In this document: positions 1 to 64,000 of the stretch, piece by piece
Layout: each line of letters opens with the position of its first letter
How positions within the stretch are numbered: the first letter of the stretch is position 1
Origin: Planctomycetota bacterium
GTDB taxonomy: Bacteria > Planctomycetota > UBA8742 > UBA2392
DNA: 64,000 nucleotides
NCBI GenBank assembly: GCA_015075515.1
Contig: JABTUE010000002.1
Span: 533,478-597,477, forward strand
Direction: 5' to 3'
The notes under the pieces: model-generated
What the model saw: the letters and a program-made list of their open reading frames with translations, nothing else
Told to the model about the DNA's origin: nothing
Database searches by the model: none
Made by a program: the position numbers and the translations under genes

Positions 1-375
1 GTGGAAGTAGACTTTGCGCTGACGCTGGGTTCTCTGGGCGGCGCGCCGATACGTAACCTGGCCGTCGAATCCATAGACCTTGTCGTAACCTTTGACTCAA
101 CCACCACGGTGCTGCGGCTGGGTGATTCGTTCTTTGCCACGCCGGGCAACGCGGGCCTGGTATTTGCCACGTTTCAGATCCAGCCCGGCGGAGGCAGGGC
201 GCTGCCGCTGGCATTGACTGACGCCGCGGCCACAGCCACGTTGCGTCTGACCATCCGCACCTCAACGGGGCATCTGGGCAACCTGAACCTTTCCGCCACG
301 GCCACGGCGCGCGACACCGCCACCGGCCGCGTATCCACGGCCTCGGACAGCACCACCACAGTGATTACTCCCTGA
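1..375 (+). CDS. C-terminal fragment of a Thr/Ser/Ala-rich hypothetical protein (5' partial, continues upstream of window)
   Basis: ORF open from window edge to stop at 375; no recognisable domain. Confidence 0.3.
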   Translation: MEVDFALTLGSLGGAPIRNLAVESIDLVVTFDSTTTVLRLGDSFFATPGNAGLVFATFQIQPGGGRALPLALTDAAATATLRLTIRTSTGHLGNLNLSATATARDTATGRVSTASDSTTTVITP

Positions 376-381
376 TAGACT

Positions 382-1671
382 GTGGCCGTGAAGCCGCCCG
401 AAGAACAACTGCGCGACGCGCTTGCACTGGCTCAGGGCGGCGATCTGGCCCGCGCCCAGATGCTGCTGGAACTGTTGCCGCTGGACGCACTGGAGCCACG
501 GCTGCAACTGGAAGCCAACTACCTGTGGGGTCTGGTGCTGGCCCGACGCGGCGACCCGCTGGAGGCCGCGCATCGCTTTCAACTGTGCGTGCGCCAGGAC
601 CAGAGGTTCTTTCCGGCCCTGGATGCATGGGGCAACGTGCTGGCCAGCATCGGCGACGCGCGCGGCGCGATTGAAAAGTACAAACGCGCGCTGGCCGTGG
701 CGCCTCCGCGCAACGCCGCCCATGTGCTGTTTAACTACGGTGTGGTGCTTTTGCGCAACGGCTACAACCTGCGCGCGCTGCGAAAGTTCCGCGAGGCCTT
801 CCGGCGTGATCCAGCCAACGCCGACGCGGCCTACATGACAGGGGTTTGCTTCCTGAACCTCAAACGCCCGCGCGGGGCGCGCAAGTGGCTGAATGAAGCA
901 CTGCGCCTTCACCCCCGGTCACCGCGCAACCTCACAGCGCTCGGAAACGCCTTGGCCCTGGAACAGCGCGACGCCGAAGCCGCACAGGCCTTCGAACGCG
1001 CGCTGGCACTCGACGGTACCTTTCATGATGCCTGGTACAACTGGGCCGCGCTGCTGGCTGCCCGGGCGGACTTTGCCAACGCCATCCGCAAGGCCAAATC
1101 CGGCCTGAAACACCACCCGCGCAGTTTTGAGCTGGTGGTCATGCAGTTGTTCTGCTTGCGCCAGATGGGCGCCTACGACGCGGCGTTGAACGCAGCGCGA
1201 CGCGCGCGCCAGTGGCTGGCCGAATCGCGTGCCGACGAACGGGCCGGGCATTTTGCCGACCTGCTGACGGCCAACCAGGCGTCGGCCCTGCGCGGCCTGG
1301 GGCGCGCGCGCCAGGCGCGGGCGGTGCTACTGGAACTGCTGCGCGCCTCGCCCGAAGCCTGCCCGGCGGCACTGGCCGAGTTGCGGTATCATGACACCCG
1401 CGCCCTGCCGCGCGCCCGGCGCATGGAGCTGACGGTCACTGTAACGGCACCCGACGCCGTTGCCGGCGACGACGACCCCGGCCGACCCCGCGCCTACCAA
1501 CGCACCTACTGGGTGATTGCCGCCACGGCCAAAGAGGCCCGGCGGCTGGTGCGGGAACTTGAGCCGACCGACGCCGTGGTGCGCTTTGACCCCCAGATTA
1601 ACCTGCTGGAACACCACCAGAACGCCGACCAGGGCGTCACCGAACGCACGCCGGCCATTCCCGTGGAGTAA
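382..1671 (+). CDS. TPR-repeat protein
   Basis: GTG-start ORF of 429 aa; repeated 34-aa Ala/Leu/Tyr/Asn patterns (e.g. EANYLWGLVLARRGD, AWYNWAALLAARADFANA) typical of tetratricopeptide repeats. Confidence 0.65.
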   Translation: MAVKPPEEQLRDALALAQGGDLARAQMLLELLPLDALEPRLQLEANYLWGLVLARRGDPLEAAHRFQLCVRQDQRFFPALDAWGNVLASIGDARGAIEKYKRALAVAPPRNAAHVLFNYGVVLLRNGYNLRALRKFREAFRRDPANADAAYMTGVCFLNLKRPRGARKWLNEALRLHPRSPRNLTALGNALALEQRDAEAAQAFERALALDGTFHDAWYNWAALLAARADFANAIRKAKSGLKHHPRSFELVVMQLFCLRQMGAYDAALNAARRARQWLAESRADERAGHFADLLTANQASALRGLGRARQARAVLLELLRASPEACPAALAELRYHDTRALPRARRMELTVTVTAPDAVAGDDDPGRPRAYQRTYWVIAATAKEARRLVRELEPTDAVVRFDPQINLLEHHQNADQGVTERTPAIPVE

Positions 1672-1689
1672 CACACCAAGAGTCATTCC

Positions 1690-2658
1690 GTGCGCCAAGG
1701 CGCGTCGTATAACGGCGCCATGTCCGAACTGCTCTGGTCGTTCACCCACCGGCCCTACGTCACGCTTTTTCTGCTGGCGTTTCTGGCGCTCAGTTGGCTG
1801 GAACAGGGCGGCCTGCGCACGCTGCTTTGGCTGATCACCGGCTATTTTGTCGCCTTTGTCGCCGAATGGGGCAGCATCAACCACGGTGTTCCGTTCGGCT
1901 TCTATGTCTACAACTATGAAGCTCTGTCCAACGATCTGGTCGTGGCCGGCGTGCCGTTCTTTGACAGTCTTTCGTTCGCGTTTCTCAGCTACGTCAGCTT
2001 TTCTTTCGCCCAGTACTTCGTTTCGCCGCTTTGGGTACGCGGCTTTGACGTCCAGCGGGTAACACCGCGCGCCACGCGCAACTCCGCAGGTGTGCTGTTC
2101 CTGGGTGCGTGCCTGATGGTCGTGATTGACGTGATTGTGGATCCGGTTACGCACCACGGCCGCCACTGGTTTCTGGGCGACATCTATTACTACCCCGTGC
2201 CGGGGCATCACTTTGACGTACCATTGGCCAACTATGCCGGCTGGTTCGTCGTCGGCTGGCTGACCATCCTGATCAACCAGCACCTGGACCGCTGGCTGGC
2301 ATCGCGCGAGGCCAACCGGGGCCGGGCAACAGTCCTGCGCCACGCGCCAGGCAAGGGGTTGTACGCGCCGCTGTTCTGGGCGGGCATTGTGCTGTTTCAG
2401 CTTGGGGTTACAGCGTGGCTGGGCTGGGGTTATGACCTTTCGCTGGTGGCCGGCGACAAAACGGCCTGGCAGAACGGGCTGCGGCTGCAATTTCTGGCCG
2501 GGTGCTTTGTGATCGCGCCAATCCTGATTCTGGCCGCGACACAACTGGTACGGGTCAACCGCGAGCCAGAGGCCGCCGTTCTGGACCAGTGGCTGCAAGA
2601 GTACCCCTGCGCGGCCCTTAAGTCGCGCCGTGCCGCACCCGACCGCAGTGCGACGTAA
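1690..2658 (+). CDS. Polytopic membrane protein, possibly carotenoid-biosynthesis-associated (DUF422-like) family; alternative start at 1720
   Basis: 322-aa ORF with several hydrophobic helices (LFLLAFLALSWL, FVAFVAEWG, GWFVVGWLTIL); family call is by resemblance only. Confidence 0.45.
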   Translation: MRQGASYNGAMSELLWSFTHRPYVTLFLLAFLALSWLEQGGLRTLLWLITGYFVAFVAEWGSINHGVPFGFYVYNYEALSNDLVVAGVPFFDSLSFAFLSYVSFSFAQYFVSPLWVRGFDVQRVTPRATRNSAGVLFLGACLMVVIDVIVDPVTHHGRHWFLGDIYYYPVPGHHFDVPLANYAGWFVVGWLTILINQHLDRWLASREANRGRATVLRHAPGKGLYAPLFWAGIVLFQLGVTAWLGWGYDLSLVAGDKTAWQNGLRLQFLAGCFVIAPILILAATQLVRVNREPEAAVLDQWLQEYPCAALKSRRAAPDRSAT

Positions 2659-2721
2659 TTCTTTGCCCCAACAGCCCCGTCCCGGCATTCTGATTATTGC
2701 CACCCCCGGTTGTGAGGAACC

Positions 2722-4206
2722 ATGCGCAACCTGATTGCGGCCATTGCGGCTGCCTGTGTTCTTTCCGGGCATGTTCTGTGCCAGCAGGAACCCAAGCCCG
2801 CGCCGCGCACGCCCGAGCAACTGCGCGAAGAAGGCAAGGCGTTTCTGGAACGCTTTGCTGCTGACCGCCGCAAGTTCGAACCCCAGGCCGGCCTTGGCGG
2901 CGACGAAGGCGGCAAGGTGGACTCCACAAAGAACACCCTGAGCGAGTGCAAAATCGAAGTCGAAGGCTGCGAGAAACTCACGGGCTACGTAAGCGTACCT
3001 GAGGGTCTTGAGCCCGGCCGCAAGGTCGCGCTGATGTTCGCCTTTCACGGCAATGGCGACTTGGGCAAGGGCCGCGTCCAGAATGTGTCACGAATCAGCA
3101 CCGCGCGTGACCCGGTAATCACGATCGGCCTGCAATACCAACAAACCAAAGAGGGCGGAGGCGGCTGGTTCAACGGCCCGACCCTGGCCACGGCAGACAA
3201 GATTCTGGAGGCCGCGCGCTGGCTGGTGGACAAAGCGATCAAGGACCACCCCGTGGACCGTCAACGCGTGTTTGTTTCGGGCTTTTCCTGGGGTACAAGC
3301 TGGGCGGGGGCATTGGTCACACGCGACTGGCAGAACAACCCCGACGCCTTCCGGTATCGCGGTCTGTTTCTGTACAGTTCGGGCGCGAACATGGGCACCC
3401 GCGAGACCATGCCACCGGTGCCGGTGATTGCCACCGTGGGCGAAGATGAAACTGCCGTAATGGGCAGCGCCAACGTGGTGGCGGCCGTGCGATATTTCTG
3501 TAACCAGTACCGCAGCTACGGCGCATGCGTGCAGTACCACGAAATCCCCAAAATGGGGCATCAGGTCAACGGCCGTTGTCTCCAGATCACGCGCGACGCG
3601 ATTCAGCAACTGGGCGGGCCGGGCGCCCTGCCCTACCCTGACCCGAATGCACCGATACCTTCGCCCCTGCCATTTGCCGAAAGCACAGACACTTACGTTA
3701 AGGAAGTCATCGAGCTTTGCCGCCAGGACCTCTGGCAGGACGCCATTGCCCGCGTGGAGGCAATCGAAAAAGACAAGTCCATCGCGCGCGACGCCAAGAA
3801 GGCAATCAAGAATTTTGAGCGCGAGATCGAAAAGGTCGCCAAAGCCGAGGCCGCACGCATTGAAAAACTGCTTGCCTCCTGCCTGAAGGACGAGCAGCTT
3901 CCCAACCCGCACGAGGTGCGCCGTATCCGGGCCATTGCCGCGGCCTATGGTGAGACCGGCTGGATGAAGCTTCATCGCTTCACGGAAGCGCTGGCGAAGC
4001 TCGAAGGCGACTTTCCGCCGCTGGTGCGCGAACGTGAACGCGCTGAACAAATGGCCCGCGCCTGGGCGCTTGAGTCTGAACCCGGCCAGCGTCCGGCAGC
4101 CAAAGCCGCTTTTGCGGCGCTGGCCGCCCGCAAAACCGAAGACGGCGGGGCCAGCATCTGGCCCAAGGCCGCGGCCTACCGTCTGGCCTGGTGGATTGAC
4201 CGGTAA
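2722..4206 (+). CDS. Secreted alpha/beta-hydrolase-fold esterase (PHB-depolymerase-like) with C-terminal helical domain
   Basis: Signal peptide MRNLIAAIAAACVLSGHVLC; GxSxG nucleophile elbow GFSWG; MFAFHGNGD oxyanion-region-like; coiled-coil-rich C-terminus. Confidence 0.5.
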   Translation: MRNLIAAIAAACVLSGHVLCQQEPKPAPRTPEQLREEGKAFLERFAADRRKFEPQAGLGGDEGGKVDSTKNTLSECKIEVEGCEKLTGYVSVPEGLEPGRKVALMFAFHGNGDLGKGRVQNVSRISTARDPVITIGLQYQQTKEGGGGWFNGPTLATADKILEAARWLVDKAIKDHPVDRQRVFVSGFSWGTSWAGALVTRDWQNNPDAFRYRGLFLYSSGANMGTRETMPPVPVIATVGEDETAVMGSANVVAAVRYFCNQYRSYGACVQYHEIPKMGHQVNGRCLQITRDAIQQLGGPGALPYPDPNAPIPSPLPFAESTDTYVKEVIELCRQDLWQDAIARVEAIEKDKSIARDAKKAIKNFEREIEKVAKAEAARIEKLLASCLKDEQLPNPHEVRRIRAIAAAYGETGWMKLHRFTEALAKLEGDFPPLVRERERAEQMARAWALESEPGQRPAAKAAFAALAARKTEDGGASIWPKAAAYRLAWWIDR

Positions 4207-4274
4207 CATGTGTGCCCCGAGACACAACCTGCGCCCGGCCCGCGCTGGCCCTTTGGGCGGCTTTGGGGCACACT

Positions 4275-5297
4275 ATGGACATGGAAGCTGGCGCGCCCCT
4301 GGATACCCGTGGCCGACACCTGCGCGATCTGCGCATCTCGGTGACAGATCGCTGCAATCTGCGTTGCGGCTACTGCATGCCAGCCGACATCTTCGGGCCG
4401 GGGTACCGGTTTCTGCCGCGCTCGGAACTGTTGAACTACGACGAAATCACCCGCCTGGCGCGGGTGTTTGCCGGCATCGGCGTGCGTAAGGTGCGCCTGA
4501 CCGGCGGCGAGCCGTTGCTGCGACGCGACTTGTGGCGCCTGGTCGAAAAACTGCGCGCCGTGCCGGGGATTGAAGACATCGCCCTGACCACCAACGGCCT
4601 GCTTCTGCCGGATCAGGCGCGGGCTCTCAAACGCGCCGGTCTGAACCGCGTGACCATCAGCCTGGACAGCCTTGACGACGTGGTGTTCGGACGCATGAAC
4701 GGCCAGGGAGTGGGCGTGGCGACGGTGCTCAAGGCCATCCGCTGTGCCCAGGAGGAAGGTTTTTCGCCGCTCAAGCTCAACATGGTGGTCCAGCGCGGCA
4801 TCAACGATCACGAGATCGAGCCGATGGCTGAACACTGGCGCGGCACGGACGTGATTGTGCGCTTCATCGAATTCATGGACGTCGGCAACACCAACGGCTG
4901 GCGCATGGAATCGGTGGTCAGCGCCCGTGAAATCCTGTCGCGGCTTGAGGCCCGCTGGCCGCTGGAAAGCGTCGAGCCCAACTATCCCGGCGAAGTCGCC
5001 CGGCGCTGGCGCTACCGCGACGGCAAGGGTGAGGTCGGCATCATCAGCAGCGTCACCAACACCTTCTGCGGCGACTGCACACGCGCGCGCCTGAGCGCCA
5101 AGGGCGAGTTGTACACCTGCCTGTTTGCCTCGCGCGGGCACGACCTGAGGGCACTGGTGCGCGGCGGTCTTGACGACGCCGCCCTGTCGCGCGAGATCAC
5201 GGCGCTGTGGCGTGCCCGCGACGACCGCTACAGCGAGCTGCGCGCCGGCCAGACCACGCCTCCGCCCAAGCCCGAGATGAGCTATCTGGGTGGTTGA
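4275..5297 (+). CDS. moaA: GTP 3',8-cyclase MoaA (molybdenum cofactor biosynthesis, radical SAM)
   Basis: Radical-SAM CNLRCGYC motif near N-terminus, GGEPLLR, C-terminal second Fe-S cluster cysteines CGDCTRARLSAKGELYTC; ATG at 4275 chosen over upstream in-frame 4212. Confidence 0.9.
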   Translation: MDMEAGAPLDTRGRHLRDLRISVTDRCNLRCGYCMPADIFGPGYRFLPRSELLNYDEITRLARVFAGIGVRKVRLTGGEPLLRRDLWRLVEKLRAVPGIEDIALTTNGLLLPDQARALKRAGLNRVTISLDSLDDVVFGRMNGQGVGVATVLKAIRCAQEEGFSPLKLNMVVQRGINDHEIEPMAEHWRGTDVIVRFIEFMDVGNTNGWRMESVVSAREILSRLEARWPLESVEPNYPGEVARRWRYRDGKGEVGIISSVTNTFCGDCTRARLSAKGELYTCLFASRGHDLRALVRGGLDDAALSREITALWRARDDRYSELRAGQTTPPPKPEMSYLGG

Positions 5298-5306
5298 AAA
5301 CAGCAT

Positions 5307-6158
5307 TCACCAGCGGATCGCGCCGAACATGTCCAGCATGGCAAACATCTGCCTGGCCTGCTCGTCGGGCAGACCGGTCATCGGCGGACGCGTGCCGTAG
5401 TGGCCGAACTTCTTGCGGCGCAGAATCGCCTTGACCGCGGGCATCAGGCCGAACTTTTCCAGCAGGTTGCGCACACTGTTGAGTTTGACCTGGTTGTCGG
5501 GCTTGCGTTCAATGGATTTCACAAGATCGGGAATCACGCTGGCACAGGCTGTGATGCTGCCCCTGCCGCCGGCGGCCAGGGTCGCGGCAATCAGCTTGTC
5601 GTTGCCTACCAGATAACTGCCGCCGGCAAAACGGGCGGCAAGCCGCGCCAGTTCGGCCTCGTCACCGCTGCTGTCCTTCACGCCACGCAGACCTGCGTGT
5701 TGGCCGATGGCCGCCAGCAGTTCCTCACTGATGGCAATGCCCGTAACCTGCGGAATGTGGTACAGCAGCACCGGCAGTCTGCTCGCGTCCAGCACCGCGC
5801 GAAAAAACGCCACCAGACCGGCCAGCGGCGCGTTGCGAAAGTACGACGGCGGCGGACACAACAGCGCCGCATAGCCGCATTCGGCACCGACCGCCGCCAG
5901 TTCCAGAACTTCGGGCAGGGCGTTGGCGCCCACATTCAGCAGCAGCTTCAGGCCGGCACTGTTTTTGGCCGCGGCACGGGCCACCTGTACACGCTCGGCC
6001 AGGCTGAACGAGGCAAACTCGCCGTTTGTGCCCAGAATCAGCGCGCCATCGAGGCCTTCGGTGGCCAGCCACGCCAGATGACGGCCCAGCGCGGGCAGTT
6101 CCAGAGCGCCGGATGCATCCAGCGGCGTGGGCACAGGGGCAAAGGCACCGGCAATCAT
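5307..6158 (-). CDS. DapA/NAL-family class I aldolase (4-hydroxy-tetrahydrodipicolinate synthase-like)
   Basis: GLDGALILGTNGEF, LLYHIP, GVKDSSGD motifs of the DHDPS/N-acetylneuraminate lyase family; start taken at the internal ATG (MIAGAF...) because the upstream 53 aa look non-coding. Confidence 0.7.
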   Translation of the reverse strand: MIAGAFAPVPTPLDASGALELPALGRHLAWLATEGLDGALILGTNGEFASFSLAERVQVARAAAKNSAGLKLLLNVGANALPEVLELAAVGAECGYAALLCPPPSYFRNAPLAGLVAFFRAVLDASRLPVLLYHIPQVTGIAISEELLAAIGQHAGLRGVKDSSGDEAELARLAARFAGGSYLVGNDKLIAATLAAGGRGSITACASVIPDLVKSIERKPDNQVKLNSVRNLLEKFGLMPAVKAILRRKKFGHYGTRPPMTGLPDEQARQMFAMLDMFGAIRW

Positions 6159-6298
6159 GCCGCAAGTGTAGCGCGGTTTAGGTTTTTCGTTTCCGGATTC
6201 CGGATCGGCCGCTACCGCGTTATGGCCGAAATCCAAATCCAAATCCCGCGTTCTGCCTATAGTATGCCCCACGACCGCAAGCCAAACGGAACCCGGCC

Positions 6299-8713
6299 AT
6301 GACTTCCTCGACCACACGCCGCATCCAGAAAAACCTGACCGTGATGTTTACCGACATCTCGGGGTTCACCCAGCACACCGAGATGATCAGCCGCGAAGCC
6401 CTGATGAAACGGCTGGAGACCCACAATGAATTGCTGATGCCGATTGTCGCCCACTTTGAGGGCAAGATCGTCAAAACTATCGGCGACGCGTTTCTGATCA
6501 CTTTTGAAAGCCCCACCAACGCCGTCCAGTGCGGGCTGTTCATGCAGCACACACTGGCCAAGTTCAACAAAGACAAACCCGTCGGCGAACAGATTCACAT
6601 CAAGGTCAGCATAAACAGCGGCGAGGTCACCGTCACCGACACCGACGTGTTCGGCGACCCGGTCAATGTCGCGGCCAAGATCGAAAAGGCCACCAACCCG
6701 GACGAAATCTACTTCACCGAGGCAGTGTTTCTGGCCATGAACAAGGCCGAAGTACCCACCAGTTTCGTCAAGTCCTTCCGGCCCAAGGGCGCCGACAGTC
6801 AGGAAATCAAGCTTTACAAGGTCGCCATGGACGAGGGCGACGAACGCTACCAGAAGGTCATTCAAGGCACCAAGATTGACCCCGAACGCGTCAAGACCCG
6901 CGTGGCCGAACTTTCCAGTCTGGCTGAAAAGGAGTTTTCACGCTACCAGGACACACTGGAGGCTCTGGTTGAAAGCCAGGGCAAATCGTCGCGCAACATG
7001 ATCGTCACCGTTCTGGCCGCCGTGGTGATCCTTGCCGTGGTGATCGTGGTGGCGGTATCGCAGTTCTCGGGCAAGTCGGCCGCGATTGACCCCTCCGAAC
7101 AGCTCACCCGCGATGTGCGCGTGTATCTGGCCAGCGGCAAGGCCGCCGAGGCACGCCAGGCGATTGACGCCTATATGAAAGAACGCGGCACCGACAAAAC
7201 GACCGAAAGCCTTCTGGTCGAGGTGCAAACGCTGGAGAAAACCCAGGCCGAGTCGGCCGCCCAGAAATCTGCCGAACAACTGGCCCGCGACGTCCGTCAG
7301 TACCTGGCCAACAACAAGCCCGCCGAGGCGCGCCAGGCCGTGGACGCGTACATGAAGAGCCGCGGCGCCGACAAGACCACCGGCGAATTGCTGGACGAAA
7401 TCCGCAGCCTGGAAATCAATGATCTGGCCGCCCAGGCCCGCAACCTGATCGCCGACGGCAAACCCGAAAACGCCGCCGCGGCCGTGAACAAGTACTTTGG
7501 CGCCAAACCCGCCGAAGGCGACGCGCGCAAGGCACTTGAGGAAGCCCAGGCGTACCTGGCTGCGCGCGACCTGCTGGATCAGGGCAAGGCCGCCGACATG
7601 CTGGCACAAATCAAGGCCGCCTTTGGCGACCGCAACCCCAGCGCCGAACTCAAGCAGATGCGCGAACGCGCCGACGCGCTGATCCGGGCACGGGACATGA
7701 TGGCCACGATGGATCGCTTCCGCGAGCCCGCGCGCATCATCGGCACGATTTCGCGCGCCTTTGGCGACGACGTAAGCAACCCCGCGGCGCTGGACATCCT
7801 TGAGGAAGCCCTGGCCAACGAGGTGTTCCGTATCACGCAGGAAAACGGCTATGACAAGGGCGCCGAAGAACGCGAGGCGCTGCGCAAACGCTTTTCCAAC
7901 GTGCGCTCGTGGAAGTACGTCACCGTGTGCCTGTGTATGGGCTATGTCTGGAAGCTGACCATGGACGAACGCTCCGGGCGGCGCCGCCACGATGACCGCT
8001 ACTGGTTCGAACGCAACAAGATCATTCTTGAGTACGCCAACGAGCACCCTGAACTGATGTACCGCTTCGGCACCATGCTGTTCATCCTGGACCGCAAGCG
8101 CTGGCAGTCCGTGGCATCGGGCGTTGATTGCTGGCGTGCCGCGCTCAAGGCCGACCCCAAACTTGCCGACCGCCACGCCGAGTTCTGGAAGATCTACGAA
8201 ATTCCGTTGCACGAGGATCACGCCGTGTGCGCCAAAGACCTGAAATCGGCGCTGGTCTATTCGCTGGGGTTTGCCTATGGGCCGGTCGGCGACGTGCGCG
8301 CCCTGATCAAGGAACGCTACTACCTCGAGGTGCGTGACACGCTGGTGGCCTTTGCCAACAACAAGGACAACGACAACTCCGTGACCAGCGAACGTGCCAA
8401 CTCGTTTGCGATTCTGGCTGAAATGGGCGACGCCTCGCTGATTGTGGACCGTTTCTGGCTGTTCCGTCAGACGTTTGACGACTACATGACCGGCGATACC
8501 CCCGGCCGCGAGCACATGGCGGCGCTGTTTGCCGAAACCATGACCGCCGAGGACTACAAAGAGTACCGCGCGATCCTGGACACCAACCTGCGCGACGTGC
8601 GCAACAAGGAAGGTCGCTATTCGGGCTACACCAGGGCCCAGGACAAACTGGTGAACCTGCTGGAAGACCTGCGCCGGGCGCAGCCCGCCCACACCGACGC
8701 GTTCGGCGGCTGA
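6299..8713 (+). CDS. Class III adenylate/guanylate cyclase (CHD domain) - TM segment - ~60-aa tandem repeat - large uncharacterised C-terminal domain
   Basis: N-terminal FTDISGFT...IGDAF...GEVTVTDTDVFGDPVNVAAKIE cyclase catalytic motifs; hydrophobic segment MIVTVLAAVVILAVVIVVAV; two near-identical ~55-aa units (RDVRVYLASGKAAEARQAIDAYMKERGTDKTT / RDVRQYLANNKPAEARQAVDAYMKSRGADKTT). Confidence 0.8.
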   Translation: MTSSTTRRIQKNLTVMFTDISGFTQHTEMISREALMKRLETHNELLMPIVAHFEGKIVKTIGDAFLITFESPTNAVQCGLFMQHTLAKFNKDKPVGEQIHIKVSINSGEVTVTDTDVFGDPVNVAAKIEKATNPDEIYFTEAVFLAMNKAEVPTSFVKSFRPKGADSQEIKLYKVAMDEGDERYQKVIQGTKIDPERVKTRVAELSSLAEKEFSRYQDTLEALVESQGKSSRNMIVTVLAAVVILAVVIVVAVSQFSGKSAAIDPSEQLTRDVRVYLASGKAAEARQAIDAYMKERGTDKTTESLLVEVQTLEKTQAESAAQKSAEQLARDVRQYLANNKPAEARQAVDAYMKSRGADKTTGELLDEIRSLEINDLAAQARNLIADGKPENAAAAVNKYFGAKPAEGDARKALEEAQAYLAARDLLDQGKAADMLAQIKAAFGDRNPSAELKQMRERADALIRARDMMATMDRFREPARIIGTISRAFGDDVSNPAALDILEEALANEVFRITQENGYDKGAEEREALRKRFSNVRSWKYVTVCLCMGYVWKLTMDERSGRRRHDDRYWFERNKIILEYANEHPELMYRFGTMLFILDRKRWQSVASGVDCWRAALKADPKLADRHAEFWKIYEIPLHEDHAVCAKDLKSALVYSLGFAYGPVGDVRALIKERYYLEVRDTLVAFANNKDNDNSVTSERANSFAILAEMGDASLIVDRFWLFRQTFDDYMTGDTPGREHMAALFAETMTAEDYKEYRAILDTNLRDVRNKEGRYSGYTRAQDKLVNLLEDLRRAQPAHTDAFGG

Positions 8714-8716
8714 TGT

Positions 8717-9448
8717 CTACTGCTTGACGTCTATGCCGAAACGGTTGCGCAGAATGTCCAGCAGGTCAAAAAAGTTATGAATCTCAAAGTCCGGCTGAGT
8801 CTCGCCCGGCGGGTGCTGTTTGGTGGTGCGACGGTTGAGCACCGAAATCATGCCGATGCGGTTGCACGGGTCTATGTCCAGGCGCGGCCGGTCGCCCACA
8901 TACATGCATTCGCTGGGCCGCACGCCCATCTGGGTGGCCGCGCGCAGAAACAGCTTGGGGTTGGGCTTTGAGATCCCGATTTCGTCGCTGATGAAAATCG
9001 CGTGCGGGTCCAGCAGCTTGACCACGCCCAGGCGCACCAGCTTTTCGGCCTGTTTCAGCGCCAGCCCGTCCGTGATTACGCCCAGCTTCACGCCCGTTTG
9101 CTCACGCAGCAGCGTCATGACGTCCAGCGCGTCTTCGTACGGACGAAGCTCGCGGAACTTTGTCTCGTGGTAGCCCACCACGCCGGCGGCAATCAGCACC
9201 GTGCGGTCGGCGTCTTCCCAGTAGTGCCGCGGCACCCGCAGCAGAAGCTTGTCGAAGTGATGCTCGTAGTTGCTGCTGAACTCGTTAATGATCTCGGCCA
9301 GTTCGCGCAGCGCATCCTCGGTGGCCATCTTGAAACCGTGGGCGCGCATGTGCTCAATCGCGTTGCGTCGCGCCAGCGCCGCAAACTCACTGGTGGAATA
9401 CAGCGTGTCGTCAATGTCGAAAAAAATGCACCGCAGCGTGTCGGCCAT
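8717..9448 (-). CDS. HAD-superfamily hydrolase
   Basis: N-terminal FFDIDDTLY (DxDxT motif I), later VGDRPRLDI-type motif IV. Confidence 0.7.
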   Translation of the reverse strand: MADTLRCIFFDIDDTLYSTSEFAALARRNAIEHMRAHGFKMATEDALRELAEIINEFSSNYEHHFDKLLLRVPRHYWEDADRTVLIAAGVVGYHETKFRELRPYEDALDVMTLLREQTGVKLGVITDGLALKQAEKLVRLGVVKLLDPHAIFISDEIGISKPNPKLFLRAATQMGVRPSECMYVGDRPRLDIDPCNRIGMISVLNRRTTKQHPPGETQPDFEIHNFFDLLDILRNRFGIDVKQ

Positions 9449-9540
9449 GCCCGCATTGTAGAGCCATCGCGCCGCCCGTCACCCCCGCTTGACGCTGCAT
9501 GGCCCCCATCGCACCATTGCGCCCCGCCCGCAAGGCCAGG

Positions 9541-9615
9541 GCCAACATAGCTCAGCGGTAGAGCAGCCGCTTCGTAAGCGGCAGGTCGTGGGTTCGAATC
9601 CCACTGTTGGCTCCA
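9541..9615 (+). tRNA. tRNA-Thr (anticodon CGU)
   Basis: Cloverleaf readable: acceptor GCCAACA/TGTTGGC, D-arm TAGCTCAGCGGTAGAGCA, anticodon stem GCCGC/GCGGC with loop TTCGTAA, T-arm GTGGGTTCGAATCCCAC, encoded CCA. Confidence 0.85.
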
Positions 9616-9628
9616 GGCCGGGTGCGTG

Positions 9629-10456
9629 TTACGGGTTGTTCTTGAGCAGTTCGCGGGCCTTTTCCTGCCAGCGCGCAAACTCGAACTCCATTCCCGCAGG
9701 CGCTTTGGCCTCGGAGCCCAGCAGATATTTCTGCAGCCGGTTGCGGGCGCTTTCGGCCTCGGCGGGCAGGTTGCGATCCTTGGCCCACGCAAACTCCATT
9801 TCGGCGCAGTAAAGCTGGTTTTCGGGCCAGTCAGGAGCTTTCTCGACGGCCGTCAAAAGGTTTCTGCGCGCGTTGCGCAGGCTTCCCACACTGGTCGGCG
9901 GCCCCGGCGCGCGCATCTGCAGCACACCCAGCACCCGCCACGGTCCGGCATGGCCGACATCGGCGTTCTTTTCGATCAAACCGCGCATGTCCTGGTCCAC
10001 GGTCTTGGCGGCGTTAAGGCCGTAGTCGTGGTCCACGTCGCCCAGCATGCCCGCCAGCACGCCGTGGCAGTAGCGCGCCTCGATGTTGTCCGGGCTCAGC
10101 TTCAGGGCGGTGTTGGTATAGGCAATGCCGTCCTTGACAATCGGCCGGCGTTCCTGGCGCGAAGGCATGAACTCGCCCAGCCACATCGCCACGCGCGCGG
10201 CCTCCAGCAGCACTGTCAGGTCGTCGGCCCGCCCGGCAATCGCCTGGGCGTACTTGTCGCGCGCCACGCGGACGGACTCCACGCTGCGGGGCTGCTGGGC
10301 AAAGGCCGCTCGCGCGTGCGCCACCAGAACCTCAAAGCCCTCGGCATTGGCCGTGCCGTTCTTGCCGTTGCCCTTGACCACATCATCGGGCACATAGCGG
10401 CACCCGGCCGCAATGGCCGCCACCAGCATCACCATGTACGCTACAGGCCTCATCAC
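9629..10456 (-). CDS. Lipoprotein, hypothetical (helical/TPR-like)
   Basis: Lipobox in MMRPVAYMVMLVAAIAAGC; protein-like composition; the opposite-strand ORF 9626-10519 judged a shadow. Confidence 0.5.
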   Translation of the reverse strand: MMRPVAYMVMLVAAIAAGCRYVPDDVVKGNGKNGTANAEGFEVLVAHARAAFAQQPRSVESVRVARDKYAQAIAGRADDLTVLLEAARVAMWLGEFMPSRQERRPIVKDGIAYTNTALKLSPDNIEARYCHGVLAGMLGDVDHDYGLNAAKTVDQDMRGLIEKNADVGHAGPWRVLGVLQMRAPGPPTSVGSLRNARRNLLTAVEKAPDWPENQLYCAEMEFAWAKDRNLPAEAESARNRLQKYLLGSEAKAPAGMEFEFARWQEKARELLKNNP

Positions 10457-11313
10457 TCGTACCGTTTGGCTACCCGGTCCAGGCGCGCGCTGTCTGCCGC
10501 CGGAAAGCGCGGCGACTGAAGATTGGTGCCCAGCTTGCGCCCGGCTTCGGTTTCGTCCAGGTTCGCCAGCGCCTTTTTCAGCGCCTCGCGCGCGTCGCCC
10601 AGCCTTCCGTCCACTTCAACAACCAGATCCTGGGGCAGCATTTCCGACTTCAGGCCGGACTTGAGAATCTTCAGATCGGCGTCTTCCTGCAACGCCTTGA
10701 GCGTCAGCCGGTCCATCAGCACATGGCGCGGCGCCCCGGGTGCCTGGTCCAGAATGTCATAGGCCGCGTCAAACGGGTTGTCGGTCTGTTTCCAGACCAC
10801 AGGTTTCTTGCCCTCAGGTGCGGGCATCACCACTTTGTTAAGCCAGTCGCTGTCGGCCGTCAGGCTGGTGGCGATTTCCGCCCCTTCAGGAAAAGCCTCC
10901 GGCGCAGGGGCGTCGGCCGGCCCGACCAGCACGTATTGCTCGCCGTCCAGATCGCCGCGACGGGCTTCGGCCAGAACCGTCAGCTTCAGGGCACTCTTGT
11001 GCTTGAGATAAAAGCCGGGGCTGACAATCGCCACCGCCACCGGCTTGTCCTTGTCCTGCAGCAGCTTCAGCGCCTCGTCGGGCTTGTTGCGCACGCCTCG
11101 TCGCACAAAGCGGGCCTCGGGAACCTGCGTGCCCAGCCACTGGCACAGCGAATCAATGGTTTCGCCGGCCTTGTCGTCCGTGGCGTGGCGTTCGCCAAGC
11201 TTGTAGACAGCCAGGCCATACTCGGCCTTTGGCGAAGGCTCCCTGGGTTTATCCTGGGCTGACGACACCAGTGGAACCGCCAGAACCAGAAGCAAAAACA
11301 GCGCGCGTTTCAT
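10453..11313 (-). CDS. Secreted periplasmic protein, possibly PhnD/SsuA-like substrate-binding fold
   Basis: Signal peptide MKRALFLLLVLAVPLVSSAQ; 4-nt overlap with downstream lipoprotein gene; fold assignment weak. Confidence 0.4.
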   Translation of the reverse strand: MKRALFLLLVLAVPLVSSAQDKPREPSPKAEYGLAVYKLGERHATDDKAGETIDSLCQWLGTQVPEARFVRRGVRNKPDEALKLLQDKDKPVAVAIVSPGFYLKHKSALKLTVLAEARRGDLDGEQYVLVGPADAPAPEAFPEGAEIATSLTADSDWLNKVVMPAPEGKKPVVWKQTDNPFDAAYDILDQAPGAPRHVLMDRLTLKALQEDADLKILKSGLKSEMLPQDLVVEVDGRLGDAREALKKALANLDETEAGRKLGTNLQSPRFPAADSARLDRVAKRYE

Positions 11314-11385
11314 GCGAACCTCCCTCCAGATTGTAAGGCCGGCATCGCCCGTTCACCCCTGCCGAAATTGCGGCAGTCGGCCGGA

Positions 11386-14151
11386 CTACAACCGCCGCCC
11401 CCGGTCGTTGAACCAGGCCAGAATGCGCGGCACCACAAAGTAGCTGACCGCCACGCCCGCTACACAGCCCACGGCCAGAACCTGCCCCAGCGACACAATG
11501 CCCCGGTGGCTGGCGATCACCAGCGTGCCAAACCCCAGCAATGTCGTCAGACCGCACAGCACACAGGCCTTGCGCGTGGCGGCCACGGTGCGCTTCGGGT
11601 CGCCATGTCGCTGGCTGTGGACCATGTAGACGCCGGCGTCCACGGAAATGCCAATCAGGATCGGCACGGCAAAGAAGTTGGCAAAATTGAAGTGCAGGCC
11701 GGTCACCGTCATGGTGCCAAGCAATATGCCGATGGAACCCGCCAGCGGCAGCATCGCCACCAGCACCGCCAACGGCCGGCGCAGGTCGGCAAACAGCAGC
11801 ACCACGATCGCGACAAAGGCGTACAGGACACTGAGAGCAAACCCGCGCACAATCAGGTTGCCGCTTTCGTGAATCTGCACGGTCACACCGGTGGCGTGGG
11901 GGTCAATCGCCAGAATCGCGGCGTTGAACTCTCCGGCCACGTCGTGCTGCCAGACATCGCGTGCCGGGTAGATATACAGAGCGTGCAACTCGCGCCCGTC
12001 GGGCGCCTTTCCGACATAGCGCGGACGCAGCATCGGCGGCAGGCTGGATGTGGTCACAGGCGGCGGGTCGCAATCCCGGCGCAGAGTGGTGATGGCCCGC
12101 GCCAGCGAATCAAAGAACGGCTTTTCGATTTCCGCCACGCGCAGTTCGATGTGACCCGGGCGCTGACGCAGGTCGTCCACCAGCCGGCCGGCTTCTTCCA
12201 GCGCGGGGGCAAACGCGGCGCCAAACTCCGGCCCGCGCGAAGAAAGCTGTTGCAGCGCCGCCTGCAGCCGGCGCGTGGCGGCCCGCAGCCGTGCCGCCGT
12301 GGTGGGTTCGACGGGCGCGGGCGCGAACTGCGCCGGTAACAGCCCGCGCAACCGGCCCAGCGACGCGCGTTTGTCCTGCTCGTCTTCCGGAACCATTGAA
12401 TCAAAGCCGCCCACCAGACCGCGCTCGCGCAACGGTTCGTAGCGCCGGCGCAATTCGGCCAGTTCCTCCAGCGTAGGCCGGATGCTGACGGCATAACTGG
12501 CGCGCTGGTCGTGCCGGATCAGCAGCCGCTCCCAGGCTACGCCACGGGCCGAAGGGTCGTTCAGTTCCAGCAGGTTGTAATCAAACGGTACCCAGCCCCG
12601 CGCCGTCTGGACAGCCGCGGCACCGATCGCCGACACCATCAGCGCCACCACAATCCAGCACGCCAGGCGCGACGCCACCGGCGCCGGCGGGGCCGAACCA
12701 TCGGCCGCGCGCATGGCCTGGCGCAACGCCGGGTTGCCCTCGCCCACGCGACGGGCGTCCACCAGCACCAGCATGGCCGGAAACACCACCAGCATCGCCG
12801 CCAGGCACATCAGAATGCCCAGACCGCAGATCAGCCCCAGTTCCGCCAGCCCCAGAAACTCCGTAAGAGCCGCCGTGGACAGCGCCACAGCCGTGGTCAG
12901 GGCACCCAGCACCGTGCCCATGCCGATCTCGCCGTAGACCTCGACCAGCGCCTCGCGCACCGTAAGGCCGTGGCTCAGCGCGGTACGGTAGTGGCTCAAC
13001 AGGTGAATCCCGAAATCAATGCCCAGGCCCACCAGCACCACGCCAAATACCATGGCAAAGATGTTCAGATGACCGATCAGCAGCGTGGTCGCGCCGATCG
13101 TCCAGCACAGGGCCAGCACGAGCGCCAGCACCGCCAGAAGCGGGCGCAGCACACTGCGAAACGCCGCCACAAACATCAGGCCCACGCCGGCAATCGCCAG
13201 CAGTGTTGCCAGCATCATGTCACGGCTCGAACTGGCCATTTCATCGCTGTAGATCACCGGCCGCCCGGTCAAACCGATGGCCAGTTCCGGGTACTTCGCC
13301 GCGTGCCGGTCGCGGATCTCGCGCGCCACGCGCAGCGGCTCTTCCACCTGGTTGAGGGCTCCGGCGTCCTTGCGCGGCAGAATCGGCACGAACAGCACGC
13401 GCCCCTGCCACAAAAACAGATAGCCGTCCTCGTCCACGGCCGGGTCGCTGCTCTCAAAAACAAACATGCGGTCCATGCCCGGCGCGCCACGCGGGGCGTT
13501 CAGCGATACACGCATGGCCTTGAGCAGATCCGCCAGCGACCGCCCGCCCTCGCGCGCGCGGCGCAGGGTGTCACCGCCGTCGGCGGATTCTTCAATGTTG
13601 GCGCGCAGGCCGTCCACCAGACCCACAAAACCCGGGTCCTGGGCCACCTGCCGCAACAGCGGCGCGCCGTCGCGAACCTGACCGGCTATCGCGTCTATGT
13701 CCTGCCGCGGCAGGTACAGCATCCGCGTGCCCCCGAAACTGTCGGGCGGGACGCGTTCCAGCACTGTCGGAAACAGTTCCGGGTGCTGCCGCAGATCGGC
13801 CGCGATCGCCGCCGCGGCCTGCTTCATCTGGGCGCGTGTGCGCGCCGACGGCTGCGGCGGGTGGTAACCGGGGTTGGCCTCGGGCCCCGGCGCGGGCGCG
13901 ACCATCAGCAGCATCAGCTCCTGGTCGCCAAAGGCTTCGGTGAACTGAAGAAAGCGCCGGTTGAAGTCGCTTTCGGGGTCAACCAGCGCGTTACGGTCGG
14001 TAATGAACTTCAGCCGCGCCACAGTCAGCGCGACGCTGCCCGCCGCCAGCAGCAGCCCGGCGATCACCAGCCACAGTGCGTGCCGGCACACGAATTGTGC
14101 CAGCGCCATCAGCGCGCGCTGCCGGCGTCCGACCTTGGCGGATTCGCTCAT
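11386..14151 (-). CDS. MMPL-family RND superfamily exporter (HpnN-like)
   Basis: ~920 aa with two six-helix hydrophobic bundles separated by large periplasmic domains, typical MMPL architecture; start at internal ATG (MSESAKVGRR) to avoid overlap with the divergent epimerase gene. Confidence 0.75.
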   Translation of the reverse strand: MSESAKVGRRQRALMALAQFVCRHALWLVIAGLLLAAGSVALTVARLKFITDRNALVDPESDFNRRFLQFTEAFGDQELMLLMVAPAPGPEANPGYHPPQPSARTRAQMKQAAAAIAADLRQHPELFPTVLERVPPDSFGGTRMLYLPRQDIDAIAGQVRDGAPLLRQVAQDPGFVGLVDGLRANIEESADGGDTLRRAREGGRSLADLLKAMRVSLNAPRGAPGMDRMFVFESSDPAVDEDGYLFLWQGRVLFVPILPRKDAGALNQVEEPLRVAREIRDRHAAKYPELAIGLTGRPVIYSDEMASSSRDMMLATLLAIAGVGLMFVAAFRSVLRPLLAVLALVLALCWTIGATTLLIGHLNIFAMVFGVVLVGLGIDFGIHLLSHYRTALSHGLTVREALVEVYGEIGMGTVLGALTTAVALSTAALTEFLGLAELGLICGLGILMCLAAMLVVFPAMLVLVDARRVGEGNPALRQAMRAADGSAPPAPVASRLACWIVVALMVSAIGAAAVQTARGWVPFDYNLLELNDPSARGVAWERLLIRHDQRASYAVSIRPTLEELAELRRRYEPLRERGLVGGFDSMVPEDEQDKRASLGRLRGLLPAQFAPAPVEPTTAARLRAATRRLQAALQQLSSRGPEFGAAFAPALEEAGRLVDDLRQRPGHIELRVAEIEKPFFDSLARAITTLRRDCDPPPVTTSSLPPMLRPRYVGKAPDGRELHALYIYPARDVWQHDVAGEFNAAILAIDPHATGVTVQIHESGNLIVRGFALSVLYAFVAIVVLLFADLRRPLAVLVAMLPLAGSIGILLGTMTVTGLHFNFANFFAVPILIGISVDAGVYMVHSQRHGDPKRTVAATRKACVLCGLTTLLGFGTLVIASHRGIVSLGQVLAVGCVAGVAVSYFVVPRILAWFNDRGRRL

Positions 14152-14195
14152 GGCCGCAGCATAGCGTGGCGCGGGGCTCAGGCTATTCTCCGCGC

Positions 14196-15242
14196 ATGCG
14201 CAGGGCGTTTGTGACCGGAACATCAGGCTTCATCGGCTCGGCCGTGGCACGCGAGCTGGTCGCCGACGGCGTGCATGTGCGCGTCCTGATGCGCAAGGGT
14301 GCCGACCGCAAGGCCATTGAAAAACTGGACGTCGAGATCATCGAGGGCGACCTGCTGGACGCGCCGGCCCTGGCCCGCGGGCTGGCCGGTTGCGACGCGT
14401 GCTTTCACGTGGCCGGCCTGAACAAGCTGTACCTGCGGGGCCATGCCGACATCAAACGCATGTATGACGCCAACGAACGCGGTGCCCACATGGTGCTGCG
14501 CACGGCCGCGGAAAGCGGGTGCACGGCAATCGTGCACACCAGCACCGTGGCGATTCTGAAACAGCCGCCGGACCGCCACGCCCACGAGGACGACCTGGCC
14601 CCCGAGCACGAACTGGTCGTGCACTACCAGCGCAGCAAGTACCTGGGAGAACAGAAAGCCCTGAAGCTTGCCCAAGAAGGCGCGCCGGTGGTCATTGCCA
14701 GCCCCAGCGCGCCGATGGGCCCCTTTGACGTCAAGCCCACCCCCACCGGCCGCGTGGTGCTTGATTTTCTGCGCCGCAAGATGCCGGGCTACATGGAAAC
14801 CGGCCTGAACGTGATTGACGTGCAGGACTGCGCCCGGGGGCACATTCTGGCCGCGCAAAAGGGCAGACCCGGCCGCCGCTACATCCTGGCGCACGCCAAT
14901 CTCAGCATTCTGGACATCTTCCGCACCCTGGCCGAACTGACGGGCATCCCCGCGCCCGGCTTCAAAGTGCCGAAATTCGTCGGCCTGATGACCGCATTTT
15001 TCAGCGAACTCAAGGCCAAGGCCACAGGCCGCGACGCGGCCGTACCGCTGGCGGGCGTGCGCATGGCTCTGAAACCGATGTTTTATGACAACTCGCGGGC
15101 GGTTGCCGAACTGGGTCTGCCCACCCGCGACGTGCGCCGGACACTGCGGCGCGCCGCGGCCTGGTTTGTCGAACACGGCTACGCCCCGGCGCCGCCGCGG
15201 GCGCTTGGCCCGTGGCATGAAGACAACAACGGGACGGCATGA
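14196..15242 (+). CDS. NAD-dependent epimerase/dehydratase (HpnA-like sugar epimerase)
   Basis: Rossmann motif FVTGTSGFIGSAVARELVADG immediately after ATG at 14196; YxxxK-type SDR-extended family spacing. Confidence 0.8.
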   Translation: MRRAFVTGTSGFIGSAVARELVADGVHVRVLMRKGADRKAIEKLDVEIIEGDLLDAPALARGLAGCDACFHVAGLNKLYLRGHADIKRMYDANERGAHMVLRTAAESGCTAIVHTSTVAILKQPPDRHAHEDDLAPEHELVVHYQRSKYLGEQKALKLAQEGAPVVIASPSAPMGPFDVKPTPTGRVVLDFLRRKMPGYMETGLNVIDVQDCARGHILAAQKGRPGRRYILAHANLSILDIFRTLAELTGIPAPGFKVPKFVGLMTAFFSELKAKATGRDAAVPLAGVRMALKPMFYDNSRAVAELGLPTRDVRRTLRRAAAWFVEHGYAPAPPRALGPWHEDNNGTA

Positions 15243-15281
15243 CCTCGCACCAGGAGCGTTTCGCCGGTAACCTGACAGCCC

Positions 15282-16967
15282 ATGTCTGACCCGGAACAGG
15301 CGCCGTTTTCCAGCCACCTGGATGAGCTGCGCAAGCGGCTGATCTACATCATCGCGGGCGTGATGCTGGCGTTTACGCTGGTGTTTTCTCTGTGGGCCGG
15401 GGCGATTGTCCGCTACATCCAGGAAATCGCGGTGGTCGAGCGCGCCGTGCCCGCCGCCCACAGCGCCATCAACGACAATCCCGCTGCCGCCATCCAGGTT
15501 GCCGGCAGCGGCGCAGTGCGTGATTCCGCGTTTACCGCCGACCGGGGCCTGGTGGTCTTTGTAGACCCGGCCTCGGCCTTTGTGCCCGTTCCGGCACCGG
15601 GAACAACGCCGCCGCTGGTGTTTACCGGCCGGCTCAAGCCAGGCACCCGGGCTGAAGCACGCGACGACGCGGTGTTTCTGGAACTTGACGTAAGCGACCC
15701 GACGCCGCGCACGCTGCAGGTGACCGTGCCCGCCGACGCCCCGATGCGCCTGCGCGGCACCGGTGTGGTAAACCTGGCCGCCCGCGAAGGAACCACCCAA
15801 CGAATGCAGGTGCAGTTTTCAGCCATCAGCCCGCTTGAAACCTTCAGCACCACCATGCGCGTGGCGCTGTACGCATCGCTGGTGTTTGCCTATCCGTGGG
15901 CAATGCTGCAGCTTTACCTGTTCATGGCACCGGGCCTGTACCGCCACGAACGCCGCTTCTTCAAGGTAGCCATTCCCAGCATCTTTGTGCTGTTCACCGC
16001 CGGCGCGGCCTTCGGGCGCTACATCCTGCTGCCGATCAGCATCGGGTTTCTGCTCGACTTCAACGTCGAGGCTTACAACCTGCGCACGGATTACTCTCTG
16101 GCCCAGTTTCTCAACCTGGTGTTCACGTTGACTTTCGGGCTGGGGTTTGTGTTCCAGATTCCACTGCTGGTGGCGCCCCTGATCCGCTTCGGGCTGGTAC
16201 CGCCGGACTTTTTCAAACGCTACCGCAAATACACCGTGTTTGCCGCGATCGTGATCGGTGCCGTGATCTCGCCCACGGGCATGATCTGGGACATGTTCAT
16301 TGCCGGCGCGCCGGTGGTGTTTCTGGTCGAGTTCGGCGTGATCGCCGGCAAACTGTGGAAACGCGCTGTGTTGCGGGCCGCTGAGCGCGAGGCCCTGCAG
16401 CGCGCCAAAAACGGCGATCAAGTAAACGTCGAAGAACTGGCCGGGGGCCTGGCCGTAGATCTGGAAAAGCGCCTGAAAGAGTTTGCCGCCGGCGGCGCGC
16501 GCGAGTTTGCCCGTGAACTGATGACCGGCATGCGTTCCAGCGGCGACGAAATCAGCACCATGTTCGACGACGACTACACTGACGACCAGAAGCCGCCCGT
16601 CGAGGTTCGCCTCAAGCCGCGCCCCAAACCCGAGTCAAAGACACCCGACGTGCCGGACACCCCGGCGGTCAAGCCCGACCAGGTGTTCACGCCAGCCACA
16701 CCGGTTGCGGAACCCGGGTCCGCGACTGACCCAACCATGGACGCCACCGCCATCGCCGCGGCAGATGCCGCCCCAACCAGCGGCAACGGCAACGGCAAGC
16801 ACGAGCAATACCCCGACCGGCCGTGGGTCGAAGGTATAGACGAGAATCTGGCGCGTTACGTGGAAGACCGCGTCAGCCAGCGCCTGGAACAGCTTATGGA
16901 ACGCGAGCTGCGCCCCTGGATGGAACGCGTTGAACACGAACTGCGCAACCGCAAACAGGACAACTGA
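15282..16967 (+). CDS. tatC: Sec-independent protein translocase TatC, atypically long (561 aa)
   Basis: N-terminal HLDELRKRL motif, six hydrophobic helices with TatC-like spacing (YASLVFAYPWAMLQLYLFMAPGL..., FGLGFVFQIPLLVAPLIRFGLV); ~140-aa insertion after TM1 and ~200-aa Pro/Asp-rich C-terminal extension. Confidence 0.7.
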   Translation: MSDPEQAPFSSHLDELRKRLIYIIAGVMLAFTLVFSLWAGAIVRYIQEIAVVERAVPAAHSAINDNPAAAIQVAGSGAVRDSAFTADRGLVVFVDPASAFVPVPAPGTTPPLVFTGRLKPGTRAEARDDAVFLELDVSDPTPRTLQVTVPADAPMRLRGTGVVNLAAREGTTQRMQVQFSAISPLETFSTTMRVALYASLVFAYPWAMLQLYLFMAPGLYRHERRFFKVAIPSIFVLFTAGAAFGRYILLPISIGFLLDFNVEAYNLRTDYSLAQFLNLVFTLTFGLGFVFQIPLLVAPLIRFGLVPPDFFKRYRKYTVFAAIVIGAVISPTGMIWDMFIAGAPVVFLVEFGVIAGKLWKRAVLRAAEREALQRAKNGDQVNVEELAGGLAVDLEKRLKEFAAGGAREFARELMTGMRSSGDEISTMFDDDYTDDQKPPVEVRLKPRPKPESKTPDVPDTPAVKPDQVFTPATPVAEPGSATDPTMDATAIAAADAAPTSGNGNGKHEQYPDRPWVEGIDENLARYVEDRVSQRLEQLMERELRPWMERVEHELRNRKQDN

Positions 16968-17548
16968 TGGCCAAGCGTAAACCAGCCAAAGGCGTCACCC
17001 GCGCCCAGTGGGCCGCGATCAAGGTGTTGGCCTGTGACGTGGACGGCGTGCTGACCGATGCCGGCGTGTGGTACGGCCCGGGCGGCGAACTGGCCAAGCG
17101 CTTTTTCATCCGCGACGGCATGGGGCTGCGCCTGCTTGAAGCCGCGGGTGTGCGCGTGGCCGTAATCACCAGCGAGGACAGCCCGGTGGTGGCCGCGCGC
17201 GTGCAGCGCCTGATGCTCAGCGCCTACCGCCCCGGCATGAAACGCAAGGGCGAGGCGCTGCGCGGCATCATGGCCGAGTTCGGTGCCGCCCCTGACGAAA
17301 CGGCCTACATCGGCGACGACGTCAACGACGCCGAGGCCATGAGCGTGGCCGGCATCGCGATCGCGCCCGCCGACGCCAGCGCCGACGCGATTTCGCGCGC
17401 CCGTTACGTCACCGCCAAACCGGGCGGTAACGGCGCCGTGCGCGAAGTGGCAGACCGGATTCTCGATGCAAGGGGAGTTGACGCCGCGCGCCTGTGGGCC
17501 GAAATCCACGGCGGACGCGCCGAGGCCCACGACACCGGAACGGTGTAA
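16967..17548 (+). CDS. KdsC-family HAD phosphatase (3-deoxy-D-manno-octulosonate-8-phosphate phosphatase-like)
   Basis: IKVLACDVDGVLTD (DxDGV), AYIGDDVNDAEAM motif; ATGA start/stop overlap with tatC. Confidence 0.7.
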   Translation: MAKRKPAKGVTRAQWAAIKVLACDVDGVLTDAGVWYGPGGELAKRFFIRDGMGLRLLEAAGVRVAVITSEDSPVVAARVQRLMLSAYRPGMKRKGEALRGIMAEFGAAPDETAYIGDDVNDAEAMSVAGIAIAPADASADAISRARYVTAKPGGNGAVREVADRILDARGVDAARLWAEIHGGRAEAHDTGTV

Positions 17549-17558
17549 GGCCCAGGCT

Positions 17559-18494
17559 TCAGATTCTCCAGAAACGCTCAATGTACCCCGCACGCTTTAG
17601 CTGCCGCGCATAGGCGCGGGCCAGCGGCGCGTAACGTCCCGGGCCACCGACAATGCCCTGTACCTGGCTGCGATGGCATTCAAACACCTTCTGGGCAAAG
17701 CGTGAGGCCTCGGCGCTGAAGGTTCGCGTAAAGGGCCGGGCAGGACTCTTGCGCGCCCGTGGTGCCCCGCAGTGCAACAGCCCGAAACACATGGCGACTT
17801 CGTGGACCACGGCGGGATCCAGCCCCGCGGTCATCGGCGCGGCCTGAAAGGATTCGGCAAGCTCGTCATACCATTCGGTCTTGAAACGACCCAGGCCGAG
17901 CGTCTCCAGTCGCAACGCCACGGCGTGGCGCACAAAGGCATAAGGCCGGTCTTCGTAGTACCAGACATCGCCATGGCCCAGGGCGCGCGCAGCATTGTGT
18001 GTCAAACGATGGTCCACGTGTTCGCCCACGCCCAGAGGCGCGTAAATGCGCCGGGGCCGGGCGGCGGCCACAATTTGGCGTACCAGGGTATCGGCCCGGC
18101 GCTGGTCGGCGCTCTCGCGTTTCTGGCGCGCAAAACACAGCCCCGCCAGATCACGGTACGCCGCGGCGCGAAACGGCGCGTCGGGCAGACCCCCGTGCAG
18201 CACGCTGGCACCCAGCAGGCGGCAGGCTGCTTCGTCTTCGGCCCGCCGCCGGGGATAGTCGTGGCGCAAAAACGGGCCGGCGTCGCGCGGCCCCGCGTGT
18301 GTGAATAACGACGCCACCAGCACACGCTGGTCGCGCCGCACATGGGCGCGCACCGTGGCCGACATGGACAAGGCCACGTCATCCAGGTGCGGCGAGAGAC
18401 AAAGCACGTCAAATCGCCGCGTCACATGTCTTCCACGATTGCGCCGGCGGCACCGAAACCCAGTGTGATGACAACCGTCCGGCCTGGACCGCAC
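17559..18494 (-). CDS. PIG-L/LmbE-family N-acetylglucosaminyl deacetylase
   Basis: FDVLCLSPHLDDVALSMSATV motif (PHxDD); N-terminal 25 aa of the ORF are Arg-rich and the true start is probably internal. Confidence 0.65.
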   Translation of the reverse strand: MRSRPDGCHHTGFRCRRRNRGRHVTRRFDVLCLSPHLDDVALSMSATVRAHVRRDQRVLVASLFTHAGPRDAGPFLRHDYPRRRAEDEAACRLLGASVLHGGLPDAPFRAAAYRDLAGLCFARQKRESADQRRADTLVRQIVAAARPRRIYAPLGVGEHVDHRLTHNAARALGHGDVWYYEDRPYAFVRHAVALRLETLGLGRFKTEWYDELAESFQAAPMTAGLDPAVVHEVAMCFGLLHCGAPRARKSPARPFTRTFSAEASRFAQKVFECHRSQVQGIVGGPGRYAPLARAYARQLKRAGYIERFWRI

Positions 18495-19237
18495 AGGCCG
18501 GCCTTGCGCGCCGCCAGCGCGGCGAGTTCGGCGTCGTTGAGCACGCGCACCGTGGCGGGAGCCGCGCCGGAAAGTTCGGTCGCGCGCCCCACAATGCGCC
18601 GTACCAGTTCGCGGTCGCCGCCCCAGCCGGCATACGTGCAGGGACCGGGCACAAGCTCGTCGTCTACTTCAACCGGCAGGCCCAACAACACGCGCGGGGC
18701 ACCCGTAGCCAGCCCGCGCGCCAGCGCCAGCGCGGCGAACTCGGACGCCGCCAGGCCCTGTTCCCTGGCCTCGGTACGGGTCAGCCGTGACTCATCCAGC
18801 ACCACCGGCAGCCGGGTGACGTCGCGCGCCAGCGCCGTAATCAGGCTGCTGGTCGGGCCTCGCTGGCACACCTTGATGGCCGTCTGGCCCACGTCCACCA
18901 CGACTTCGTCGGGCTCGCCGGCCGTGCCCGGCCCAAACCCCGCGCCGGGCAGAATGCGCGCAAACCCTGCCTCCTGGGCGAAGCCGCCAAGGCCGGTAAT
19001 ACCCCCGGCCAGTACCACATGCTCGAAACGGCCCGCCCGCTGGCCAATCGCGGGCAGAGCAGCGCGCAGCCGCGCGGCAAAATCCGCCGCGATCGAAGGG
19101 TCGGGCTCACCCGCCGTGCGACGCTGGTCCAGCGCCCAGGCCCCGACCTGTTGCCAGAACTTGCCGTCCTGGTGTGGCAGGTCGCGCAGGGCAACCGAGC
19201 GAATACCGGAAGGACGATAGCGCGTGACGGCACTCAT
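18422..19237 (-). CDS. Hypothetical protein with ASKHA (ROK/BadF-like sugar-kinase) motifs
   Basis: VVVDVGQTAIKV and VRVLNDAELAALAA...VITLGFGAAGAIV resemble phosphate-1 and ROK signature motifs; frame chosen over the low-complexity + strand ORF; boundaries uncertain. Confidence 0.35.
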   Translation of the reverse strand: MSAVTRYRPSGIRSVALRDLPHQDGKFWQQVGAWALDQRRTAGEPDPSIAADFAARLRAALPAIGQRAGRFEHVVLAGGITGLGGFAQEAGFARILPGAGFGPGTAGEPDEVVVDVGQTAIKVCQRGPTSSLITALARDVTRLPVVLDESRLTRTEAREQGLAASEFAALALARGLATGAPRVLLGLPVEVDDELVPGPCTYAGWGGDRELVRRIVGRATELSGAAPATVRVLNDAELAALAARKAGLCGPGRTVVITLGFGAAGAIVEDM

Positions 19238-19323
19238 GACTCAAAGGCTAACAATTTCCCGCCTTGGTTGGTTCTGAAGTTTGCGTGAAGTTGCCGCGCC
19301 GGATTGCAGCACCAGATGCGTTT

Positions 19324-20139
19324 TCACCGCCGCCGCATCAGGCGCAGGGCGGCTTCGCGCCCCAGGTCGTCTTCGCGCGGGATGGCGCCTGTGGTCTTGT
19401 AAACCAGCCATTCCAGCGCGCGCCAGAAACGGATGCGATCCAGCACCGGGTTCAGCCAGCCAATCGCGATGCAGTAGCTTTGCGTGTACGGCGGGCAGTG
19501 GTGGCGCGCGTGCTGGCGGAAGCTGATCACCAGCCCCAGCGCCTGCAACAGCCGCCCCAGCGCCGGCGGGTTTCTGCGATGCGCCCACTGGTGAAACAGG
19601 TTGGCGGCCATGCAGCCTGCCAGCAGCACATAGGCCCCCACCAGCACCGTCGTGCCCGCCAGGTCGTCGTCGGCGGGGTCGTAAAAACCCAGCAGCGCCA
19701 TCAGCGGCGCCGCCACCAACGCCTGTTCGCCCAGCACCTGCACCACGCCGTGGCGCGTGATCGCCGCAGGATCCACATGATGTTCACGAAACGTGCGCAC
19801 AAACATGCGCCCGATCACCGGCATGCCGGGCCGGCCCCAGGTGTCGCCCGCCCAGTGGATCAGTCCGCAGATGAAATCCGTCAGCACCCACCCGGCCACA
19901 AAACCAGCCAGCAGTTGCCACGGCGCCAGCGACCGCGAAAACACCTGCCAGCCCACCCACGCCGCCAGCGCGCAGAACGCCGCAAGACCGGCCACGTTCA
20001 GCGCGTGCTGGGTTCGCGTGTACCCGGCCGCCAGAGTCGCCGCATCGTGGCGTGACGCCGGCGGAACCCGGGGCTCGACATGAGCCGGGGGCGTCGCAAT
20101 GGCGACGGCAGCGGGCTCGACAACAGTTGTGGCGTTCAT
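19324..20139 (-). CDS. CarF/TMEM189-family membrane lipid desaturase (plasmanylethanolamine-desaturase-like)
   Basis: Histidine boxes HWAGDTWG, FREHH, HQWAHRRNP, HARHHCPPY in a four-helix membrane protein; start at MNATTVV. Confidence 0.6.
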   Translation of the reverse strand: MNATTVVEPAAVAIATPPAHVEPRVPPASRHDAATLAAGYTRTQHALNVAGLAAFCALAAWVGWQVFSRSLAPWQLLAGFVAGWVLTDFICGLIHWAGDTWGRPGMPVIGRMFVRTFREHHVDPAAITRHGVVQVLGEQALVAAPLMALLGFYDPADDDLAGTTVLVGAYVLLAGCMAANLFHQWAHRRNPPALGRLLQALGLVISFRQHARHHCPPYTQSYCIAIGWLNPVLDRIRFWRALEWLVYKTTGAIPREDDLGREAALRLMRRR

Positions 20140-20264
20140 GGGGGACCCCGCCAAAGGCGCCAGAAGATACCGCAGGCAAGGCCCCCGGGTCAAACCGAAG
20201 TGCCCCGCGCTCCGGTGCTTGACCCGAAGTGAGCCTGTGTTAGGGTTCCGGGCCTGCCCGCAAA

Positions 20265-20341
20265 GGACCGTTAGCTCAGTTGGCTAGAGCGCTACCTTGA
20301 CACGGTAGAGGTCACTGGTTCGAGTCCAGTACGGTCCACCA
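20265..20341 (+). tRNA. tRNA-Val (anticodon GAC)
   Basis: Acceptor GGACCGT/ACGGTCC, D-arm TAGCTCAGTTGGCTAGAGCG, anticodon stem CTACC/GGTAG with loop TTGACAC, T-arm GGTTCGAGTCC, encoded CCA. Confidence 0.85.
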
Positions 20342-20346
20342 CCTTC

Positions 20347-20398
20347 CAGCCCGCCCGCAGAGCCAAGTCTGGCAATGCGGGCGGGCTGGTTTCTGTAT
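20347..20398 (+). terminator. Rho-independent terminator-like hairpin after tRNA-Val
   Basis: Perfect 13-bp inverted repeat CAGCCCGCCCGCA...TGCGGGCGGGCTG followed by GTTTCTGTATC. Confidence 0.5.
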
Positions 20399-20505
20399 CG
20401 CGCATCCCCACTGTCACCAAGATTGTCACCAAGGTTCGGACGAATCTGCCCCATTCTACGGCACCCATCGCCGAGAACCGATGCGGCCATGGGCGAGGTA
20501 CGAAG

Positions 20506-21569
20506 TCAGGGTCGGTGTCGCCAAGCCAGTATCCTCTCCAGCTGATCCTGCAGAGCTTGGATACTGAGGGGCTTTGTTTCAGCTTTGGATCGCCGGCGAC
20601 GGGCTGAATCAGGTTTCCCTCGGCCACGTTTGGGTTTGGACAACACCTTGGCACGCTGCTTTTCGTAGTTCTGGTAGTACTGCTGCTTCTGCGTCTGCCG
20701 CCGCAGATAGGCCTTTTCCAACTCGGCAAGGCGGGCGGGTTCGTCCTTGCCATGCAGCCAGTTGGCCAGGTCCGGCGACCGCCCATCCGGCACAACCACA
20801 AACAGCCGCCAGGTCCGACGATCAGCCACGCGTTGTTGCTGTAGGCCTGGGTCATCGGCTCGTCGTGGAAGAACCCGGTGAGCATCGCGCCGAGTTCCGC
20901 AGAAACCGATGGCCGATCCGTGATTGGTCGAGATTGCAAGTTCAGTCCCCGCCCAATCGGGTACAGGTAGCCCTTGAGGCCGGCGTGCCGTGTCGGCACA
21001 GCCCGCGAAATCAGCCCCCAGGAAGTTACTTCGCCAATGCAGCGGTGCGTCTGACGTAATAGTCGATCGACGGGAGCCAGCAGCCGGGTGAGCTTGGGAT
21101 CGCAAACTCCATCGCTGCGAGGCCTGTAGACGTCGTCCCGCCACACAAAGATTGCCTTGCCTGAACGAGAACCAATCCTGGCATCAAAGCTCGTACACCA
21201 GGTTCCCTTCAGGGCGGACTTGGGACCTGTATTGGGCAGTGCACGCCCTGGCAGGAACACCTTGCGCAGCCAAACCGAAAACTGCGACGCTACCGATCCC
21301 CGCCGGCGGCCGGCCCTTCTTGCATAGTCTTTCTCCGCGCGCCCTGTAGGACCTGAGAACAGCTCCAGTTCACGGACTTCCCCGACCGCCAGGGCCGCAA
21401 GACGAGAGAAGACAAACGCGGCGGGGTCGGCAAGCCGTTGCAGCTGGCTGTCGGTCAGGTCGCCCCTGCCGGCCAAGTGGGCCAACTTTCTCAGTTCATT
21501 AGCCACGCTGTAGGCCCGCTCTTGAGGGCTGCATGGTACGGGCGCAGCCGGGTTGGTGTCCACCGGCAC
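20506..21569 (-). pseudogene. Frameshifted hypothetical gene (possible replication/mobilisation protein of integrated element)
   Basis: Protein-like N-terminal part in the 21569-start frame and C-terminal part (KDEPARLAELEKAYLRRQ...) in the 21144-start frame; the 3' tail of the long ORF runs antisense through tRNA-Val and is spurious. Confidence 0.35.
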
Positions 21570-21656
21570 TGAATCCGCGAAATTCAGCCCAACTCAGCTT
21601 GAAAAAGTGGCCCTTGGCCACACTTTTGAATTGGAGCCCTTGCCTGGAGGAAGCCC

Positions 21657-22454
21657 ATGGGACTCGCCACAGCCCCTCCTCCTTCAATAATGGTAGCCAA
21701 TTCTACCAACTTCCAACAAACGGTCGGTCTGACCAGGCGCGCCCAAGAGGTGCTTACGGCGATCCAAGCCGGCAATGCACTGCTTTCCCGCCACGCCTCC
21801 CCGGTAGAGACCAAACGCAAGGCCCGTGCCCTGAGGAAGCGTGGTTCCAGATCGTACCGCGGGCTCGGCAGCTGTTCGGATTGCGAAATCCGCGCTACGG
21901 AACAGGGTTTCGAGCTGGTACTCCAGCACTGCAACACCGCAGTTTGTCCGCGTTGTGCTCGCATCAAGGCCAAGTCGGTCGCCCGAAAGTACCGTCCTGC
22001 ATTGATCGCAGCCATTGAGGCCGGCCATCAGCTTTCCCGCATCACCCTCACTCAGGTTCGGCGCCCGGATGAACCGGCATTGGATGCCTTACAGCGCCTG
22101 CGTGCCTGCCTGGCAAGATTCGGGACGCTGCGGCCCGATGGGGCCACGCCGGTGATCCGTAGCGACAACGGGCTGATCTTCCAGAGCAAGCGCTTCCGGG
22201 CTGCCTGCAAGGACTATCGGCTCAGCCAAGAGTTCGTCACGCCCTACACGCCCGAGCAGAACGGCATGATCGAAAGGTTCTTCCGCAGCCTGAAAGAGGA
22301 GTGCGTGTGGCTTGAGAACTTCACCGACTTTGAACAGGCCAGAGCAGCCGTGGCAGGCTGGATCCGGTTCTACAACTCAGAGCGGCCGCACCAGTCATTG
22401 AACTACATGAGCCCGGAACAGTTCCGGGCCCAACAAGCAAACCAGGTGGCTTGA
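21657..22454 (+). pseudogene. Chimeric/truncated DDE transposase: zinc-ribbon-containing N-terminal part fused to C-terminal half of an rve (IS3/IS481-type) integrase core
   Basis: C-terminal SDNGLIFQSKRF...TPYTPEQNGMIERFFRSLKEE...YNSERPHQSL is the conserved distal half of the DDE integrase core; the first two catalytic-region blocks are absent; upstream CSDC...CPRC cysteine pairs. Confidence 0.5.
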
Positions 22455-22527
22455 CTTCAGGGGAGCACTACACGCTGACCTTGGGTTGGCGCTGCTTTCT
22501 TTTCAACCCTTACATCTGGAGGTTCCC

Positions 22528-23562
22528 ATGGTTCTTGGCACAGCAGTGCTTGATGCCGCGTCGTCGGCTTCGAGCGGCAATTTGATTTCCGGGCGGCTTT
22601 CGGCGCGGCCGGATGCCCGTTTGGGCCAGCTTCTTGGCCAGCTTGAGGCGCTGGCTGTCCAGCAGCGCGACATTGCCGTCAACACGCGCGAGCTGGCGAT
22701 GGCGCCTGAGGATAGCGCGCTCGTGGTTGGTCGCGCCGAGCGTTTTGGCCTGCGCGAGCATGCCTTTGCCCAGCTCGCCACGAAGTTGCAGATCCCCGCG
22801 CATTACCTGCGGCGTTGCGCGCCCGAACTGCGCGCAGAGAACGTCAATCGCTGGCTGCGCGAGGCCGACCGCGACGTGATGCTGCGCTTCGAGGGCGGCG
22901 AAGTCCGCGGCGTGCTCTCGGGCGCGTACCGGGCGATCAACCACCAGGACATCCTGGGCTGGCTGGAATCGCGCTTGGGCGAGAACACCCCGGTGCGCTA
23001 CGAGCTCACCGAGGGCTACCTCGACTTGCAGGTCGTCGGCCCAGCTGAAGCCGGTATGCCGGAGGCCCGCCGCGACCCGCTGCACCGCGGTCTGCACCTG
23101 CGCAACAGCGAAGTCGGCCTGGCACGGGTGAACATCAGCGCCCTGGTGTACCGCACGATCTGCCTCAACGGACTGGTCATGGGTGCCGGCCGCTGGGCTT
23201 ACCAGCGACGGCACGTCGGCAAGGCCGAGATTGCCGATCAGGTGCGCGAGGCCTTTGACCACGCGATTGAACTGTCAGCCCAGGCCGTGACCGCCTTCGC
23301 CGGGACGCGGGGCATCCAGGTCAAGGAACCCGAAAAGGCGCTGGACCGCATCGTCACGCGTTACGAACTGGCCGAAGACGAGGGTGCGGCAATCCACCGC
23401 GCCTGGCAGGTGGAACCGGGCAAGACCCTCTTCGCGGTGATCAACGCCCTGACCCGCGCCGGCAACGACAACGCGCTCGCCCTGGAAAGCCGTCACAAGC
23501 TGCAAACCCTCGGTGGCCGCCTCTCTGACTTGTCGGCAACGGGCCGATGGATAGATAACTAA
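22528..23562 (+). CDS. DUF932-like phage/plasmid-associated protein
   Basis: LRNSEVGLARVNISALVYRTICLNGLV matches the NS..G....R..C.NG block remembered for DUF932; GGAGG RBS 6 nt before ATG at 22528. Confidence 0.5.
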   Translation: MVLGTAVLDAASSASSGNLISGRLSARPDARLGQLLGQLEALAVQQRDIAVNTRELAMAPEDSALVVGRAERFGLREHAFAQLATKLQIPAHYLRRCAPELRAENVNRWLREADRDVMLRFEGGEVRGVLSGAYRAINHQDILGWLESRLGENTPVRYELTEGYLDLQVVGPAEAGMPEARRDPLHRGLHLRNSEVGLARVNISALVYRTICLNGLVMGAGRWAYQRRHVGKAEIADQVREAFDHAIELSAQAVTAFAGTRGIQVKEPEKALDRIVTRYELAEDEGAAIHRAWQVEPGKTLFAVINALTRAGNDNALALESRHKLQTLGGRLSDLSATGRWIDN

Positions 23563-23634
23563 CCCTTCGGATGTTGCATTGGCGGCACATTTTGGTCTGG
23601 ACTCAGTACCTCGGTACGTGTCTACAATGCGGAC

Positions 23635-24036
23635 ATGAGAGGTTTGGCACATGTGCTGCTAGCCATTCTCGCCGTGGTCGCGCCAGTCGCCGGCGTGTGT
23701 CGCTGCGATCCTGGCGCGATTTTCCGGTCTCTGTTTGCGTGCCACGAACACACGACCGGCCACGTTTGCAGCCATGGCGACCATGGACAAGGCGGCCAGT
23801 CGCAAGACACGCCAGAGCGAAAGTGCCCGATTACACTGAGCTGCGCTGACGGACTTGACTTGTTGATAGAGCCTGCGCCGGGATTGTTCGTAGAGCGCGA
23901 GGTGTCGACTTACTGCACTACAGCGGCCTTTGCAGGCAGCCTCTATCCGACGCACGCGCCAAGGCCCAACAGGGCATCGCAGGCTCATCCGCCGCCAGTC
24001 TTGACTCACTTAAGACTTTGTCGCTTCCTCATCTGA
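23635..24036 (+). CDS. Possible small Cys/His-rich secreted protein upstream of efflux operon (doubtful)
   Basis: Hydrophobic N-terminus, CRCD, HEHTTGHVCSHGDHG cluster; may be non-coding. Confidence 0.15.
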   Translation: MRGLAHVLLAILAVVAPVAGVCRCDPGAIFRSLFACHEHTTGHVCSHGDHGQGGQSQDTPERKCPITLSCADGLDLLIEPAPGLFVEREVSTYCTTAAFAGSLYPTHAPRPNRASQAHPPPVLTHLRLCRFLI

Positions 24037-24102
24037 TCTCGCACGCGCCGATGCCCTCGGCATCGGGTTCAATGTTGGTGCCTCTTCTGCCTGAGGTGAC
24101 CC

Positions 24103-25476
24103 ATGCGTGCTGCATTCAAAATTGTCACATGCATTTCCTTCGCCGCGCTGTCCGCGTGCACGGCAGTCAATACTGAGAGGTCGCGACTGGACGCCACGCC
24201 AGCGCCGGACTTCAAGGCGCTGTCGTCGGCCCTGGACGATGTGCTTGCGGATCCTGCCAGGTCGCAGGCACCAGAGGCCCTGTCGGCTGCGTCGCTGGCT
24301 GACATCCAGCGAATGTCCCAGACGCGCAGCCCCTTTCTTGCCGCAGCCTACTACCGCTGGAAGGCCGCGGTGGCGCTGATCGACACGGCCTTTGAGATGC
24401 CTGAGGGCATGGTCGAGTACCGCGAGTTCATGCAGGCGGAGAGGGCCAACATTCGCCTCATGGATGAACGGCGCAGCGTGATGCTGTCCCAGATGTTCCC
24501 CAATCCCGGCAAGGTGGTGGCCCGCCAGGACATGCTGGCCGCTGAAGCTTCCGCCATGGCGGAGGAGTTCAGCGCCGTGCGGCGCGAGTTGCGTCGGCAG
24601 GTGACGGCCGCCTATGTGGACATCCAGTCGCTGGATGCCAGGGCTGAGGTGCTGCGGCAGCTGGTGGCACTGGCCAGCGGGCTGGAGGCGCTGATGGAGC
24701 CCATGGTCGAGACCGGTCAGGCCACGCAGGCCAGCCTGCTGCGCATGCAGGTCGAGCGCGAAGAGATGCAGAGCGATCTGGCATCGTTGTCTTTGCGAAG
24801 ACCGGCTCTAGTGAAGGTGCTGGAAGCGGCTTCGGGCGTCCGTCTCGACCCCGCGGTGACGGTGGACGCACTACCCGAAGTCCGTCGCGCGGTTGTGCCC
24901 GGCCGGGCTGAACAACTGGTTGCCCTGGAAACGCACCCCATGCTGCAAATCGCCCACGCGCAGGCACGGGTGGCGGACGCAAAGCTGATTGAATCGAGGT
25001 GGATGTGGGTGCCGGACTTCTTCGTCGCGGCAGAATGGATGCAGATGAACGTGCCGGGCGACATGCCCTTTGAAAGCGCCGTGGCGTTTCGCGTCGGCAT
25101 CACGATTCCCTGGAGTTTCGGCGCCAATGCTGCCCGCAGCAACGCCGCCGAGGCGGATCGCATGGCAGCCCTGCTGGTGGTTGCCCAGAAGCGGCTGGAT
25201 CTTCAGGCCGAGCTTGACGCCATGCTGTTCGAACTGGCCGATGCCGAACGCATGCTGCGCCTGCTGGGTACCAGCATCTTGCCCAAGGCCCGCCAGGCCT
25301 TGGAGTTGATCCAGGGTGATTTTTCCGCGGGCCGTGCCGGCCTGACTGATGTGATCAGCGCCTGGCAGGCCTGGCTGGGGGGCGAGCTGTCGCTTATCCG
25401 GGCTCGTGCGGAAGCCCTGAAGTCTCGTGCGGCCGTGGAGTCATTGACCGGACTGACCTTGAAAGATGAACCATAA
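24103..25476 (+). CDS. Outer-membrane efflux protein (TolC/CusC/CzcC family) lipoprotein
   Basis: Lipobox FAALSAC; two repeated helical halves of the OMF family; heads a four-gene efflux operon. Confidence 0.75.
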   Translation: MRAAFKIVTCISFAALSACTAVNTERSRLDATPAPDFKALSSALDDVLADPARSQAPEALSAASLADIQRMSQTRSPFLAAAYYRWKAAVALIDTAFEMPEGMVEYREFMQAERANIRLMDERRSVMLSQMFPNPGKVVARQDMLAAEASAMAEEFSAVRRELRRQVTAAYVDIQSLDARAEVLRQLVALASGLEALMEPMVETGQATQASLLRMQVEREEMQSDLASLSLRRPALVKVLEAASGVRLDPAVTVDALPEVRRAVVPGRAEQLVALETHPMLQIAHAQARVADAKLIESRWMWVPDFFVAAEWMQMNVPGDMPFESAVAFRVGITIPWSFGANAARSNAAEADRMAALLVVAQKRLDLQAELDAMLFELADAERMLRLLGTSILPKARQALELIQGDFSAGRAGLTDVISAWQAWLGGELSLIRARAEALKSRAAVESLTGLTLKDEP

Positions 25477-25487
25477 GGAGCAAGTAC

Positions 25488-26138
25488 ATGCGCAATGTAA
25501 TGGGATTTGTCACCGCCTGCGCCTTCATGTTGCTGGTGGGTGGCCTGATTCGAGGCGCGGCACTCAGCCGCGTTGACGCTCCGCTGGCCGAAAGCCAGCA
25601 GGATCAAAGCCAGCACCAGGGCCACGGCGCTGACACACCTGCGCAGCAACCCAAAGCAGAAGAGCCAACGAAGGCCGAGCCTGAGAGCAAAGAACCCGGG
25701 AAGGACAAGCCTGAGCCGGAGGCCGTCAAAGAACTTGAGAACGCCAACGATCCTGTGAGCAGCAAAGCGGCAGGCGACAAGCCCACAGTGCTGGAACACA
25801 AGGGCTGGAAAGTACGGTTTGAGAACGAGGCCAACCGCGACAAGTTCCTGAAGAAGCCGATCCGTTACTACGCTGCCCTGTCTCTTGAGCCCACCAGTGA
25901 CGGCAAGCTTCTGAAGGTGGACCCTTCCGGCTACGAAAAGGCTGCGCCCGCAACCTGCGGCATCATGGGCGGGGATATTGACCCTGACGGTGACGTGTTC
26001 GTCCTGCATCGAGGCTTCAAGGTCTACTTCTGCTGCTGGAGCGGCTGCGGCGACGAATTTGTGGCCAACGCTGCCAAGTACTACGACCATTACGGATTGG
26101 TCGAGAAGGACGGCAAGCTGGTGCGAAAGAAGGAGTAG
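25488..26138 (+). CDS. Periplasmic YHS/TRASH-domain metal-binding protein
   Basis: Signal-anchor, low-complexity Lys/Glu/Pro linker, two YHS-like modules (HKGWKVRFENEANRDKFLKKP; HRGFKVYFCCWSGCGDEFVANAAKYY). Confidence 0.5.
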   Translation: MRNVMGFVTACAFMLLVGGLIRGAALSRVDAPLAESQQDQSQHQGHGADTPAQQPKAEEPTKAEPESKEPGKDKPEPEAVKELENANDPVSSKAAGDKPTVLEHKGWKVRFENEANRDKFLKKPIRYYAALSLEPTSDGKLLKVDPSGYEKAAPATCGIMGGDIDPDGDVFVLHRGFKVYFCCWSGCGDEFVANAAKYYDHYGLVEKDGKLVRKKE

Positions 26139-26140
26139 CC

Positions 26141-27709
26141 ATGCCCGAAGAATCCCCAGCCGAAAAGCCGACGGATCCGGCGCGCCCCGGCTTCCTGAAG
26201 CGCCGCGCCTTTCTTGCTTCGGTTCTGGGTGGCACCGTGGCCGGCCTGGCTGGTGCCATGCTGGTGCCTCGTGACTGGCTGCTTGCGCCGGGAAAGTCTG
26301 CGGTCGACCCACATGCGGGCCATGGGTCCGGGGGAACCAAGGTCTTCTATGCCTGCCCCATGTTCTGCACGAGGCTGGACAAGCCCGGCGATTGCCCGGT
26401 GTGCGGCATGACGCTGGAAATGTTCGTGGACACAGGCGAAGTGCTGCCGCTGGACGATCGCGACCGCTGGGCCATGGGCATTCGCGCCGAGGCCCCAAAG
26501 CGGCGGATGCTCGCCCGTGAAATCCGGACCTTGGGCCAATTCGAGGTTGATGAATCCCTGGATCGGGTTGTCAGCGCATGGGTCGCGGGCCGGATTGACC
26601 GCATGCACGCGGACTACACGGGCGTTGCGGTGTCGGAAGGCGATCACTTGTTCGACTTGTACTCGCCGGACCTCTACTCAGCCCACAGGGAGTTAAAGGT
26701 TGCCCAGGACGCCGCAGCCGGCGGTACTCCCGGTGCCGACAAGCTGCTGCAACTGTCCCGCGAGAAACTCCGGCGGCTGGGACTGACCGCGCCTCAGCTG
26801 CAGCAGCTCGAAGGTCGCCCCGCCGATTCACCGACCTTCACCGTGCCCAGCCCCATCTCGGGTGTGGTTCTGGAGAAGATGGCACGCGAAGGCCAGTACT
26901 TGGAGACAGGCATGCCGGTGTACCGCGTGGCCGACCTGTCGCGCCTCTGGCTGATGTTGAGCATTCACGAGCGCGACCTTCCCTTTGTCGTGCTGGGCCA
27001 GCCGGTCCGTTTCGAGCTTGGGGGAGTTGCCCCCGAAACCGTCAGCGGGCAAGTCAGTTTCATTGACCCCACGCTCGACACCATGACACGCACAGCCCGT
27101 GTGCGTGTCGAGGTTCCCAATCAGTCCGGCCGACTCAAGCCCGGCATGTTTGGTACGGCGACGATTCTGGCCTGGCTCGCGTCAGACGGGACGGTGGCCC
27201 AGCCGGCACTGGCCGGCCAGTACGCCTGCCCGATGCACCCGCTGCAGTGGTCCGAAGTCGCAGGGGAGTCTTGCCGGATCTGCGGCATGTCTATGCGGCG
27301 ACGTGCCCCTCAACGCGGCAGCCCGCAGGCGCATGTTCTTTCAATCCCGCGCGAGGCCGTTCTCAGCACGGGGCGGCGTCACGTCGTGTACGTCGAGTGG
27401 TGGGCCAAACGCAAGCCGGACGGCACGGTCAGCCACAACCACGCCGGCCTGGCCGAGAAGCTGCAGAGGCCCGAGTACCAGGGCTTTGAAGTCAACCTGG
27501 GCGCGCTGTGCGCCGAATACCACGAACTGAAGGACGGCACACTTCATCGCGGTGACGAGTACTACGCCGTGCGTTCCGGCCTGCCATCGGGGGTACGGAT
27601 CGTGACAAACGGGCAGTTCCTGATTGACAGCCAGATGGAACTTGCGGGCAAACCCTCGCTGTTCCGGCCGGAAGGCGGGTCGGCGGCGGCAACCCACAGC
27701 GGTCATTGA
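26141..27709 (+). CDS. Heavy-metal efflux RND periplasmic adaptor (CusB/CzcB family) with two Cys-rich metal-binding modules
   Basis: FYACPMFCTRLDKPGDCPVCGM and YACPMHPLQWSEVAGESCRICGM motifs flanking a membrane-fusion-protein beta-barrel/lipoyl region. Confidence 0.8.
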   Translation: MPEESPAEKPTDPARPGFLKRRAFLASVLGGTVAGLAGAMLVPRDWLLAPGKSAVDPHAGHGSGGTKVFYACPMFCTRLDKPGDCPVCGMTLEMFVDTGEVLPLDDRDRWAMGIRAEAPKRRMLAREIRTLGQFEVDESLDRVVSAWVAGRIDRMHADYTGVAVSEGDHLFDLYSPDLYSAHRELKVAQDAAAGGTPGADKLLQLSREKLRRLGLTAPQLQQLEGRPADSPTFTVPSPISGVVLEKMAREGQYLETGMPVYRVADLSRLWLMLSIHERDLPFVVLGQPVRFELGGVAPETVSGQVSFIDPTLDTMTRTARVRVEVPNQSGRLKPGMFGTATILAWLASDGTVAQPALAGQYACPMHPLQWSEVAGESCRICGMSMRRRAPQRGSPQAHVLSIPREAVLSTGRRHVVYVEWWAKRKPDGTVSHNHAGLAEKLQRPEYQGFEVNLGALCAEYHELKDGTLHRGDEYYAVRSGLPSGVRIVTNGQFLIDSQMELAGKPSLFRPEGGSAAATHSGH

Positions 27710-27721
27710 TAGGGCGACGGC

Positions 27722-30700
27722 ATGGTCGGCAAGCTGATCGAGCAATGTCTGCGGATGAAGCTGCTGGTGCTGATCGCCACGGCCGGCGTGATCGTATTCG
27801 GTTTCAAGGCGCTGCTGGATAACCCCAAGGATGCAATCCCCGACATCAGCGTAAACCAGGTGATCGTCTCCACTGAATGGATGGGACGAAGCCCCCAGGA
27901 TGTCGAAGACCAGATCACCTACCCGCTGGCAAGCGCCTTGCAGGCCGTGCCCCGGGTTGAAGACGTGCGCACGATGTCAGGGTTCGGCATGTCGCGCGTG
28001 TACCTGATTTTCGAGGACGGCGTGGACATCTACTGGGCCCGCGCCCGGGTGCTGGAGCGCATGGCCGTGGCGCAGGCAAACCTGCCCCAGGGCGTTACGC
28101 CCACGTTGGGCCCCGACGCCACGGCGCTGGGCCAGGTCTACATGTACACCGTTGACGGCCCATACGATCTGGCCGAGCTGCGCACGATCCAGGATTACAC
28201 GCTGCGCTACGCCCTGCTGCAGGTCGACGGGGTGGCCGAGGTCGCCAGCATCGGCGGGTTTGTCCGCGAGTACCAGGTCGAGATTGACCCGGAGAGGCTG
28301 CGCGCCCACGACGTCATGCTCGACGATGTCGTCACAGCCCTCAAGAACTCCAACTTGGATGTGGGGGCCAAGGCCGTCGAAAAGGGCGGAGCCGAGTACC
28401 TGATTCGCGGCGTGGGATTCGTGAAGACCCTGTCTGACCTTGAACAGGTTGTCGTCAAGACCAACGGACACGTGGCTGTGCGCCTGTCGGACATTGCGCG
28501 GGTACAGCAAGGACCGGAGTTCCGGCGTGGCGCGCTGGCCGATGGCAACAGTGAGCGCGTTGGCGGCGTTGTCACCATCCGGTACGGCGCAAACCCGCTT
28601 GAAGTAGTGGAACGCGTCAAAGTGGAACTTGCGCGCCTGCAGACCACACTGCCGCAGGGAATCCAGGTCACTTCATTCTATGACCGGACCGAGCTGATTC
28701 ATGAAACGCTCGACACTCTGCGCGACACACTGGTTGAAGAAATCATTGTCACTGCGTTGATCATCCTGATCTTCCTGCTGCACATACGCAGCGCGCTGAT
28801 CGTCGCCAGCACCTTCCCGCTGGCCATGCTGCTGGGCTTCATCGGCATGCAGGTGTTCGGGGTTTCCAGCAACATCATGAGCCTGGGCGGCATCGCGATT
28901 GCCATCGGCGACATTGCCGACATGGCGATCATCATGACCGAGGCGATCTACTTGGGCCTGCTTGACGACAAGGGTCGAAGCCCGCGAATTCAGGTCGTCG
29001 GCAATGCGGCCCGTGAAGTCGGCGGTGCCATCGTCACCAGCGTGGCGACCACGGTGATCAGCTTCATCCCGATCTTCGCCCTGACCGGCCAGAGCTACAA
29101 GATGTTTGCGCCCATGGCCTGGACGAAGACACTGACCCTGAGTGCCTCGTTGCTGCTTGCGGTGTGTCTGGTGCCCGTGCTGTGCTACATGTTCATTGGC
29201 GGGCGGACGGCCAAGCAGCTCGCGCCGCGTCAACGCCGATTCAGCGCTGTGCTGAAGTGGGTGGCGGCTCTGGGCATGAGCGCGCTGGTGGCTTGGGTCG
29301 TGATCCGTTCTGACCGGTACATCGAAGCCTGGCTCGGGCTGGATGCGGCCTTTGTCGCCGTGCCGGCCTTCCTGTTGGCGGCGCTTGGTGTGTTACGGGT
29401 CTGGGTCGAACCCCTCACGCCGATTGAATCCAACCCGGTTTCGCGCGCTCTGGTCGGAGTGTACCGGCCGACGCTGAGTCATTTCCTGCGTCGCGGCAGG
29501 CTGCTGTACGCATTTGCCGCGGTCTTCATGGTCCTTGGTGCCATGGCCGCCTTTGGCGCGCATGTGGTGTTATGGCCCATCAAGGCGCCGATGGAGGCTG
29601 CCGGCGGTGAACCCGACCGGATCCGCCCGATTGCCGCGATCCAAGACCACTACCCGGGTTTCGGCCAGGAGTTCATGCCGCCGCTGGATGAAGGTTCGCT
29701 GCTGTTCATGCCTTCGCTGCTCTCACAGGCCAGCCTTTCAGAGACACTGCGGGTGATGGAGTGGCAGACCCAGCAGATCATGACCGTGCCTGAGGTCGCC
29801 CAGGCCATAGGCAAGCTGGGCCGGGCCGAAACTGCCCTGGACCCCGCGCCGATCGGCATGATCGAGACGGTTGTGATCCTGAAGCCCCGCGACCAATGGC
29901 GGCCGGGCATGGACAAGAAGCAGCTCGTGGCCGAGCTTCGCCGTGTCACGGGACTGAAGGGCGCAGCACCAAGCTGGCTGCAACCGATCCAGACCCGCGT
30001 TGTCATGCTGTCCAGCGGCATACGCTCACAGATCGGGTTGGAAATCCTGGGTGATGATGCCAACCAGCTTGCGGAACTGGCGCTGGCGCTCGAACCGATC
30101 ATCAAGCAGGTTGAGGGCGCGGGCGACGTTGTAGCCATGCGCACCGGTGGCAAACCCTACATCGAGTATCGTCTGCGCCGGGAACGGATGCAGCACTATG
30201 GCCTGTCAGTGATGATGGTCCAGGAGACCATTGAGGCCGCGGTGGGCGGCATGAAGCTGACGACCACAGTGGAAGGGCGCGAACGCTACCCGGTGCGTCT
30301 GCGTTACGAACGCGATTTGCGCGACCGATTGGAAGACCTGGAACGCATTTTGGTCGCGACGCCCGGCGGCGCGCAGGTGCCGATCACGGAAGTGGCGGAC
30401 ATTGAATACGTGGTCGGCCCTTCCGAGATCCGCGGTGCAAACGGCAAGCTGGCCGGCTACGTCACATTCAACACGGTCGGCGTTGATGAAACACGCCTGA
30501 TCGCGCGGGTCGAAGAGCGCCTGCAGCAGGCCATCAACAACAAGGAGATCGACTGGCCGTCGGGCTACTCCTTCAACTGGGTCGGCCAGTACCAGGAACA
30601 GCAGCGCACAAACCAGCGCCTGATTCTGATCGTGCCGGTGATCCTTGCGTTGATTCTCCTGATCCTGTACCTGCACTTCCGCAGGTGGTCCTACACCCTG

Positions 30701-31198
30701 ATCGTGTTCTCAGGCCTTCCGCTGAACCTCGCGGGCGGGGCGCTGATGATCCGGTACTGGCCCTGGCTGCAAAACCTGTTCACGGGCCAGCCTCAGGGCC
30801 CGCCGGTCTATGTGACGGTCGCAGTCATCGTGGGATTCCTGGTGCTGGCCGGGGTCGCGCTGAATGACGGCGTGGTCGTAGGCACCTACATTGAACAGCT
30901 GCGGCAACGCAAGCCGCCCCGAACGATTCAGGACATGCGCGATCTTGTCACCGAGGCCGGAAGCCGCCGCGTGCGCCCGGCATTCATGACCCTGCTGACC
31001 AGCCTGATCGGACTGTTGCCCATCCTGTGGGCGACCGGCCGGGGCAGCGACGTGATGCAGCCCATGGCTCTGCCGATCTTCGGCGGGATGCTGATTGACG
31101 CGGTGTCCATGTTCATGGTGCCCGTCGTCATGTGCCGCTGGCACGAATGGCACCTGCGAGCGGAATTGAAACGTGCCAGTTCGACTAGTACCGCCTGA
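27722..31198 (+). CDS. Heavy-metal efflux RND pump (CusA/CzcA family, HME-RND)
   Basis: 1158 aa, 12-TM two-repeat RND architecture with large periplasmic loops; conserved charged-residue relay AIGDIADMAIIMTE in TM4. Confidence 0.9.
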   Translation: MVGKLIEQCLRMKLLVLIATAGVIVFGFKALLDNPKDAIPDISVNQVIVSTEWMGRSPQDVEDQITYPLASALQAVPRVEDVRTMSGFGMSRVYLIFEDGVDIYWARARVLERMAVAQANLPQGVTPTLGPDATALGQVYMYTVDGPYDLAELRTIQDYTLRYALLQVDGVAEVASIGGFVREYQVEIDPERLRAHDVMLDDVVTALKNSNLDVGAKAVEKGGAEYLIRGVGFVKTLSDLEQVVVKTNGHVAVRLSDIARVQQGPEFRRGALADGNSERVGGVVTIRYGANPLEVVERVKVELARLQTTLPQGIQVTSFYDRTELIHETLDTLRDTLVEEIIVTALIILIFLLHIRSALIVASTFPLAMLLGFIGMQVFGVSSNIMSLGGIAIAIGDIADMAIIMTEAIYLGLLDDKGRSPRIQVVGNAAREVGGAIVTSVATTVISFIPIFALTGQSYKMFAPMAWTKTLTLSASLLLAVCLVPVLCYMFIGGRTAKQLAPRQRRFSAVLKWVAALGMSALVAWVVIRSDRYIEAWLGLDAAFVAVPAFLLAALGVLRVWVEPLTPIESNPVSRALVGVYRPTLSHFLRRGRLLYAFAAVFMVLGAMAAFGAHVVLWPIKAPMEAAGGEPDRIRPIAAIQDHYPGFGQEFMPPLDEGSLLFMPSLLSQASLSETLRVMEWQTQQIMTVPEVAQAIGKLGRAETALDPAPIGMIETVVILKPRDQWRPGMDKKQLVAELRRVTGLKGAAPSWLQPIQTRVVMLSSGIRSQIGLEILGDDANQLAELALALEPIIKQVEGAGDVVAMRTGGKPYIEYRLRRERMQHYGLSVMMVQETIEAAVGGMKLTTTVEGRERYPVRLRYERDLRDRLEDLERILVATPGGAQVPITEVADIEYVVGPSEIRGANGKLAGYVTFNTVGVDETRLIARVEERLQQAINNKEIDWPSGYSFNWVGQYQEQQRTNQRLILIVPVILALILLILYLHFRRWSYTLIVFSGLPLNLAGGALMIRYWPWLQNLFTGQPQGPPVYVTVAVIVGFLVLAGVALNDGVVVGTYIEQLRQRKPPRTIQDMRDLVTEAGSRRVRPAFMTLLTSLIGLLPILWATGRGSDVMQPMALPIFGGMLIDAVSMFMVPVVMCRWHEWHLRAELKRASSTSTA

Positions 31199-31347
31199 CA
31201 GGCCCCGCCTGGCCGCGCTGTATCCTGTGGTGGTCACCCTGAACGATAGCCCGCATGTGCGTCCCGGCTCTCGGCCGTAGATGTCGGGCCTGACCCATAC
31301 TTCTAGTCAGCAGACTTGCAGCCCCACTTGGGGGCCAAGGAGGTCCC

Positions 31348-33093
31348 ATGCCTATACAACTGGTTGTTCGCGCGGATGCGTCGAGCACCCTGCGCAACAT
31401 CTTGAACTACTCTTCAGGCAACTTTGCGTGGGTCCAGGAGCTGCTTCAGAACGCGCGTCGTGCTGAGGCTTCCGAGGTGCGGGTTGAAATCGATACCCGC
31501 GCTGGCACCGTCACCGTGACCGACAACGGCCACGGTGTGCTTGACCCGCAGGACCTGATCAACATCGGCAAGTCCGACTGGGCCGAGGGTGTCAGGGCCG
31601 AACGCCCCGCCGGCATGGGCCTGTTTAGCGTGTTCAAGCTGGGCGGCCTGGCCGAGGTGCGTTCCGGCCGCTGGCGGCTCACGCTGGACTACGAGGCAAT
31701 GTGCGCCGGCAAGCCTGCGGTCTATGAAGGCCTGCTGCCCGCAATGAAGGGCACGCAGGTCAGGGTCAGCCGGCTGCACCACGCGTTTGGCAGCCACGAC
31801 ATGCCCCACGTTGAGGGCTATGCCCAACAGTGGCAGCGTCAGGCCGAGTTCATGCCCTTCCGCACCACGATCATCGTTGACGGCGCCAGCCGCGTCGTTG
31901 ACCCCTACAGCCCGCAGGCTGTGCCCAAGGGTGCCCTGCGCGCGGACACCTCGTGGGGCTTCATTGATCTGCACACCGAACCGCCGGCCCGCGGCGACCA
32001 CGCCGGCGTGGCGCTGATCCGGCAGGGCATCTCGACCCGGCTCAAGGGCCTTTCCGGCCCCTCAGACATGGCCTGGGTGCGCATCCATGCCCGGCCGGGC
32101 ACGGTCAGCTTCACCCTGCCTGACCGCGATGCGATCATTGAAGACACCGACTACCGCAACCTGGTCACCGAGGTCCAGCAGCCCCTGGTGCAGGCCGTGA
32201 TCGGTCGCACCTTTCAGTTTGGCGACGACAAGGCCCGCCAACGATTGTCCAGCCTGGTCTATGCCTGGAACCCGCTGCGGGTGATTGACCTGCCCCCGGA
32301 CCTGCAGCACCTGCAGCTGCGCCAGGATCGCGATTACCTGTACACGCTGACGCGCCAGCAGGTGGCCGAGCGGCTCTCCAAGGGCGCCTTGGCCTGTGCC
32401 TTTGAGCCCCAATACCACACGACCCTTGAGCTGGTGCCCAACGAGATGCTGCAACTGGCCTCAGGGCAGGCCCAGTTGTTCAAGGCCATGTTCCCTGATG
32501 TGCCGCTGATAACCGAGATCCGCTTCGGCATCACGGCCGACGACCGCAGCGACCTGCTGTGGCGTTGCGAGCGCGTTACCTACAGGTTCGACACTGGCGA
32601 GACCCGGGAGGTCCAGCCGGTGCCGGAACAGACCGTGTTGGCTGACGGCGACCTGGAGGGCGAGTTCGTGCCCGACGACCGAGATCGAGCCGACTTCCGC
32701 AGCGGCAATGACTTTGCCGTGGTGCACAGCTGCGCCGACGCTGTGGCCTACCCGAACCTGGATCCGTGGCACGCCTGGCACGAGGAAGAACTGGACCAGG
32801 AACAGGCCGACGAACTGTGGCGCACCAGCGACCTCGCCGTGCACATCGCGGCGAAGTGGCCGGGTGTGCCGGCCAATGACGTGATTCCGGACGAACTGGT
32901 CACGCTGCTGCGCGATCGGCTGGCCGACGGCAAGGACTGCCGGCTGCGCTTTGCCAACGCCAAGTTCGAGCTGGGCTGGGGCAACCAGCTAAGCATCCGG
33001 TCCATACTGGTCGAGGTTGTCGAGAACGGAAAGGTCACCCGCAAGGTGCGCCTGGTCGAGAACTGCGGCTACCTGCAGGAGGTGAAGCTATGA
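31348..33093 (+). CDS. GHKL-superfamily (HATPase_c-like) ATPase domain protein, function unknown
   Basis: N-box ELLQNARRAEASEV and G1 box VTVTDNGHGV in first 70 aa; remaining ~480 aa unassigned; AAGGAGG RBS before ATG. Confidence 0.5.
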   Translation: MPIQLVVRADASSTLRNILNYSSGNFAWVQELLQNARRAEASEVRVEIDTRAGTVTVTDNGHGVLDPQDLINIGKSDWAEGVRAERPAGMGLFSVFKLGGLAEVRSGRWRLTLDYEAMCAGKPAVYEGLLPAMKGTQVRVSRLHHAFGSHDMPHVEGYAQQWQRQAEFMPFRTTIIVDGASRVVDPYSPQAVPKGALRADTSWGFIDLHTEPPARGDHAGVALIRQGISTRLKGLSGPSDMAWVRIHARPGTVSFTLPDRDAIIEDTDYRNLVTEVQQPLVQAVIGRTFQFGDDKARQRLSSLVYAWNPLRVIDLPPDLQHLQLRQDRDYLYTLTRQQVAERLSKGALACAFEPQYHTTLELVPNEMLQLASGQAQLFKAMFPDVPLITEIRFGITADDRSDLLWRCERVTYRFDTGETREVQPVPEQTVLADGDLEGEFVPDDRDRADFRSGNDFAVVHSCADAVAYPNLDPWHAWHEEELDQEQADELWRTSDLAVHIAAKWPGVPANDVIPDELVTLLRDRLADGKDCRLRFANAKFELGWGNQLSIRSILVEVVENGKVTRKVRLVENCGYLQEVKL

Positions 33094-33305
33094 CCACGCC
33101 GCTCAGGCAGGGCAAGAAGCTCGCAAGGGTCGTCCCCAGCCGCAGCCACGACGCCCGCAAGACCAAGCGAATGTTCGTCGAGCTTGATCACACAGGCCTG
33201 TTGCCGGAGATCCGCCTCCAGCCGGCAGGGAAACGCAGCGGGGTCAACATCACCGTGGACGGGTGCTACGAGATGCTGGTGAAGCTAGTGGTTCAACATT
33301 TTTGA
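33090..33305 (+). CDS. Small ORF translationally coupled to GHKL ATPase; 3' end lies inside IS630 element
   Basis: ATGA overlap with upstream stop; last six codons are IS630 terminal sequence. Confidence 0.25.
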   Translation: MTTPLRQGKKLARVVPSRSHDARKTKRMFVELDHTGLLPEIRLQPAGKRSGVNITVDGCYEMLVKLVVQHF

Positions 33306-33347
33306 TTCAGTCGGTGGCGTTGGCTTGCCGATGGGTGGGTATCCACC

Positions 33348-33806
33348 TTGAGGAGCCTTCCCATGGCCAAGCGCTACATCGTCCGCCTCACCGCTGAAGA
33401 ACGGGATCAGCTTACCGCCCTCGTCAAGACAGGCAAAGCGGCCGCCAAGAAGCGCCTGCATGCCCAGGTCCTGCTTCTGGCCGACGCTGACGGGCCGAGT
33501 CTGATCGACGCCCACATCGCCACCGCCTGCCGGATCCACGTCAAGACCATCGAGCGCATCCGCCGCCACTTCGTTCTCGACGGCCTCGAACGCGCGCTCA
33601 ATCGCAAGAAGCAGGAGCGTCCGTCCCGCCAGCCGAAGCTCGACGGCCGCGGCCAAGCACGGTTGACCGCCTTGGCCTGTTCCAAAGCGCCCGATGGCCG
33701 CGCGAACTGGACGTTGGAACTTCTTGCCGACGAGCTTGTGCGCCTGAACATTGTGGACTCCATCTGTGGCGAAACCGTGCGGCGCTATCTTCAAAAAACG
33801 AGTTGA
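33348..33806 (+). CDS. IS630-family transposase, N-terminal HTH part (OrfA)
   Basis: Helix-turn-helix-rich 152 aa; ends at A6 slippery run (33793-33798). Confidence 0.7.
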   Translation: MRSLPMAKRYIVRLTAEERDQLTALVKTGKAAAKKRLHAQVLLLADADGPSLIDAHIATACRIHVKTIERIRRHFVLDGLERALNRKKQERPSRQPKLDGRGQARLTALACSKAPDGRANWTLELLADELVRLNIVDSICGETVRRYLQKTS

Positions 33807-34495
33807 GGCCGCACCAAAGCGAGTACTGGTGCATCCCGCCCAAAGAGAATGCGGCTTTCGTGGCGCAGATGGAGGAGGTGCTTGATCTGTACCACGCGCC
33901 CTACGACCCGTCGTGTCCGCTGGTGTGCATGGATGAGTCGCCCAAGCAGCTTGTGGCGGAAACCCGCAGCCCCTTGCCGATGGAGCCGGGCAAGCCGCGT
34001 CGCTTTGACTATGAGTACGAGCGCAAGGGCATTGCCGAGATCTTCATGTTCACCGAGCCGTTGACCGGCCTGCGCTGGGTGAACGTGCGGGAGCGCCGCA
34101 CCAGGAAGGACTGGGCCGAGCAGGTGCGCTGGCTGCTGGAAGAAATCTTCCCCTGCGCGGCCAAGGTCACGCTGGTGTGCGACAATCTGAACACTCACAC
34201 CAAGGCCTCACTCTACGAGGCCTTCGATCCGAAGACGGCCAACAGGCTGGCGAAGAGACTGGATCTGCGGCATACGCCCAAACACAGAAGCTGGTTGAAC
34301 ATCGCCGAGATTGAACTCAAAGCCCTCTCAACGCAATGCCTGAACCGGCGCATCCCCGACTTGGCGACGCTGGCAAGCGAGACGCGGGCGTGGCAACATG
34401 GGCGCAACGCCGCGAGCCGGAAAGTTGACTGGCACTTCACCACCCAAGACGCACGCACCAAACTGAAAAGCCTTTACCCGACAACTCAATCGTGA
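33803..34495 (+). CDS. IS630-family transposase, DDE catalytic part (OrfB)
   Basis: VCMDESPKQL..., LVCDNLNTH, NIAEIELKALSTQCL motifs of IS630/Tc1 DDE domain; reached from OrfA by frameshift. Confidence 0.7.
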   Translation: MRPHQSEYWCIPPKENAAFVAQMEEVLDLYHAPYDPSCPLVCMDESPKQLVAETRSPLPMEPGKPRRFDYEYERKGIAEIFMFTEPLTGLRWVNVRERRTRKDWAEQVRWLLEEIFPCAAKVTLVCDNLNTHTKASLYEAFDPKTANRLAKRLDLRHTPKHRSWLNIAEIELKALSTQCLNRRIPDLATLASETRAWQHGRNAASRKVDWHFTTQDARTKLKSLYPTTQS

Positions 34496-34522
34496 CGAAC
34501 CACTAGCCTTCAGAGGTGCAAC

Positions 34523-35032
34523 ATGGTCACAGAGGATCCACTTGCTGTCGTCCACTACGAGGGAAAGTGGACTTGGTACCGGAGCGAAGTGGACTATTGG
34601 GTACTCGATAGTCGGCGATGGGTAGATGCGTTCATACGAGAGGGTTACGACGTTGGACCCGACCCCTATGGAGATCGCTTCGGCATTGAGATCGTCGACG
34701 ACAAAAACTTCGGATCCTTCTTAGCCAAAATGGACCCATTCAAAGTCAAGATCGACGAGGTCGCGGCTGAGCTGTGGGAAGCATATCGGAGGAACACTTC
34801 TTCATGGTGGGATGTCGCACACCTCTTCCCTCAGATTTGGTTAGATGCCGACCTCAAAGTATTGCGATCTGTGTACGGTGATGGTGTGGAGCTTGAAAAG
34901 TATGTGCCCCCTGGTTGGCGTGGTCTCTACATTGATTTCCTTTCCGCGTCTGGCGATTCGCTACCCGAGGCAATGCAGTACTGGAAAAAAGGGAAGGTCA
35001 ACTTGCTAGAGCATTTCAAAGGCCGCGTGTGA
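34523..35032 (+). CDS. Hypothetical protein in low-GC segment between two IS elements
   Basis: 169-aa ORF, Trp/Tyr/Asp-rich, no recognised motif; local GC visibly lower than surroundings. Confidence 0.4.
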   Translation: MVTEDPLAVVHYEGKWTWYRSEVDYWVLDSRRWVDAFIREGYDVGPDPYGDRFGIEIVDDKNFGSFLAKMDPFKVKIDEVAAELWEAYRRNTSSWWDVAHLFPQIWLDADLKVLRSVYGDGVELEKYVPPGWRGLYIDFLSASGDSLPEAMQYWKKGKVNLLEHFKGRV

Positions 35033-35290
35033 GTGCGGACAGGCTCAGTGCTGAACTCGATCCTTCTTGGTGTGGCTGTCGCCTGATGACGCACGAGAAA
35101 TGAGTGCTTTAATTGCTGGAATGGCTCAGAGCCCCCTAGCGCCTTCAAGCGGTTAGTGATCACCGAAATCAGTCTGTTGGCGTAGTCCGGAGTCGAACAC
35201 AAGGCTTGGAGTCGAAAAATGCGTCATCTTGCTAACTCACCCTGCTTGATCTTGCTAGGCTTGCTTCTTAGAGGCTGTTTCAAAACCATT

Positions 35291-35677
35291 CTAACTCCGT
35301 AATGCCTTGTTGAAGCAGATCATGGCGGCGGCGAGGGTATGAAACCCGATCAGGCTCAGAGGCGTCTTCTCGTAACACACGCGCAACCTGCGCCAGGCCT
35401 TGAACCACGGGATCGTGCGCTCCACCACGTACCGCAGTTTACCCAGCCCGCTGCCGTGGGTGTTGTCTCCGGGCCTTGCCAGCAGAGACTTCACGCCCAT
35501 GGCCTTGACCCGAATGATGTTCCACTCCCATCCGTAGCCGCGATCCGCAAGGTAGTACTCGGGCCGGCAGATCGGTGGTCCCGCACGGCCGCGAATCGGC
35601 GGGATGGCGTGCAGCAAGGGCAGCGCGAGGTGCCCGTCCGGCACGTTGGCGCCCGTGAGGAAGTGCGCCAGCGGCAC
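35291..35677 (-). CDS. IS5-family transposase C-terminal DDE part
   Basis: YLADRGYGWEWNIIRVKAMGVK...VVERTIPWFKAWRRL motifs of the DDE_Tnp_1 family; separate frame from N-terminal ORF (programmed frameshift typical of this group). Confidence 0.7.
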   Translation of the reverse strand: MPLAHFLTGANVPDGHLALPLLHAIPPIRGRAGPPICRPEYYLADRGYGWEWNIIRVKAMGVKSLLARPGDNTHGSGLGKLRYVVERTIPWFKAWRRLRVCYEKTPLSLIGFHTLAAAMICFNKALRS

Positions 35678-35694
35678 GCCGTTGGCGTCGGTGA

Positions 35695-36093
35695 TCAGGT
35701 GGTGCTTGCAGCCTTGCTTGGCACGGTCGGTCGGGTTCGGGCCGGTGTGGGCCCCCCAAAAACCGCACGCATGGAGACGCTGTCGGCAACAGCGCGGGAG
35801 AGGTCAATCTTGCCCTGCCTGTTGAGCCTGGCCAGTGAAAGCTTCCAGATGGTCTGCCAGATGCCGGCTTTGGTCCAGTCCTTGAAGCGTCGCCAGCAGG
35901 TGGCCGGGCTAGCGGCTCCAAGCTCGGCCGGGATGCTGTTCCAGGCCCCGCCGGACTTGAGCACAAAGAGGATGCCCAGCAAACAGGCACGGGGATCGGC
36001 AACGGGCCGCCCGCCCTTTGGTTTGGGACGTTCGGGGGGAAGCAGGGGTTGGACGACGCTCCAAAGTTCATCGCTGACCAAGGGTCGAGGCAT
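35695..36093 (-). CDS. IS5-family transposase N-terminal part
   Basis: GGRPVADPRACLLGILFVLKSGGAWNSIP...WRRFKDWTKAGIW, the DUF4096-like N-terminal region typical of IS5/IS427 transposases. Confidence 0.7.
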   Translation of the reverse strand: MPRPLVSDELWSVVQPLLPPERPKPKGGRPVADPRACLLGILFVLKSGGAWNSIPAELGAASPATCWRRFKDWTKAGIWQTIWKLSLARLNRQGKIDLSRAVADSVSMRAVFGGPTPARTRPTVPSKAASTT

Positions 36094-36630
36094 GGCATTC
36101 TCCAGGTTAATGGACCTATGCCAAACCTATCGGCCAGCCTCCCAAGCCAACTTTACTGGTTTTGAAACAGCCTCTAAGGGGCGGCTAACGGAGCGAGGGA
36201 CTGTGCCCCAGCCCCGCGGTTCGCGTCGGAGTCGAACTGTCCTTAGTCCGTGACTTCCCGCATTTTCTGTTGGCAGTTGAGGTCATGTGACCCCATGGGT
36301 TTGGTGCTTCAATGGCCGATTATTCGAATAATCGACCACTTACGGTTTTGTGCTCGATCATATTTGGCTGTTTACGACCTGGGTAGCCAGCGAAGCCCGC
36401 GACATGCCGGTTGGCGATTCTACACCTCCGTCGAGTCGAAGAGGTCTTTGTATGCCTTCGGGTCGGCTATGGTTCGGCCAGGTTCCATGTCGTAGATACC
36501 GAGCAGTTCGGCAAGTCTAGTCGCCTACCGTTTCACTATCACGGGGATCAGGACGCAGATCTGGACAGCATGGGACAAGTGTGTCTCGCAAGCCTTAAGA
36601 GGTTTGATGCAACTGCCTTTCAGGCTGCAA

Positions 36631-37329
36631 TCAGCGTAGACTCTTGGCCAACAGGGCCAGTCTCTTGTTTGTTGCGGCGTCGGAGACCTGATCTCGAAGC
36701 CACCTAACCAACCTTCGAAAGTGCGTGGCTGGTAGCGCCCCTGGGTTGCGAGTGCCCGGCATTCGGCCGAACCAGCCAATCAAGTCAGCATCGGTGACGT
36801 GCGGTGGGTCCTCAACATCGACAAAGATCGGTTTACACGCATGAAACACGCCATGCTTGCGGGCACGGGCACGATACTTGAGGTTCCATTTCCCAAGATC
36901 GTTGTCTTTGCAATCGGTATGGTCGAGCGGGAACGGCATGCTGTCGCGTAGCATGCAGTTGCTGGGCGGCTCAACGCCCCGCTTGCGGTACCACCGGGCA
37001 GCCCGCTCGTGTGCGCGGAGACCGTTTTCGTCGACCTCAGGTCGCCATGACTTCAACACGCGGAGTACCGCAACAAGTCGCCTGCCGGACTCTTCGCCCC
37101 TGGGGTACACGATCTTCTTGGTCATGTAGGCGACCACGTCACCCTGCTTCAGCCGCGGTGCAAAGTTGCCGGCGCGGCATAGCGCTGTGATGGACGGGTA
37201 CTTGGACCTGAGGTCCGGCTCACGACGGCAAGACGCGTCAATGAATGGTGGCAGGCCAAAAAGCGCAACGGCACGCCGCCCGTGGGCGTTATGGATCAAG
37301 GGTCTGAAGGTGTTCAGGTACAGGGACAT
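36631..37329 (-). CDS. Hypothetical protein, last gene of the minus-strand defence-like operon
   Basis: 232-aa ORF 49 nt downstream of the DUF499-like gene on the same strand; no recognised motif. Confidence 0.4.
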   Translation of the reverse strand: MSLYLNTFRPLIHNAHGRRAVALFGLPPFIDASCRREPDLRSKYPSITALCRAGNFAPRLKQGDVVAYMTKKIVYPRGEESGRRLVAVLRVLKSWRPEVDENGLRAHERAARWYRKRGVEPPSNCMLRDSMPFPLDHTDCKDNDLGKWNLKYRARARKHGVFHACKPIFVDVEDPPHVTDADLIGWFGRMPGTRNPGALPATHFRRLVRWLRDQVSDAATNKRLALLAKSLR

Positions 37330-37378
37330 CTGTTCGACTTTCGCAGTGCGCCATGGAGGGTGCGCCCCAACCAGTTGG

Positions 37379-40303
37379 TCACAACCCGGCCTGGACGTCG
37401 TCGTTCAGTCCGAGCTCCCTGAGGTCCGCCTTCGTCTCGTCCATCTTCTGCGCTTGAACGCCGCCCTCGGGAGCTGCCTCGAAACTCACGCTTAGTTTCA
37501 AATTGCCGGCCGTGGCGTACTTGGCCAAGACCTTGGTGTAGAAGTTCATCCACTTCTGCGCCGGCACCTCGCCCGTCCAACGCAGCGTCTTCTGCTTTGG
37601 GGGCTCAGGTAAAGGCGGCGGTTGCGGCGTCTCCTTGCTGGAGATCCTCAATGTTGCTCTCGCCTGAATGTCATCCACGACCGCCTCAACAACGTACTCA
37701 CCTTCCTCGCCAGTGGCCTTGAATCCACCCTTGTCGTCAATGTCGCCGCCCGTGGCTGACCACTTCACGCCACTGACATTCATCGGTCGGCCATGCTGGT
37801 CCAGCCCGCCCACACGAAACACAACGCGCCCCTTGGGTTTCACGTTGGCAATCGAGGGACTGATCTCGATGCTTGTCAGCTTGGGCGGCTCCACGTGCTT
37901 CTTGGCTTCGTCGGCCGTGAGGATCACAACATCGTCTGAAATCTCAATGTCCTCGGCCGCGCAGTCCTGTTCGAAGATGAACGGCTCGTAACGTCCATCT
38001 GGGCGCTTGCCCGCGTATGCTAGGATCTTCTCGCTGACGCCTCTGGCGATGGTCTCCTTGATGACGTCCGCGTTGAGCAGGCGTGGGAACTCCGGGGAAG
38101 CGAAAAATGCATCCCGCACTGCACGTGTGCTCCACTCTGCAAATCCGGGCCATTTCCGGACGAGGAAGTTCGGCGTGATGGTCTTTTCGACGACGCCTTG
38201 CTCCCGAAGTCGCTTGAGTATGACCTCGACCATTGTTGAAGCCTGGCTGGAGTTGATCAGTCCCAAGTCGATCCTGGTCAACTCGTTGTCCTTGCCCAGC
38301 AACAGCAGGAACTTGTAGCTACGCCATACAGATTCCTTCACATCGCGCTTTGCCCGCACCACGTGTTCGGCAAGCTGGCGTTTCTGGCCATCGTCGATGT
38401 GGAGCTCATCCTTTTCGGCGTCAATCGCCTCCCACGCCAGCGCCTTGCGAACTTCTTCTCGCACGTGGTTGGCGGACTCGGCCACGCACCACACAATCGC
38501 GCTCTTGAAGGTCCGGCCTGACTTTCCGCACTCCCATGTCATGGGCTTCACCAAGGCCTTGGTCTTGGCTTCCTCCTCCATGGAATGCTCAGGCGCGAGC
38601 ACTGCCAGCGTCAAGATTGGTCGGTCTGCGACAGCGCTGCTCTTCTCTGGAAAGAACACGCGTTCGATGCCATTGTCTGGCGGAAATACCTTCTGGATTT
38701 CAGCCCGCGCTCGTTCGTCAATCGCCTTCTCCGTGATGCTGGCACGCCTGTCCGAAAAGCGCTTTATCAGATTCTCGGTAGTACTGAACTTGTACCGGTT
38801 GCGTTCAACGGACAGGTAGTAGCAGCCCTGGCTGAGCGTCTCCAGCACGGTTTCAATATGGCCGATGTCGAGGCCGGGCTCGCCCACACCCAGCCGAATC
38901 TCCGGCACAGTTGCCACCGCCTTGAGTTGGCCGCCGTTGGATTCAAAGAAAACTGTCGTGGCAACCTTCTTGTGCAGCCTGGCCTTGCGAATATCCGGCG
39001 TGGCTTCACGGTCCAGCCGGTCTGCGTGGGAGTCGTTCTTGCCGGAAATGTCGGTCGTAACCGCGCCCTCAAGCTTGTTCTCACCCAGCTGCTCAAAGGT
39101 CGCGGTGCGGAAGAATGGATCCTCAAGTGGCGCAGAACCAAGGCCGATCAACGCGTCCTTGTGTGCCCCGCGGTAGTCGTCGCTGTAGGCCTTGGACACC
39201 CACAATGCAAGCAAACGCAGAATGCCGCGGGTCTGCTGGAACCTCGGAAGCTGCTGCCACTTGCGCTCAAACACCGACAAGACCACGGGGTGAAACGGAT
39301 ATGTGGCGGCAAACGCCTCCCTGGCGTTATCCGCGGGAAACCAGCCCGGAATCTGTGTGCGGTGCTCCGACACCCACTCGGCGTATGCCGCAACGACCTT
39401 TTCGGCTTCCTTCGTCAAGCCTTCCCACTCGAAGAGGCGCCGACGAATGATCTCGGCGGTTTCGGTTTCGGCGGACAGCAGTACGGCCTTGGCGTACTTG
39501 TCCAGCTTCTTCTTGATGCGCTGGTAATCGTCCTGGTCCTCAGCCGTCATCTCCAGGTCGGACTTCGGTATCGACACCATTAAAACGATGCGATTGGACG
39601 TCGCCGCAACTTCGCACAGGTTCTCGATGAAGTTGTAAAGCTCGCCGCCAAGGCCGTTCTTCCGGTTTCGGCTGACATAGTTCATGACCTCGTCCATCAG
39701 GATGAGGCAGGGCTTCTTGTCGGGGATGAACGAACGGATCACTTCGCCGGATGGCGCCGTCTTCTGTTTCTCGTGCTCGGCGACCAGTTCAAAGCCTTCC
39801 TTGCCGCCGATCTGCCAGGCCAGTTCTCCCCACGGTGTCTTGCGCACTGGCGTGCCGTCTTTGCCGCCGCGCCCCGTTAGCGAATCGAACTCCGTTCCTA
39901 CAAAAATGCCCGTGGCAGCCTTGGGCACTTCCTTCGTTCCCGCGTGCTCAAGGATGGTGCTGACGCCCCGCCACGACTTTGCCTCTTTGCCGGCCGAAGC
40001 AAGGTGATACAGCAACGTCAACGCGTGGGTCTTGCCGCCGCCGAACTGGGTCACGAGGTTGAAGACGGGCGAGCTCTCAACCACGATTCCCGACAGCCGC
40101 CGCACAACCTGTGCCGCCGTGGTCAGCAGCCCCTTGGTCAGATATGTGCGGCCGAAGAAACGTGCCGGGTCCTGATAGTCCTGCCGTGCATTGCCGTCGC
40201 GCACCTGGTCGAGGTGCACGGCGAACTCTGATGCATCCAGCGGCTTGCCCTCGCGCAGGTCTTCGCGGGGGTAGATCACCTTGTACCAGGGTTGAAGGGC
40301 CAT
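37379..40303 (-). CDS. DUF499-like P-loop ATPase (974 aa)
   Basis: Walker A FGGGKTHALTLLYHL, Walker B CLILMDEVMNY, long helical C-terminal region; resembles the DUF499 family that co-occurs with DUF1156 methyltransferases. Confidence 0.7.
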   Translation of the reverse strand: MALQPWYKVIYPREDLREGKPLDASEFAVHLDQVRDGNARQDYQDPARFFGRTYLTKGLLTTAAQVVRRLSGIVVESSPVFNLVTQFGGGKTHALTLLYHLASAGKEAKSWRGVSTILEHAGTKEVPKAATGIFVGTEFDSLTGRGGKDGTPVRKTPWGELAWQIGGKEGFELVAEHEKQKTAPSGEVIRSFIPDKKPCLILMDEVMNYVSRNRKNGLGGELYNFIENLCEVAATSNRIVLMVSIPKSDLEMTAEDQDDYQRIKKKLDKYAKAVLLSAETETAEIIRRRLFEWEGLTKEAEKVVAAYAEWVSEHRTQIPGWFPADNAREAFAATYPFHPVVLSVFERKWQQLPRFQQTRGILRLLALWVSKAYSDDYRGAHKDALIGLGSAPLEDPFFRTATFEQLGENKLEGAVTTDISGKNDSHADRLDREATPDIRKARLHKKVATTVFFESNGGQLKAVATVPEIRLGVGEPGLDIGHIETVLETLSQGCYYLSVERNRYKFSTTENLIKRFSDRRASITEKAIDERARAEIQKVFPPDNGIERVFFPEKSSAVADRPILTLAVLAPEHSMEEEAKTKALVKPMTWECGKSGRTFKSAIVWCVAESANHVREEVRKALAWEAIDAEKDELHIDDGQKRQLAEHVVRAKRDVKESVWRSYKFLLLLGKDNELTRIDLGLINSSQASTMVEVILKRLREQGVVEKTITPNFLVRKWPGFAEWSTRAVRDAFFASPEFPRLLNADVIKETIARGVSEKILAYAGKRPDGRYEPFIFEQDCAAEDIEISDDVVILTADEAKKHVEPPKLTSIEISPSIANVKPKGRVVFRVGGLDQHGRPMNVSGVKWSATGGDIDDKGGFKATGEEGEYVVEAVVDDIQARATLRISSKETPQPPPLPEPPKQKTLRWTGEVPAQKWMNFYTKVLAKYATAGNLKLSVSFEAAPEGGVQAQKMDETKADLRELGLNDDVQAGL

Positions 40304-40312
40304 CTCGCGCTC

Positions 40313-40894
40313 CTACTTCATCAAACCAAACCTGCCGGTGCCGGCGTCCAGTTGCCACCACTGAAAGAACCCGTACGGAAAGTACTCCGCCTCGTTCGTC
40401 CTGCCCACCACCACAAGGGTCTCGCCTTCAAGGCCGACACGGCCGGCAAGGCCCATGGCCTGCACCACCTGCTCTTCCAATGCCCGCACCAGCTTCGGCG
40501 CGTCCTCCGGGTTTCGCCGGTAGCAAAACACAACCCGCAAACTGGCCCGAACAATCAGCACCTTCCACAGCGAGTACGCAATGCGGTCAACCGCCTGGCT
40601 GTTCTCAAGCTCTGCGACCGCTACCGGGAACCTCCATCGCTTCTCGCTATCCCCAAAGGCCATCATGTCCAGTGCCAGGTACTCGCTTTGGTTCACCGGC
40701 AGCAGCGTGGCCTTGTGCCCGATGGCTGATGCCTGCCAGCCCACTTCGCGGCAGGTTTCCACCGTGCAAGTCGTCAGCGCCCTTGTCCAGGCCGCGAGCT
40801 TGCCCTGCGTGGCCGCCTGCTTGAGCGGCCCGGCGTGCTCCTGCCTGCTGACCAACTGCAGGAAGACATCGCGCCAGTCCGCGGCCTCAACCAT
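40313..40894 (-). CDS. DUF3780-like small protein
   Basis: 193 aa, position between the methyltransferase and ATPase genes as in DUF1156/DUF499 cassettes; 1-nt stop/start overlap (TAATG) with the methyltransferase gene. Confidence 0.45.
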   Translation of the reverse strand: MVEAADWRDVFLQLVSRQEHAGPLKQAATQGKLAAWTRALTTCTVETCREVGWQASAIGHKATLLPVNQSEYLALDMMAFGDSEKRWRFPVAVAELENSQAVDRIAYSLWKVLIVRASLRVVFCYRRNPEDAPKLVRALEEQVVQAMGLAGRVGLEGETLVVVGRTNEAEYFPYGFFQWWQLDAGTGRFGLMK

Positions 40895-43818
40895 TAGAAG
40901 CCCAGTCCTTTCTTGCGGGCAAGCACGCCATCGACCCAGCGTTTTTCGTCCGTGCCCGTCGGGTACAGCGCCGACAACGCCTGTGCAAGCGTCCAGAACT
41001 TACCGTCGCGCCCGACGCCTTCGTCAACCAGAAAGCGTTTCATGGCTTCGCTGCGCCCGGCTGCGAACAGGATCATTGCCTGGTGCACACGGTCCAGTGT
41101 GGTCTCGCCTACCTTGGGGGCACCCTTCTTGCCCCAGCCGCCTTCAACTTCAGCCTGCTCCAGTTCTTCCTCGAAGGCCATTTGTTTCTGCTTGGACTTC
41201 TTACGCCGGCCAGCCGGCGCGTCGCTTTCATCCTTGCCGAAGAGAGCCTTGGTACGCTCAGAAACAGGCAACAGGCGTGCCGTGTCCTTTTCGATGGCGA
41301 CGACTGTCTGGAGATTCTCCAGGTGTGCGCCCAACCCCTGGGCTATCTTGCGCGCCGCGTCGTACTCAAGGCTGAAGCCGGCAGCCTTGCTCTTCTTTTT
41401 GTTCTTGTTGTTGTCGCTGTCGTCGGCGTCAGCGTCGCCACCGGCATCGTCTTCGCCGGAACTATCGGGTTTGCCGTTACCGGTACTCAGCGTCCAGAGC
41501 CACATGGCCGTGAGCCGGGCGTCTTCTTCGAGACTGGCTGCATCCACGCCCTGGAAGACCTGGTTTAGAGCTTCCTGGGACACGGCGGCCCAGACTTGCT
41601 CCAGATAAACCCGCAATGTCACTTCTTCGCCGCTGGCCTTCTCGACACGGGCGTAGCGCGAAAAGATCTCCAAGGCAGGGCCCAGGCAAGCGAAGATGGC
41701 ATCCGCGCCCACGATCCCTTCGGACCGGAGACGTGGCATCCACTCCGAAATGCGCCGAGGAAGTTCAGCGAGTACTTCACGCCAGTCGCCTACTTCGGCA
41801 TCGCGGAGTGAGCCGTCGGGGTTCTCGCGGGGCCTGCAAACCAAGTGGACCGAGCTGCTAAGTGCGGCTGAATCCTTCGCTCTCATCCGAGTGGTGTTCT
41901 CTGTGTGTATGGGCCAGGACGCCGTGACCATCCACCCGGCACTCACCAGTGCATTGAGAAGAGCTTCCCATCCGGCCGTGCCCTTGTGAGCGAAGATCAC
42001 GACACCCACTCCGTCAGGCTTTAGTGCTCGCCGGGCGTCCGCTAGTGCCGCTTGCATCGTTGCTTCGAAGTAACGTCTGTCCTTTGGGGGCCCTTCATCA
42101 GCCGGCGGCCCCGGGTCCATTATGCACTCCCCAGTTTTCGGGCTGAGTTGCGACGAGAACAAACCCGGATGAACATGAACCAAAGCACGCTTGAGCCACA
42201 CAAAGCAAAAATCTGACAGCGCCGCATATGGTATGGCGTCGTAGTACGGAGGGTCTGTCACAAGATATGTAAGAGAGTCATCGGGCAAGGGAGTTCTAGT
42301 TGCCGAGCATCGTGCGACCGTTCCCACTGATCGAATTGAATCCCCCTCCCGAGTCAGAAAGCTGACGATCAGACCATGCGCGTACTCGACACCGCCCACA
42401 AGCCTAGACATTAGTGGATTGGCCTCTGCAAAATCTGGCTTCATTGGTAGACCGCTTCCTTGGAACACGGTCCTGAAGTGATCGTGGCCAAAATAAGAAC
42501 ACGCGGAGAGCATTGGGGCGGTGTTACTGACGGCTAGGGCAATACACGATGCCACTGCGTCGGCGTAGTTGGCATCATCGCCTGCGCTGAGTATCTCCGC
42601 TCTGACATAATCAACGAGCCGGCACATAGTGCCCAACGCCAGTGCCTGCCGGGAAAGGTACACGTCGCTCCACCGTTCCATTCCGTATTTGTTTATTCGG
42701 TAGCCGAGAGTGCCGTCCGGCGGAGTTGGCTCATCCGGTATAAAGGAGTAATGGCCTTGGTTGTTGACTTCAATGCTGGAAAGTTCGCCCTCGGCACTTC
42801 GTGCTGCGTTGATGTCTTCCACAGTGGGCAACCGATAGTGTCGACCGCCGCCCTTGTCCAAGGTGATGACAGCAACCATGCGGGCATCTCGTGTGCCACC
42901 GTGCTTGGCTCGCAGCTGTTCTCGTGTCGCTTTGTACGGCGTCGTGTAGCCGCAGCACGGACAAGTGACTGCCATTCGATTGACAATGCCGGGCTGCACC
43001 TCTTTGTTAGACTTCGGCTCGAACACCTCAACATGCACTCTTTTGGCGGCTCGGTCGCCCCGATATCGCAGGGCCACACGAGACTTTGCTTTCTTGGACA
43101 GCCAAAGCATCCCCAGCAAGGGCACTTCTGCCCCGCAGGCAGGGCCTTCACATGTGATGGTGCGCGCCCAGATGTACGCCAAAGGGATGTTTCCCCTGCT
43201 GTCGGCCGGATAGAAGGCCGACAGTTTTTTTCGCGCTTGTTCCAGCACCCACTTGCCCCATTTCTCAACGCCCTCCGCAAGCCGATGCCCGAACTTGGGG
43301 AGGTACTCCTGCGATACCTTGTTCAGCAACACCGGAATGGGATTGAGGTCGCCGGCGAACGTGTTCGCCCCAACTCGCAGCGCCTCAAATGGAATCGAGC
43401 CCGCGCCGGCAAACGGGTCCATGATCAGCGGCGGACCCTCGGGATGTGCAGCCGAAACCAACCTGCGTGCGGCGGTCAGGTATGTGGGATTCACTCCCGC
43501 GTCCCAGGCCGCAAAGTCGGCCACAAACTGCAGCAGCGCTTGGCGCAAGGCCATTGGGTCCGACAGGTTGCGACCGGTAAACGGCTTGAGGGCTTCACGG
43601 GCGGCTGCACGAAATCCATCCGGGCAGTTCTCGTCAGCGGGATCCGGAACGATCGTTGCCAGAATGACCGCCCGGCAGGACGCCAAGGGCCGCGTTGCCC
43701 ACCAAACGTGCATGGTATGCAGGTGCCCCTTGCGCACATTCTGGTCCTTCCGCGCATGCTCCGAAATCTGACGAATCGGCAGGTCAACTTCGATGAGTTT
43801 CTTGGGTGCATTCTTCAT
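40894..43818 (-). CDS. DUF1156-like N6-adenine (DPPY-motif) DNA methyltransferase (974 aa)
   Basis: N-terminal KLIEVDLPIRQISEHARKDQNVRKGHLHTMHVWWATRPLASCRAVILA block characteristic of DUF1156; catalytic motif IV LVTDPPYYDAIPY; AdoMet-binding FAGAGSIP-like motif. Confidence 0.8.
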   Translation of the reverse strand: MKNAPKKLIEVDLPIRQISEHARKDQNVRKGHLHTMHVWWATRPLASCRAVILATIVPDPADENCPDGFRAAAREALKPFTGRNLSDPMALRQALLQFVADFAAWDAGVNPTYLTAARRLVSAAHPEGPPLIMDPFAGAGSIPFEALRVGANTFAGDLNPIPVLLNKVSQEYLPKFGHRLAEGVEKWGKWVLEQARKKLSAFYPADSRGNIPLAYIWARTITCEGPACGAEVPLLGMLWLSKKAKSRVALRYRGDRAAKRVHVEVFEPKSNKEVQPGIVNRMAVTCPCCGYTTPYKATREQLRAKHGGTRDARMVAVITLDKGGGRHYRLPTVEDINAARSAEGELSSIEVNNQGHYSFIPDEPTPPDGTLGYRINKYGMERWSDVYLSRQALALGTMCRLVDYVRAEILSAGDDANYADAVASCIALAVSNTAPMLSACSYFGHDHFRTVFQGSGLPMKPDFAEANPLMSRLVGGVEYAHGLIVSFLTREGDSIRSVGTVARCSATRTPLPDDSLTYLVTDPPYYDAIPYAALSDFCFVWLKRALVHVHPGLFSSQLSPKTGECIMDPGPPADEGPPKDRRYFEATMQAALADARRALKPDGVGVVIFAHKGTAGWEALLNALVSAGWMVTASWPIHTENTTRMRAKDSAALSSSVHLVCRPRENPDGSLRDAEVGDWREVLAELPRRISEWMPRLRSEGIVGADAIFACLGPALEIFSRYARVEKASGEEVTLRVYLEQVWAAVSQEALNQVFQGVDAASLEEDARLTAMWLWTLSTGNGKPDSSGEDDAGGDADADDSDNNKNKKKSKAAGFSLEYDAARKIAQGLGAHLENLQTVVAIEKDTARLLPVSERTKALFGKDESDAPAGRRKKSKQKQMAFEEELEQAEVEGGWGKKGAPKVGETTLDRVHQAMILFAAGRSEAMKRFLVDEGVGRDGKFWTLAQALSALYPTGTDEKRWVDGVLARKKGLGF

Positions 43819-45277
43819 GGGGACGATGCCTTGATCTTCTCAACCAGCGCCTTGCGTTCTGCTTTTGGTACGCCTTCCAGGTACGCCCGGGCCGCAACCG
43901 CAATCAGTTCGCCACGATTGAGCCGAGTTTGTGTCTCAAGGACGTCAAACCATTGGTGGTGGTCTCTGTCCCTGTTTGCGATGTCCGCGGCACCCCAATC
44001 AACATTCAAGCTTTCGCTGAAGCGCTGACGGAAGGTAGGCGACTTGAAAATCTCCTTTTCAGGCGGTTCCGTGCCAAACAACTTGAAAAGTTGAAGCCGT
44101 ACATTCTCGCCACAGTCTCCATCCCGCACGGCGCATATCGGGATGCGCTGATCTTTGAACACGTCCATCATCTGCGCGATACGGTCCTTATCTCCGGCCG
44201 CAAACACGCGTGCTGTCTTCAGGAAGTCCGCGTCATGCATGCGCAGAAGCTCGGTAACAACGGCCCCCGCAATTTCGTCCTCCACGAGAATGTAGATCGA
44301 CGGAATGGCCAAGCTGTCCATCATGCTGACGGCCTGGCGGACACCGATTCGCGGAATCGGAACGACACCCGTCCCCTCCCGCTTCAGGAAGACGCGAGAT
44401 TCTTCCGGCAGTGCCAAGAGTACATACTCGCTGTGTGTGGTCATGAGAATCTGGAGCTTTCGGCGCTTTGCAACCTCTACCAGGTACTTTCCGAGCTCAA
44501 ACTGGGCGCTCGGGTGTAGCGCTGTTTCCGGTTCCTCTAGCAGAATCAGGCTTTTCACTGGCGTGGCTTCCAAGGCTGTGACAACCAGGTACAGGCGGGC
44601 TTCGCCGGACCCCATGTTGGCCTCGGTGTATTCCGCGCCGACCTCGCGCTTGACGGTGAGCATATCAAAGGCCCGCCGGGCGTACCTCTTCTTCATGACA
44701 TTCACGTGGGCGGCGTCGTACTTGCACAACAGGATCTGCGAGACGCGTTCAATCACCTCGGCTTGGATCTGCTTTCTCTCACGCGCAGAGAGTTCGGCAT
44801 CTTCAAGTTGCTTCTTGACTCCGCGCTCCGCTCCGAGTGCGGCACGTAGAACCCTGTACCGATGTAACGGACGTGGCGATCTGGCTGGCGGTCGTAGCCT
44901 GCCCATGAATCGCCTGAACGTGACACCGTATTGGTAGTTACCCTTGCCGCGCCATCCTTGCCCGGCTGAGCTGCGTAGAAAAACTCTACCGACGCATCAT
45001 CCCGAAACGGTTTCTGCGGCAATCCGCCTACGAGGATGAATGTAGATACGTAGTAGCGCTCTTTACACTTGTATGCGGACGCTGCAAGCTGCAAGACCGT
45101 TGACTTGCCTGTGCCATTCACGCCGCAAAGCGCCAAGATCGGGCTCTCGATGGAGATCGTTGTGTCGGTGTGGTTGCGGAACCCCTGTATCCGCATGCGC
45201 ATCAACACTTCGCCGTAGCGCTCAAAGCGCGTTGACGCTGCAAAGTCCGCCTGAAGCTCTTTACGCGGATCAGCCAT
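43815..45277 (-). pseudogene. OLD/PARIS-like ABC-type ATPase plus TOPRIM(DUF4435-like) nuclease gene, disrupted by a frameshift near 44840-44865
   Basis: Upstream frame (45277-44753): Walker A GVNGTGKST. Downstream frame (to 43815): Walker B/D-loop LILLEEPETALHP, MTTHS, then TOPRIM-like ILVEDEIAGAVV...AAGDKDRI...AVRDGD. The two frames overlap by ~150 nt with no intervening in-frame stop. Confidence 0.55.
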
Positions 45278-48200
45278 TCACGGCCCCCTTGATGGCCTGT
45301 GCTGAAACAGCGTAATGCTCCACGGTCACGATGGGCTTCCATCCCAAGCGTGCCGGGTTGCGCACCACGTGAACTTGGGGTGTCGAGCCGCAGTTGAAAA
45401 CCACGTACAGCCAGAAGTCGTCCTTCAGCCGTTCGGCGGTCTTGTATTCGTTGGTGGTCAGCGCCACCTCGCCCACGCCCGAGCGTCCCTTCACCTCAAT
45501 GAAGCGCACGTCTATAGCTGTGGCCGGGTCCTCCGGGTGCGGCAGCCTTGATATCAGATCAAAGCCACGGTTCTCGTTCTCGACGCTCTCGACCGTGCGG
45601 CCCTGGGCTTCCTCGTAGGCGATCACGGCTTGCACGGCAATGCGCTCAATCTCGTCGTCCCGGACCATCGGGGCCACGCCGGGCGAGGTGCGCTCCGGGT
45701 GCGGCAGAACCCAGGCGCAGCCAACGTGCTGGATTTCGCCGATAGTGCACTGGCACTCGCGGTCAAGCTCGGCGATGCGCTGCTCGCGCCGGCCATTCAG
45801 TTCTTCCAGCCTGTCTTCGGCCTGCTTCATGCTTGCAATCAGCCACGGCGGCGTGGTGCCGAGCTTGCTGGCCTGGTCATGCAGCCCGGCATAGGTCATC
45901 TGCTGGCGGTGGATCAGCTCGTTCAGGCTGATCTCAATGTGCCGGCGGATGGTGTTGGTTTCCTTCAGGCGCTGCTTGGCGACCTCGGCCAGGAAGCCTG
46001 TCAGGCACTTGTCCATCAGGGCGTGCTCTCTGGCCTCGCGGGACGCCAGACCATCAGGCCCCGGCGCGGCGGTGCCCTTTGGCGCGGCCGTCAGGTCAAG
46101 GAAGATGGTGGGCTGCCGCACGGAAAGCTCGCCGCCCGGCGTGGCCTGCACCACAAACAGGCGACGGTGCAGCACGTTGCCAAGGCCGTCCTTCACAGAC
46201 GCCGAAAACACGTCCAGGTGGTAGGGCACGGGACTGTGCAGGTCATGAAACACCGCGCCGCGTCCCAAGCCCTCGCGCACTTGTTCCCACAGAGTCTGGC
46301 GCACGGTTTCAAACAAGGGGTGGCCGGGTGTGACCCATTCGCACGTGGGATCTTTGCTAAGCAGGGTTTTGTCAAAGACGATCTGCTTGTACTCGCGGCC
46401 CAGTTTGCCAAATCGGGACTCAAGCTTGTCGCCCATGGGCCACAAGTGCCGGGGCACGCGGCCGACACGATAGTTGTGGCTTGCGGCCGGCGTTTCTTTG
46501 GGCACGACACCCACAACTGGGCCCGCCTGGACGAAGAAATCCTCGATGACCTCGGGAACGAGGCGGCGCTCGCGGGCCTCGGCCGATTTGCCTACGATGG
46601 CGGAAAGGTTGAGCTCTTTCTTGGCCAGGCCTTCGAGGGTTGATTCAGTGATCTCGCGGAAGCGTTTGGGGTCAACGTCCTGCACGATGCGGGCCTTGAT
46701 GCTCTCTTCTGTCTGGTTGTGCAGGTACATGTCGCGGATCAACTTCTCGAGCTGGTTCGACGGAAACAAGTCGCCCAGCACGTTGAACACCTTCCCGGTG
46801 CGCAGAGGGTCCAGGTCGGCTTCGATCTGCTCCAGACGTTCAAACAGCTTGTCCAGCACGCGGCCTTCACGTGTGTTGGTGGCCACGAAGTTGAAGATGA
46901 GGCAGTCTTTCTCCTGGCCGTAGCGGTGGATACGGCCCATGCGCTGCTCAAGCCTCACGGGGTTCCACGGGATGTCGTAGTTGATCATGAACCAGCAGAA
47001 CTGCAGGTTGATACCTTCGCCCGCGGCCTCGGTGGCTACAAGTACCTGGGCGGAATCACGAAACTCTCGTTCGGCGTAGATGCGGGTGCCGGGCGTGTCG
47101 CGGTCGCCGATCTTCATGCCGCCGTGGATCTGGGTGACCGACAGCCCCCAGCCGTTCATCTTGCCGACGAGGTAATCCAGCGTGTCCTTGTGCTCGGTGA
47201 ACAGCAGCAGCTTCATCGCCGGGTCTTTGAAGATGCCCTTCTCGATGAGCAACTCGCGCAGGCGTGTCAGCTTGGTTTCAATCTCGCGCTGCTCCAGCAG
47301 CTTGGCCTGGTCGATCAACTTGTTCAGCTCGATGATCTCTTCGCGCAGGGCAGCCGGGTCAACGGACGCGACCACATCTTCAAGCTCGGCCAGAATCTCC
47401 TGCTGCTCGTCGTCCGGCAGTTCATCGAAGTCCTCCGGCAGCTTCTTGTTGATCTGCCGCTTACGGTAACCTTCGGGGTCCTTGAGAATGTCCTCGCGCT
47501 TGTCGCGCATACGCTCCAGGCTGCGGCGTGCCGCATAAACACTGGACGCTAGCCGGCGCTGCAACATGGCCATCGTGAAGCCAACAGCGCGGCCGGTCGT
47601 GGCATTGGCTGCCTGGGCCTTAATGGACTGATCTTCAACGTAGCGCGTGAGCGTGTCGTAGAGGTCCCACTCGTCGCTGTCGATCTCGAACTTGGCCGTC
47701 TGGACGTTGCGCTTGGTGAACAGTTTTTTGATCTGGCCGGTGTCCGGGTCCGGGAACGTAACCAGGGCTTCTTTGGTCCGGCGCAGATAGAACGGCGCGG
47801 AGTTGCGCTGCATGGCTTCTTCAAGGCTCTTGACGTCGCCGTACACGTCGGAATCCAGCAGCCGCAAGAACAGGCAGAAGTGGTCCGGGTCGCCCTTGTG
47901 CGGCGTGGCTGTCATGAGCAGGTAGTGGTCGGTCATCGCCGACAAGTGCTCGCCAAGCTGGTAGGCCAGCGTCTTCTTGTCAGCACTGTAGGCCGACATT
48001 TTGTGGGCCTCATCGACAATGATCAGGTCCCAATGGCTGCGCAGCAGGCTTGCGCGGGCATCGTCAATGCGCGACACCCAGGACACTGACGTGATGACCT
48101 GGTTCTTGTCTTGCCACGGGTTGGTGCCGTAGTTCGCGCGCAGCACGTCACCCTTGACGATTTCAAAGGTCTCGCGGAACTTGTCTTTCAGTTCGCGCTG

Positions 48201-48731
48201 CCACTGAAAGGTGAGGTTCGCCGGCGTGACGATCAACGTGCGCTTTGCAAGGCCGCGAACCTTGAGCTCCTTCAGCAGCAAACCGGCCATGATGGTCTTG
48301 CCGGCGCCCGGGTCGTCGGCAAGCAGAAAGCGGATGCGCGGCAGCTTGATGAAGTAGTCGTAAACGGCCTCAAGCTGGTGTGGCAGCGGGTCCACGCGGG
48401 CGATGGAAAGCGAGAAGTAAGGGTCGTACTCGTACGCTAGGCCAAGCCGCAGCGATTCCACGCCAAGGCGGAACTGCACCGGGTCGCCATCGAACGGCGG
48501 TTGATCGGGGCTGACATTGAGTGAGGCTAGCTGGGTGGGGTCGAGGACAGGCTCATAGACCTTGCCCGAGTCCAACCCCTTGCCAACAAGCTTGACCGAG
48601 GGCCCGACGGGCATGCACACGATTACCTGCACGGGCTCTGGGAACAGAGAGCCGCGCACGATTGCTCCGGGTTTCGGCGCACTTCCGGTCATCCGCCCGC
48701 ACCAGTTGGTTCGAATCACCCATTCAGCCAT
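45270..48731 (-). CDS. SNF2-family helicase with C-terminal DUF3883-like (restriction-endonuclease-fold) domain
   Basis: Motif I LADDPGAGKTIMAG, motif II LIIVDEAHKM, helicase-C motifs VLVATEAAGEGINLQ and QRMGRIHRYGQ; C-terminal ~120 aa (IDVRFIEVKGRSG...WLYVVFN) resemble DUF3883. Confidence 0.8.
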   Translation of the reverse strand: MAEWVIRTNWCGRMTGSAPKPGAIVRGSLFPEPVQVIVCMPVGPSVKLVGKGLDSGKVYEPVLDPTQLASLNVSPDQPPFDGDPVQFRLGVESLRLGLAYEYDPYFSLSIARVDPLPHQLEAVYDYFIKLPRIRFLLADDPGAGKTIMAGLLLKELKVRGLAKRTLIVTPANLTFQWQRELKDKFRETFEIVKGDVLRANYGTNPWQDKNQVITSVSWVSRIDDARASLLRSHWDLIIVDEAHKMSAYSADKKTLAYQLGEHLSAMTDHYLLMTATPHKGDPDHFCLFLRLLDSDVYGDVKSLEEAMQRNSAPFYLRRTKEALVTFPDPDTGQIKKLFTKRNVQTAKFEIDSDEWDLYDTLTRYVEDQSIKAQAANATTGRAVGFTMAMLQRRLASSVYAARRSLERMRDKREDILKDPEGYRKRQINKKLPEDFDELPDDEQQEILAELEDVVASVDPAALREEIIELNKLIDQAKLLEQREIETKLTRLRELLIEKGIFKDPAMKLLLFTEHKDTLDYLVGKMNGWGLSVTQIHGGMKIGDRDTPGTRIYAEREFRDSAQVLVATEAAGEGINLQFCWFMINYDIPWNPVRLEQRMGRIHRYGQEKDCLIFNFVATNTREGRVLDKLFERLEQIEADLDPLRTGKVFNVLGDLFPSNQLEKLIRDMYLHNQTEESIKARIVQDVDPKRFREITESTLEGLAKKELNLSAIVGKSAEARERRLVPEVIEDFFVQAGPVVGVVPKETPAASHNYRVGRVPRHLWPMGDKLESRFGKLGREYKQIVFDKTLLSKDPTCEWVTPGHPLFETVRQTLWEQVREGLGRGAVFHDLHSPVPYHLDVFSASVKDGLGNVLHRRLFVVQATPGGELSVRQPTIFLDLTAAPKGTAAPGPDGLASREAREHALMDKCLTGFLAEVAKQRLKETNTIRRHIEISLNELIHRQQMTYAGLHDQASKLGTTPPWLIASMKQAEDRLEELNGRREQRIAELDRECQCTIGEIQHVGCAWVLPHPERTSPGVAPMVRDDEIERIAVQAVIAYEEAQGRTVESVENENRGFDLISRLPHPEDPATAIDVRFIEVKGRSGVGEVALTTNEYKTAERLKDDFWLYVVFNCGSTPQVHVVRNPARLGWKPIVTVEHYAVSAQAIKGAVNG

Positions 48732-48905
48732 CCACCGACTGCATCACAACGCCCGAGTTGGAACGAGGTTACGCCCGGTGTTTACAAGCCGGAAACACCA
48801 TACTCGGTGCTGCGACACTTTCCAAGGATGGACGGGAATCGGATCTCGCGTCGCATTCAGATGTAGGCTGTCCGGCGTAGCGGCCACCCATGCCCAGCAG
48901 GCGAC

Positions 48906-48933
48906 TATTGCAAATGCAATAGCTCCTGCAATA
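48906..48933. promoter_or_regulatory. Operator-like palindrome TATTGCA-AA-TGCAATA plus third TGCAATA half-site, immediately upstream of XRE regulator gene
   Basis: Perfect inverted repeat at 48906-48921 and repeat half-site 48927-48933, 10 nt before the ATG at 48944, in the divergent intergenic region shared with the helicase operon. Confidence 0.45.
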
Positions 48934-48943
48934 CTGGGCAACT

Positions 48944-49294
48944 ATGTGGACAGGCGCCAACATTCAGAAGCTACGACACCGCTTAGGCTGGACCATGGAG
49001 CAGATGGCCCAGGCGATGGGCGTCAACTACACGACCATTTGGCGCTGGGAGAGCGCCGTGCTGCCTCAGCTTCCCGACTGGCAGGGCGTGATTCTGAACA
49101 GGCTGGCGGCCTACGCCGACGAATGGGAGGCGAAGCAACGCGCTCAGCAGCAGGCTCAAGCTGCAAAGCAGGGCGCGGGTGATGCCCTGGGGACGATACT
49201 GGTTGCCGGCGGGCTCATCGCGTTGGCGGCAGCGCTGTTCGCCGGCGCCGCCGGTTCGTCCAAGCCGACCAAGAAACGGACGCGACGGAAATAG
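48944..49294 (+). CDS. XRE-family helix-turn-helix transcriptional regulator with C-terminal transmembrane anchor
   Basis: HTH LGWTMEQMAQAMGVNYTTIWRWE; C-terminal hydrophobic LGTILVAGGLIALAAALFAGAAG followed by KKRTRRK. Confidence 0.6.
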   Translation: MWTGANIQKLRHRLGWTMEQMAQAMGVNYTTIWRWESAVLPQLPDWQGVILNRLAAYADEWEAKQRAQQQAQAAKQGAGDALGTILVAGGLIALAAALFAGAAGSSKPTKKRTRRK

Positions 49295-49368
49295 GCGGGC
49301 TTTACGGGCTTGCCCGCCAAAGGACCTAAATGCCCGAAAACCGTTGAAAAGAAAGGAGGATCGAAACC

Positions 49369-49515
49369 ATGCGTAAGGACATCGCAAAGACAGGCAGCGC
49401 AAAGCTGGCCCCGAAGGGCCAGCTTAGGCTGACCGTGCCGCTGAAGACCGAATCACTGGTCATCGCGGGACTGTTCTGCTTCGGACTGGCGCTGCTGGTC
49501 TCCGCCGCAAAGTAG
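49369..49515 (+). CDS. 48-aa tail-anchored small membrane peptide (not in ORF track)
   Basis: ATG 8 nt downstream of AAAGGAGG; MRKDIAKTGSAKLAPKGQLRLTVPLKTESLVIAGLFCFGLALLVSAAK; followed by a strong terminator hairpin. Confidence 0.4.
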   Translation: MRKDIAKTGSAKLAPKGQLRLTVPLKTESLVIAGLFCFGLALLVSAAK

Positions 49516-49534
49516 CATCACGGCGGAAGGTGGG

Positions 49535-49576
49535 AGGGGCGCGCCAACGCCCCTCCCACTGTCATTCTGATTGAAA
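49535..49576 (+). terminator. Rho-independent terminator-like hairpin
   Basis: GGGAGGGGCG-CGCCAA-CGCCCCTCCC perfect 10-bp stem, then ACTGTCATTCTGATT. Confidence 0.55.
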
Positions 49577-49690
49577 CAAACTGAAATTCAATGGCCGTTT
49601 TATGTGGGAGTGGAGGTGGGAGCGCGCCTGCCTCTCTCGGATCGAAAACCGCCAGCCTCGGCATAAGTGCTTTGGCTGGCGGCGTTTACT

Positions 49691-49775
49691 TGGAGCGGGC
49701 GAAGGGGTTCGAACCCTCGACCACCTGCTTGGGAAGCGACAAGTACACACCTTCCCCCAACTAGACCGACTTGGC
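49691..49775 (-). other. tRNA-like 3' fragment (T-arm, acceptor 3' strand, CCA) without a matching 5' acceptor strand; candidate att-site remnant
   Basis: Minus-strand reads ...GGTCGAGGGTTCGAACCCCTTCGCCCGCTCCA, a canonical T-stem/loop/acceptor/CCA. No complementary GCGGGCG 5' strand could be found by eye. Confidence 0.4.
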
Positions 49776-49863
49776 CCAATGAGCCTCACACTGGCTTCAC
49801 GGGCTGAGTTGCGGGCGATTGACGATCCCGGATCAAAACCTTGCATGTCCCTGCTTGTCCCGG

Positions 49864-49896
49864 ATATCGTGTACATATCGTGTACATATCGTGTAC
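49864..49896. repeat. Three perfect tandem copies of 11-bp ATATCGTGTAC
   Basis: Read directly at 49864-49896, ~45 bp upstream of the integrase start codon; candidate integrase arm-type binding sites. Confidence 0.7.
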
Positions 49897-49941
49897 AACG
49901 GGGACGCCTGTCGCGTAAGCAGGCGGTCATGGGTTCAGGTC

Positions 49942-51207
49942 ATGGCGAGGTCGAGAAAACCAGCGCGGGTCGTGAAGTGGCGCGGTGTGTGGTACCTGTT
50001 CTACACGGACCACAGCACCAACCGGCAGATGCGCCTGGCATGCACCTCGTTGGGCGCGACCAACGCGGACGAACGCCGCGAGCTCCTCAACGAGTATCGC
50101 TCCAAGGAAGTCAACGATCTTGCCGAAGTCAACAAGCGCGGGGGCGGCTTGGCATACGATCGCCCGTTGATCACGGAGCTTGACAGCTACGTGGAGGCGT
50201 CGCTCAAGCGGGTATCTATTCGTGCCGCCAATCCAGAAGCGCGTAGCGGACTGAGCGCCAAGACCGGCAAGGTGATCGAGAATGTTGTGGACCACTTCAA
50301 GAAGTGGCTTATCCGAACCGGCCGAGAGCGATTGACCACGGGAAGGCTTGATGGCCCAACGCTGCGCGAGTATCGCGACGACTTGGCGGCAGAACCCGCG
50401 CGGCTTGGTCGCAAAGCCGTCAAGAGGTCCGCGCCGACCATCAACCAGTATCTGCGAACGATCAAGACCTGCCTGGTCTTCCTGCACTCAAAGCGCCCTC
50501 CTCGATTCCCAGACTTCGAGAACTTGAGGATTGCGCTGAAGCCACTGCGGGAGGATCGGAAATCCCCCGTGGCATACACGCCGGCGGAGCTTCGGGCCTT
50601 TCTGGCGGAGGCGGAGGCCCGCGAACAACCCCACAAAGTAGTGGAGGTTCAACGAACCAAGCACGACAAGCCAGAGAAGTTCCTCATGGAGACGGTCAAG
50701 ACTGCTTCCACGCCTGTTTCGCGCCTCTTTCTGGTCTTGGCGCTGATCGGATGCCGCCTGGGCGAAGCCCTGGCCCTGAGGTGGCAGGACGTTGATCTCA
50801 ATCGTGGCAGGATCACCATCCGTGCGCCCAAAACCGGACGCACGCGCTGGATTCCATTGGTGGGCGCCCCCGAGGGCGCCATTGCGCCCTCTTTGCTGGA
50901 CAGGTTGCGGCGCTGGCGTGAAGAAGACCCCAAACGCGAGTATGTCCTGCCCCACACTGGCCTAGACGCGCCCGTCTTTCCCAAGGGGGCATGGAAGGGC
51001 ACCAACCGCAACGCGGGCATCAGGGCGATCTCCCCGCAGCACCTGCGGCAGAACTTCACCAGCTACGCGGGCTCACTTGGCATCCCTGCCACGGTGGCGG
51101 CCATGTGGCAAGGGCACGGTGCAGACGTGGCTGAGAAGCACTACCGCGCCCAAGTACTCGACCGCAACGAAGGAGCTTCCTTCGACGTCGCGATGGGATT
51201 AGCCTGA
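49942..51207 (+). CDS. Tyrosine-type site-specific integrase
   Basis: C-terminal catalytic region ALIGCRLGEALALRWQDVDL (Arg I), HLRQNFTSYAG (His-x-x-Arg), HYRA (Tyr nucleophile); start at ATG 49942 rather than upstream 49819. Confidence 0.8.
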   Translation: MARSRKPARVVKWRGVWYLFYTDHSTNRQMRLACTSLGATNADERRELLNEYRSKEVNDLAEVNKRGGGLAYDRPLITELDSYVEASLKRVSIRAANPEARSGLSAKTGKVIENVVDHFKKWLIRTGRERLTTGRLDGPTLREYRDDLAAEPARLGRKAVKRSAPTINQYLRTIKTCLVFLHSKRPPRFPDFENLRIALKPLREDRKSPVAYTPAELRAFLAEAEAREQPHKVVEVQRTKHDKPEKFLMETVKTASTPVSRLFLVLALIGCRLGEALALRWQDVDLNRGRITIRAPKTGRTRWIPLVGAPEGAIAPSLLDRLRRWREEDPKREYVLPHTGLDAPVFPKGAWKGTNRNAGIRAISPQHLRQNFTSYAGSLGIPATVAAMWQGHGADVAEKHYRAQVLDRNEGASFDVAMGLA

Positions 51208-51227
51208 ATTGAGAATGAGAGGAACGT

Positions 51228-51701
51228 ATGGGCAAAGTGCCTCATAACTCCAAGGCGGCAGATGCTGAATCAGCAGTTTCGCGTAGCGCGATTCAGCTGG
51301 CTGCCGCTGTCAAGAACTTCCCCGCGCTTGACGCCGAAGAGCATTTGATACCACTTTCCGAACTTACGGAAGTGGTCACCGTAAGGACGAACCAATGGTC
51401 GTCCCGCGTTCAGCGGGCTCTGGATAAGCTCGACATCTGTGCGGCACAACTACCAGACGCAAAGCGGTCAACCACGGTACTCGCAGCCAGTGCCCGGATT
51501 GACGAACTGTTTGATCCGGTACGTCAACAAATCGCTGAAACTATTGCGGGGTACAAGGCTGGGTATCTTGCACCTCACGAACGGCGCGACGTCCTGTTCT
51601 GGTCTTGGCGGGCTATCAAGGAGAAAGCTGAACTGCTTTTAGCCTCAGCAGAGGAAATCCGCATGCTCGCACTGCGCGAAGTTCCTCTTCAAAGATCGTG
51701 A
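51228..51701 (+). CDS. Hypothetical protein
   Basis: 157-aa ORF 20 nt after integrase stop, GAGAGGAA RBS-like before ATG; no motif. Confidence 0.4.
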   Translation: MGKVPHNSKAADAESAVSRSAIQLAAAVKNFPALDAEEHLIPLSELTEVVTVRTNQWSSRVQRALDKLDICAAQLPDAKRSTTVLAASARIDELFDPVRQQIAETIAGYKAGYLAPHERRDVLFWSWRAIKEKAELLLASAEEIRMLALREVPLQRS

Positions 51702-52105
51702 CGATCGTGCTGACTGATCCGTCTCAACCCGGACGCGGCAAGAAAGGGGCGGATGTGGATTGGGGGGATGGCAGAACTTATGTGCCGCCATCCGTCGCGG
51801 AGCTAATCAAGGACGTATTCACGAACGGTGCTGGCTGGCACCCGGCTGCCGCATTCATCGGTCGTGACCGGGGTGAAGTTGTTGACGTCGTGAAGTACCC
51901 GGGTCGCAAAAGATACCAAGAGGGGCTCAAGAAGTTGATCCCGAAGTTGGCAAGGCTTGTGAACGAGGACAAGAGCAGCAAGCGCCCCAGTAAAGAGCCG
52001 CGCACCAACCGAAGGTACGTGCTCAAGGGCGGCGTGCGGGTCGAAGTAGTCGACTGTCGCTCACGCAAGGCCAAGGCCCAGCAAGATACGCCGGACACCA
52101 AGTAA
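51698..52105 (+). CDS. Hypothetical protein
   Basis: 135-aa ORF overlapping upstream stop by 4 nt; no motif. Confidence 0.4.
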   Translation: MTIVLTDPSQPGRGKKGADVDWGDGRTYVPPSVAELIKDVFTNGAGWHPAAAFIGRDRGEVVDVVKYPGRKRYQEGLKKLIPKLARLVNEDKSSKRPSKEPRTNRRYVLKGGVRVEVVDCRSRKAKAQQDTPDTK

Positions 52106-52562
52106 CGCCTTTACGGCCAATGCTTGCGGAAACAGCGACATAGGGGCTGTGGCGGACCTCGCGGGCGGCGTCAACCGAAACCATGGCCCAAGGCTCCGCC
52201 GCATCCATCATCGGCTCCTTTTCCGCCAAACCGCAGCGGTTTTCGCAAATCACCTGACTCGTGATCTGCTCCGGTCGTTGGTGCCCCCGTCACTTGATTC
52301 CGCAGCATTCGCCATTACGGCTGCATTACGGATTCAAAATCGGTCAAGTAGTTTGACCCTCGTACCCTCCTGGAACGCAGGTGGAATGCGGCTTCTGCGG
52401 TGTTTTGCGTTTCAGCGGAATTTCTTTTTGGTTACAACCGCAGCTCTCTAGAGAAGTCGCGCCGAGCGCCACAATGCCCTCACGTCAACGAGATCAAGCA
52501 GAGCTCGCTGACACGTGCGAAGGGGAACAGTTGTGGAGCAGGCACCTCGGATACCTCGACTC

Positions 52563-52772
52563 ATGACGCTTGTCCAGGCAGCGGCCGCGCTTGGTCAACA
52601 CGTCAGCGTCAAGGTGCTCCGGGCAGAAGTGAAAGCAGGGCGCCTGCGCTGCTACCGAGTACGCCCCGGAGCAAACTCGAAAATTCTGCTCAGTGAGTGT
52701 GACCTCGCGGACTGGCTTCAGAACGTCGCTGGCAGTCGCCAGAGGGCGTTTCGCCAACGCGGCGCGCACTAG
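52563..52772 (+). CDS. Excisionase/AlpA-like helix-turn-helix DNA-binding protein
   Basis: 69 aa, LMTLVQAAAALGQHVSVKVLRAEVKAGRLRCYRV resembles the Xis/AlpA HTH_17 fold; position between integrase and primase genes. Confidence 0.45.
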   Translation: MTLVQAAAALGQHVSVKVLRAEVKAGRLRCYRVRPGANSKILLSECDLADWLQNVAGSRQRAFRQRGAH

Positions 52773-52791
52773 AAATCAGGAGAAGTCAACC

Positions 52792-54837
52792 ATGGCTAAG
52801 AAGACAAATCCACCAGAGTCGTTCGAAGGGAATATTGAAGACCTTTATGAAGACGGACAACTACAGCCCAGTTCGGCCCAAGGCGACCCAGGCACATCCC
52901 AGGGTACGATGACGCCAACTTCGGACTCGCCTACGGAGTCTGCCGCAGAGGACGGCTCGAATCAGACTGCGGCTGCCGCCCCGGCCAACTCATCTACCTC
53001 CCCCAAGGACAACCCGGTCATGGCGGAGCATGACGATCAGGGTGCCCCTTCAGGAGTGGCCGGATCTGACGGCTTGAGAGCTGAGGGCGCCAATACAGGT
53101 GCCGAAAGTAACCCCGCTGACAATGAAGCTCCCCAAGGCTCCGGTGCGGATGTGGATGTGGATGTGGATGGGCCGGATGCCGCCGCTGCAGAAGGCCCTC
53201 CAAAGCCGCCGGAGGTCACGCCAGCTGTTGCTGAAGACGCACAACACATGAGCGTGGCGAATGACCACTCGGCGTCGGAAAGCCAACCTGCCGGCCCGGA
53301 CGCGAATAGTGTCGGTAGTGCTGCATCAGGAGTAGTCCCTGCAGGTTGTGCTGGACGTGGACAATCCCATCTAACCTACGACCTGCCCGTATCCGATCGC
53401 ACATCGGAGTTCGTCGACTTGATGAAGGACTCCCACAGAGTGTTTCGCGCCGAACCAGGCGGTACGGCTCCGGGCAAGCGCATACTATTGCTCGTCGGAA
53501 CGCCCCCGCATGTGCGCTTGCGCATGGCGGCGCCTGCAGAGTTGCGCCACGACCTTGCGAACTACATTGATGTCTATTCGGAAAGACTCAAGGGCTACAT
53601 TTCACTCCCTATGGAGGAGACGTTGAGCGTTCTGCACAGTGTGCACCTTTCCAGACTGCCTGCGATCACCCGTGTCGCCAACGGTGTGGCTTACAATGGC
53701 GACTACATCCAGCTGTCCGCCGGTTACGACCCGGCCACGCGGACGTATGTCACCCACAGAGTTCAGGCTGACGCGCAGGCAGTTGGCGCATTTCGACAAC
53801 TGTGTCGCGGATTCAAATTCAAGGACGAGGCCAGCTTCGTCAACCTGCTGGGATTCCTGCTCATTGCGATGCTGGGTCCCCTGATTGTGCGCGCGCCAGG
53901 CCTGATGATCATGGGCGACCTGCTGGTCGGTACTACCGCGGGCAAGACGACCTTGGCTCTGATGTTGAAGGTCATCATTGACGCTTTCTGCGCACCCCGA
54001 ATCTACACATTCCCCCACGACGAGAAGGAGTACGTCAAGTTGCTCGGCGGCATCCTCAGCGAGCCGAATGAGCGAGTTGTGGTGTTCGACAATGTCAAGC
54101 CAAAAAACGGTAACTCATACTTGGAGAATCAAACCTTTGAACAGCAGATAGGCGCCAGAGTACTGAATGTGCGTGTTCTGGGTACAAGCCATCAAATAGC
54201 CCGCATCAATGACCTTCTGTTTGTTTGTACGGCCAATGGCCCCTCCATGGCGATCGATTTTGCCAACCGATTTATCCACAGTCATTTGGAAGTGCCGGAC
54301 GGCGGAGTGCGTCCGGAGCCAATGATTGACAAGGTAAAGGAGGCCGAGGAACAACGCGAAAGGGTTCTCGCCGAGCTGGCCTACATGGTCCAAGTATGGA
54401 AGGAGAAGGGGGCGCCCTTGTCAACCAAGTGCAAGCACCGCGACCAAGCCATGGCCAGTTTGATTGGCGGCATCATGGAAGCCAACGGATACGATGCCTT
54501 CCTGGCCAACCACAGTTCTGCCCTTGCCGGGGCTACCGGTCCGTTGGTCGAGACCTACTACACCTTGGCGTCGCTGAACATGGCAAAGAAAGGTGGGACC
54601 TTCACTGCCCTTGAGTGGGTCAACCACGTTCGCGACAACAAGGCGCTAAAGCAGCACTTCCCCGCCACGGTCTCACTTCACAGCCAGCGTGCCCGCGCCA
54701 ATACCTTCCTGCAGCACGTTGCCCAAAACCCGGTAGTACTGGACGGCATCCGCTACACACTCACGGTGATCAAGAACAAGCGCAACAACAACTACTTCGT
54801 CACGGAGGAAGCCCTGCCCGGCCACGAGGCCGAGTAG
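52792..54837 (+). CDS. Phage/plasmid primase P4-family C-terminal domain plus P-loop NTPase protein, acidic disordered N-terminus
   Basis: ANGVAYNGDYIQLSAGYDPATRTYVTH...LLGFLL...GDLLVGTTAGKTTL matches the remembered P4-primase C-terminal/D5-like NTPase pattern including Walker A; AGGAGAAG RBS before ATG 52792. Confidence 0.5.
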   Translation: MAKKTNPPESFEGNIEDLYEDGQLQPSSAQGDPGTSQGTMTPTSDSPTESAAEDGSNQTAAAAPANSSTSPKDNPVMAEHDDQGAPSGVAGSDGLRAEGANTGAESNPADNEAPQGSGADVDVDVDGPDAAAAEGPPKPPEVTPAVAEDAQHMSVANDHSASESQPAGPDANSVGSAASGVVPAGCAGRGQSHLTYDLPVSDRTSEFVDLMKDSHRVFRAEPGGTAPGKRILLLVGTPPHVRLRMAAPAELRHDLANYIDVYSERLKGYISLPMEETLSVLHSVHLSRLPAITRVANGVAYNGDYIQLSAGYDPATRTYVTHRVQADAQAVGAFRQLCRGFKFKDEASFVNLLGFLLIAMLGPLIVRAPGLMIMGDLLVGTTAGKTTLALMLKVIIDAFCAPRIYTFPHDEKEYVKLLGGILSEPNERVVVFDNVKPKNGNSYLENQTFEQQIGARVLNVRVLGTSHQIARINDLLFVCTANGPSMAIDFANRFIHSHLEVPDGGVRPEPMIDKVKEAEEQRERVLAELAYMVQVWKEKGAPLSTKCKHRDQAMASLIGGIMEANGYDAFLANHSSALAGATGPLVETYYTLASLNMAKKGGTFTALEWVNHVRDNKALKQHFPATVSLHSQRARANTFLQHVAQNPVVLDGIRYTLTVIKNKRNNNYFVTEEALPGHEAE

Positions 54838-54965
54838 GCGCACGTTCCCGGTGACCGGAGGCCTTCCGGCTTCCGGTCACCGGGGCGGGAAAGCCCTCAG
54901 AAATGCAGTGAGTGCAGTGGTCTCAGTTGTTTTTGCACTGCGGCCCCGGCGATCAAGGAGAAGCC

Positions 54966-56552
54966 ATGAACGATGTCCAAGCGGCAGAACGCGTACGGGG
55001 TCAAGAGACCGACGTTGCGGGCGTCGATGCCAAACAGCTTCCAGGTTCCAGCTTGCATGGCGATGGCAAGCGTCACCCTGTCGGCTTCAGCATGAGTGTT
55101 GTGGGCGTCAGGCGGACAGCAGGGGCAGGGGAGGGCTTGGTACCTGTGGAACTGGACGAAATCTCAGCCGAGGCGGTGGTCGGGGCTCTGGATGACGCCG
55201 GTCAATACGACGGCGGCGCGGTCATCCACATGTTCTCACCTCACTTGTTTGCCAAGCGGGTCTATGTGGGAACTTCCATGGTGGTGTGCCGCGTCGTCCG
55301 CCTCGATGGCGAGGGTCGAGAAACCGACCTCACCGACGTTGACGTGGACCGACTGAAGTCTGTCTTGCACGATGGGCAAAACTACCACATCGCGATGCCG
55401 GGGCGGCAGGAACTGATCGTGTTGCTGCTAATGAGCCGTCCGGTGCTGCCGCGCCAACAGCCCATCCATGACACCGGCCTCAAGGGCCTGTTCAACCGCG
55501 CCGCGCTTGGCGCCAGCGCACTCCTGGAAGGCGCCATCGCCGCGGCGGGCATGCAGATCGCAAGTGAAGCGGTCTTGCCCGCCTCCAACCGCCACGGAAC
55601 CCCGAGCTATGAGAAGGGTGAAGAAAATGGGCGCGGCTTCCGCAGGGCGCTGAACTTCAAGCGTGTCTCCGGGCTGGCGGCTGTCCCGGTTCTGGGGTTC
55701 CGGCAGGAGGTTCAAGTGCCTCTGGGTTCCAACATACAGGACGAGCGCTTTGGCCATCCGGCCTTTGTGTCCCGTCGCGCCCTGTACTCGCCGGAAGAGC
55801 TGGCGTCCTATGCGCCCGCGCCGGAAAACGCGCTGGACCAGGACGAGGCCACGTCATTTCTGGCTCGCCTGCGCTCCCCTCAGTACCGCACCGAGCTGAT
55901 GCAACGCTTTGCGGCTACACACGGGGAACTCGCCTCTTTCGGCGGTTTGGCGGCACGCCTGCAACCCGTGCCGGCGGAGGAGCTTGAGAAGGCGCTCGGG
56001 GACATGGCCGCATTCTCCGAGAACCTGGCGATGGTGAACAAGATGCGCACGGACGCCGGGCTGCCCCCGGTGGGTTACCGCAGCCAGCCCTTCGGCATGG
56101 CGCACTCCAACGACGAGGTCATCAGCGATCCCATCGAGCTGTTCCGTTTCAAGGCCAAGAGCATGTTCCTGGGCGGTGAGTTTCATGCCGCTCTGCTCAG
56201 CGGTGGTCCGCCCACCGAACTCGTGGTGCCCATGGACCAGCTCGGCTGGCGTCCGCTTGAAGGTGGACTTCTGCGTGGCGGCGTACCATGGGAAGCCAGC
56301 GGCCCCCGTGTGGCGTGGATCGAACCGGGCAAGGATCAACTGCTGCTCGATCTGCAGGCTGTGCTCCAGCATTTCCGCCAGACCGGGCTCAAGCGCTGTG
56401 TTGACCTCTGCGTCAGACCGGCGCACTTCGCGCAGTTGATGGCTGGCGCCGGTCTGCTTTCGGGAACAAGCACGTCCGCCACGACAAGATCCATCGAGTC
56501 AACTCCCCGCTCCGTGTACCGCCTGAAATTCAAGAGCTTCTTTCTTGGCTAG
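54966..56552 (+). CDS. Hypothetical protein
   Basis: 528-aa ORF starting at ATG 54966 with AGGAG RBS; no recognised motif. Confidence 0.4.
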   Translation: MNDVQAAERVRGQETDVAGVDAKQLPGSSLHGDGKRHPVGFSMSVVGVRRTAGAGEGLVPVELDEISAEAVVGALDDAGQYDGGAVIHMFSPHLFAKRVYVGTSMVVCRVVRLDGEGRETDLTDVDVDRLKSVLHDGQNYHIAMPGRQELIVLLLMSRPVLPRQQPIHDTGLKGLFNRAALGASALLEGAIAAAGMQIASEAVLPASNRHGTPSYEKGEENGRGFRRALNFKRVSGLAAVPVLGFRQEVQVPLGSNIQDERFGHPAFVSRRALYSPEELASYAPAPENALDQDEATSFLARLRSPQYRTELMQRFAATHGELASFGGLAARLQPVPAEELEKALGDMAAFSENLAMVNKMRTDAGLPPVGYRSQPFGMAHSNDEVISDPIELFRFKAKSMFLGGEFHAALLSGGPPTELVVPMDQLGWRPLEGGLLRGGVPWEASGPRVAWIEPGKDQLLLDLQAVLQHFRQTGLKRCVDLCVRPAHFAQLMAGAGLLSGTSTSATTRSIESTPRSVYRLKFKSFFLG

Positions 56553-56559
56553 GAGAGAC

Positions 56560-57546
56560 ATGGACATCCTCGACAAGAACCAAGGCTATGACGCGCTCTC
56601 CATTTGGGAGCTCGCCAAGTCCTTGTACAAAGTTCGGATCTTTCGAGGCCACGTCGCCAACGAGGCTGTCGTGGTGTGGCGGGTACCAGACAAGCACGAG
56701 TGCGCGGTCAGGGTGCAAGTGCAGGACCTGCCCCAGCTGGCGTGGCGCTTTGCGGTGATGCCCGGCGTGTGTCTCCCGGGGGGTGCCCAGATCGCGCCAC
56801 AATTCGATGATTGGCGTCCAGTGGTGCCTTCGCTGCACGAGCTAGCGCTGTTGCCGGTGGTCAGGCATATTGCCCGCGGCCTCTGCTGGCCAAGCGGCGG
56901 ATTGCAATGCGGCCCCGGCTATATCCCGGAAAAGCAGCTGCTCGTACTTGAGCCCGAAGTCGTAAAGACGAAGTTCGCTAACTCCGCGGCCGAACTCGCT
57001 GCCAGGCTGCCGTTTTCGAATGCAGTGGCGGCGCGGAAGTGGCTGGAATGGCTTGCGCTGGCGGTCCAAGTCCCGTCGCAGGCCCCACCCTTGGTTATTG
57101 CGGGCAGTGCGGTTGAACCCGTGAAGTCCATCGTGGCTGACGTGTCGAGCGCGCTGGTCGAGGGCAAACCGCCTTTCCGCCTCAACCGATCGGGTCAGAG
57201 CGACCGACGACTTCGTGTTCAGCTGGAGCTTGCCTACCGTAGTTGTCTACGTGTGGCCATACTGCACCAGCCCCAGTTCGGGGCGCATTTTGATCGAGTG
57301 CTTGAACTGCTGCTTCGCGGACGAACCAGCGGCAATCTGCACAGCCCCGAGGTACTTGTCCTGGTGGTGGGAAAGTCGTACTCGCCATCACCGTTGCTGG
57401 ACAGCGGGCAATGGCTGGAGGTGGAGACGCCGCATACTAAGCTCCGCCCGTCCATCACGCGACATGCCATGACCACCCGGCAACAAATCTTGCAGGAGAT
57501 CGTGGCTCAGCGCTTTGCGACCGCCCCGACTCGTGAGCGTGAGTGA
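56560..57546 (+). CDS. Hypothetical protein
   Basis: 328-aa ORF starting at ATG 56560 (AGGAGAG RBS), about 10 nt after the stop of the upstream gene. Confidence 0.4.
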   Translation: MDILDKNQGYDALSIWELAKSLYKVRIFRGHVANEAVVVWRVPDKHECAVRVQVQDLPQLAWRFAVMPGVCLPGGAQIAPQFDDWRPVVPSLHELALLPVVRHIARGLCWPSGGLQCGPGYIPEKQLLVLEPEVVKTKFANSAAELAARLPFSNAVAARKWLEWLALAVQVPSQAPPLVIAGSAVEPVKSIVADVSSALVEGKPPFRLNRSGQSDRRLRVQLELAYRSCLRVAILHQPQFGAHFDRVLELLLRGRTSGNLHSPEVLVLVVGKSYSPSPLLDSGQWLEVETPHTKLRPSITRHAMTTRQQILQEIVAQRFATAPTRERE

Positions 57547-58493
57547 AAAAAAGAATTTTCAGAAACAATTTGGCAGCTTTTTTGCCGTGGTGTAACGGTA
57601 GTTGTCTGTGGTGTAGGCTGGGCTGGCCAAGCTTGCGGTCTCGAACTTGACCAACTCGCTCAACTCGATTCCTAAGATCCTTGAGGTCTAGAGAATCGGC
57701 TACTAACGCCAAAACATCACAACAAAATAAGACTTCTGGTAATGCCAGAACAAACCAAGAATGTCCACGAGACGAGAAACCGTGTTGCACGGAAACACTA
57801 TCCTTACGAGGATAACCAAGCCGTATCAGCCACGTCCCCAGGGGACAGATACCCGTCGAGGAAAACTGTCAAGGCGACAGGACACCAGCCACCCGCTCCA
57901 GCGGGCTGAAGTTGGCGGAGTTGCTTCGCGGTCTGGCGAATCAGGAGTCGCGACCCAGATTCGTCCGGCCCGACGGCAGGCGCCGACTGGCTGAAGAACT
58001 ACGGTGGCGGGGTCGCAACCCGCCCCGAAATCTGAACACAACCAACCTGAACTGCGCAATCCCGGCCGTGGGGACGCCCGCGGCCGGGATGCACGTCTTC
58101 CAAAAACAGCTACGCTGCTGAAGTTGTCGCACCGCTTGCTATCATTGTGCCGCCAAGGGCTTGAACTGGAGTTCGAGCCAGGCAGATAACGCAAGAAATG
58201 CCGTTGGCTGGCCGGGTTCGACCAGCCAACGGTAAACGATGAACAGGGAGATTTGACGGGGCAGGCCGGCTTGGCTGCCCACGACAGAACGAGAGCGCAA
58301 ACAACTGTTTTCTGCGGCTCACACGAATCGGCCAAATTCACATACGACCGCAGATACGAGGCGCCCCGCTTGGGGCGGCCTGCGTGTCTGCTTCGTATAG
58401 GGCTCTTGGCCGAGCCCGTGTGAGGGCGGCGTGGGTCGTCCCTCCTTTCGTTTAGGGGATTGGCTGCCCACGCACTCTTGTGTGGGGACGGCC

Positions 58494-60203
58494 ATGAATC
58501 CGAACACCGAATACCAATCGCATCCAATCTACCGCACGGTCCGCCAGGCATCGTTGTGCTTGGCTGGACTGGTTTGCGTGTGGACTGCTTCTTGTGGCGG
58601 CTCCGCCGGCAACTCAAGCGGCGTGGCCAATGGCAGCGGCGAAGACCGTGGCGGAGCAAGCGGTGCATCTGGCCAAGGACAGGTTGCAGGGGCGTCGTTG
58701 AGGGCGGTTCTCGATGCCAAGAAACGCTACGACGAGCACTCCAAGGCCAATCCTGCACCCTTGACCGAGGAATGGAAGCTCTGGCAGCAGCGGCAGGAAG
58801 AGCTTTCCAAAGAGCTTTCAGCCGTCGCGGAACGGGAGTATCCAGAAATCTATGCCGCGATCCGGGGCCACCAGAAGGCCACCACGGTGTCCAAGGACAG
58901 GGTTGCGGCCGAGATGTTGCATCTGCCGTTTCGCATGCCGATCAAAGTTATTGACGTGGAGCCTGCCAAGTCATGGGCCAAACAGGCCATGTTTGGCGGG
59001 GCTGACATGAAGTACATGCTGAGGTTCTCGCTTGTCGGCAAAAGCGACGCGATTGGCCCCATGTTATTGCTCTACTGCGCGGTGCCGGAAAAGTTTGCAA
59101 CGGCATTGAAGAAAGACGAGATCATTGAACTGCGCGCCACGTTGCGCGCCATTGAGAGCGAGATTACGTACCAGTTTGCGTTCGAGACGCCGGAGGCGTT
59201 TCCCGTGCGCCAGCAGATCGCGGCTATCCGAAAGCAGCTGCGGGAGACCGACGACTCCAGGAAGGCTGCCTTGCTGGTCCGAGATGCTGGCGGACTCGGC
59301 CCTTTCGCGGCCTTCGACGCCTGCCTGTTATGGGAGGCATACCTCATTCAGCGGGTTGGCCTCGTGTTGGATGACAATCTGACAACGGAGGAGGCGCAAC
59401 CGCTCGCCCGACAGTTGATCGATATCGATATCCCGCTCATGACTGCCCGTAGCTTCGAGTTCCAGCAGATGGCCATTGTGTCGGATGAGTTTGGCCCGCT
59501 ACTCCTGATGTGTGTACTTTCCGCTATGGCGGAAGGGAAATTTGATCAGGCCAAGGCAGAAGATCTTGGCCACGCGCTCGGAGGGCTGTTGGCGCGCAGC
59601 GAAACCGTGTATCGCGACAGGGCCAGGCGCCACGACGACACGAAGTATGGGTTGTTCGGCGCAGTCCTCATCCCAGAGTCCGCGAACTACTCACGGGACG
59701 CGGTCTTGCAGACCGCAATCATCAGCGCCTTGGCAAAACTCCGCTCTGCCAAGGCAGTTCGGGGGCTTCAAGAGTTCATCGGTGCCAGGTGGCCCATGGA
59801 GACACTGCGCCTGCAAGCGGCGCTGGTCTTGGCGGTCACACCCGGCAACGAAGCTGCCCAGGCGTTGCAGGATCTTGGCGACCTCCAGCCGGTGGCGCTG
59901 GCCAGACGCGTCCAGAGCCTCAAGACCAAGTTCCCTCGCTGCCTCTTTGTCTTCCAACTGGACCGTGGCTCGTTGGCCGAAACGGCAGGACTCAAGGTCG
60001 GAGATGTGGTTCTTCGCTATGACGGACAGGCCGTGGACACCACAACGGCCTACGGCGAAGCACGCGAAGCCGCGGAGAACGCGGGGAAGAAGCAGGTTGC
60101 GCTCGTGGTCTGGCGGAACGGCGAAGAGAAGTCGCTGACCGTTCCGGTCGGCAAGTTGGGCTTCAACGTGTTTGACGTCGAGTTTCCCAAAGAAAACAAA
60201 TGA
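58494..60203 (+). CDS. Lipoprotein with HEAT-like repeats and C-terminal PDZ domain
   Basis: Lipobox LVCVWTASC; C-terminal GLKVGDVVLRYDGQAVDT...VALVVWRNGEEKSLTV is a PDZ fold signature; start at ATG 58494. Confidence 0.5.
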   Translation: MNPNTEYQSHPIYRTVRQASLCLAGLVCVWTASCGGSAGNSSGVANGSGEDRGGASGASGQGQVAGASLRAVLDAKKRYDEHSKANPAPLTEEWKLWQQRQEELSKELSAVAEREYPEIYAAIRGHQKATTVSKDRVAAEMLHLPFRMPIKVIDVEPAKSWAKQAMFGGADMKYMLRFSLVGKSDAIGPMLLLYCAVPEKFATALKKDEIIELRATLRAIESEITYQFAFETPEAFPVRQQIAAIRKQLRETDDSRKAALLVRDAGGLGPFAAFDACLLWEAYLIQRVGLVLDDNLTTEEAQPLARQLIDIDIPLMTARSFEFQQMAIVSDEFGPLLLMCVLSAMAEGKFDQAKAEDLGHALGGLLARSETVYRDRARRHDDTKYGLFGAVLIPESANYSRDAVLQTAIISALAKLRSAKAVRGLQEFIGARWPMETLRLQAALVLAVTPGNEAAQALQDLGDLQPVALARRVQSLKTKFPRCLFVFQLDRGSLAETAGLKVGDVVLRYDGQAVDTTTAYGEAREAAENAGKKQVALVVWRNGEEKSLTVPVGKLGFNVFDVEFPKENK

Positions 60204-61653
60204 TGAGGCCGCCGGTCGGCCGGGCTTGTTGCTTCATGGAAAGGGGGCAATCGTGGATATTGCAGCTGCATTGAATCACCTTCTGGCATCGCCGCACTTT
60301 GTTCGGTTCGAGACCGCGCTCCAGCAGGAGTCAATCTTTGACGTGCTCAAGATCAGCACGCGCGAAGTTTCCCATGCTTCGTTCCTGGCATGGTTGCTCG
60401 ATCCCCAAGGGGGTCACGACGCCGGCGAGAAGCCCCTGAGGCTGTTCCTCATGCGCGCGGCCGCAGCCAAGGCCTCCGAGAGCATCACTCCTGTCGTCAT
60501 TGACGCGGTGGACCTCAGTACGGCGACCGTTTACTGCGAGTATCAGGTCACCAAGGACAAGAGTGAAAAGGGCAGGCTCGACATCGTGGTGGACCTGCCG
60601 CGCGAGGGGAAGGAGATCAACCCACTGCTGGTGTTCGAGCATAAGGTGTTCGCGGAACAGAGCGGTACCCAGACCGACGTGTATGTGGGCTGGGCCAAAG
60701 AGAACAAGTTCTCACAGCCACCGGTTCTCGATGGCGAGCACATGCCCTTAATGGTGTATGTCGCCCCGGCGGCCCCGGAACAGCCTCCCGCAAAGCCTTT
60801 CGTGGTGTTTGACTACGATCAGCTGTCGCAGTGGCTCGATGACGTGCTTGCCAACACCGGAATCAACCGGCATGGGCGGTTCCTCGTCAACGAGTACAAG
60901 GCTTGCCTGAGCCAGCTTGAGCTTTTCGGCAATCCTGCCGCTCAGTTGGCCCAGACTGCACTGACCAGCGAACCAGAATGCCATCGGGCCATTGAAGTGC
61001 TTCGCGCGGGAGGCGAGGGGCTGCGGCGCTTTGACCACCATGTGGCCCGCCACGCCAAGGCCTTTGCCAAGCTGGGCATCGAGACCAAGCGGGTCAAGTC
61101 CAAGGGCGCATCGGCCACGGTCTCTGAGCTTCGCAGCCGTGTTGAAGGGGTGTTCAAGGGGTCAAGCTGGCAGCTTTCGGGTTCCACGGGGTCGCTGGCA
61201 GTTGACACATCGGTCTTTACTTCATGTTTCAAGGCAGGCGTGGCCAACGGGGGTTTCGAGAAATACGGGTGGCCCTACATGCGATTCTACTTCGCCCGAC
61301 CGGAAAACGGCGAGGCCAGCGTCGAGTTCTACGTGGGCGTTGTTTACGGCGACAAAGAGGCGCGCGAGAAGACCAAGGCGCGTGTGTTGAGGGCGGCCGA
61401 AGCTCTGCGCGGCGCCATCGACAAGGCCGGTCTGGACTACGCCAAAGGTCGAAAGGGCAACAAGATCGCCATCTGCAAGCTCAGCATGCCCACCATCAAG
61501 AACGCTGCCGATGACATTCCGGAGCTTCTCGCCAAGCACAAGTCGGAAATCGACAAGGCCGCGGCGTTCTTCCAAAGCTTGCGTCCAATCGTTGACCACT
61601 GGCTGGCCGAAGAGTTCCCCATGGCTATGGCGGACTGGAAGCCGGAAGCATAG
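60172..61653 (+). CDS. PD-(D/E)XK nuclease-superfamily-like protein; start uncertain
   Basis: GRLDIVVD...LLVFEHKVFAE gives the D...(D/E)xK arrangement after an FDVLKISTREVSHASFLAWLLDP N-terminal block; first 32 nt overlap the upstream gene. Confidence 0.45.
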   Translation: MTSSFPKKTNDEAAGRPGLLLHGKGAIVDIAAALNHLLASPHFVRFETALQQESIFDVLKISTREVSHASFLAWLLDPQGGHDAGEKPLRLFLMRAAAAKASESITPVVIDAVDLSTATVYCEYQVTKDKSEKGRLDIVVDLPREGKEINPLLVFEHKVFAEQSGTQTDVYVGWAKENKFSQPPVLDGEHMPLMVYVAPAAPEQPPAKPFVVFDYDQLSQWLDDVLANTGINRHGRFLVNEYKACLSQLELFGNPAAQLAQTALTSEPECHRAIEVLRAGGEGLRRFDHHVARHAKAFAKLGIETKRVKSKGASATVSELRSRVEGVFKGSSWQLSGSTGSLAVDTSVFTSCFKAGVANGGFEKYGWPYMRFYFARPENGEASVEFYVGVVYGDKEAREKTKARVLRAAEALRGAIDKAGLDYAKGRKGNKIAICKLSMPTIKNAADDIPELLAKHKSEIDKAAAFFQSLRPIVDHWLAEEFPMAMADWKPEA

Positions 61654-64000
61654 GCTCTGTGATGCAGTGCTGAGACCGCACATCCTCGTTCGGGCGCGTC
61701 ATGGGTGGCTTTGCCAGAATGCTGCGAATGACGTCATCCTTGCGCGCCCGGACTTCCGGTGTTCGCGGCGTTGTACGCTGATGGTAGTACAAGTACTCGG
61801 GCAGGTAGAGTGGTTTGCGTGCAAGTTCGACCATCGGAATCATGGTTGCGTAGTCAGTGCACTCCTCGATCCACTTACCGCCGACCTGAAATGCCTCGCG
61901 CGGCACTCGGTCAAAAAGCCTCTTTTGGAAAGCTCGCAGGTGAATCCACACTTCGCCTCCCCATTTGCGCCGTGGGTCAACGAAGTTCGGATGGTAGAGC
62001 TTGAGCGGTTTGTCCGGCCGAAACATCGCCCCAAGTATCAAGTCGTGGCCATCGCCTTGTGCTGCGCGAAGGCGACTGATAGCGCGCGGAGAAATGAGCG
62101 CATCATCCATGTCCACGATCACCACCAGCGTCTCTGGATCAATGCAGATGGATGACACGCCTGTAATGAAGTTCGGGATCCGTCCATGGGGTCTGGAATT
62201 CCGCATCAGTGTAAGGCGGCTTTCCAGTGGCTTCAGGACGTGCGGCAGCAGAGTCGAGTCGTCAGATGCGTCATCAATCACGATCAGGCCGAATGCTTGG
62301 TCGTCTTGCATAAGCATGCTTGCCGCGAAGCGGCGCACGCTGTCAGGTGGCGTGTTCCGGCCCTTGGCTAGGACGACGATTGGCTCAACCCGCCGAGCGT
62401 ATTCCCAATCTTCAGGCGTTCCTTCCAGATCCCACCGGCCATGCTGCACCACAGGTACTCGTCCTTGACCGGCCAAGTCGCGTACGCGCTCCAATGCACT
62501 GGTCTTGGTCTTCCAGCTATTGGGGGGATGAATGTAGAAAGTTCGTGGATCGCCACCCCTCAACGTTCTTTTGCCTTGGAGTGCCTGACACTTCTGAACG
62601 GAACGGTACCACGAAAGTGCCAAGCGACCATCTTGCTCGTAATTTGGAAGCGGGCGGCATTCCTTCAGGCGAGCCAAATCCAGCAAGCCGCACCTGACCT
62701 CGGGGACGTACTCACCTGGTGGTGCAGCATATGTACTTGCGCTCGATACCGGCTCGTGGGCAATGTTGAAAGCGACCCCCAGAACATCATCCGCCTTCAC
62801 GGCCTGGAGCATTTCGGATAAGTAATCGTGCCTGAGGTCGCGTCGACCGATGATCACGTCAACGTCGCACTGGAGTACGTAGCGGGTGCCTATCTGTTCA
62901 AACGCCCAGAGTTGGGGCGCAACTGGAACGGTGACATTGGAGTGGCTGTGCACGCATCCGATCCCGAACCAGCGCTCGTTGATCTCAGCAATCGCTTCTG
63001 ACGCTTCGGGGGCGATCACAATCCTGTTGACGACTCTACTCTCCAGAAGCGCTTCTGCCTCCCGCATCAGGCGTGGATAATCACCCGGCGAGTACTGTCG
63101 AAGAAATGGACCACGAAACGGATCAACGGCCAATACAACCTCGGCGAAGCTGCGCGGCAAGCTCAGTTGCCTGACGATATGACGCACTTGATCGGCGACG
63201 ATTCCCGCATCCATCGCGCAGGCCTTGATCATCAGCGTGACGGCAGGTTCAGCTTGAACAAGCTCAGGCGCACTTGGCACCCAAGCTGCCTCCCAATTGC
63301 TGTTGGCCCAACCCCGGACCAGGTCGGCATAGAAGTCCTGAAACCCGGGGAGTTCAGCGGGGTTCGCCAGCACATCGCTACCCCGATCGCGTCGTGCCAG
63401 TTCGTCGTCGGCAAGGTTCAACGCACTAATTGCATAGAGTCTGGCAGCGGAGTCCATGAACACGTCAACATTCATCGGCAGTATTGATGTTCCGATGTCG
63501 ATGTACACGAGGCGGGAGTTGACGATTCTGAAGTTTGTGCGCTTGATGTTCGCGCAGACGATGCCGGCATCAAGGCAGGCGCGAAGGAAGTCAAGTGCCT
63601 GCTGGGTCGTAATGCGCGCGGCTTCTTCGGATGGGTCCCACGGATATGTACATCTCCAAGACTTGCCATCTTGGTGCCACTCCGGTGTCGGCGCGACCTT
63701 CTGCCCTGCGCCTAGAGCGTGCTGCAGCCAGTCCACAGTGGGTACGGTGAGGGTTCCTTCGTAGAAGATCTTTTCCACTTGGTCGCCGACTCGGTACACA
63801 ACTCCTTCCTGTCCAGCGCCCAACAGGAGTTTCTGCGAGCTGGTGTGAACCCAGCAACGCGCAGCTACTGCCAGCTTGCGTCTAGACTTGCCATACTCGC
63901 CGTCTGAAAGTGCGTATTGGGTGACTTCGCCGGACAATGAGTAATCGCAGTAATACGGCTCGCACATGACTGTGCCGATGCGGGGGTGCTGAAGTAGCAA
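61625..64000 (-). CDS. Partial (N-terminus beyond window) multidomain protein: protein-kinase-like domain fused to glycosyltransferase family-2-like domain(s)
   Basis: Kinase-like catalytic-loop and DFG-like motifs (IVCANIKRTNFRIVNSRLVYIDIG) and glycosyltransferase-like DxD motif (LVVIVDMDDALISP); ORF runs to window edge. Confidence 0.45.
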   Translation of the reverse strand: MLLQHPRIGTVMCEPYYCDYSLSGEVTQYALSDGEYGKSRRKLAVAARCWVHTSSQKLLLGAGQEGVVYRVGDQVEKIFYEGTLTVPTVDWLQHALGAGQKVAPTPEWHQDGKSWRCTYPWDPSEEAARITTQQALDFLRACLDAGIVCANIKRTNFRIVNSRLVYIDIGTSILPMNVDVFMDSAARLYAISALNLADDELARRDRGSDVLANPAELPGFQDFYADLVRGWANSNWEAAWVPSAPELVQAEPAVTLMIKACAMDAGIVADQVRHIVRQLSLPRSFAEVVLAVDPFRGPFLRQYSPGDYPRLMREAEALLESRVVNRIVIAPEASEAIAEINERWFGIGCVHSHSNVTVPVAPQLWAFEQIGTRYVLQCDVDVIIGRRDLRHDYLSEMLQAVKADDVLGVAFNIAHEPVSSASTYAAPPGEYVPEVRCGLLDLARLKECRPLPNYEQDGRLALSWYRSVQKCQALQGKRTLRGGDPRTFYIHPPNSWKTKTSALERVRDLAGQGRVPVVQHGRWDLEGTPEDWEYARRVEPIVVLAKGRNTPPDSVRRFAASMLMQDDQAFGLIVIDDASDDSTLLPHVLKPLESRLTLMRNSRPHGRIPNFITGVSSICIDPETLVVIVDMDDALISPRAISRLRAAQGDGHDLILGAMFRPDKPLKLYHPNFVDPRRKWGGEVWIHLRAFQKRLFDRVPREAFQVGGKWIEECTDYATMIPMVELARKPLYLPEYLYYHQRTTPRTPEVRARKDDVIRSILAKPPMTRPNEDVRSQHCITEPMLPASSPP

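What the first reader, a model, noticed from the sequence alone, without database searches (positions are those of the whole stretch)
20342..57546. ~37 kb mosaic accessory region inserted 3' of tRNA-Val
From the 3' end of tRNA-Val to the ~0.9 kb noncoding stretch before the PDZ lipoprotein, essentially every gene is of mobile, cargo or defence character. These are a frameshifted rep-like gene, a chimeric transposase remnant, DUF932, the Cus/Czc operon, a GHKL ATPase, IS630, IS5, the defence cassette, an XRE regulator, an integrase, an excisionase and a P4-type primase. Local GC is visibly patchy. The integrase is about 29 kb from the tRNA-Val junction and is next to a different tRNA-like fragment, suggesting at least two nested or tandem integration events rather than one element.
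Basis: partly seen in the sequence, partly recalled or inferred. Interest (0 to 1): 0.55.

Follow-up and report, generated by a model that had tools for sequence, protein, structure and literature searches.

The report
Two tRNA-linked genomic islands, not one
The flagged 37 kb in this uncultured Planctomycete holds a decayed metal-resistance island at tRNA-Val, an older block of phage-defence genes, and the first 8 kb of an intact-looking ~31 kb integrative island in tRNA-Gly that runs past the window; this is ordinary biology, and the island ends can now be placed exactly.

Summary
The proposed right boundary (57546) is wrong, and the span joins three different things.

1. 20342-33286 is a decayed, integrase-less remnant of an integrative element. 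Its tRNA-proximal end abuts tRNA-Val(GAC). It carries DUF932, a Cus/Czc-type RND efflux operon and a GHKL ATPase. A fuller relative sits at tRNA-Gly in a distant Planctomycete, with 77-90% nucleotide identity against ~63% identity for a core protein.

2. 33287-49690 holds IS630, IS5 and an Hma defence system with an embedded, frameshifted HEC-04-like gene. At least 45307-49690 is the native 3' flank of tRNA-Gly(CCC), because a 95%-identical strain has it next to an intact tRNA-Gly.

3. 49691-49737 is the displaced 47-nt 3' part of tRNA-Gly(CCC). From 49738 a ~31.3 kb element runs past the window end to about 81 kb. It encodes an integrase, an excisionase-like protein, an SF3 helicase, glycosyltransferases and a type III restriction-modification system. 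No conjugation or capsid genes were flagged.

This is a new member of a known kind, and interest is modest.

The parts
20265..20341 (+). tRNA-Val(GAC). This is the target gene at the left end of the decayed element ('E-Val').
   Evidence: ARAGORN and Rfam. The same desaturase-tRNA-Val pair occurs in 4 of 5 distant relatives.
20342..20496 (+). tRNA-proximal arm of E-Val. It has a terminator hairpin (20350-20386) and two direct GTCACCAAG repeats (20413-20433).
   Evidence: Sequence and motif count. Positions 20342-20455 are conserved next to tRNA-Val in L013 and L011. The layout matches the tRNA-proximal arms of the tRNA-Gly elements in L031 and L033.
20518..21506 (-). Frameshifted homologue of a 333-aa end-proximal gene of unknown function.
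   Evidence: tblastn of the L033 333-aa protein: aa 1-258 at 84% and aa 234-330 at 87%, in two frames. No Pfam or PHROG hit.
21657..22454 (+). Chimeric ORF. The first 155 aa come from a 412-aa Rep_1-like protein, fused to the C-terminal rve_3 fragment of an IS3-type transposase.
   Evidence: Pfam rve_3 at 1e-21. 79% identity to L033 412-aa residues 1-155. The full-length L033 protein hits Rep_1 at E 8e-4, below the cut-off.
22528..23562 (+). DUF932 protein, a family marker of these elements.
   Evidence: Pfam DUF932 at 23.1 bits against a cut-off of 23. phrog_1362 at 1.7e-32. 81-82% identical to homologues in L011 and L033.
23635..31198 (+). Cus/Czc-type heavy-metal RND efflux cargo: a 133-aa ORF, OEP (24103-25476), a 216-aa ORF, a membrane-fusion protein with HMBD (26141-27709) and an RND pump (27722-31198).
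   Evidence: Pfam OEP, HlyD_D23 + HMBD and ACR_tran. 77% nt identity to L033 across the block, and a CusA homologue in a distant genome is 90% identical.
31348..33305 (+). GHKL ATPase (581 aa) and a 71-aa ORF whose 3' end is cut by IS630.
   Evidence: Pfam HATPase_c_3 / HATPase_c. 90% nt identity to L033 2682-4647, ending at window 33288.
33287..34505 (+). IS630-family insertion sequence (inverted repeat TAGTGGTTC, flanked by TA). It marks the end of homology to the related element.
   Evidence: Pfam HTH_32 + DDE_3. Ends read. A sister MAG contig breaks here.
34523..35032 (+). Orphan 169-aa ORF between the two IS elements. Its segment has GC 0.52.
   Evidence: No hit in Pfam, NCBIfam or PADLOC. 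Composition.
35267..36178 (-). IS5-family insertion sequence (two ORFs, DUF4096 + DDE_Tnp_1) with perfect 22-nt inverted repeats.
   Evidence: pair I18. A sister MAG contig starts at 36176.
36631..48731 (-). A 232-aa ORF and an Hma defence system. The system comprises HmaC (37379-40303), a 193-aa ORF, HmaB (40894-43818), an embedded frameshifted HEC-04-like ABC ATPase (43815-45277) and HmaA (45270-48659/48731).
   Evidence: PADLOC: HmaC 6.7e-125, HmaB 5e-101, HmaA 2e-194, HEC-04 6e-32 and 7e-12. HEC means Hma-embedded candidate (bioRxiv 10.1101/2024.01.29.577857).
48995..49690 (+). Native 3' flank of tRNA-Gly: an XRE-like 99-aa ORF, a 48-aa ORF (49369-49515) and the tRNA terminator hairpin (about 49640-49690, read on the minus strand).
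   Evidence: The same DNA at 95.4% identity lies next to an intact tRNA-Gly in L028.
49691..49737 (-). Displaced 3' 47 nt of tRNA-Gly(CCC), from the anticodon stem to CCA. This is the left att repeat of the tRNA-Gly element ('E-Gly').
   Evidence: Identical 47 nt occur within the intact tRNA-Gly of L031 and L033. Homology to L028 stops exactly at 49737. Short-read (Logan) contigs break at 49708 and 49720, which equals a k-1 = 30 overlap on a 47-nt repeat if those assemblies used k = 31, an assumption from my own knowledge.
49866..49896 (+). Three tandem ATCGTGTAC(AT) repeats upstream of int. They are probably arm-type integrase binding sites.
   Evidence: 4 matches in the window against 0.11 expected by chance. 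Two further copies lie in the opposite arm of the element in L031.
49942..51207 (+). Tyrosine integrase of E-Gly (421 aa).
   Evidence: Pfam Phage_integrase at 2e-12. phrog_1 at 1e-28. The exact protein occurs on 9 contigs.
51228..52105 (+). A 292-aa gene of unknown function, split in the window by a 1-nt deletion at 51691.
   Evidence: Comparison with L019 and L020.
52563..52772 (+). Excisionase-like small HTH protein (69 aa).
   Evidence: Pfam HTH_17 at E 0.002, below the cut-off. Called as a gene in sister contigs.
52792..54837 (+). A 681-aa protein. The N-terminal ~225 aa are low-complexity and the C-terminal 458 aa form an SF3 (D5/SaPI Pri-Rep-type) helicase.
   Evidence: AlphaFold model with pLDDT 90.8. 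All top Foldseek hits are primase-helicase SF3 modules: ASFV PrimPol, MPXV E5, PriRep1, SaPI5 and NrS-1. Distant relatives are fused to DnaG-type, Toprim or AEP primase domains. No primase domain is present here.
54966..64000 (.). Interior of E-Gly up to the window edge. It holds a 528-aa ORF, a 328-aa ORF (ending at 57546), a 0.9 kb gap, a PDZ lipoprotein (58494-60203), a PDDEXK_4 / PDC-S26 nuclease (60253-61653), and a 1016-aa GT2 protein on the minus strand (61625 to beyond the window).
   Evidence: In sister contigs the element continues with rSAM, GT2, two ankyrin ORFs, PDDEXK_1, a DUF932-like ORF, a DrmD-like SNF2, a type III Mod and a type III Res, ending at window-equivalent ~81,057.

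Best explanation
The flagged span lies between two convergent tRNA genes, and each of them has been used as an integration site by elements of one Planctomycetota family of tyrosine-recombinase islands.

1. E-Val (20342-33286) is a dead remnant.
- It keeps the tRNA-proximal arm (terminator plus two short direct repeats) and an end gene, now frameshifted.
- It keeps the first 155 aa of a Rep_1-like gene, now fused to an IS3 transposase fragment.
- It keeps DUF932 and the cargo, which is a Cus/Czc-type RND efflux operon and a GHKL ATPase.
- Its integrase end and the displaced tRNA-Val fragment are gone. The most likely cause is IS-mediated deletion, because homology to the fuller relative stops exactly at the IS630 end (inferred).

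2. 34506-49690 is older acquired DNA.
- It is dominated by an Hma restriction-like defence system with an embedded, inactivated HEC-04 gene.
- At least 45307-49690 was already the 3' flank of tRNA-Gly(CCC) before the last event (shown).

3. E-Gly starts at 49738 and is about 31.3 kb long.
- It integrated by site-specific recombination into the anticodon-stem-to-3'-end segment of tRNA-Gly(CCC).
- The original 47-nt 3' part of the tRNA, with its terminator, was displaced to 49691-49737.
- The element supplied a new identical 3' part with its own terminator at the far end, at window-equivalent ~81,058-81,104.
- Shown steps: the att repeats, the empty site, the occupied far end and the gene inventory.
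- Inferred steps: that the ATCGTGTAC repeats in both arms are integrase arm sites, that the element can still excise using int and the small HTH protein, and that after excision it replicates with its SF3 helicase.
- Its cargo is defence and cell-surface genes. These are a PDC-S26 nuclease, a DrmD-like SNF2 with a type III restriction-modification system, glycosyltransferases with a radical-SAM enzyme, ankyrin proteins and a PDZ lipoprotein.
For: E-Gly.
- The 47-nt tRNA-Gly 3' fragment and terminator are at 49691-49737.
- L028, a 95.4%-identical strain, has an intact tRNA-Gly. Its homology to the window ends exactly at 49737, and a DUF2075 gene lies on the other side.
- L031 comes from a MAG that is 99.98% identical to the window in the core. 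It shows DUF2075, then an intact tRNA-Gly, then a different 3' flank with a terminator and two ATCGTGTAC repeats.
- Three ATCGTGTAC repeats lie beside int in the window.
- Contigs from several samples break at 49708 and 49720. Contigs of 31,380 and 20,859 nt both end at window-equivalent ~81,086.
- NCBI protein numbering places int at MBE7491684 and DUF2075 at MBE7491705, which leaves 20 genes between them and matches the inventory.
- Copies of the element that are 99% identical sit next to a variant tRNA-Gly T-arm in other samples.

E-Val.
- L033 comes from a genome whose desaturase is only 63% identical to the window's. It carries a DUF932 gene, a GHKL gene, a Cus operon, a 412-aa gene and a 333-aa gene at 77-90% nt identity, ending at an intact tRNA-Gly.
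- In the window the 333-aa and 412-aa homologues keep the same orientation relative to the tRNA 3' end and start 155 nt from tRNA-Val. The equivalent gap in L033 is 164 nt.
- L011 has DUF932 (82%) and PDDEXK_1 modules downstream of its tRNA-Val.
- L014 has a 52-nt tRNA-Val 3' repeat 4.4 kb from the intact gene.

Composition.
- The 4-mer distance to the core rises at 20 kb and stays high to 64 kb.

Principle.
- An island splits a tDNA and restores it, so the regenerated gene and the displaced fragment mark the island ends (Islander paper, PMC4383910; abstract as listed).
Against: - The right end of E-Gly was never read on the same contig as the left end. It is reconstructed from sister assemblies, contig lengths and accession numbering. 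About 245 nt between L036 and L031 were not seen.
- E-Val has no integrase, no displaced tRNA-Val fragment and no empty-site relative. Insertion at tRNA-Val is therefore inferred from end architecture and homology, not demonstrated.
- Part of the tRNA-Val-proximal arm (20342-20455) is also conserved in L013, where ordinary metabolic genes follow. That stretch could be native tRNA-Val flank rather than element DNA.
- Block order differs between the window and L033, so which arrangement is ancestral is unknown.
- Nothing shows that E-Gly is still mobile. Its 292-aa gene is split in the window.
Confidence: 0.8

Rival explanations
1. One reading: one ~37 kb composite accessory region (20342-57546) anchored at tRNA-Val and built by nested or tandem integrations, ending at the 0.9 kb gap before the PDZ lipoprotein.
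For: Accessory gene content runs throughout the span. Composition shifts at tRNA-Val. An integrase lies next to a second tRNA fragment.
Against: There is no compositional return at 57.5 kb. Contigs that begin at the tRNA-Gly fragment run uninterrupted for 31.4 kb through 57546. The tRNA-Gly fragment points the wrong way for an element lying to its left, and an empty-site strain keeps 45307-49737 next to an intact tRNA-Gly.
Confidence: 0.05
2. The block at 20342-33286 did not integrate at tRNA-Val. It is a piece of a tRNA-Gly-type element (as in L033) that reached its present place by IS-mediated transposition, inversion or recombination, and its adjacency to tRNA-Val is secondary.
For: The only complete relative seen (L033) sits at tRNA-Gly. 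No integrase or tRNA-Val fragment is present. IS3, IS630 and IS5 remnants flank the blocks, and block order is permuted relative to L033. tRNA-Gly is only 29 kb away, in inverted orientation.
Against: Homology to L033 stops at 20497, and the 155 nt up to tRNA-Val are not the tRNA-Gly-type arm. They form a distinct arm with its own repeats, and part of it (20342-20455) is shared with the tRNA-Val loci of L011 and L013. L011 has family genes (DUF932, PDDEXK_1) directly downstream of its tRNA-Val. The spacing and orientation of the end genes relative to the tRNA match the canonical layout.
Confidence: 0.15
3. E-Gly is a phage satellite or defective prophage (P4- or PICI-like), mobilised by a helper phage, rather than a plain or mobilisable genomic island.
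For: The order int, small HTH (xis/AlpA-like), SF3 helicase at one end matches P4 and PICI layouts. The helicase fold matches the SaPI5 primase-helicase and PriRep1.
Against: At 31 kb it is large for a satellite. None of the 21 genes has a capsid, terminase, portal or packaging-redirection domain in the pre-computed Pfam lists. No primase domain was found. A scan of IMG/VR with the integrase found no relative.
Confidence: 0.12
4. The compositional difference and 'accessory' look of 34.5-49.7 kb do not reflect horizontal acquisition. This is resident core DNA of the species that happens to encode defence genes.
For: A strain at 95% nucleotide identity keeps HmaA, the XRE gene, the 48-aa ORF and the terminator in the same place. 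No mobility gene other than the IS elements lies inside the block.
Against: Its 4-mer distance to the core is 29, against 12-20 among core windows, and it is closest (9.6) to E-Gly. GC is 0.60 against 0.65. The interior of the Hma locus differs between the two strains, with HmaB at 77% and different embedded genes. Hma systems are known to be mobile and modular.
Confidence: 0.2

Closest known systems
tDNA-integrated genomic islands with tyrosine integrases, as catalogued by Islander (PMC4383910). The anticodon-loop/stem class of att sites described by Williams in 2002 is recalled from my own knowledge.
   Same: E-Gly has a tyrosine integrase next to one end. A 47-nt direct repeat equals the 3' part of tRNA-Gly from the anticodon stem to CCA. 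The tRNA is regenerated at one end and a displaced fragment sits at the other. An empty site exists in a related strain.
   Different: The integrase lies next to the displaced fragment rather than the regenerated tRNA. Each tRNA-proximal arm supplies its own terminator and a pair of short direct repeats. The hosts are uncultured Planctomycetota.
Integrative mobilisable elements and non-conjugative replicative islands that carry int, xis and a primase-helicase. Examples are P4-like satellites, SaPI/PICI Pri-Rep modules and the Prochlorococcus elements of bioRxiv 10.1101/2020.12.28.424599; that these are called tycheposons and have this layout is from my own knowledge.
   Same: The module order is int, small HTH, SF3 helicase, and the helicase fold matches SaPI5 Pri-Rep, PriRep1 and D5. 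The rest is cargo, and no T4SS is present.
   Different: No primase domain is detectable. No capsid-hijacking genes were found. The element is larger at 31 kb. The relatives at tRNA-Val and in L033 carry a weak Rep_1-like (rolling-circle type) gene instead.
Hma defence system (HmaA SNF2/DUF3883 helicase, HmaB DUF1156 methylase, HmaC DUF499 ATPase) with embedded HEC genes (PMC8565338, listed; bioRxiv 10.1101/2024.01.29.577857, read).
   Same: All three Hma proteins are present with strong PADLOC scores, and a HEC-04-like ABC ATPase is embedded between hmaA and hmaB.
   Different: The HEC-04-like gene is split by a frameshift. A 193-aa ORF of unknown function lies between hmaB and hmaC. A sister strain carries two unrecognised genes (362 and 202 aa) in the embedding position.
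Cus/Czc-type heavy-metal-efflux RND operons carried as island or plasmid cargo.
   Same: The operon has an OEP, a membrane-fusion protein with an HMBD metal-binding motif and a CusB-type barrel-sandwich domain, and an RND pump, all in one operon. It is horizontally shared among distant Planctomycetota at 77-90% identity.
   Different: No two-component regulator is adjacent, and a 216-aa ORF is inserted (its L033 homologue has a faint YHS hit). The substrate is unknown.

Membership tests
tDNA-integrated genomic island (applied to E-Gly, 49738 to ~81,057) | Tyrosine recombinase encoded near one end | tested here: met
   Pfam Phage_integrase at 2e-12 and 47.7 bits against a cut-off of 27.1. phrog_1 integrase at 1e-28.
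tDNA-integrated genomic island (applied to E-Gly, 49738 to ~81,057) | Regenerated intact tRNA at one end and a displaced 3' fragment at the other, as direct repeats | tested here: met
   The fragment is at 49691-49737. An intact tRNA-Gly with the identical 47 nt and an element-type flank is in L031. The two ends were read on different contigs; contig lengths and accession numbering link them.
tDNA-integrated genomic island (applied to E-Gly, 49738 to ~81,057) | Unoccupied target site in a related genome | tested here: met
   L028 has an intact tRNA-Gly(CCC). Its 95.4% identity to the window ends exactly at 49737, and DUF2075 lies on the 5' side as in L031.
tDNA-integrated genomic island (applied to E-Val, 20342-33286) | Integrase, plus a displaced tRNA-Val 3' fragment at the distal end | tested here: not met
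   No second integrase is present. No copy of the tRNA-Val 3' part was found with up to 3 mismatches or by blastn-short in the window plus L026. E-Val is therefore filed only as a remnant of such an island.
tDNA-integrated genomic island (applied to E-Val, 20342-33286) | Homology to a complete element of the same kind, with higher identity than the genomic background | tested here: met
   L033 shows 77-90% nt identity over four blocks and ends at an intact tRNA-Gly. The core desaturase of that genome is only 63% identical.
Integrative and conjugative element (ICE) | Type IV secretion genes, coupling protein and relaxase | tested here: not met
   None of the 21 E-Gly genes, and none of the E-Val or L033 genes seen, has such a domain in the Pfam scans or pre-computed lists. 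Only a weak Rep_1-like hit exists in L033.
P4-like satellite / PICI | Primase or primase-helicase replication protein | tested here: inconclusive
   An SF3 helicase fold is present. No primase domain was found by Pfam, NCBIfam, PADLOC or PDB sequence search. The N-terminal 225 aa are low-complexity.
P4-like satellite / PICI | Genes for redirecting helper capsid or packaging, and dependence on a helper phage | not testable with these tools
   No such domain was flagged, but many ORFs are unannotated. Helper dependence needs experiment.
Hma defence system | HmaA helicase, HmaB methylase and HmaC ATPase encoded together | tested here: met
   PADLOC: HmaA 2.2e-194, HmaB 5.2e-101, HmaC 6.7e-125, all on the minus strand at 37379-48731. 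Pfam: DUF499, DUF1156, SNF2 + NOV_C.
IS630 family | DDE_3 transposase with an N-terminal HTH, terminal inverted repeats and TA target duplication | tested here: met
   Pfam HTH_32 and DDE_3. The ends read TA-GTGGTTC...GAACCAC-TA. The transposase is in two ORFs (33348-33806 and 33803-34495).
HME-RND (Cus/Czc) efflux system | Outer-membrane factor, membrane-fusion protein and RND permease; metal substrate | tested here: inconclusive
   All three components are present, with an HMBD motif in the fusion protein. The substrate cannot be tested with these tools.

The most novel reading that the evidence does not exclude
The window documents a previously undescribed family of Planctomycetota integrative elements.
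- Members share a backbone of DUF932, PDDEXK_1 and small ORFs, plus a replication gene near one end of the element: a Rep_1-like gene by the tRNA-proximal arm in the E-Val/L033 branch, or an SF3 helicase by the integrase in E-Gly.
- Members swap att specificity between tRNA-Val(GAC) and tRNA-Gly(CCC). They do so by exchanging the integrase together with a tRNA-proximal arm cassette, which consists of the tRNA 3' part, its own terminator and a pair of arm repeats.
- They shuttle metal-efflux and defence cargo between hosts whose core proteins are only about 60% identical.
- The replication helicase would be a primase-less branch of the D5/Pri-Rep SF3 family with an acidic, disordered N-terminus.
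Probability: 0.4. Interest if true: 0.4.

Novelty: new member of a known kind. Interest (0 to 1): 0.3.

Why it matters
Mobile elements of Planctomycetota are hardly characterised, because most members are uncultured.

This locus gives a precisely delimited example. It has a 47-nt att site, an empty site, an occupied site, candidate arm sites and a full 21-gene inventory. It also shows that the same element family moves Cus/Czc metal-efflux genes and defence systems between distantly related Planctomycetes. The defence cargo comprises a type III restriction-modification system with a DrmD-like helicase and a PDC-S26 nuclease. An Hma system with an embedded HEC-04 gene and a PDC-S41/DUF2075 gene sit beside it, on the two flanks of the target tRNA-Gly.

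In practice, the work corrects the island boundaries that annotation of this genome would otherwise inherit. The integrase and att pair could serve as a candidate site-specific integration tool for Planctomycetota genetics.

None of this changes how genomic islands are thought to work.

Tried and rejected
1. Searches for a second copy of the tRNA-Val 3' end found nothing. I tried a 25-mer and a 30-mer with up to 3 mismatches, and blastn-short over the window plus 7.6 kb beyond.
2. I looked for an empty tRNA-Val site among near-identical contigs. All 13 contigs carrying the neighbouring 561-aa protein are either window-like or break inside the tRNA. The desaturase's 90% cluster holds no variant strain.
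3. Distant relatives from genome contigs share only the desaturase-tRNA-Val pair, so synteny could not define an island-free state.
4. I tried to walk to the right end of E-Gly with a partial SNF2 query. The search returned only ~60%-identical partial proteins, so that search was wasted.
5. An exact look-up of the 1153-aa HmaA ORF failed because the called start differs (1129 aa).
6. The 681-aa protein gave no hit in Pfam, NCBIfam, PADLOC, or PDB by sequence or profile. A single-sequence AlphaFold model was useless, with pLDDT 35. Only the alignment-based model worked.
7. A scan of IMG/VR with the integrase found no relative.
8. I first read the conserved ~115 nt after tRNA-Val as native flank. 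I now favour an element arm, because L013 also shows a by-eye C-terminal match to the 333-aa gene. tblastn did not confirm this, so it stays open.
9. Contig breaks inside tRNA-Val at 20313/20314 could mean an att repeat. I rejected them as evidence because tRNA sequences shared between organisms in a metagenome give the same effect.

Full report
**Source and setting**

The window is near-identical to contigs of Planctomycetota MAGs. It is 100% identical over 21.7 kb to GCA_048499555.1 contig JASNZQ010000003.1 and 99.995% over 21.3 kb to contig JASNZQ010000009.1. Exact protein look-ups place all tested window proteins on one 987,207-nt MAG contig, with accessions MBE7491660 onward. The sister MAG's contigs break at window ~33284 and 36176. 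These are the outer ends of the IS630 and IS5 copies, as expected for multi-copy repeats.

**Checking the observation**

ARAGORN and Rfam find tRNA-Thr (9541-9615) and tRNA-Val(GAC) (20265-20341), and no other intact tRNA. The region upstream of tRNA-Val holds ordinary genes:
- a guanylate cyclase;
- an MMPL protein;
- a 3-beta-HSD-type protein;
- a TatC-domain protein;
- HAD and PIG-L proteins;
- a CarF-type lipid desaturase.

Core GC is 0.65. The 4-mer distance of 4-kb windows to the rest of the core is 12-20. From 20 kb to the last window it is 23-36 and never returns. The left boundary is therefore real, and the proposed right boundary at 57546 has no compositional support.

1. The defence cassette is an Hma system. 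PADLOC gives HmaC 6.7e-125, HmaB 5e-101 and HmaA 2e-194. A HEC-04-like ABC ATPase sits between hmaA and hmaB, split into 174-aa and 313/363-aa ORFs. HEC stands for Hma-embedded candidate (bioRxiv 10.1101/2024.01.29.577857).
2. The frameshifted gene at 20518-21506 is a homologue of an unannotated 333-aa protein. The weak Rep_1 similarity (E 8e-4, below the cut-off) belongs to a 412-aa protein. Only its first 155 aa survive, as the N-terminus of the chimeric ORF at 21657-22454, whose C-terminus is an rve_3 transposase fragment.
3. The 'P4-type primase' (52792-54837, 681 aa) has no hit in Pfam, NCBIfam, PADLOC or PDB sequences.
   - A full HMMER search found 1923 distant relatives. Among the ten scanned, four carry N-terminal DnaG-type, Toprim/zinc-ribbon, AEP or DUF3854 domains.
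   - An alignment-based AlphaFold model of the C-terminal 458 aa has pLDDT 90.8.
   - That model matches only SF3 helicase modules of primase-helicases: ASFV PrimPol, MPXV E5/D5, PriRep1, SaPI5 and NrS-1, with E 6e-7 to 1e-4.
   - The protein is therefore a D5/Pri-Rep-type helicase with a low-complexity N-terminus and no detectable primase domain.

**The element in tRNA-Gly (E-Gly)**

On the minus strand, 49691-49737 reads GCTTCCCAAGCAGGTGGTCGAGGGTTCGAACCCCTTCGCCCGCTCCA. This is the anticodon-stem-to-CCA part of tRNA-Gly(CCC), and an intrinsic terminator follows it. The 5' half of the tRNA is missing, and element DNA starts at 49738. Several independent results fix the structure.

1. Empty site. 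L028 is a JGI metagenome contig found through the exact 99-aa XRE protein. It is 95.4% identical to window 45307-49737 without gaps. It has an intact tRNA-Gly(CCC) whose homology to the window stops exactly at 49737. It then continues into a DUF2075/Schlafen-type helicase gene (PADLOC PDC-S41).

2. Occupied far end. The >=90%-identical DUF2075 protein P0241 occurs in the window's own lineage, as MBE7491705 on the 987-kb contig. It also occurs in GCA_023384155.1, a MAG whose core is 99.98% identical to the window. Its contig L031 shows DUF2075, then an intact tRNA-Gly with the identical 47 nt, then a different 3' flank. That flank has another terminator and two ATCGTGTAC repeats. The same 9-mer occurs three times in tandem at 49866-49896, just upstream of int, against 0.11 matches expected by chance in the whole window. 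I read these as arm-type integrase sites in the two arms of attP. This is an inference.

3. Size.
   - Short-read (Logan) contigs from several samples start at 49708-49710 or end at 49720. These positions equal a k-1 = 30 overlap on a 47-nt exact repeat if the assemblies used k = 31, which I assume from my own knowledge of those assemblies; no tool output states it.
   - Two contigs (31,380 nt from 49708, and 20,859 nt) both end at window-equivalent ~81,086.
   - This puts the right repeat at ~81,058-81,104 and the element at ~31.3 kb.
   - NCBI numbering agrees. Int is MBE7491684, the helicase 687, PDDEXK_1 698, the DUF932-like gene 700 and DUF2075 705.

4. Inventory, in order:
   - int;
   - a 292-aa ORF, split in the window by a 1-nt deletion at 51691;
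   - a 69-aa HTH_17-like ORF;
   - the SF3 helicase;
   - 528-aa and 328-aa ORFs;
   - a 0.9 kb gap;
   - a PDZ lipoprotein;
   - a PDDEXK_4 nuclease (PDC-S26);
   - a GT2 protein of 1016 aa, a radical-SAM enzyme and a second GT2;
   - two ankyrin proteins;
   - a 182-aa ORF, PDDEXK_1 and a 108-aa ORF;
   - a DUF932-like gene;
   - a DrmD-like SNF2 helicase (1e-189) and a 148-aa ORF;
   - a type III Mod (1e-183) and a type III Res (8e-124).

No T4SS, relaxase, capsid or terminase domain is flagged.

Copies that are 99% identical lie next to a tRNA-Gly with a different, compensated T-stem in other samples. This suggests recent transfer between hosts.

**The remnant at tRNA-Val (E-Val)**

No integrase and no tRNA-Val repeat exist here. 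However, cluster look-ups showed CusA and the GHKL ATPase at >=90% identity in the genome of L013, whose desaturase is only 63% identical. Fetching that locus (L033) revealed an element ending at an intact tRNA-Gly with the same 47 nt. It contains, relative to the window:

| L033 block | Window coordinates | nt identity |
|---|---|---|
| DUF932 | 22663-23564 | 84% |
| GHKL + 69-aa ORF | 31323-33288 | 90% |
| 134-aa ORF + Cus operon | 23589-31165 | 77% |
| 412-aa and 333-aa genes, next to the tRNA | 22107-20497 (inverted) | 86% |

In both genomes, reading outward from the tRNA 3' end, the order is an arm of 155-164 nt, then the 333-aa gene pointing at the tRNA, then the 412-aa gene pointing away. 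The arms themselves are not homologous. The window's arm has a terminator and two GTCACCAAG repeats (20413-20433). Part of it (20342-20455) is shared with the tRNA-Val loci of L013 and, with a variant repeat, L011.

L011 carries DUF932 (82%), PDDEXK_1 and small ORFs of the family downstream of its tRNA-Val. L014 has a 52-nt tRNA-Val 3' repeat 4.4 kb from the intact gene, around four cargo genes.

I conclude that 20342-33286 is the tRNA-proximal part of a family member that integrated at tRNA-Val and has since decayed. The signs of decay are a frameshift, truncation of the Rep-like gene by an IS3 fragment, permutation of the GHKL block, and loss of everything beyond the IS630 copy. That IS cuts the last 11 nt of the 69-aa gene, exactly where homology to L033 ends. 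The alternative is that the block was translocated from a tRNA-Gly-type element. It is not excluded, and I rate it 0.15.

**The middle (33287-49690)**

This stretch contains:
- IS630;
- an orphan 169-aa ORF in a GC-0.52 segment;
- IS5;
- a 232-aa ORF;
- the Hma system;
- the XRE gene and a 48-aa ORF;
- the tRNA-Gly terminator.

Its 4-mer profile is far from the core (distance 29) and very close to E-Gly (9.6). In L028 the hmaA-proximal part is conserved at 95%, but hmaB is only 77% identical. The embedded position there holds two unrecognised genes (362 and 202 aa) instead of HEC-04. I read this as an older, still-diversifying defence island on the 3' side of tRNA-Gly. Where it meets the lost end of E-Val cannot be determined; the two IS copies are the likely scar.

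**Comparison with known systems, and verdict**

- E-Gly meets the defining tests of a tDNA-integrated genomic island (Islander principle, PMC4383910).
- It fails the ICE test.
- It resembles P4, PICI and similar int-xis-helicase islands in its replication and recombination module, without meeting their other criteria.
- Hma, HEC-04, IS630, IS5 and the RND operon are ordinary members of their families.

The finding is real but mis-bounded. It is a new member of a known kind, useful mainly as a cleanly resolved example from a poorly studied phylum.

Noticed in passing
window 51691: The window lacks one C (CTTCC|AAAG against CTTC|AAAG) relative to two otherwise identical assemblies, L019 and L020. 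This splits a 292-aa E-Gly gene into 157- and 135-aa ORFs. It is either a real inactivating mutation or a consensus error in the source assembly.
   Followed up: partly
window 43815-45277 (minus strand); L028 2633-4354: The gene embedded between hmaA and hmaB is a frameshifted HEC-04-like ABC ATPase in the window. In a 95%-identical strain the same slot holds two genes (362 and 202 aa) with no PADLOC hit. These are possible new Hma-embedded defence candidates.
   Followed up: partly
window 52792-53460: The SF3 helicase carries an N-terminal extension of about 225 aa that is acidic, Pro/Ala/Ser-rich and low in complexity, in place of a primase domain. Distant relatives of the helicase module are fused to four different primase types: DnaG-type, Toprim_2 with a zinc ribbon, AEP-TOTE and DUF3854.
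   Followed up: partly
window 20408-20440; L013 9600-9635; L011 around 9650: A tandem pair GTCACCAAG-N3-GTCACCAAG lies about 70 nt after tRNA-Val. It is conserved in genomes whose proteins are only ~60% identical. It is a candidate integrase arm site, but L013 has metabolic genes beyond it, so a native regulatory role is not excluded.
   Followed up: partly
L014 5245-9811: A distant relative has a 4.4-kb integrase-less islet carrying zinc-ADH, LtrA, SnoaL and MarR genes. It is flanked by the intact tRNA-Val and a 52-nt repeat of the tRNA-Val 3' part.
   Followed up: partly
L021-L025, first 30 nt (window-equivalent 49708-49737): Copies of E-Gly that are 99.0-99.3% identical, from other sequencing runs, adjoin a tRNA-Gly fragment with a different T-stem (GTGGG...GAG instead of GAGGG...GAA). 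This suggests the element also resides in another host lineage.
   Followed up: no
window 34506-35266: A 761-nt segment between IS630 and IS5 has GC 0.52 and essentially no 4-mer correlation with the core (r 0.05). It encodes a 169-aa orphan protein with no hit in Pfam, NCBIfam or PADLOC.
   Followed up: partly
window 57547-58493: A stretch of about 0.95 kb inside E-Gly has no convincing ORF and no Rfam match. Its function (a regulatory region, an origin or a decayed gene) is unknown.
   Followed up: no
L028 9432-11426; L031 5548-7542 (5' side of tRNA-Gly, outside the window): The native 5' neighbour of tRNA-Gly is a DUF2075/Schlafen-type helicase that scores 2e-271 on PADLOC candidate PDC-S41. 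Defence genes therefore flank this tRNA on both sides even without E-Gly.
   Followed up: partly
window 11386-17548: The core upstream of tRNA-Val holds a cluster of an MMPL transporter, a 3-beta-HSD/epimerase, a 561-aa protein with a TatC domain and a HAD phosphatase. Next to it are a PIG-L deacetylase and the CarF-type desaturase. This is an unusual lipid-related neighbourhood that I did not examine further.
   Followed up: no

Follow-up and report, generated by a model that had tools for sequence, protein, structure and literature searches.

The 581-aa open reading frame (ORF) at positions 31348..33093 (+ strand) of the window, the 64-kb stretch of DNA analysed here, encodes an intact Hsp90/sacsin-type GHKL ATPase. 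We judge it probable that this gene belongs to the backbone of integrative islands of Planctomycetota, about 10-12 kb long and associated with tRNA genes, and that its product is a dimeric clamp serving the island. The initial annotation had instead proposed an orphan ATPase that, with a small downstream gene, formed a two-gene defence system disrupted by an IS630 insertion. Since the ATPase is an intact gene of the island core, and the small gene is optional and has lost only about three codons, the locus does not represent a two-gene defence system that has been broken. That description is mostly a misreading, and the interest that remains is modest but real.

As first described, the ATPase ORF sits between cusA and the IS630 element: its left neighbour encodes a CusA-type RND pump (27722-31198; the homologue in the related locus L001 carries ACR_tran), and the insertion sequence occupies 33288-34503. 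Homology to the related loci L001, L004, L015 and L034 begins at 31332-31337, just 5' of the ATPase, and the left edge of this shared segment coincides with a ribosome-binding site, AAGGAGG (31337..31347, +). Downstream lies a 71-aa ORF (33090..33305, +) encoding a basic protein with a pI of 10.4. Its ATG (33090-33092) and the TGA of the ATPase (33091-33093) fall within ...AAG CTA TGA CC..., so that the two frames overlap as ATGA, just as had been noted, and a strong Shine-Dalgarno sequence, CAGGAGGTG, lies ahead of the small ORF inside the final ATPase codons. A scan of 31000-35400 for promoters and terminators found none, using a sigma-70 consensus that may not suit this phylum. On the comparative sequence evidence both ORFs are real genes rather than chance ORFs of GC-rich DNA. 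Full-length homologues of the ATPase are 32-90% identical to it, with a dN/dS of 0.2-0.3; for the small ORF dN/dS is 0.10-0.15 in its own frame and >1.4 in both other frames.

The Bergerat ATP-binding domain takes up residues ~1-150 of the ATPase and includes E31, N35, D59-G61-G63, G74-K75-S76, G89-G91 and G135-T136. An alignment of 19 sequences shows little or no variation at E31, N35, D59/G61/G63, G89/G91 and G135/T136. The protein thus has the full GHKL (Bergerat-fold) motif set, with an N-box (ExxxN), a G1 box (DxGxG), a GxxGxG-like G2 box and a GT motif, and the original assignment to the GHKL ATPases stands, HATPase_c_3 and HATPase_c both scoring above their Pfam cut-offs. These matches are marginal (26.3 bits against a cut-off of 25, and 26.5 against 26.4, respectively) and cover residues 29-95. 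Pfam and NCBIfam matches are limited to the N-domain, where the initial annotation had placed the N-box and G1 box, and residues 120-581 have no match in Pfam, PHROG, NCBIfam or PADLOC. Residues ~155-581 are specific to the family and include an invariant LPDRD motif at 257-261; the extreme C-terminus (...GYLQEVTP) is also conserved.

Several searches place the N-domain nearest to Hsp90 and sacsin. A profile search matches the HtpG N-domain (E 1.7e-4), and hhalign against E. coli HtpG gives 95% probability over ATPase residues 20-109 only, the HtpG query sequence being approximate. Models of whole Hsp90 proteins fall far short: the NCBIfam models PRK05218 and PRK14083 score 18-25 bits for relatives in the family, against cut-offs of 371-455, and do not match the ATPase of the window at E<=0.01. 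Sacsin-type models likewise remain below their cut-offs (NF047352, 26.7 against 50 bits; PF25794, 20.2 against 32.8 bits). For MutL, the equivalog model TIGR00585 reaches 16.5 bits against a cut-off of 180, over residues 29-64 only, and so does not extend to a C-terminal endonuclease/dimerisation domain.

The predicted structure extends this likeness. The AF2 model has a pLDDT of 85.8 and a pTM of 0.75, and in a Foldseek search of the PDB the best 36 matches all belong to the Hsp90 family, with E from 2e-15 to 4e-12, alignments of 460-690 columns and TM of 0.36-0.48. In this model the N-plus-middle architecture is closest to full-length Hsp90/TRAP1, and the arrangement typical of HtpG and TRAP1 is recognisable at the level of the fold; given the modest TM values, the likeness of the middle and C-terminal parts is one of fold only. 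With Hsp90 (HtpG, TRAP1, Hsc82) the ATPase shares the N-domain motifs yFS..iQELLQNA, DNGxG, GKS, GxGxxSxF and GT and, probably, an action as an ATP-driven dimeric clamp. Unlike Hsp90, it resembles the chaperone in sequence over only ~90-145 N-terminal residues, the other 430 being family-specific, and its gene lies on mobile islands beside DUF932 rather than being that of a housekeeping chaperone. The SRR of sacsin and the bacterial 'sacsin N-terminal ATP-binding-like' proteins (NF047352, PF25794) have the same Bergerat subtype and are among the best N-terminal matches in Pfam and NCBIfam. In sacsin, Hsp90-like modules occur in one protein with a J domain (PMC3710099), an arrangement reminiscent of the J-domain neighbours in L015 and L005. 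In contrast to sacsin, the ATPase is a single module without HEPN, UBL or J domain, and it scores under the curated cut-offs.

The ATPase is far from an orphan, as it had first been called. The family comprises 2,379 matches with E<=1e-3, of which 1,639 reach E<=1e-10; most are 540-660 aa long. It occurs in integrative elements, ICEs and phages, and no curated model covers it. The neighbour conserved through evolution is a DUF932 protein and not the small ORF. In the window, the DUF932 protein (358 aa; 22486..23562, +) matches PF06067 and phrog_1362 (E 2e-32), and a homologue lies upstream of the ATPase in all ten fetched loci of the clade with ≥36% identity. DUF932 is also present in L034, L035, L036 and L042, and in L010 and L021, two betaproteobacterial loci that resemble ICEs, it adjoins the ATPase alongside genes for a Toprim primase and a TraI_2 relaxase. 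When a pair is defined as DUF932 within ~3 kb of the ATPase on the same strand, it is found in the ten loci of the ≥36% clade and in L034, L035, L042, L010 and L021. Farther out the association thins: DUF932 is found in only 2 of 12 distant loci, and none is recognisable near the most divergent full-length member (P0020, L040). These distant relatives have mobile-element neighbours, and some lie in viral contigs.

In the islands, the ATPase and DUF932 genes are co-directional. Behind them come an unassigned gene, one of ~160 aa and one for a Cas4-like PD-(D/E)XK nuclease, and tRNA genes lie ~7.5 kb downstream. Integrases are present in L035 and L036, and ParB in L035. Cargo varies from one island to the next and includes Hma (in the window), DISARM (L037) and cus, Sel1 and J-domain genes. 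The same backbone with such varied cargo (Hma, DISARM, metal efflux, Sel1/J-domain) could therefore serve as a guide to cargo genes in a phylum that has been little studied. The ATPase itself is deleted or truncated in L008, L009, L036 and L037-39, and so is dispensable at least for persistence of the island. Genes in these loci, most of which are metagenome-assembled, were called as simple ORFs, and no att direct repeats of tRNA 3' ends were found inside the 20-kb loci fetched.

By analogy with other GHKL proteins, the ATPase would work as a dimeric, ATP-driven clamp. Binding of ATP would close the N-domains, and a loop of the middle domain carrying the invariant LPDRD motif, with R260 as the candidate residue, would complete the active site. 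The clamp would probably act with DUF932 on the DNA or proteins of the island itself, in excision, replication or establishment. Annotated homologues of the ATPase family and of DUF932 give no function, the titles and abstracts of the literature found assign none to DUF932, and a search for sacsin or GHKL proteins in mobile elements returned nothing specific. What emerges is an uncharacterised family of about 2,400 Hsp90-like GHKL ATPases (540-660 aa) on islands, ICEs and phages, and, in DUF932, a widespread mobile-element family that lies consistently beside the ATPase in Planctomycetes. Should the ATPase prove to be a chaperone or clamp of mobile elements, Hsp90-type machines would extend to the biology of mobile DNA.

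The small ORF is a genuine, lineage-restricted gene for a very basic small protein. Codons 1-66 (33090-33287) are native, and codons 67-71 with the stop (33288-33305) come from IS630 (GTG GTT CAA CAT TTT TGA, VVQHF*), so the earlier statements that the 3' end was overwritten by the element and that the final six codons are its terminal repeat hold, the stop being counted among the six. The ORF was also held to continue, before the insertion, into what is now the right flank, and this reading fails. Deleting 33288-34505 gives a reconstructed ORF of 105 aa, whose 39-aa tail has no homologue and runs out of frame over a 169-aa ORF of the lower-GC flank. The 16 homologues are 63-74 aa long and end 2-4 residues (in one case nine) past a conserved LVK, which rules out the 105-aa form as the native protein and indicates that IS630 replaced only about three codons, C-terminal and non-conserved. 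The proposed translational coupling to the ATPase is upheld by the same ATGA overlap in L001, L004, L015 and L037-39. This coupling is restricted to one sub-clade, and the small ORF does not depend on the ATPase: it comes after 4 of the 13 full-length homologues but not after the other nine, and it is kept where the ATPase is deleted (L036) or cut to a 113-aa remnant (L037-39). The small ORF has no match in Pfam, PHROG, NCBIfam or PADLOC. AF2 predicts four strands and a helix (four of the five models are of low confidence), a topology that suggests nucleic-acid binding; a search with the fold gave no significant match, the best being a PUR repeat (E=2), which serves as a lead only.

It is with this distribution that the proposed two-gene defence or abortive-infection module, inactivated by IS630, has to be reconciled, and we consider it quite improbable. 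GHKL ATPases do occur in defence systems, and the module would account for the ATGA coupling conserved within the sub-clade, for weak matches to TmtA and for a defence-rich setting, in which an Hma system lies at 37379-48731 of the window and DISARM or Hma-like genes lie beside relatives. A second gene that is missing after most homologues of its partner, and retained when that partner is lost, is nevertheless hard to regard as half of a system. Nor does 'disrupted' describe a pair in which both the ATPase and the small protein keep all their conserved residues, only the few non-conserved codons having been replaced. In PADLOC-DB v2 the small ORF and DUF932 have no significant match, and the ATPase has only a non-significant one to TmtA (E 0.013, 32 residues), which leaves the earlier suggestion of defence without a recognised counterpart there. 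The ATPase behaves as island backbone, syntenic with DUF932 while the cargo differs. Because the islands adjoin defence systems, the ATPase may still have some role in defence or anti-defence. One version of this, in which the element would use it for anti-defence or superinfection exclusion much as phages use rIIA, with its GHKL domain, against the Rex exclusion system, is in our estimate very improbable. The ATPase has in common with phage rIIA-like, MORC/paraMORC and Topo VI-B/Topo VIII-like proteins that they are GHKL ATPases on phages and mobile elements, with BFVD fold matches at E ~1e-10. Among viral models, Foldseek recovers many rIIA-like proteins (E ~1e-10 to 1e-11); distant relatives occur in viral contigs, and the locus falls within a region of early or maintenance genes of the mobile element. 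The TM to rIIA (0.29-0.37), however, is below that to Hsp90. Topoisomerases and Hsp90s of phages give similar values, so that the match probably reflects the GHKL-plus-transducer fold in general. PHROG yields no rIIA match, only phrog_6203 (function not assigned), and no rIIB-like partner was found; unlike that group as a whole, the ATPase lacks rIIB, a Toprim/5Y-CAP subunit and a restriction-modification partner, and its likeness to Hsp90 is higher.

A true chaperone of the mobile element is an unlikely but more substantial competitor. Here TPR or Sel1 neighbours and J-domain proteins would be co-chaperones, the J domain recruiting host DnaK, and the ...GYLQEVTP tail would be a TPR-docking peptide like the MEEVD of eukaryotic Hsp90, or would act as in sacsin. 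The best structural matches (Hsp90/TRAP1), the Hsp90/sacsin-type N-domain motifs and the conserved extreme C-terminus agree with this, as do the DnaJ+TPR proteins that are convergent neighbours in L015 and L005 and the Sel1-repeat proteins next to the position of the ATPase in L042 and L036. Such neighbours are found in only ~4 of 11 islands, though, at varying positions and nowhere in the window, and TPR/Sel1-type repeat proteins are common in Planctomycetes anyway. The stable partner is DUF932, in surroundings that look like DNA metabolism (a PD-(D/E)XK nuclease, ParB in L035, primase in L010). A broader version is similarly unlikely: the ATPase would define a large Hsp90-like family of mobile elements and, with DUF932 and, in some islands, J-domain/TPR or Sel1 adaptors docking on ...YLQEVTP, would form a chaperone or clamp module for establishment or for neutralising host factors. 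If true, this would be the equivalent, on bacterial mobile elements, of sacsin or of Hsp90 with its co-chaperones, and DUF932 would gain a first function. A sensor histidine kinase, by comparison, is effectively refuted. The closest database homologue, P0001, carries that name in the source, and HATPase_c exceeds its Pfam cut-off by 0.1 bit, but Pfam and NCBIfam detect no HisKA/DHp, transmembrane or sensor domain, the ATPase domain lies at the extreme N-terminus, motifs and fold are of the Hsp90 type, and gene calls with Pfam scans place no response-regulator gene next to it.

Under the favoured reading of an island backbone gene, the copy in the window is rearranged on both sides. A cus-type copper/silver efflux cassette (23542..31188, +) lies between DUF932 and the ATPase and comprises a 134-aa-like ORF and genes for OEP (24103-25476), YHS (25488-26138), CusB (26141-27709) and CusA (27722-31198). 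The same cassette is placed elsewhere or inverted in relatives, and the native upstream region of the ATPase, including a 69-75-aa ORF of L001 and L033, is missing; as read from these arrangements, the cassette is inserted between the two genes, and the ATPase may now be transcribed by read-through from cusA. To the right of IS630 the remaining island backbone is absent, namely the unassigned gene, the ~160-aa gene, the PD-(D/E)XK nuclease and the integrase. IS630 entered a TA three codons ahead of the stop of the small gene, and the downstream backbone would have been lost or moved away at this element. The ATPase and the small gene remain essentially intact.

The insertion sequence (33288..34503, +) belongs to the IS630 family, with a DDE_3 transposase and an N-terminal HTH, TA duplication and imperfect terminal inverted repeats. 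The left TA (33286..33287) lies within the Leu66 codon (CTA) of the small ORF, and the right copy is read at 34504..34505; the terminal repeat GTGGTTC is perfect over 7 nt and imperfect beyond. A frameshift within an A-run probably links the HTH (HTH_32) ORF at 33348-33806 to the DDE_3 ORF at 33803-34495. The 64-kb window was also checked for a second copy or solo end that could serve as a recombination substrate, and none was found elsewhere in it; compared with its family, this is an ordinary single copy with no unusual feature. The right flank (34506..35290, +) has a GC content of ~0.53, against 0.63-0.65, and matches none of the related loci fetched. Its 169-aa ORF (34523-35032, +) has no homologue in those loci, and neither this ORF nor a 232-aa ORF has a match in Pfam, PHROG, NCBIfam or PADLOC. 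The region from 49.7 to 64 kb was considered as a second copy of the island and rejected, the two sharing only a 28%-identical integrase. A 425-aa ORF beside tRNA-Val (20292-21569, -) was likewise rejected as an integrase, having no Pfam match and no likeness to the integrase of the window; the frame is probably a shadow ORF belonging to an insertion sequence of rve type that L015 also carries.

The ATPase (31348-33093, + strand; 581 aa) and the small ORF behind it (33090-33305, + strand; 71 aa) were both obtained by ORF calling, and all coordinates in the initial annotation were correct when re-checked in the window. At the junction, ...AAGCTATGACC..., the small-ORF ATG shares ATGA with the TGA of the ATPase, and a Shine-Dalgarno sequence, CAGGAGGTG, lies within the final ATPase codons. 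Comparison with related loci fetched from other genomes indicates that both ORFs are real genes. The ATPase has full-length homologues at 32-90% identity, nearly all from Planctomycetota metagenome-assembled genomes, with pairwise dN/dS of 0.20-0.30. Against loci L001 and L004, the small ORF gives dN/dS of 0.10-0.15 in its own frame, with most differences at third positions, and 1.5-2.9 in the other two frames; a search for it returned 16 proteins, 63-74 aa long and none below 77% identity.

Pfam and NCBIfam matches of the ATPase (HATPase_c_3, HATPase_c) are confined to residues ~27-99; SACS/P_loop_sacsin, MutL and BbrUII match below threshold. In a 19-sequence alignment, E31, N35, D59-G61-G63, G74-K75-S76, G89-G91 and G135-T136 are invariant or nearly so and make up a complete GHKL catalytic set, and family-specific invariants such as L257-P-D-R-D261 are also present. 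A profile search of PDB sequences ranks the HtpG N-domain first (E 1.7e-4), and hhalign pairs ATPase residues 20-109 motif-for-motif with E. coli HtpG 21-142 at 95% probability, a result that is supportive only.

The AlphaFold2 model is confident (pLDDT 85.8, pTM 0.75), with low confidence only at residues 1-12 and at 73-90, where the ATP lid probably lies. In a Foldseek search of the PDB, the top 36 matches are all Hsp90-family proteins (TRAP1, Hsc82, HSP90B, HtpG; E 2e-15 to 4e-12, 460-690 aligned columns, TM 0.36-0.48), and gyrase appears only after them; among viral models, the ATPase matches rIIA-like proteins, phage Hsp90s and the ATPase subunits of phage topoisomerases (E ~1e-10, TM 0.3-0.4). 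The protein is thus a GHKL ATPase of the Hsp90/sacsin type, whose N-terminal and middle parts have a predicted Hsp90-like architecture and whose C-terminal half is specific to the family. Assignment to MutL was rejected, and NCBIfam does not place the sequence in a curated Hsp90 family. Among 1.8 billion representatives, a profile search finds 2,379 relatives at E<=1e-3, of which 1,639 reach E<=1e-10; most have 540-660 aa with the first 150-300 positions in common, and those sampled bear generic names only.

The ATPase had been described as an orphan. All-against-all ORF clustering in ten related loci, together with HMM searches and gene calls, instead places it in a conserved gene arrangement with a DUF932 protein. 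Upstream, the order is DUF932, a small Zn-ribbon ORF or two-gene cargo slot in some cases, the ATPase and, where present, the small ORF; downstream, it is an optional and variable convergent cargo gene, a 260-400-aa gene labelled 'c6', a ~160-aa gene and a PD-(D/E)XK/Cas4-like nuclease (PDDEXK_1, E 6e-34). The DUF932 protein (~350 aa) matches PF06067 and phrog_1362, and the literature available on DUF932 gives no function; 'c6' has only weak PHROG matches, to DNA-metabolism families. Downstream, at a distance of ~7.5 kb, is a tRNA gene (for Asn in L005, for Pro in L007 and L033, for Gly in L015, for Met in L035), tyrosine integrases occur in L035 and L036, and the cargo varies (Hma-like or DISARM genes, Sel1-repeat, DnaJ-TPR, Zn-ribbon membrane proteins, LRR/RHS genes, a group II intron). 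These loci are small integrative genomic islands, with the ATPase and DUF932 as backbone genes.

The pairing extends outside the phylum, to Dechloromonas (L010) and to L021, a related locus from a metagenome, where the order is ATPase, Toprim/Zn-ribbon primase-like gene and DUF932, with a TraI_2 relaxase near. Distant relatives neighbour integrases, Xre-type HTH proteins, a topoisomerase, Strawberry-notch-type and RecD2 helicases, a methylase and Cdc6-like proteins, and some family members lie in 48-200-kb viral contigs. The ATPase therefore belongs to a hitherto unstudied variant of the Hsp90-like GHKL ATPases, one borne by mobile elements. The full-length homologue that diverges most, P0020, is found on a phage- or plasmid-like contig (L040 1-12349) with about ten tandem paralogous ~85-aa genes and, 1.7 kb downstream of P0020, a second, paralogous GHKL ATPase of 595 aa.

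Islands of this kind also carry a conserved non-coding element of ~150 nt directly upstream of 'c6' (L015 13447-13595, L005 13310-13437, L007 13401-13541, L001 ~12640-12860), and the window has a distant extra copy (58302-58453, - strand). RNAalifold folds four copies into a single long, imperfect hairpin of 44 pairs at -57 kcal/mol, and 15 of the pairs show compensatory double changes; an Rfam scan of the L015, L005 and L007 copies gave nothing at the gathering score. The element may be a structured sRNA; alternatively, it may form a hairpin in single-strand DNA, such as an ssi/Frpo-like promoter or an origin.

When all fetched loci were translated in six frames and searched with an HMM of the small protein, its gene appeared only in the window, L001, L004, L015, L036 and L037-39; the L015 copy is frameshifted by a 1-nt deletion, possibly an assembly error. 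It is missing after the full-length ATPase at nine of thirteen loci (L002, L005, L006, L007, L016/17, L034, L035, L040 and L042). L036 has lost the ATPase in a clean deletion: homology restarts 13 nt ahead of the small-ORF ATG, and the small ORF and downstream backbone are kept. An in-frame internal deletion in L037-39 leaves a 113-aa ATPase remnant still coupled to the small ORF through ATGA, and L008 and L009 likewise carry truncated ATPases. These patterns argue against an ATPase-small ORF two-gene system and show that the small ORF is a non-obligate partner. Its product is strongly basic (pI 10.4, net charge +7), and the predicted fold has four β-strands and a C-terminal helix (pLDDT 79 in the best of five models). 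A fold search gave no significant match; the best, a PUR repeat with the same topology (E=2), is a lead only. The small protein may be a nucleic-acid-binding accessory of the island's DNA-metabolism gene array. In L037-39, a group II intron-type reverse transcriptase (L037 5881-7545, - strand) lies between DUF932 and the ATPase remnant.

The sequences and models show that the GHKL domain is catalytically complete, that the predicted fold is Hsp90-like, and that the ATPase is a backbone gene of mobile islands, stably linked to DUF932. We infer that the ATPase would form a dimeric, ATP-gated clamp, which could act with DUF932 on island DNA or proteins in excision, replication or establishment, with the small protein as an optional nucleic-acid-binding accessory; the more far-reaching reading, that the ATPase and DUF932 make up a mobile-element chaperone or clamp machine, is unlikely. 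It is similarly unlikely that the ATPase is a true chaperone of the mobile element, working through its tail and J-domain/TPR/Sel1 neighbours; the tail, ...GYLQEVTP, is conserved, and such proteins adjoin the ATPase in some islands. The defence pair proposed in the initial annotation finds no match to any defence model, and we give it little credence. An rIIA-like anti-defence role would fit the rIIA-like proteins among the viral fold matches and is scarcely probable. The closest homologue is named a histidine kinase; that identity was rejected and can practically be dismissed. J-domain+TPR proteins (L015 12184-13389 and L005 11893-13425, both - strand) and seven-repeat Sel1 proteins (L036 8796-9833 and L042 8844-9896, both - strand) occupy variable slots directly beside the ATPase, suggestive of co-chaperones, though they could be chance cargo.

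The IS630-family element (33288-34503; HTH_32 and DDE_3 ORFs), the only copy in the window, is flanked by TA at 33286-7 and 34504-5 and has terminal repeats (GTGGTTC) that are perfect over 7 nt and imperfect beyond. It supplies small-ORF codons 67-71 and the stop (VVQHF*). All 16 family members stop 2-4 (in one case 9) variable residues past a conserved ...Y-E-L/M-L-V/T-K, with ends including RSI, GAG, ASL, AGL and RGAL. In L001, the closest relative (ATPase 90% identical), the small ORF has 69 aa and ends ...EMLVKLGAG*, and DNA homology with the window breaks off at most 1 nt from the IS630 boundary at 33288. Since the family ends just past LVK and the L001 homology stops at this boundary, IS630 swapped only about three non-conserved codons for five, hardly the disruption envisaged. 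Deleting the IS in silico yields a 105-aa ORF, which cannot be taken as native: no homologue exists for its 39-aa tail, the tail crosses a 169-aa ORF (34523-35032) out of frame, and the DNA beneath it has ~0.53 GC versus 0.63-0.65 leftward and no match in any related locus fetched. The right flank is therefore not the native continuation. From the initial interpretation, the coupling and the IS overlap of the small ORF stand, while the orphan status, the ORF continuation, the two-gene system, its disruption and the defence role fall away.

The island copy in the window is rearranged. DUF932 (22486-23562) is displaced from the ATPase by a cus cassette (OEP-YHS-CusB-CusA, copper/silver efflux; 23542-31188), whose operon ends in an RND pump gene (27722-31198). 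Homology of the ATPase segment to its relatives starts at 31332-31337, 11-16 nt ahead of the ATG; as the native upstream region is gone and a crude scan found no terminator-like site after cusA, the ATPase may be read through from the cus operon. The same cassette lies downstream of the small ORF in L001 (13896-20738, 79% identity) and, inverted, after a 44-codon ATPase stump in L009 (10383-18029, 92.5% identity), where it bears the final 20 bp of DUF932 as an inverted copy. Its placement or orientation against the DUF932/ATPase backbone thus differs among all three related genomes, and it behaves as a mobile or recombining cargo block.

No 'c6', ~160-aa gene or PD-(D/E)XK nuclease was found in the whole 64-kb window. 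Right of IS630 lie the 169-aa ORF (GC ~0.53, unrelated to the island family), an IS5-family element 0.8 kb away (35291-36093, - strand; its DUF4096 and DDE_Tnp_1 ORFs occupy two frames and are probably read by programmed frameshifting), a 232-aa ORF (36631-37329, - strand) and an Hma-type defence locus; the 169-aa and 232-aa ORFs have no Pfam, PHROG or PADLOC match and no homologue in the fetched loci. An IS-associated deletion or rearrangement at IS630 is the simplest reading, reached only indirectly because TA duplication is uninformative for IS630. The complete-looking Hma locus (37379-48731, - strand) contains an HmaC/DUF499 ATPase (37379-40303, PADLOC E 2.5e-124), a 193-aa ORF, a DUF1156 methylase (40894-43818), an AAA_21/AAA_15 (OLD/Gabija-like) ATPase (43815-44906) and an SNF2 helicase with a NOV_C domain (45270-48731). 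The same backbone is adjoined by Hma-like genes in L036 and by DISARM in L037.

At the left, a rve-type (IS3-like) element lies between tRNA-Val(GAC) (20265-20341) and DUF932 (20265-22454 with the tRNA) and is 86.5% identical to a copy beside tRNA-Gly in L015; a 425-aa ORF here (20292-21569, - strand), without a match in a Pfam scan, looks like a shadow ORF of this element. At the right, a 47-nt tRNA-Gly(CCC) 3' fragment (49691-49737), 100% identical to the L015 tRNA-Gly and to a fragment in L036, adjoins a tyrosine integrase gene (49819-51207) whose product shares just 28% identity with the island integrase of L036. The fragment is an att remnant, left by another integrative island that extends rightwards.

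Follow-up and report, generated by a model that had tools for sequence, protein, structure and literature searches.

Introduction

Hma systems, named and defined in 2021 by Payne et al. (PMC8565338), comprise three co-directional genes, for a Snf2 helicase with a C-terminal PD-(D/E)xK nuclease, a DUF1156 amino-methyltransferase and a DUF499 ATPase, with other genes embedded between them. The family has since been reclassified and renamed Type-1 DUF499-centred BREX-related (BR) systems, with a working model (NAR 2026, PMC12839542). Embedded genes occur in 62.7% of 1,485 Hma systems (Payne 2024, bioRxiv 10.1101/2024.01.29.577857), and one of them, HEC-04 (“Hma-embedded candidate”), defends E. 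coli on its own, the defence being lost in K62A (Walker-A) and E319A/D375A/D377A (TOPRIM) mutants (same preprint). Among the core proteins the sole demonstrated activity is that of HmaA: the Halomonas meridiana homologue, acting alone, blocks phage T4, and its C-terminal PD-(D/E)xK domain is a Mn2+-dependent nickase (Liu 2024, PMC11232893). The original prediction for the locus described here, that no phenotype or mechanism had been demonstrated for such a cassette, was thus overtaken by these HmaA and HEC-04 results as regards phenotype; as regards mechanism it is fair so far, a demonstration of HmaA, HmaB and HmaC working jointly not having been found in the literature searched.

Results

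Identity of the core operon

The window, a 64,000-nucleotide stretch of a Planctomycetota metagenome-assembled genome (MAG), carries a co-directional minus-strand gene string at 36631-48731, as originally proposed. Its three core genes are:

45270..48731, minus strand: hmaA, Snf2-family helicase of 1153 aa with a C-terminal PD-(D/E)xK (NOV_C/DUF3883) nuclease domain
40894..43818, minus strand: hmaB, DUF1156 amino-methyltransferase of 974 aa (PADLOC HmaB 5e-101; Pfam DUF1156 7.8e-18)
37379..40303, minus strand: hmaC, DUF499 STAND/ORC-like AAA+ ATPase of 974 aa

The locus represents a further instance of an anti-phage operon that already has a name, Hma (Type-1 BREX-related), and is unexceptional within this catalogued family; it is not the uncharacterised system it had been taken for. 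The assignment follows from full-length, top-ranked PADLOC matches to HmaA, HmaB, HmaC and HEC-04 (the last with both of its ORF fragments), agreeing Pfam domains and intact motifs. HmaA matches its PADLOC model at 2.2e-194 over residues 22-1126, contains the Pfam domains SNF2-rel_dom, Helicase_C and NOV_C, retains GAGKT142, DEAH240 and D1058..E1080-V-K1082, and is 70-85% identical to the helicases of four other Hma loci (L002, L004, L013, L015). HmaB keeps motif I (FAGAG136) and motif IV (DPPY522), while HmaC (PADLOC HmaC 6.7e-125, residues 1-804; Pfam DUF499 7e-22) keeps Walker A (GGGKT88) and Walker B (LILMDE200). The helicase with a DUF3883 tail, the DUF1156 methyltransferase and the DUF499 ATPase anticipated from the sequence were all recovered in this way, and the broader idea of a BREX/DISARM-like epigenetic defence cassette is supported.

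That the cassette is instead another methylase-helicase system, namely DISARM, BREX, MADS or a DUF3780-containing Type-2 BR, is extremely improbable. Partial matches to DrmD, BrxHI/II, BrxC, mad2/mad3, DUF1156_antiphage and DUF499_antiphage do occur, but all score far below the Hma models and below the NCBIfam cut-offs (DrmD 355 versus 610 bits, DUF1156_antiphage 154 versus 1000, DUF499_antiphage 142 versus 1200, BrxC 17 versus 400), and these sub-cut-off scores refute such identities. Profile searches of the operon with Pfam and PADLOC found no PglZ, DrmA/B/C, HKD/PLD domain or DUF3780.

The gene order hmaA, HEC-04-like gene of ~490 aa, hmaB, (small gene), hmaC also occurs, with HEC-04 intact, in Sulfurifustis variabilis AP014936.1 (L015), Thalassoglobus polymorphus CP036267.1 (L027) and metagenome contigs L024-26; loci L024-27 have identical 8-nt and 4-nt gene overlaps.

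Operon layout and island setting

The predicted translational coupling was confirmed at the junctions concerned: hmaA and HEC-04 overlap by 8 nt (ATGGCTGA), HEC-04 and hmaB overlap through ATGA, and hmaB meets the next gene, encoding a 193-aa protein, at TAATG. A 9-nt gap separates the latter gene from hmaC, and a 49-nt gap separates hmaC from an ORF for a 232-aa protein. Flanking and regulatory features are:

33803-34495: DDE_3 transposase, flank
49819-51207: tyrosine integrase, flank
48944..49294, plus strand: small HTH (XRE-type) gene, divergent (Pfam HTH_31 1.3e-5; PHROG transcriptional regulator/repressor families ~5e-5)
48905-48922: perfect palindrome CTATTGCAAATGCAATAG in the hmaA/HTH intergenic region, followed by a third TGCAATA half-site at 48927-48933, both read from the sequence

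Together with a fall in GC from ~0.64-0.69 to 0.58-0.61 at ~34 kb, the two flanking genes bear out an acquired island between IS elements and an integrase. The HTH gene is a possible operon regulator, its position being what suggests a role towards hmaA, and the palindrome with its additional half-site (48905..48933) may represent a putative operator; a promoter scan of this intergenic region returned no sigma-70-like site. Taken as a whole, we regard with high confidence the operon as an Hma (Type-1 DUF499-centred BR) system on an island of reduced GC content in a Planctomycetota MAG, with HEC-04 between hmaA and hmaB.

The embedded HEC-04 gene is interrupted

The embedded OLD-like gene is the previously described HEC-04. 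It is present as two overlapping ORFs in different frames:

44753..45277, minus strand: HEC-04-like N-terminal fragment, 174 aa, with ABC-ATPase Walker A (GVNGTGKS)
43815..44906, minus strand: HEC-04-like C-terminal frame, 363-aa ORF, with ABC signature, Walker B and OLD-type TOPRIM
44817..44829, minus strand: frameshift site, where intact homologues have one base more (..PHSERSA|VKKQLED..), ~44820

The N-terminal fragment matches PADLOC HEC-04 at 7e-12 (profile positions 18-145 of 494) and Pfam AAA_23 and AAA_15, and aligns with residues 1-150 of intact 489-aa homologues, the frame being lost after ~residue 151. In the C-terminal ORF homology starts at ~44825 and runs downward, with matches to PADLOC HEC-04 (6.4e-32, profile positions 139-403 of 494), ATPase-Toprim_I-B (2.3e-15) and Pfam AAA_21 and AAA_15. 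The TOPRIM assignment is supported by these two PADLOC models, by PF20469 in homologues and by the invariant residues E331/D332 and D384xD386 (joined numbering); PADLOC models of GajA, AriA and Old match the gene less strongly than that of HEC-04. The expected ATPase-TOPRIM architecture, including AAA_15 and AAA_21, therefore stood, while the single ORF and the DUF4435 domain did not, no match to the latter being seen for this gene.

From start to stop the gene measures 1463 nt (2 mod 3), and the best-scoring single-base repairs, evaluated with an HMM built from intact HEC-04 homologues only, fall at 44817-44829. Most likely, HEC-04 is here a recent pseudogene, as a 1-nt deletion near 44820 splits a gene whose catalytic residues are all still present. 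An artefact of sequencing or assembly that conceals an intact gene of ~488 aa, and with it a functional Hma and HEC-04 pair, is unlikely: the window does come from a MAG (987-kb contig), one base repairs the gene in a G/C-rich region (GAGCGCGGAG), and no catalytic residue and neither of the two translational-coupling overlaps has been lost, but no long homopolymer is present at the site and the separately assembled ENA contig L012 (ERZ3604704, 2.7x coverage) has exactly the same gap-free sequence there, with 1 SNP in 1886 nt, although this contig may share its sample of origin with the window or come from a related one and is not a fully independent confirmation.

Still less probable is that two polypeptides, a 174-aa Walker-A half and a 313-aa Walker-B/TOPRIM half restarting at a GTG that overlaps the stop (GTGA), come together as a functional ABC-ATPase/TOPRIM nuclease. 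Heads of the ABC/SMC type can be rebuilt from N- and C-terminal halves supplied as separate chains, the break falls where the alignment shows the lowest conservation (columns ~160-185), and the GTG at 44756 is the start used by the gene caller in L012. However, all ~100 full-length homologues listed (~489 aa) are single chains, ~25 residues would be missing or changed, GAGG sits directly against the GTG at a distance that leaves no workable spacing, and the L012 SNP alters a conserved Asp (KYDAAH to KYAAAH), hinting at relaxed constraint. The notion of a separate embedded effector agrees with the literature (“guilt by embedding”, Payne 2024; “backup effectors”, NAR 2026), yet the separate nuclease arm envisaged for this locus is interrupted in the present copy.

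The small genes on either side of hmaC

Two further genes complete the string:

40313..40894, minus strand: 193-aa protein with a restriction-endonuclease-like fold, of an unnamed Hma-linked family
36631..37329, minus strand: 232-aa PUA-like (ASCH/EVE/YTH fold) protein, 49 nt past hmaC on the same strand

The 193-aa protein has a BamHI/NucC-like restriction endonuclease fold with D76, E95 and E97 invariant. It was originally assigned to DUF3780, wrongly, since neither it nor any of 31 homologues matches a Pfam family, DUF3780 included, at E<=10; the assignment would have led to the wrong subtype, Type-2 BR. Nor did NCBIfam, PADLOC or PHROG give a match. Similarity in sequence to the restriction endonucleases BamHI, OkrAI and BstYI and to the CBASS effector NucC is undetectable, and the candidate nuclease differs from them in being shorter and having three N-terminal helices. 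In every homologue context sampled the gene lies between hmaB and hmaC; elsewhere this slot holds unrelated genes, such as an MNT/HEPN pair (L001) or a multi-TM protein (L024). The protein is most likely an additional, putative nuclease subunit in this subclade of Hma, in which the gene, outside the published three-gene definition, recurs. This unnamed nuclease-fold family is the one remaining lead at the locus.

The 232-aa protein has no Pfam match, and two features set it apart from ASCH/EVE/YTH PUA-like readers of modified bases: an additional region of helices at the C-terminal end and a conserved CRREPD motif of its own. Its position and the lack of a convincing terminator in the 49-nt gap make co-transcription with hmaC possible. 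Homologues of the protein occur in mobile or defence settings of other kinds, none found with Hma elsewhere, which contradicts its proposed place as a conserved system component, and it is probably unrelated island cargo.

A novel six-gene machine, modification-dependent and with the OLD-like nuclease, the 193-aa and the 232-aa proteins all obligate, would account for the tight co-directional packing with overlaps and for the strict Hma linkage of the 193-aa family in the contexts sampled. It is nevertheless very improbable, given that HEC-04 works alone in E. coli (bioRxiv 10.1101/2024.01.29.577857) and is broken here, that many Hma loci lack it (L001, L003, L013), that no homologue of the 232-aa protein was met at another Hma locus, and that unrelated genes fill the hmaB/hmaC slot in other loci.

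Discussion

By analogy with the literature, HmaB, an amino-methyltransferase with a DPPY motif, would probably mark host DNA; HmaC, an AAA+ ATPase of the ORC/STAND-like type that carries DNA-binding modules, would assemble on or scan DNA and recognise unmarked or invading molecules; and HmaA, a Snf2 translocase-PD-(D/E)xK nickase fusion, would damage them. DNA methylation by HmaB and a need for HmaC are predicted features of this putative restriction-modification-like core, and one published result speaks against the model: T4 propagated in cells overexpressing HmaB met the same restriction (Liu 2024, PMC11232893). Independently of Hma, HEC-04 would normally sense infection and act by itself as an OLD-family ABC-ATPase-TOPRIM nuclease.

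Among described loci, that of Halomonas meridiana encodes an HmaA with the same Pfam architecture and D..ExK motif, and the anti-T4 phenotype is known for that homologue only (PMC11232893); it embeds Septu (PtuAB) where the present locus has HEC-04, and its hmaB and hmaC are separated by an AAA_21 pair. The tested HEC-04, likewise an ABC ATPase-OLD-type TOPRIM fusion encoded between hmaA and hmaB, is the top PADLOC match of both fragments and has in common with them the Lys of Walker A and the E and DxD residues of TOPRIM (K62/E319/D375/D377 there, K58/E331/D384/D386 here), but it is a single chain as opposed to ORFs of 174 and 363 aa. OLD, Gabija GajA and PARIS AriA-AriB resemble it as OLD-family ABC ATPases with TOPRIM nucleases and as proposed infection-sensing backup effectors, whereas HEC-04 is one fused gene without the GajB helicase or a separate AriB.

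Type-2 BR systems (HKD-helicase, DUF1156 methyltransferase, DUF3780, DUF499) show homology in the methyltransferase and the ATPase and likewise include a small additional gene within the locus; here, in contrast, the helicase carries PD-(D/E)xK rather than HKD and the small protein has the restriction-endonuclease-like fold. Type-3 BREX and class 1 DISARM (BrxHII/DrmD helicases, PglXI, BrxC) show distant homology in the Snf2 helicase, N6-methyltransferase and STAND ATPase and share the “methylate self, attack non-self” logic, while the locus lacks PglZ, BrxA/B/F and DrmA/B/C and scores under the family cut-offs. Compared with the published three-gene Hma, the essentials are all alike, and the locus adds the 193-aa restriction-endonuclease-fold gene between hmaB and hmaC.

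Operon layout and the Hma core genes

Judged from its protein profiles, the operon at 36631-48731 belongs to Hma (Type-1 DUF499-centred BREX-related, BR) with HEC-04, that is, to named and partly validated families. The original prediction had read it as an uncharacterized six-gene anti-phage system and had named a match to a named, characterized system as the evidence that would count against this; Hma and HEC-04 provide such a match, and the claim does not stand. The predicted co-directional gene string on the minus strand is upheld by the ORF listing, as are the predicted junctions when the gene boundaries are read: an 8-nt overlap of the helicase gene with the ORF that follows it (ATGGCTGA), an ATGA overlap at the HEC-04-like/methyltransferase junction and a TAATG overlap between the methyltransferase and 193-aa genes. 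A gap of 9 nt separates the 193-aa gene from the ATPase gene.

Genes of the operon, from the ORF listing
45270-48731, minus strand: hmaA, 1153 aa
44753-45277, minus strand: HEC-04-like N-terminal ORF, 174 aa
43815-44906, minus strand: HEC-04-like C-terminal ORF, 363 aa
40894-43818, minus strand: hmaB, 974 aa
40313-40894, minus strand: 193-aa gene
37379-40303, minus strand: hmaC, 974 aa
36631-37329, minus strand: 232-aa gene

The three core genes fall in an 11.4-kb stretch of the minus strand; hmaA and hmaB are separated by one embedded gene, and hmaB and hmaC by another. Each core product has its PADLOC-DB namesake as full-length, top-ranked match (HmaA, 2.2e-194; HmaB, 5e-101; HmaC, 6.7e-125). 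HmaA carries the Pfam domains SNF2-rel_dom, Helicase_C and NOV_C (formerly DUF3883; 3.3e-20) with intact GAGKT142, DEAH240 and C-terminal PD-(D/E)xK (D1058..E1080-V-K1082) motifs. HmaB matches Pfam DUF1156, its SAM-binding FAGAG136 and DPPY522 motifs being intact, and HmaC matches DUF499, with intact Walker A (GGGKT88) and Walker B (LILMDE200). Pfam thus recovers the SNF2, DUF3883, DUF1156 and DUF499 domains originally predicted, and no DUF3780.

Hma was named in 2021 by Payne et al. as a candidate system with 1,638 occurrences in 26 phyla (PMC8565338). Halomonas HmaA by itself shields E. coli from T4 (Liu et al. 2024, PMC11232893); protection depends on the C-terminal PD-(D/E)xK domain, a Mn2+-dependent nickase of supercoiled plasmid, and restriction was unchanged for T4 grown on an HmaB-overexpressing host (PMC11232893). 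A 2026 survey in NAR reclassified Hma loci as Type-1 BR, homologous to Type-3 BREX, gave an N-terminal TUDOR domain and an inactive internal REase as synapomorphies of the Type-1 BR helicase, and proposed a restriction-modification-like model in which self DNA is marked by the methyltransferase, the ATPase serves as scaffold and sensor, and restriction falls to the helicase-nuclease (PMC12839542). No demonstration of this three-component mechanism (methylation, sensing, restriction) was found in the literature searched.

Probable decay of the embedded HEC-04-like gene

HEC stands for "Hma-embedded candidate", and both ORFs between hmaA and hmaB match the PADLOC HEC-04 profile, at positions 18-145 and 139-403 of 494. 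The embedded OLD-like gene of the original prediction is indeed present between the methyltransferase and helicase genes, overlapping its neighbors by 8 nt and 4 nt, though as two reading frames and not as one ORF. The N-terminal ABC ATPase part retains the Walker A lysine K58 (GVNGTGKS); in the TOPRIM part, the aligned sequences all share E331/D332 and D384xD386, with a PADLOC ATPase-Toprim_I-B match at 2.3e-15 and PF20469 in homologues. Embedded genes occur in 62.7% of 1,485 Hma systems, and HEC-04 itself, an ABC ATPase fused to an OLD-type TOPRIM, protects E. coli, its defense being abolished by K62A or by E319A/D375A/D377A (Payne et al. 2024, bioRxiv 10.1101/2024.01.29.577857).

A neighborhood survey, as originally suggested, placed the gene in the same slot elsewhere. 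With the gene intact, at about 490 aa, the same order is found in Sulfurifustis variabilis AP014936.1 (locus L015), Thalassoglobus polymorphus CP036267.1 (L027) and metagenome contigs L024-26, and the 8-nt and 4-nt overlaps in L024-27 are identical to those of the window. Since the same order with an intact HEC-04 recurs, the "extra embedded OLD/PARIS-like gene" is a catalogued and recurrent feature. An apparent second decayed ATPase in contig L030 relative to L029 proved to be a gene-calling difference only, the DNA being identical.

The window copy departs from these intact genes by a frameshift. Its start-to-stop span is 1463 nt, or 2 modulo 3, and the 1-nt deficit is placed at 44817-44829, where single-base repairs score best against an HMM made solely from intact homologues. 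The frame changes in a poorly conserved stretch of the alignment (between ..PHSERSA and VKKQLED..). Joined conceptually, the protein has about 100 full-length homologues among the matches listed, each a single chain of 487-495 aa, with identity reaching 66%. Retention of all Walker A, Walker B and TOPRIM residues argues that the lesion is recent, and on the reading of its sequence the gene is probably a young pseudogene of the HEC-04 family.

Two rival explanations bear on this reading. One is an assembly error; a 1886-nt ENA metagenome contig (L012, ERZ3604704) aligns gap-free to the window, with 1 SNP, and is likewise called as two genes, so that the frameshift is present in at least two assemblies, which may share a source. 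Alternatively, a functional two-chain product could arise by restart at a GTG overlapping the stop (GTGA, 44756-44753); the full-length homologues listed, all single chains, speak against this. Programmed -1 frameshifting was rejected, as the site has no slippery heptamer and every homologue keeps a single frame there.

A nuclease-fold protein between hmaB and hmaC

The 193-aa protein, called DUF3780 in the original prediction, cannot be kept in that family: neither the protein nor its 31 aligned homologues match it in Pfam at E<=10, and the predicted fold is REase-like. Profile searches of Pfam, NCBIfam, PADLOC, PHROGs and PDB sequences gave no match. Comparison loci L006-L011 carry a different, 737-aa methyltransferase family and offered no usable DUF3780 neighbors.

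The family is compact: its 911 homologues come from several phyla, are about 194 aa long and roughly 55-89% identical (304 clusters at 50% identity). Its predicted structure resembles BamHI and NucC and has the PD-(D/E)xK restriction-endonuclease fold, with an alpha-beta-beta-beta-alpha-beta core whose second strand bears an acidic residue and whose third bears (D/E)x(K/E). D76, E95-L-E97 and K111 are invariant; D76 and E95/E97 are found where the second and third core strands end, K111 in the next helix, and we take the D76..E95-L-E97 layout to be the BamHI-type D..ExE arrangement.

In all eight contexts sampled (the window and comparison loci L004, L013/14, L015, L027, L028 and L029/30), the homologue lies between the DUF1156 and DUF499 genes, and other genes are inserted on either side of it: 339 aa (L013) and 289 aa (L027) before, and a 560-aa SLFN_AlbA_2/HATPase_c_4 protein after (L029, 9744-11426). 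This fixed position, with insertions on both flanks, implies that the gene behaves as a scaffold part of an Hma subclade. Not every Hma locus carries it, as the slot holds an MNT/HEPN (DUF86-like) pair in a Dethiobacter locus (L001, 7051-7687), other genes in L003 and L005, and an unrelated 196-aa multi-TM protein in L024-26 (L024, 8645-9235).

The family may therefore be an unrecognized core gene of an Hma subclade. The stronger reading, that a large Hma/Type-1 BR subclade has in this family a true fourth core subunit and not an interchangeable embedded gene, is proposed tentatively, and we lean somewhat against it. If it were true, the published definition of Hma by three genes would fall short for that subclade, and the protein could make a double-strand cut, HmaA having so far been shown to nick only; in an alternative role, it could link the methyltransferase with the ATPase. 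Standalone PD-(D/E)xK REases are named as common auxiliary effectors in the NAR 2026 survey (PMC12839542). The category is already known; for the 193-aa family itself, no name or model was found.

Two further observations concern this region in related loci. The hmaB/hmaC slot appears as a second embedding hotspot, its contents differing among L001, L024-26 and L029; the L024 gene was considered as a 193-aa homologue and discarded (hhalign probability 0.3%; multi-TM protein). In a Phycisphaerae MAG (L004, 4602-5567), the hmaB homologue aligns only to window residues 3-262 and 899-974, which suggests a large internal deletion in that methyltransferase.

The 232-aa PUA-like protein

The predicted structure of the 232-aa protein is a PUA-like (ASCH/EVE/YTH) beta-barrel, with a CRREPD motif invariant in the family; a search against a viral structure library gave no match at E<=0.001. 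Homologues stand immediately upstream of DarT-Macro (DarTG) genes (L016/17), at the end of tiny-gene strings ahead of SAD_SRA-HNH or in the vicinity of RadC and small methyltransferases (L018-22), or next to a ParB-methyltransferase (L023), and the family is an uncharacterized one of mobile elements or defense islands. As an Hma component the protein was rejected, its HMM matching no other Hma locus. Co-transcription with hmaC, whose gene ends 49 nt before it on the same strand, is possible; we conclude that the 232-aa gene is separate mobile-element or defense-island cargo, placed after hmaC by chance.

Genomic surroundings

The window belongs to a 987-kb contig of a Planctomycetota MAG at NCBI, with proteins MBE7491675-78 (locus tags HS108_07985 onward). 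GC content falls at about 34 kb, near a transposase.

Features flanking the operon
24103-31198: heavy-metal RND efflux operon of Cus/Czc type, left of the island, where GC is higher
31348-33093: 581-aa protein with N-terminal GHKL domain (HATPase_c/HATPase_c_3), no PADLOC match
33348-34495: IS630-like two-ORF DDE_3 transposase, after the 581-aa gene, at the GC drop
48944-49294: divergent HTH_31 (XRE-type) gene, right of the cassette
49691-49730, minus strand: tRNA-like T-arm/acceptor (3') fragment (..GGTTCGAACCCC..CTCCA)
49819-51207: tyrosine integrase, right of the cassette
60172-61653: 493-aa PDDEXK_4 protein, PADLOC candidate system PDC-S26 (1e-22)

The efflux operon encodes an AcrB-family pump, an outer-membrane factor and an HlyD-type adaptor that contains a heavy-metal-binding domain. 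The hmaA/HTH intergenic region holds a perfect 18-nt palindrome, CTATTGCAAATGCAATAG, at 48905-48922, with a third half-site within 48905-48933. The HTH gene differs from that of the related Hma loci L024-L027, where a co-directional HTH_17 gene lies just upstream of hmaA, whereas the window has a divergent XRE-type HTH. Scans for sigma-70 promoters and terminators returned counts at chance level.

The tRNA-like fragment lies about 90 nt from the integrase gene and, from its sequence, may be an att remnant; ARAGORN and Rfam found no tRNA or tmRNA gene beside the integrase, and the window contains no repeat matching the fragment and no convincing att direct repeats around the island. The island setting originally proposed is reasonable given the GC drop, transposase and integrase. 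The low-GC region may hold further defense cargo, including the PDDEXK_4 gene; the large ORFs ahead of it (52693-57546) match no family, except for one weak PHROG match of unknown function.

Comparison with known defense systems

As a discovery the locus carries little weight, the cassette and its embedded gene being named, modelled in PADLOC and partly validated by experiment, and the architecture being known in finished genomes. It adds a Planctomycetota copy to Hma and offers a probable natural case in which an embedded, potentially toxic OLD-type effector decays while the surrounding Hma genes stay intact, which bears on the stability of embedded defenses. It also points to a conserved nuclease-fold protein, strictly Hma-linked in the sampled contexts, that lies outside current definitions and HMM libraries.

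Other systems fit less well under the NCBIfam curated cut-offs. For DISARM, DrmD scores 355 bits in the window against a cut-off of 610, and the operon is without DrmA/B/C genes; for BREX, no operon protein matches PglZ, BrxC reaches 16.6 bits against 400, and PglX is seen at 4e-6 only. The matches to BREX BrxH, to MADS and to the NCBIfam "anti-phage-associated" DUF1156, DUF499 and phospholipase-D families fall far under their curated cut-offs. Type-2 BR is defined by DUF3780 and also carries a helicase with an HKD (PLD) nuclease (PMC12839542), and the window operon lacks both: there is no PLD/HKD Pfam match, and PADLOC PLD_Helicase and NCBIfam phospholipD_antiphage match the helicase core only, with 156 bits where the cut-off is 1100. 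Within Hma, intact HEC-04 homologues are single uninterrupted polypeptides of about 490 aa, whereas the window copy is two ORFs in different frames, and the remaining interest of the locus lies in this probably decayed embedded effector and in the unnamed Hma-linked nuclease-fold family.
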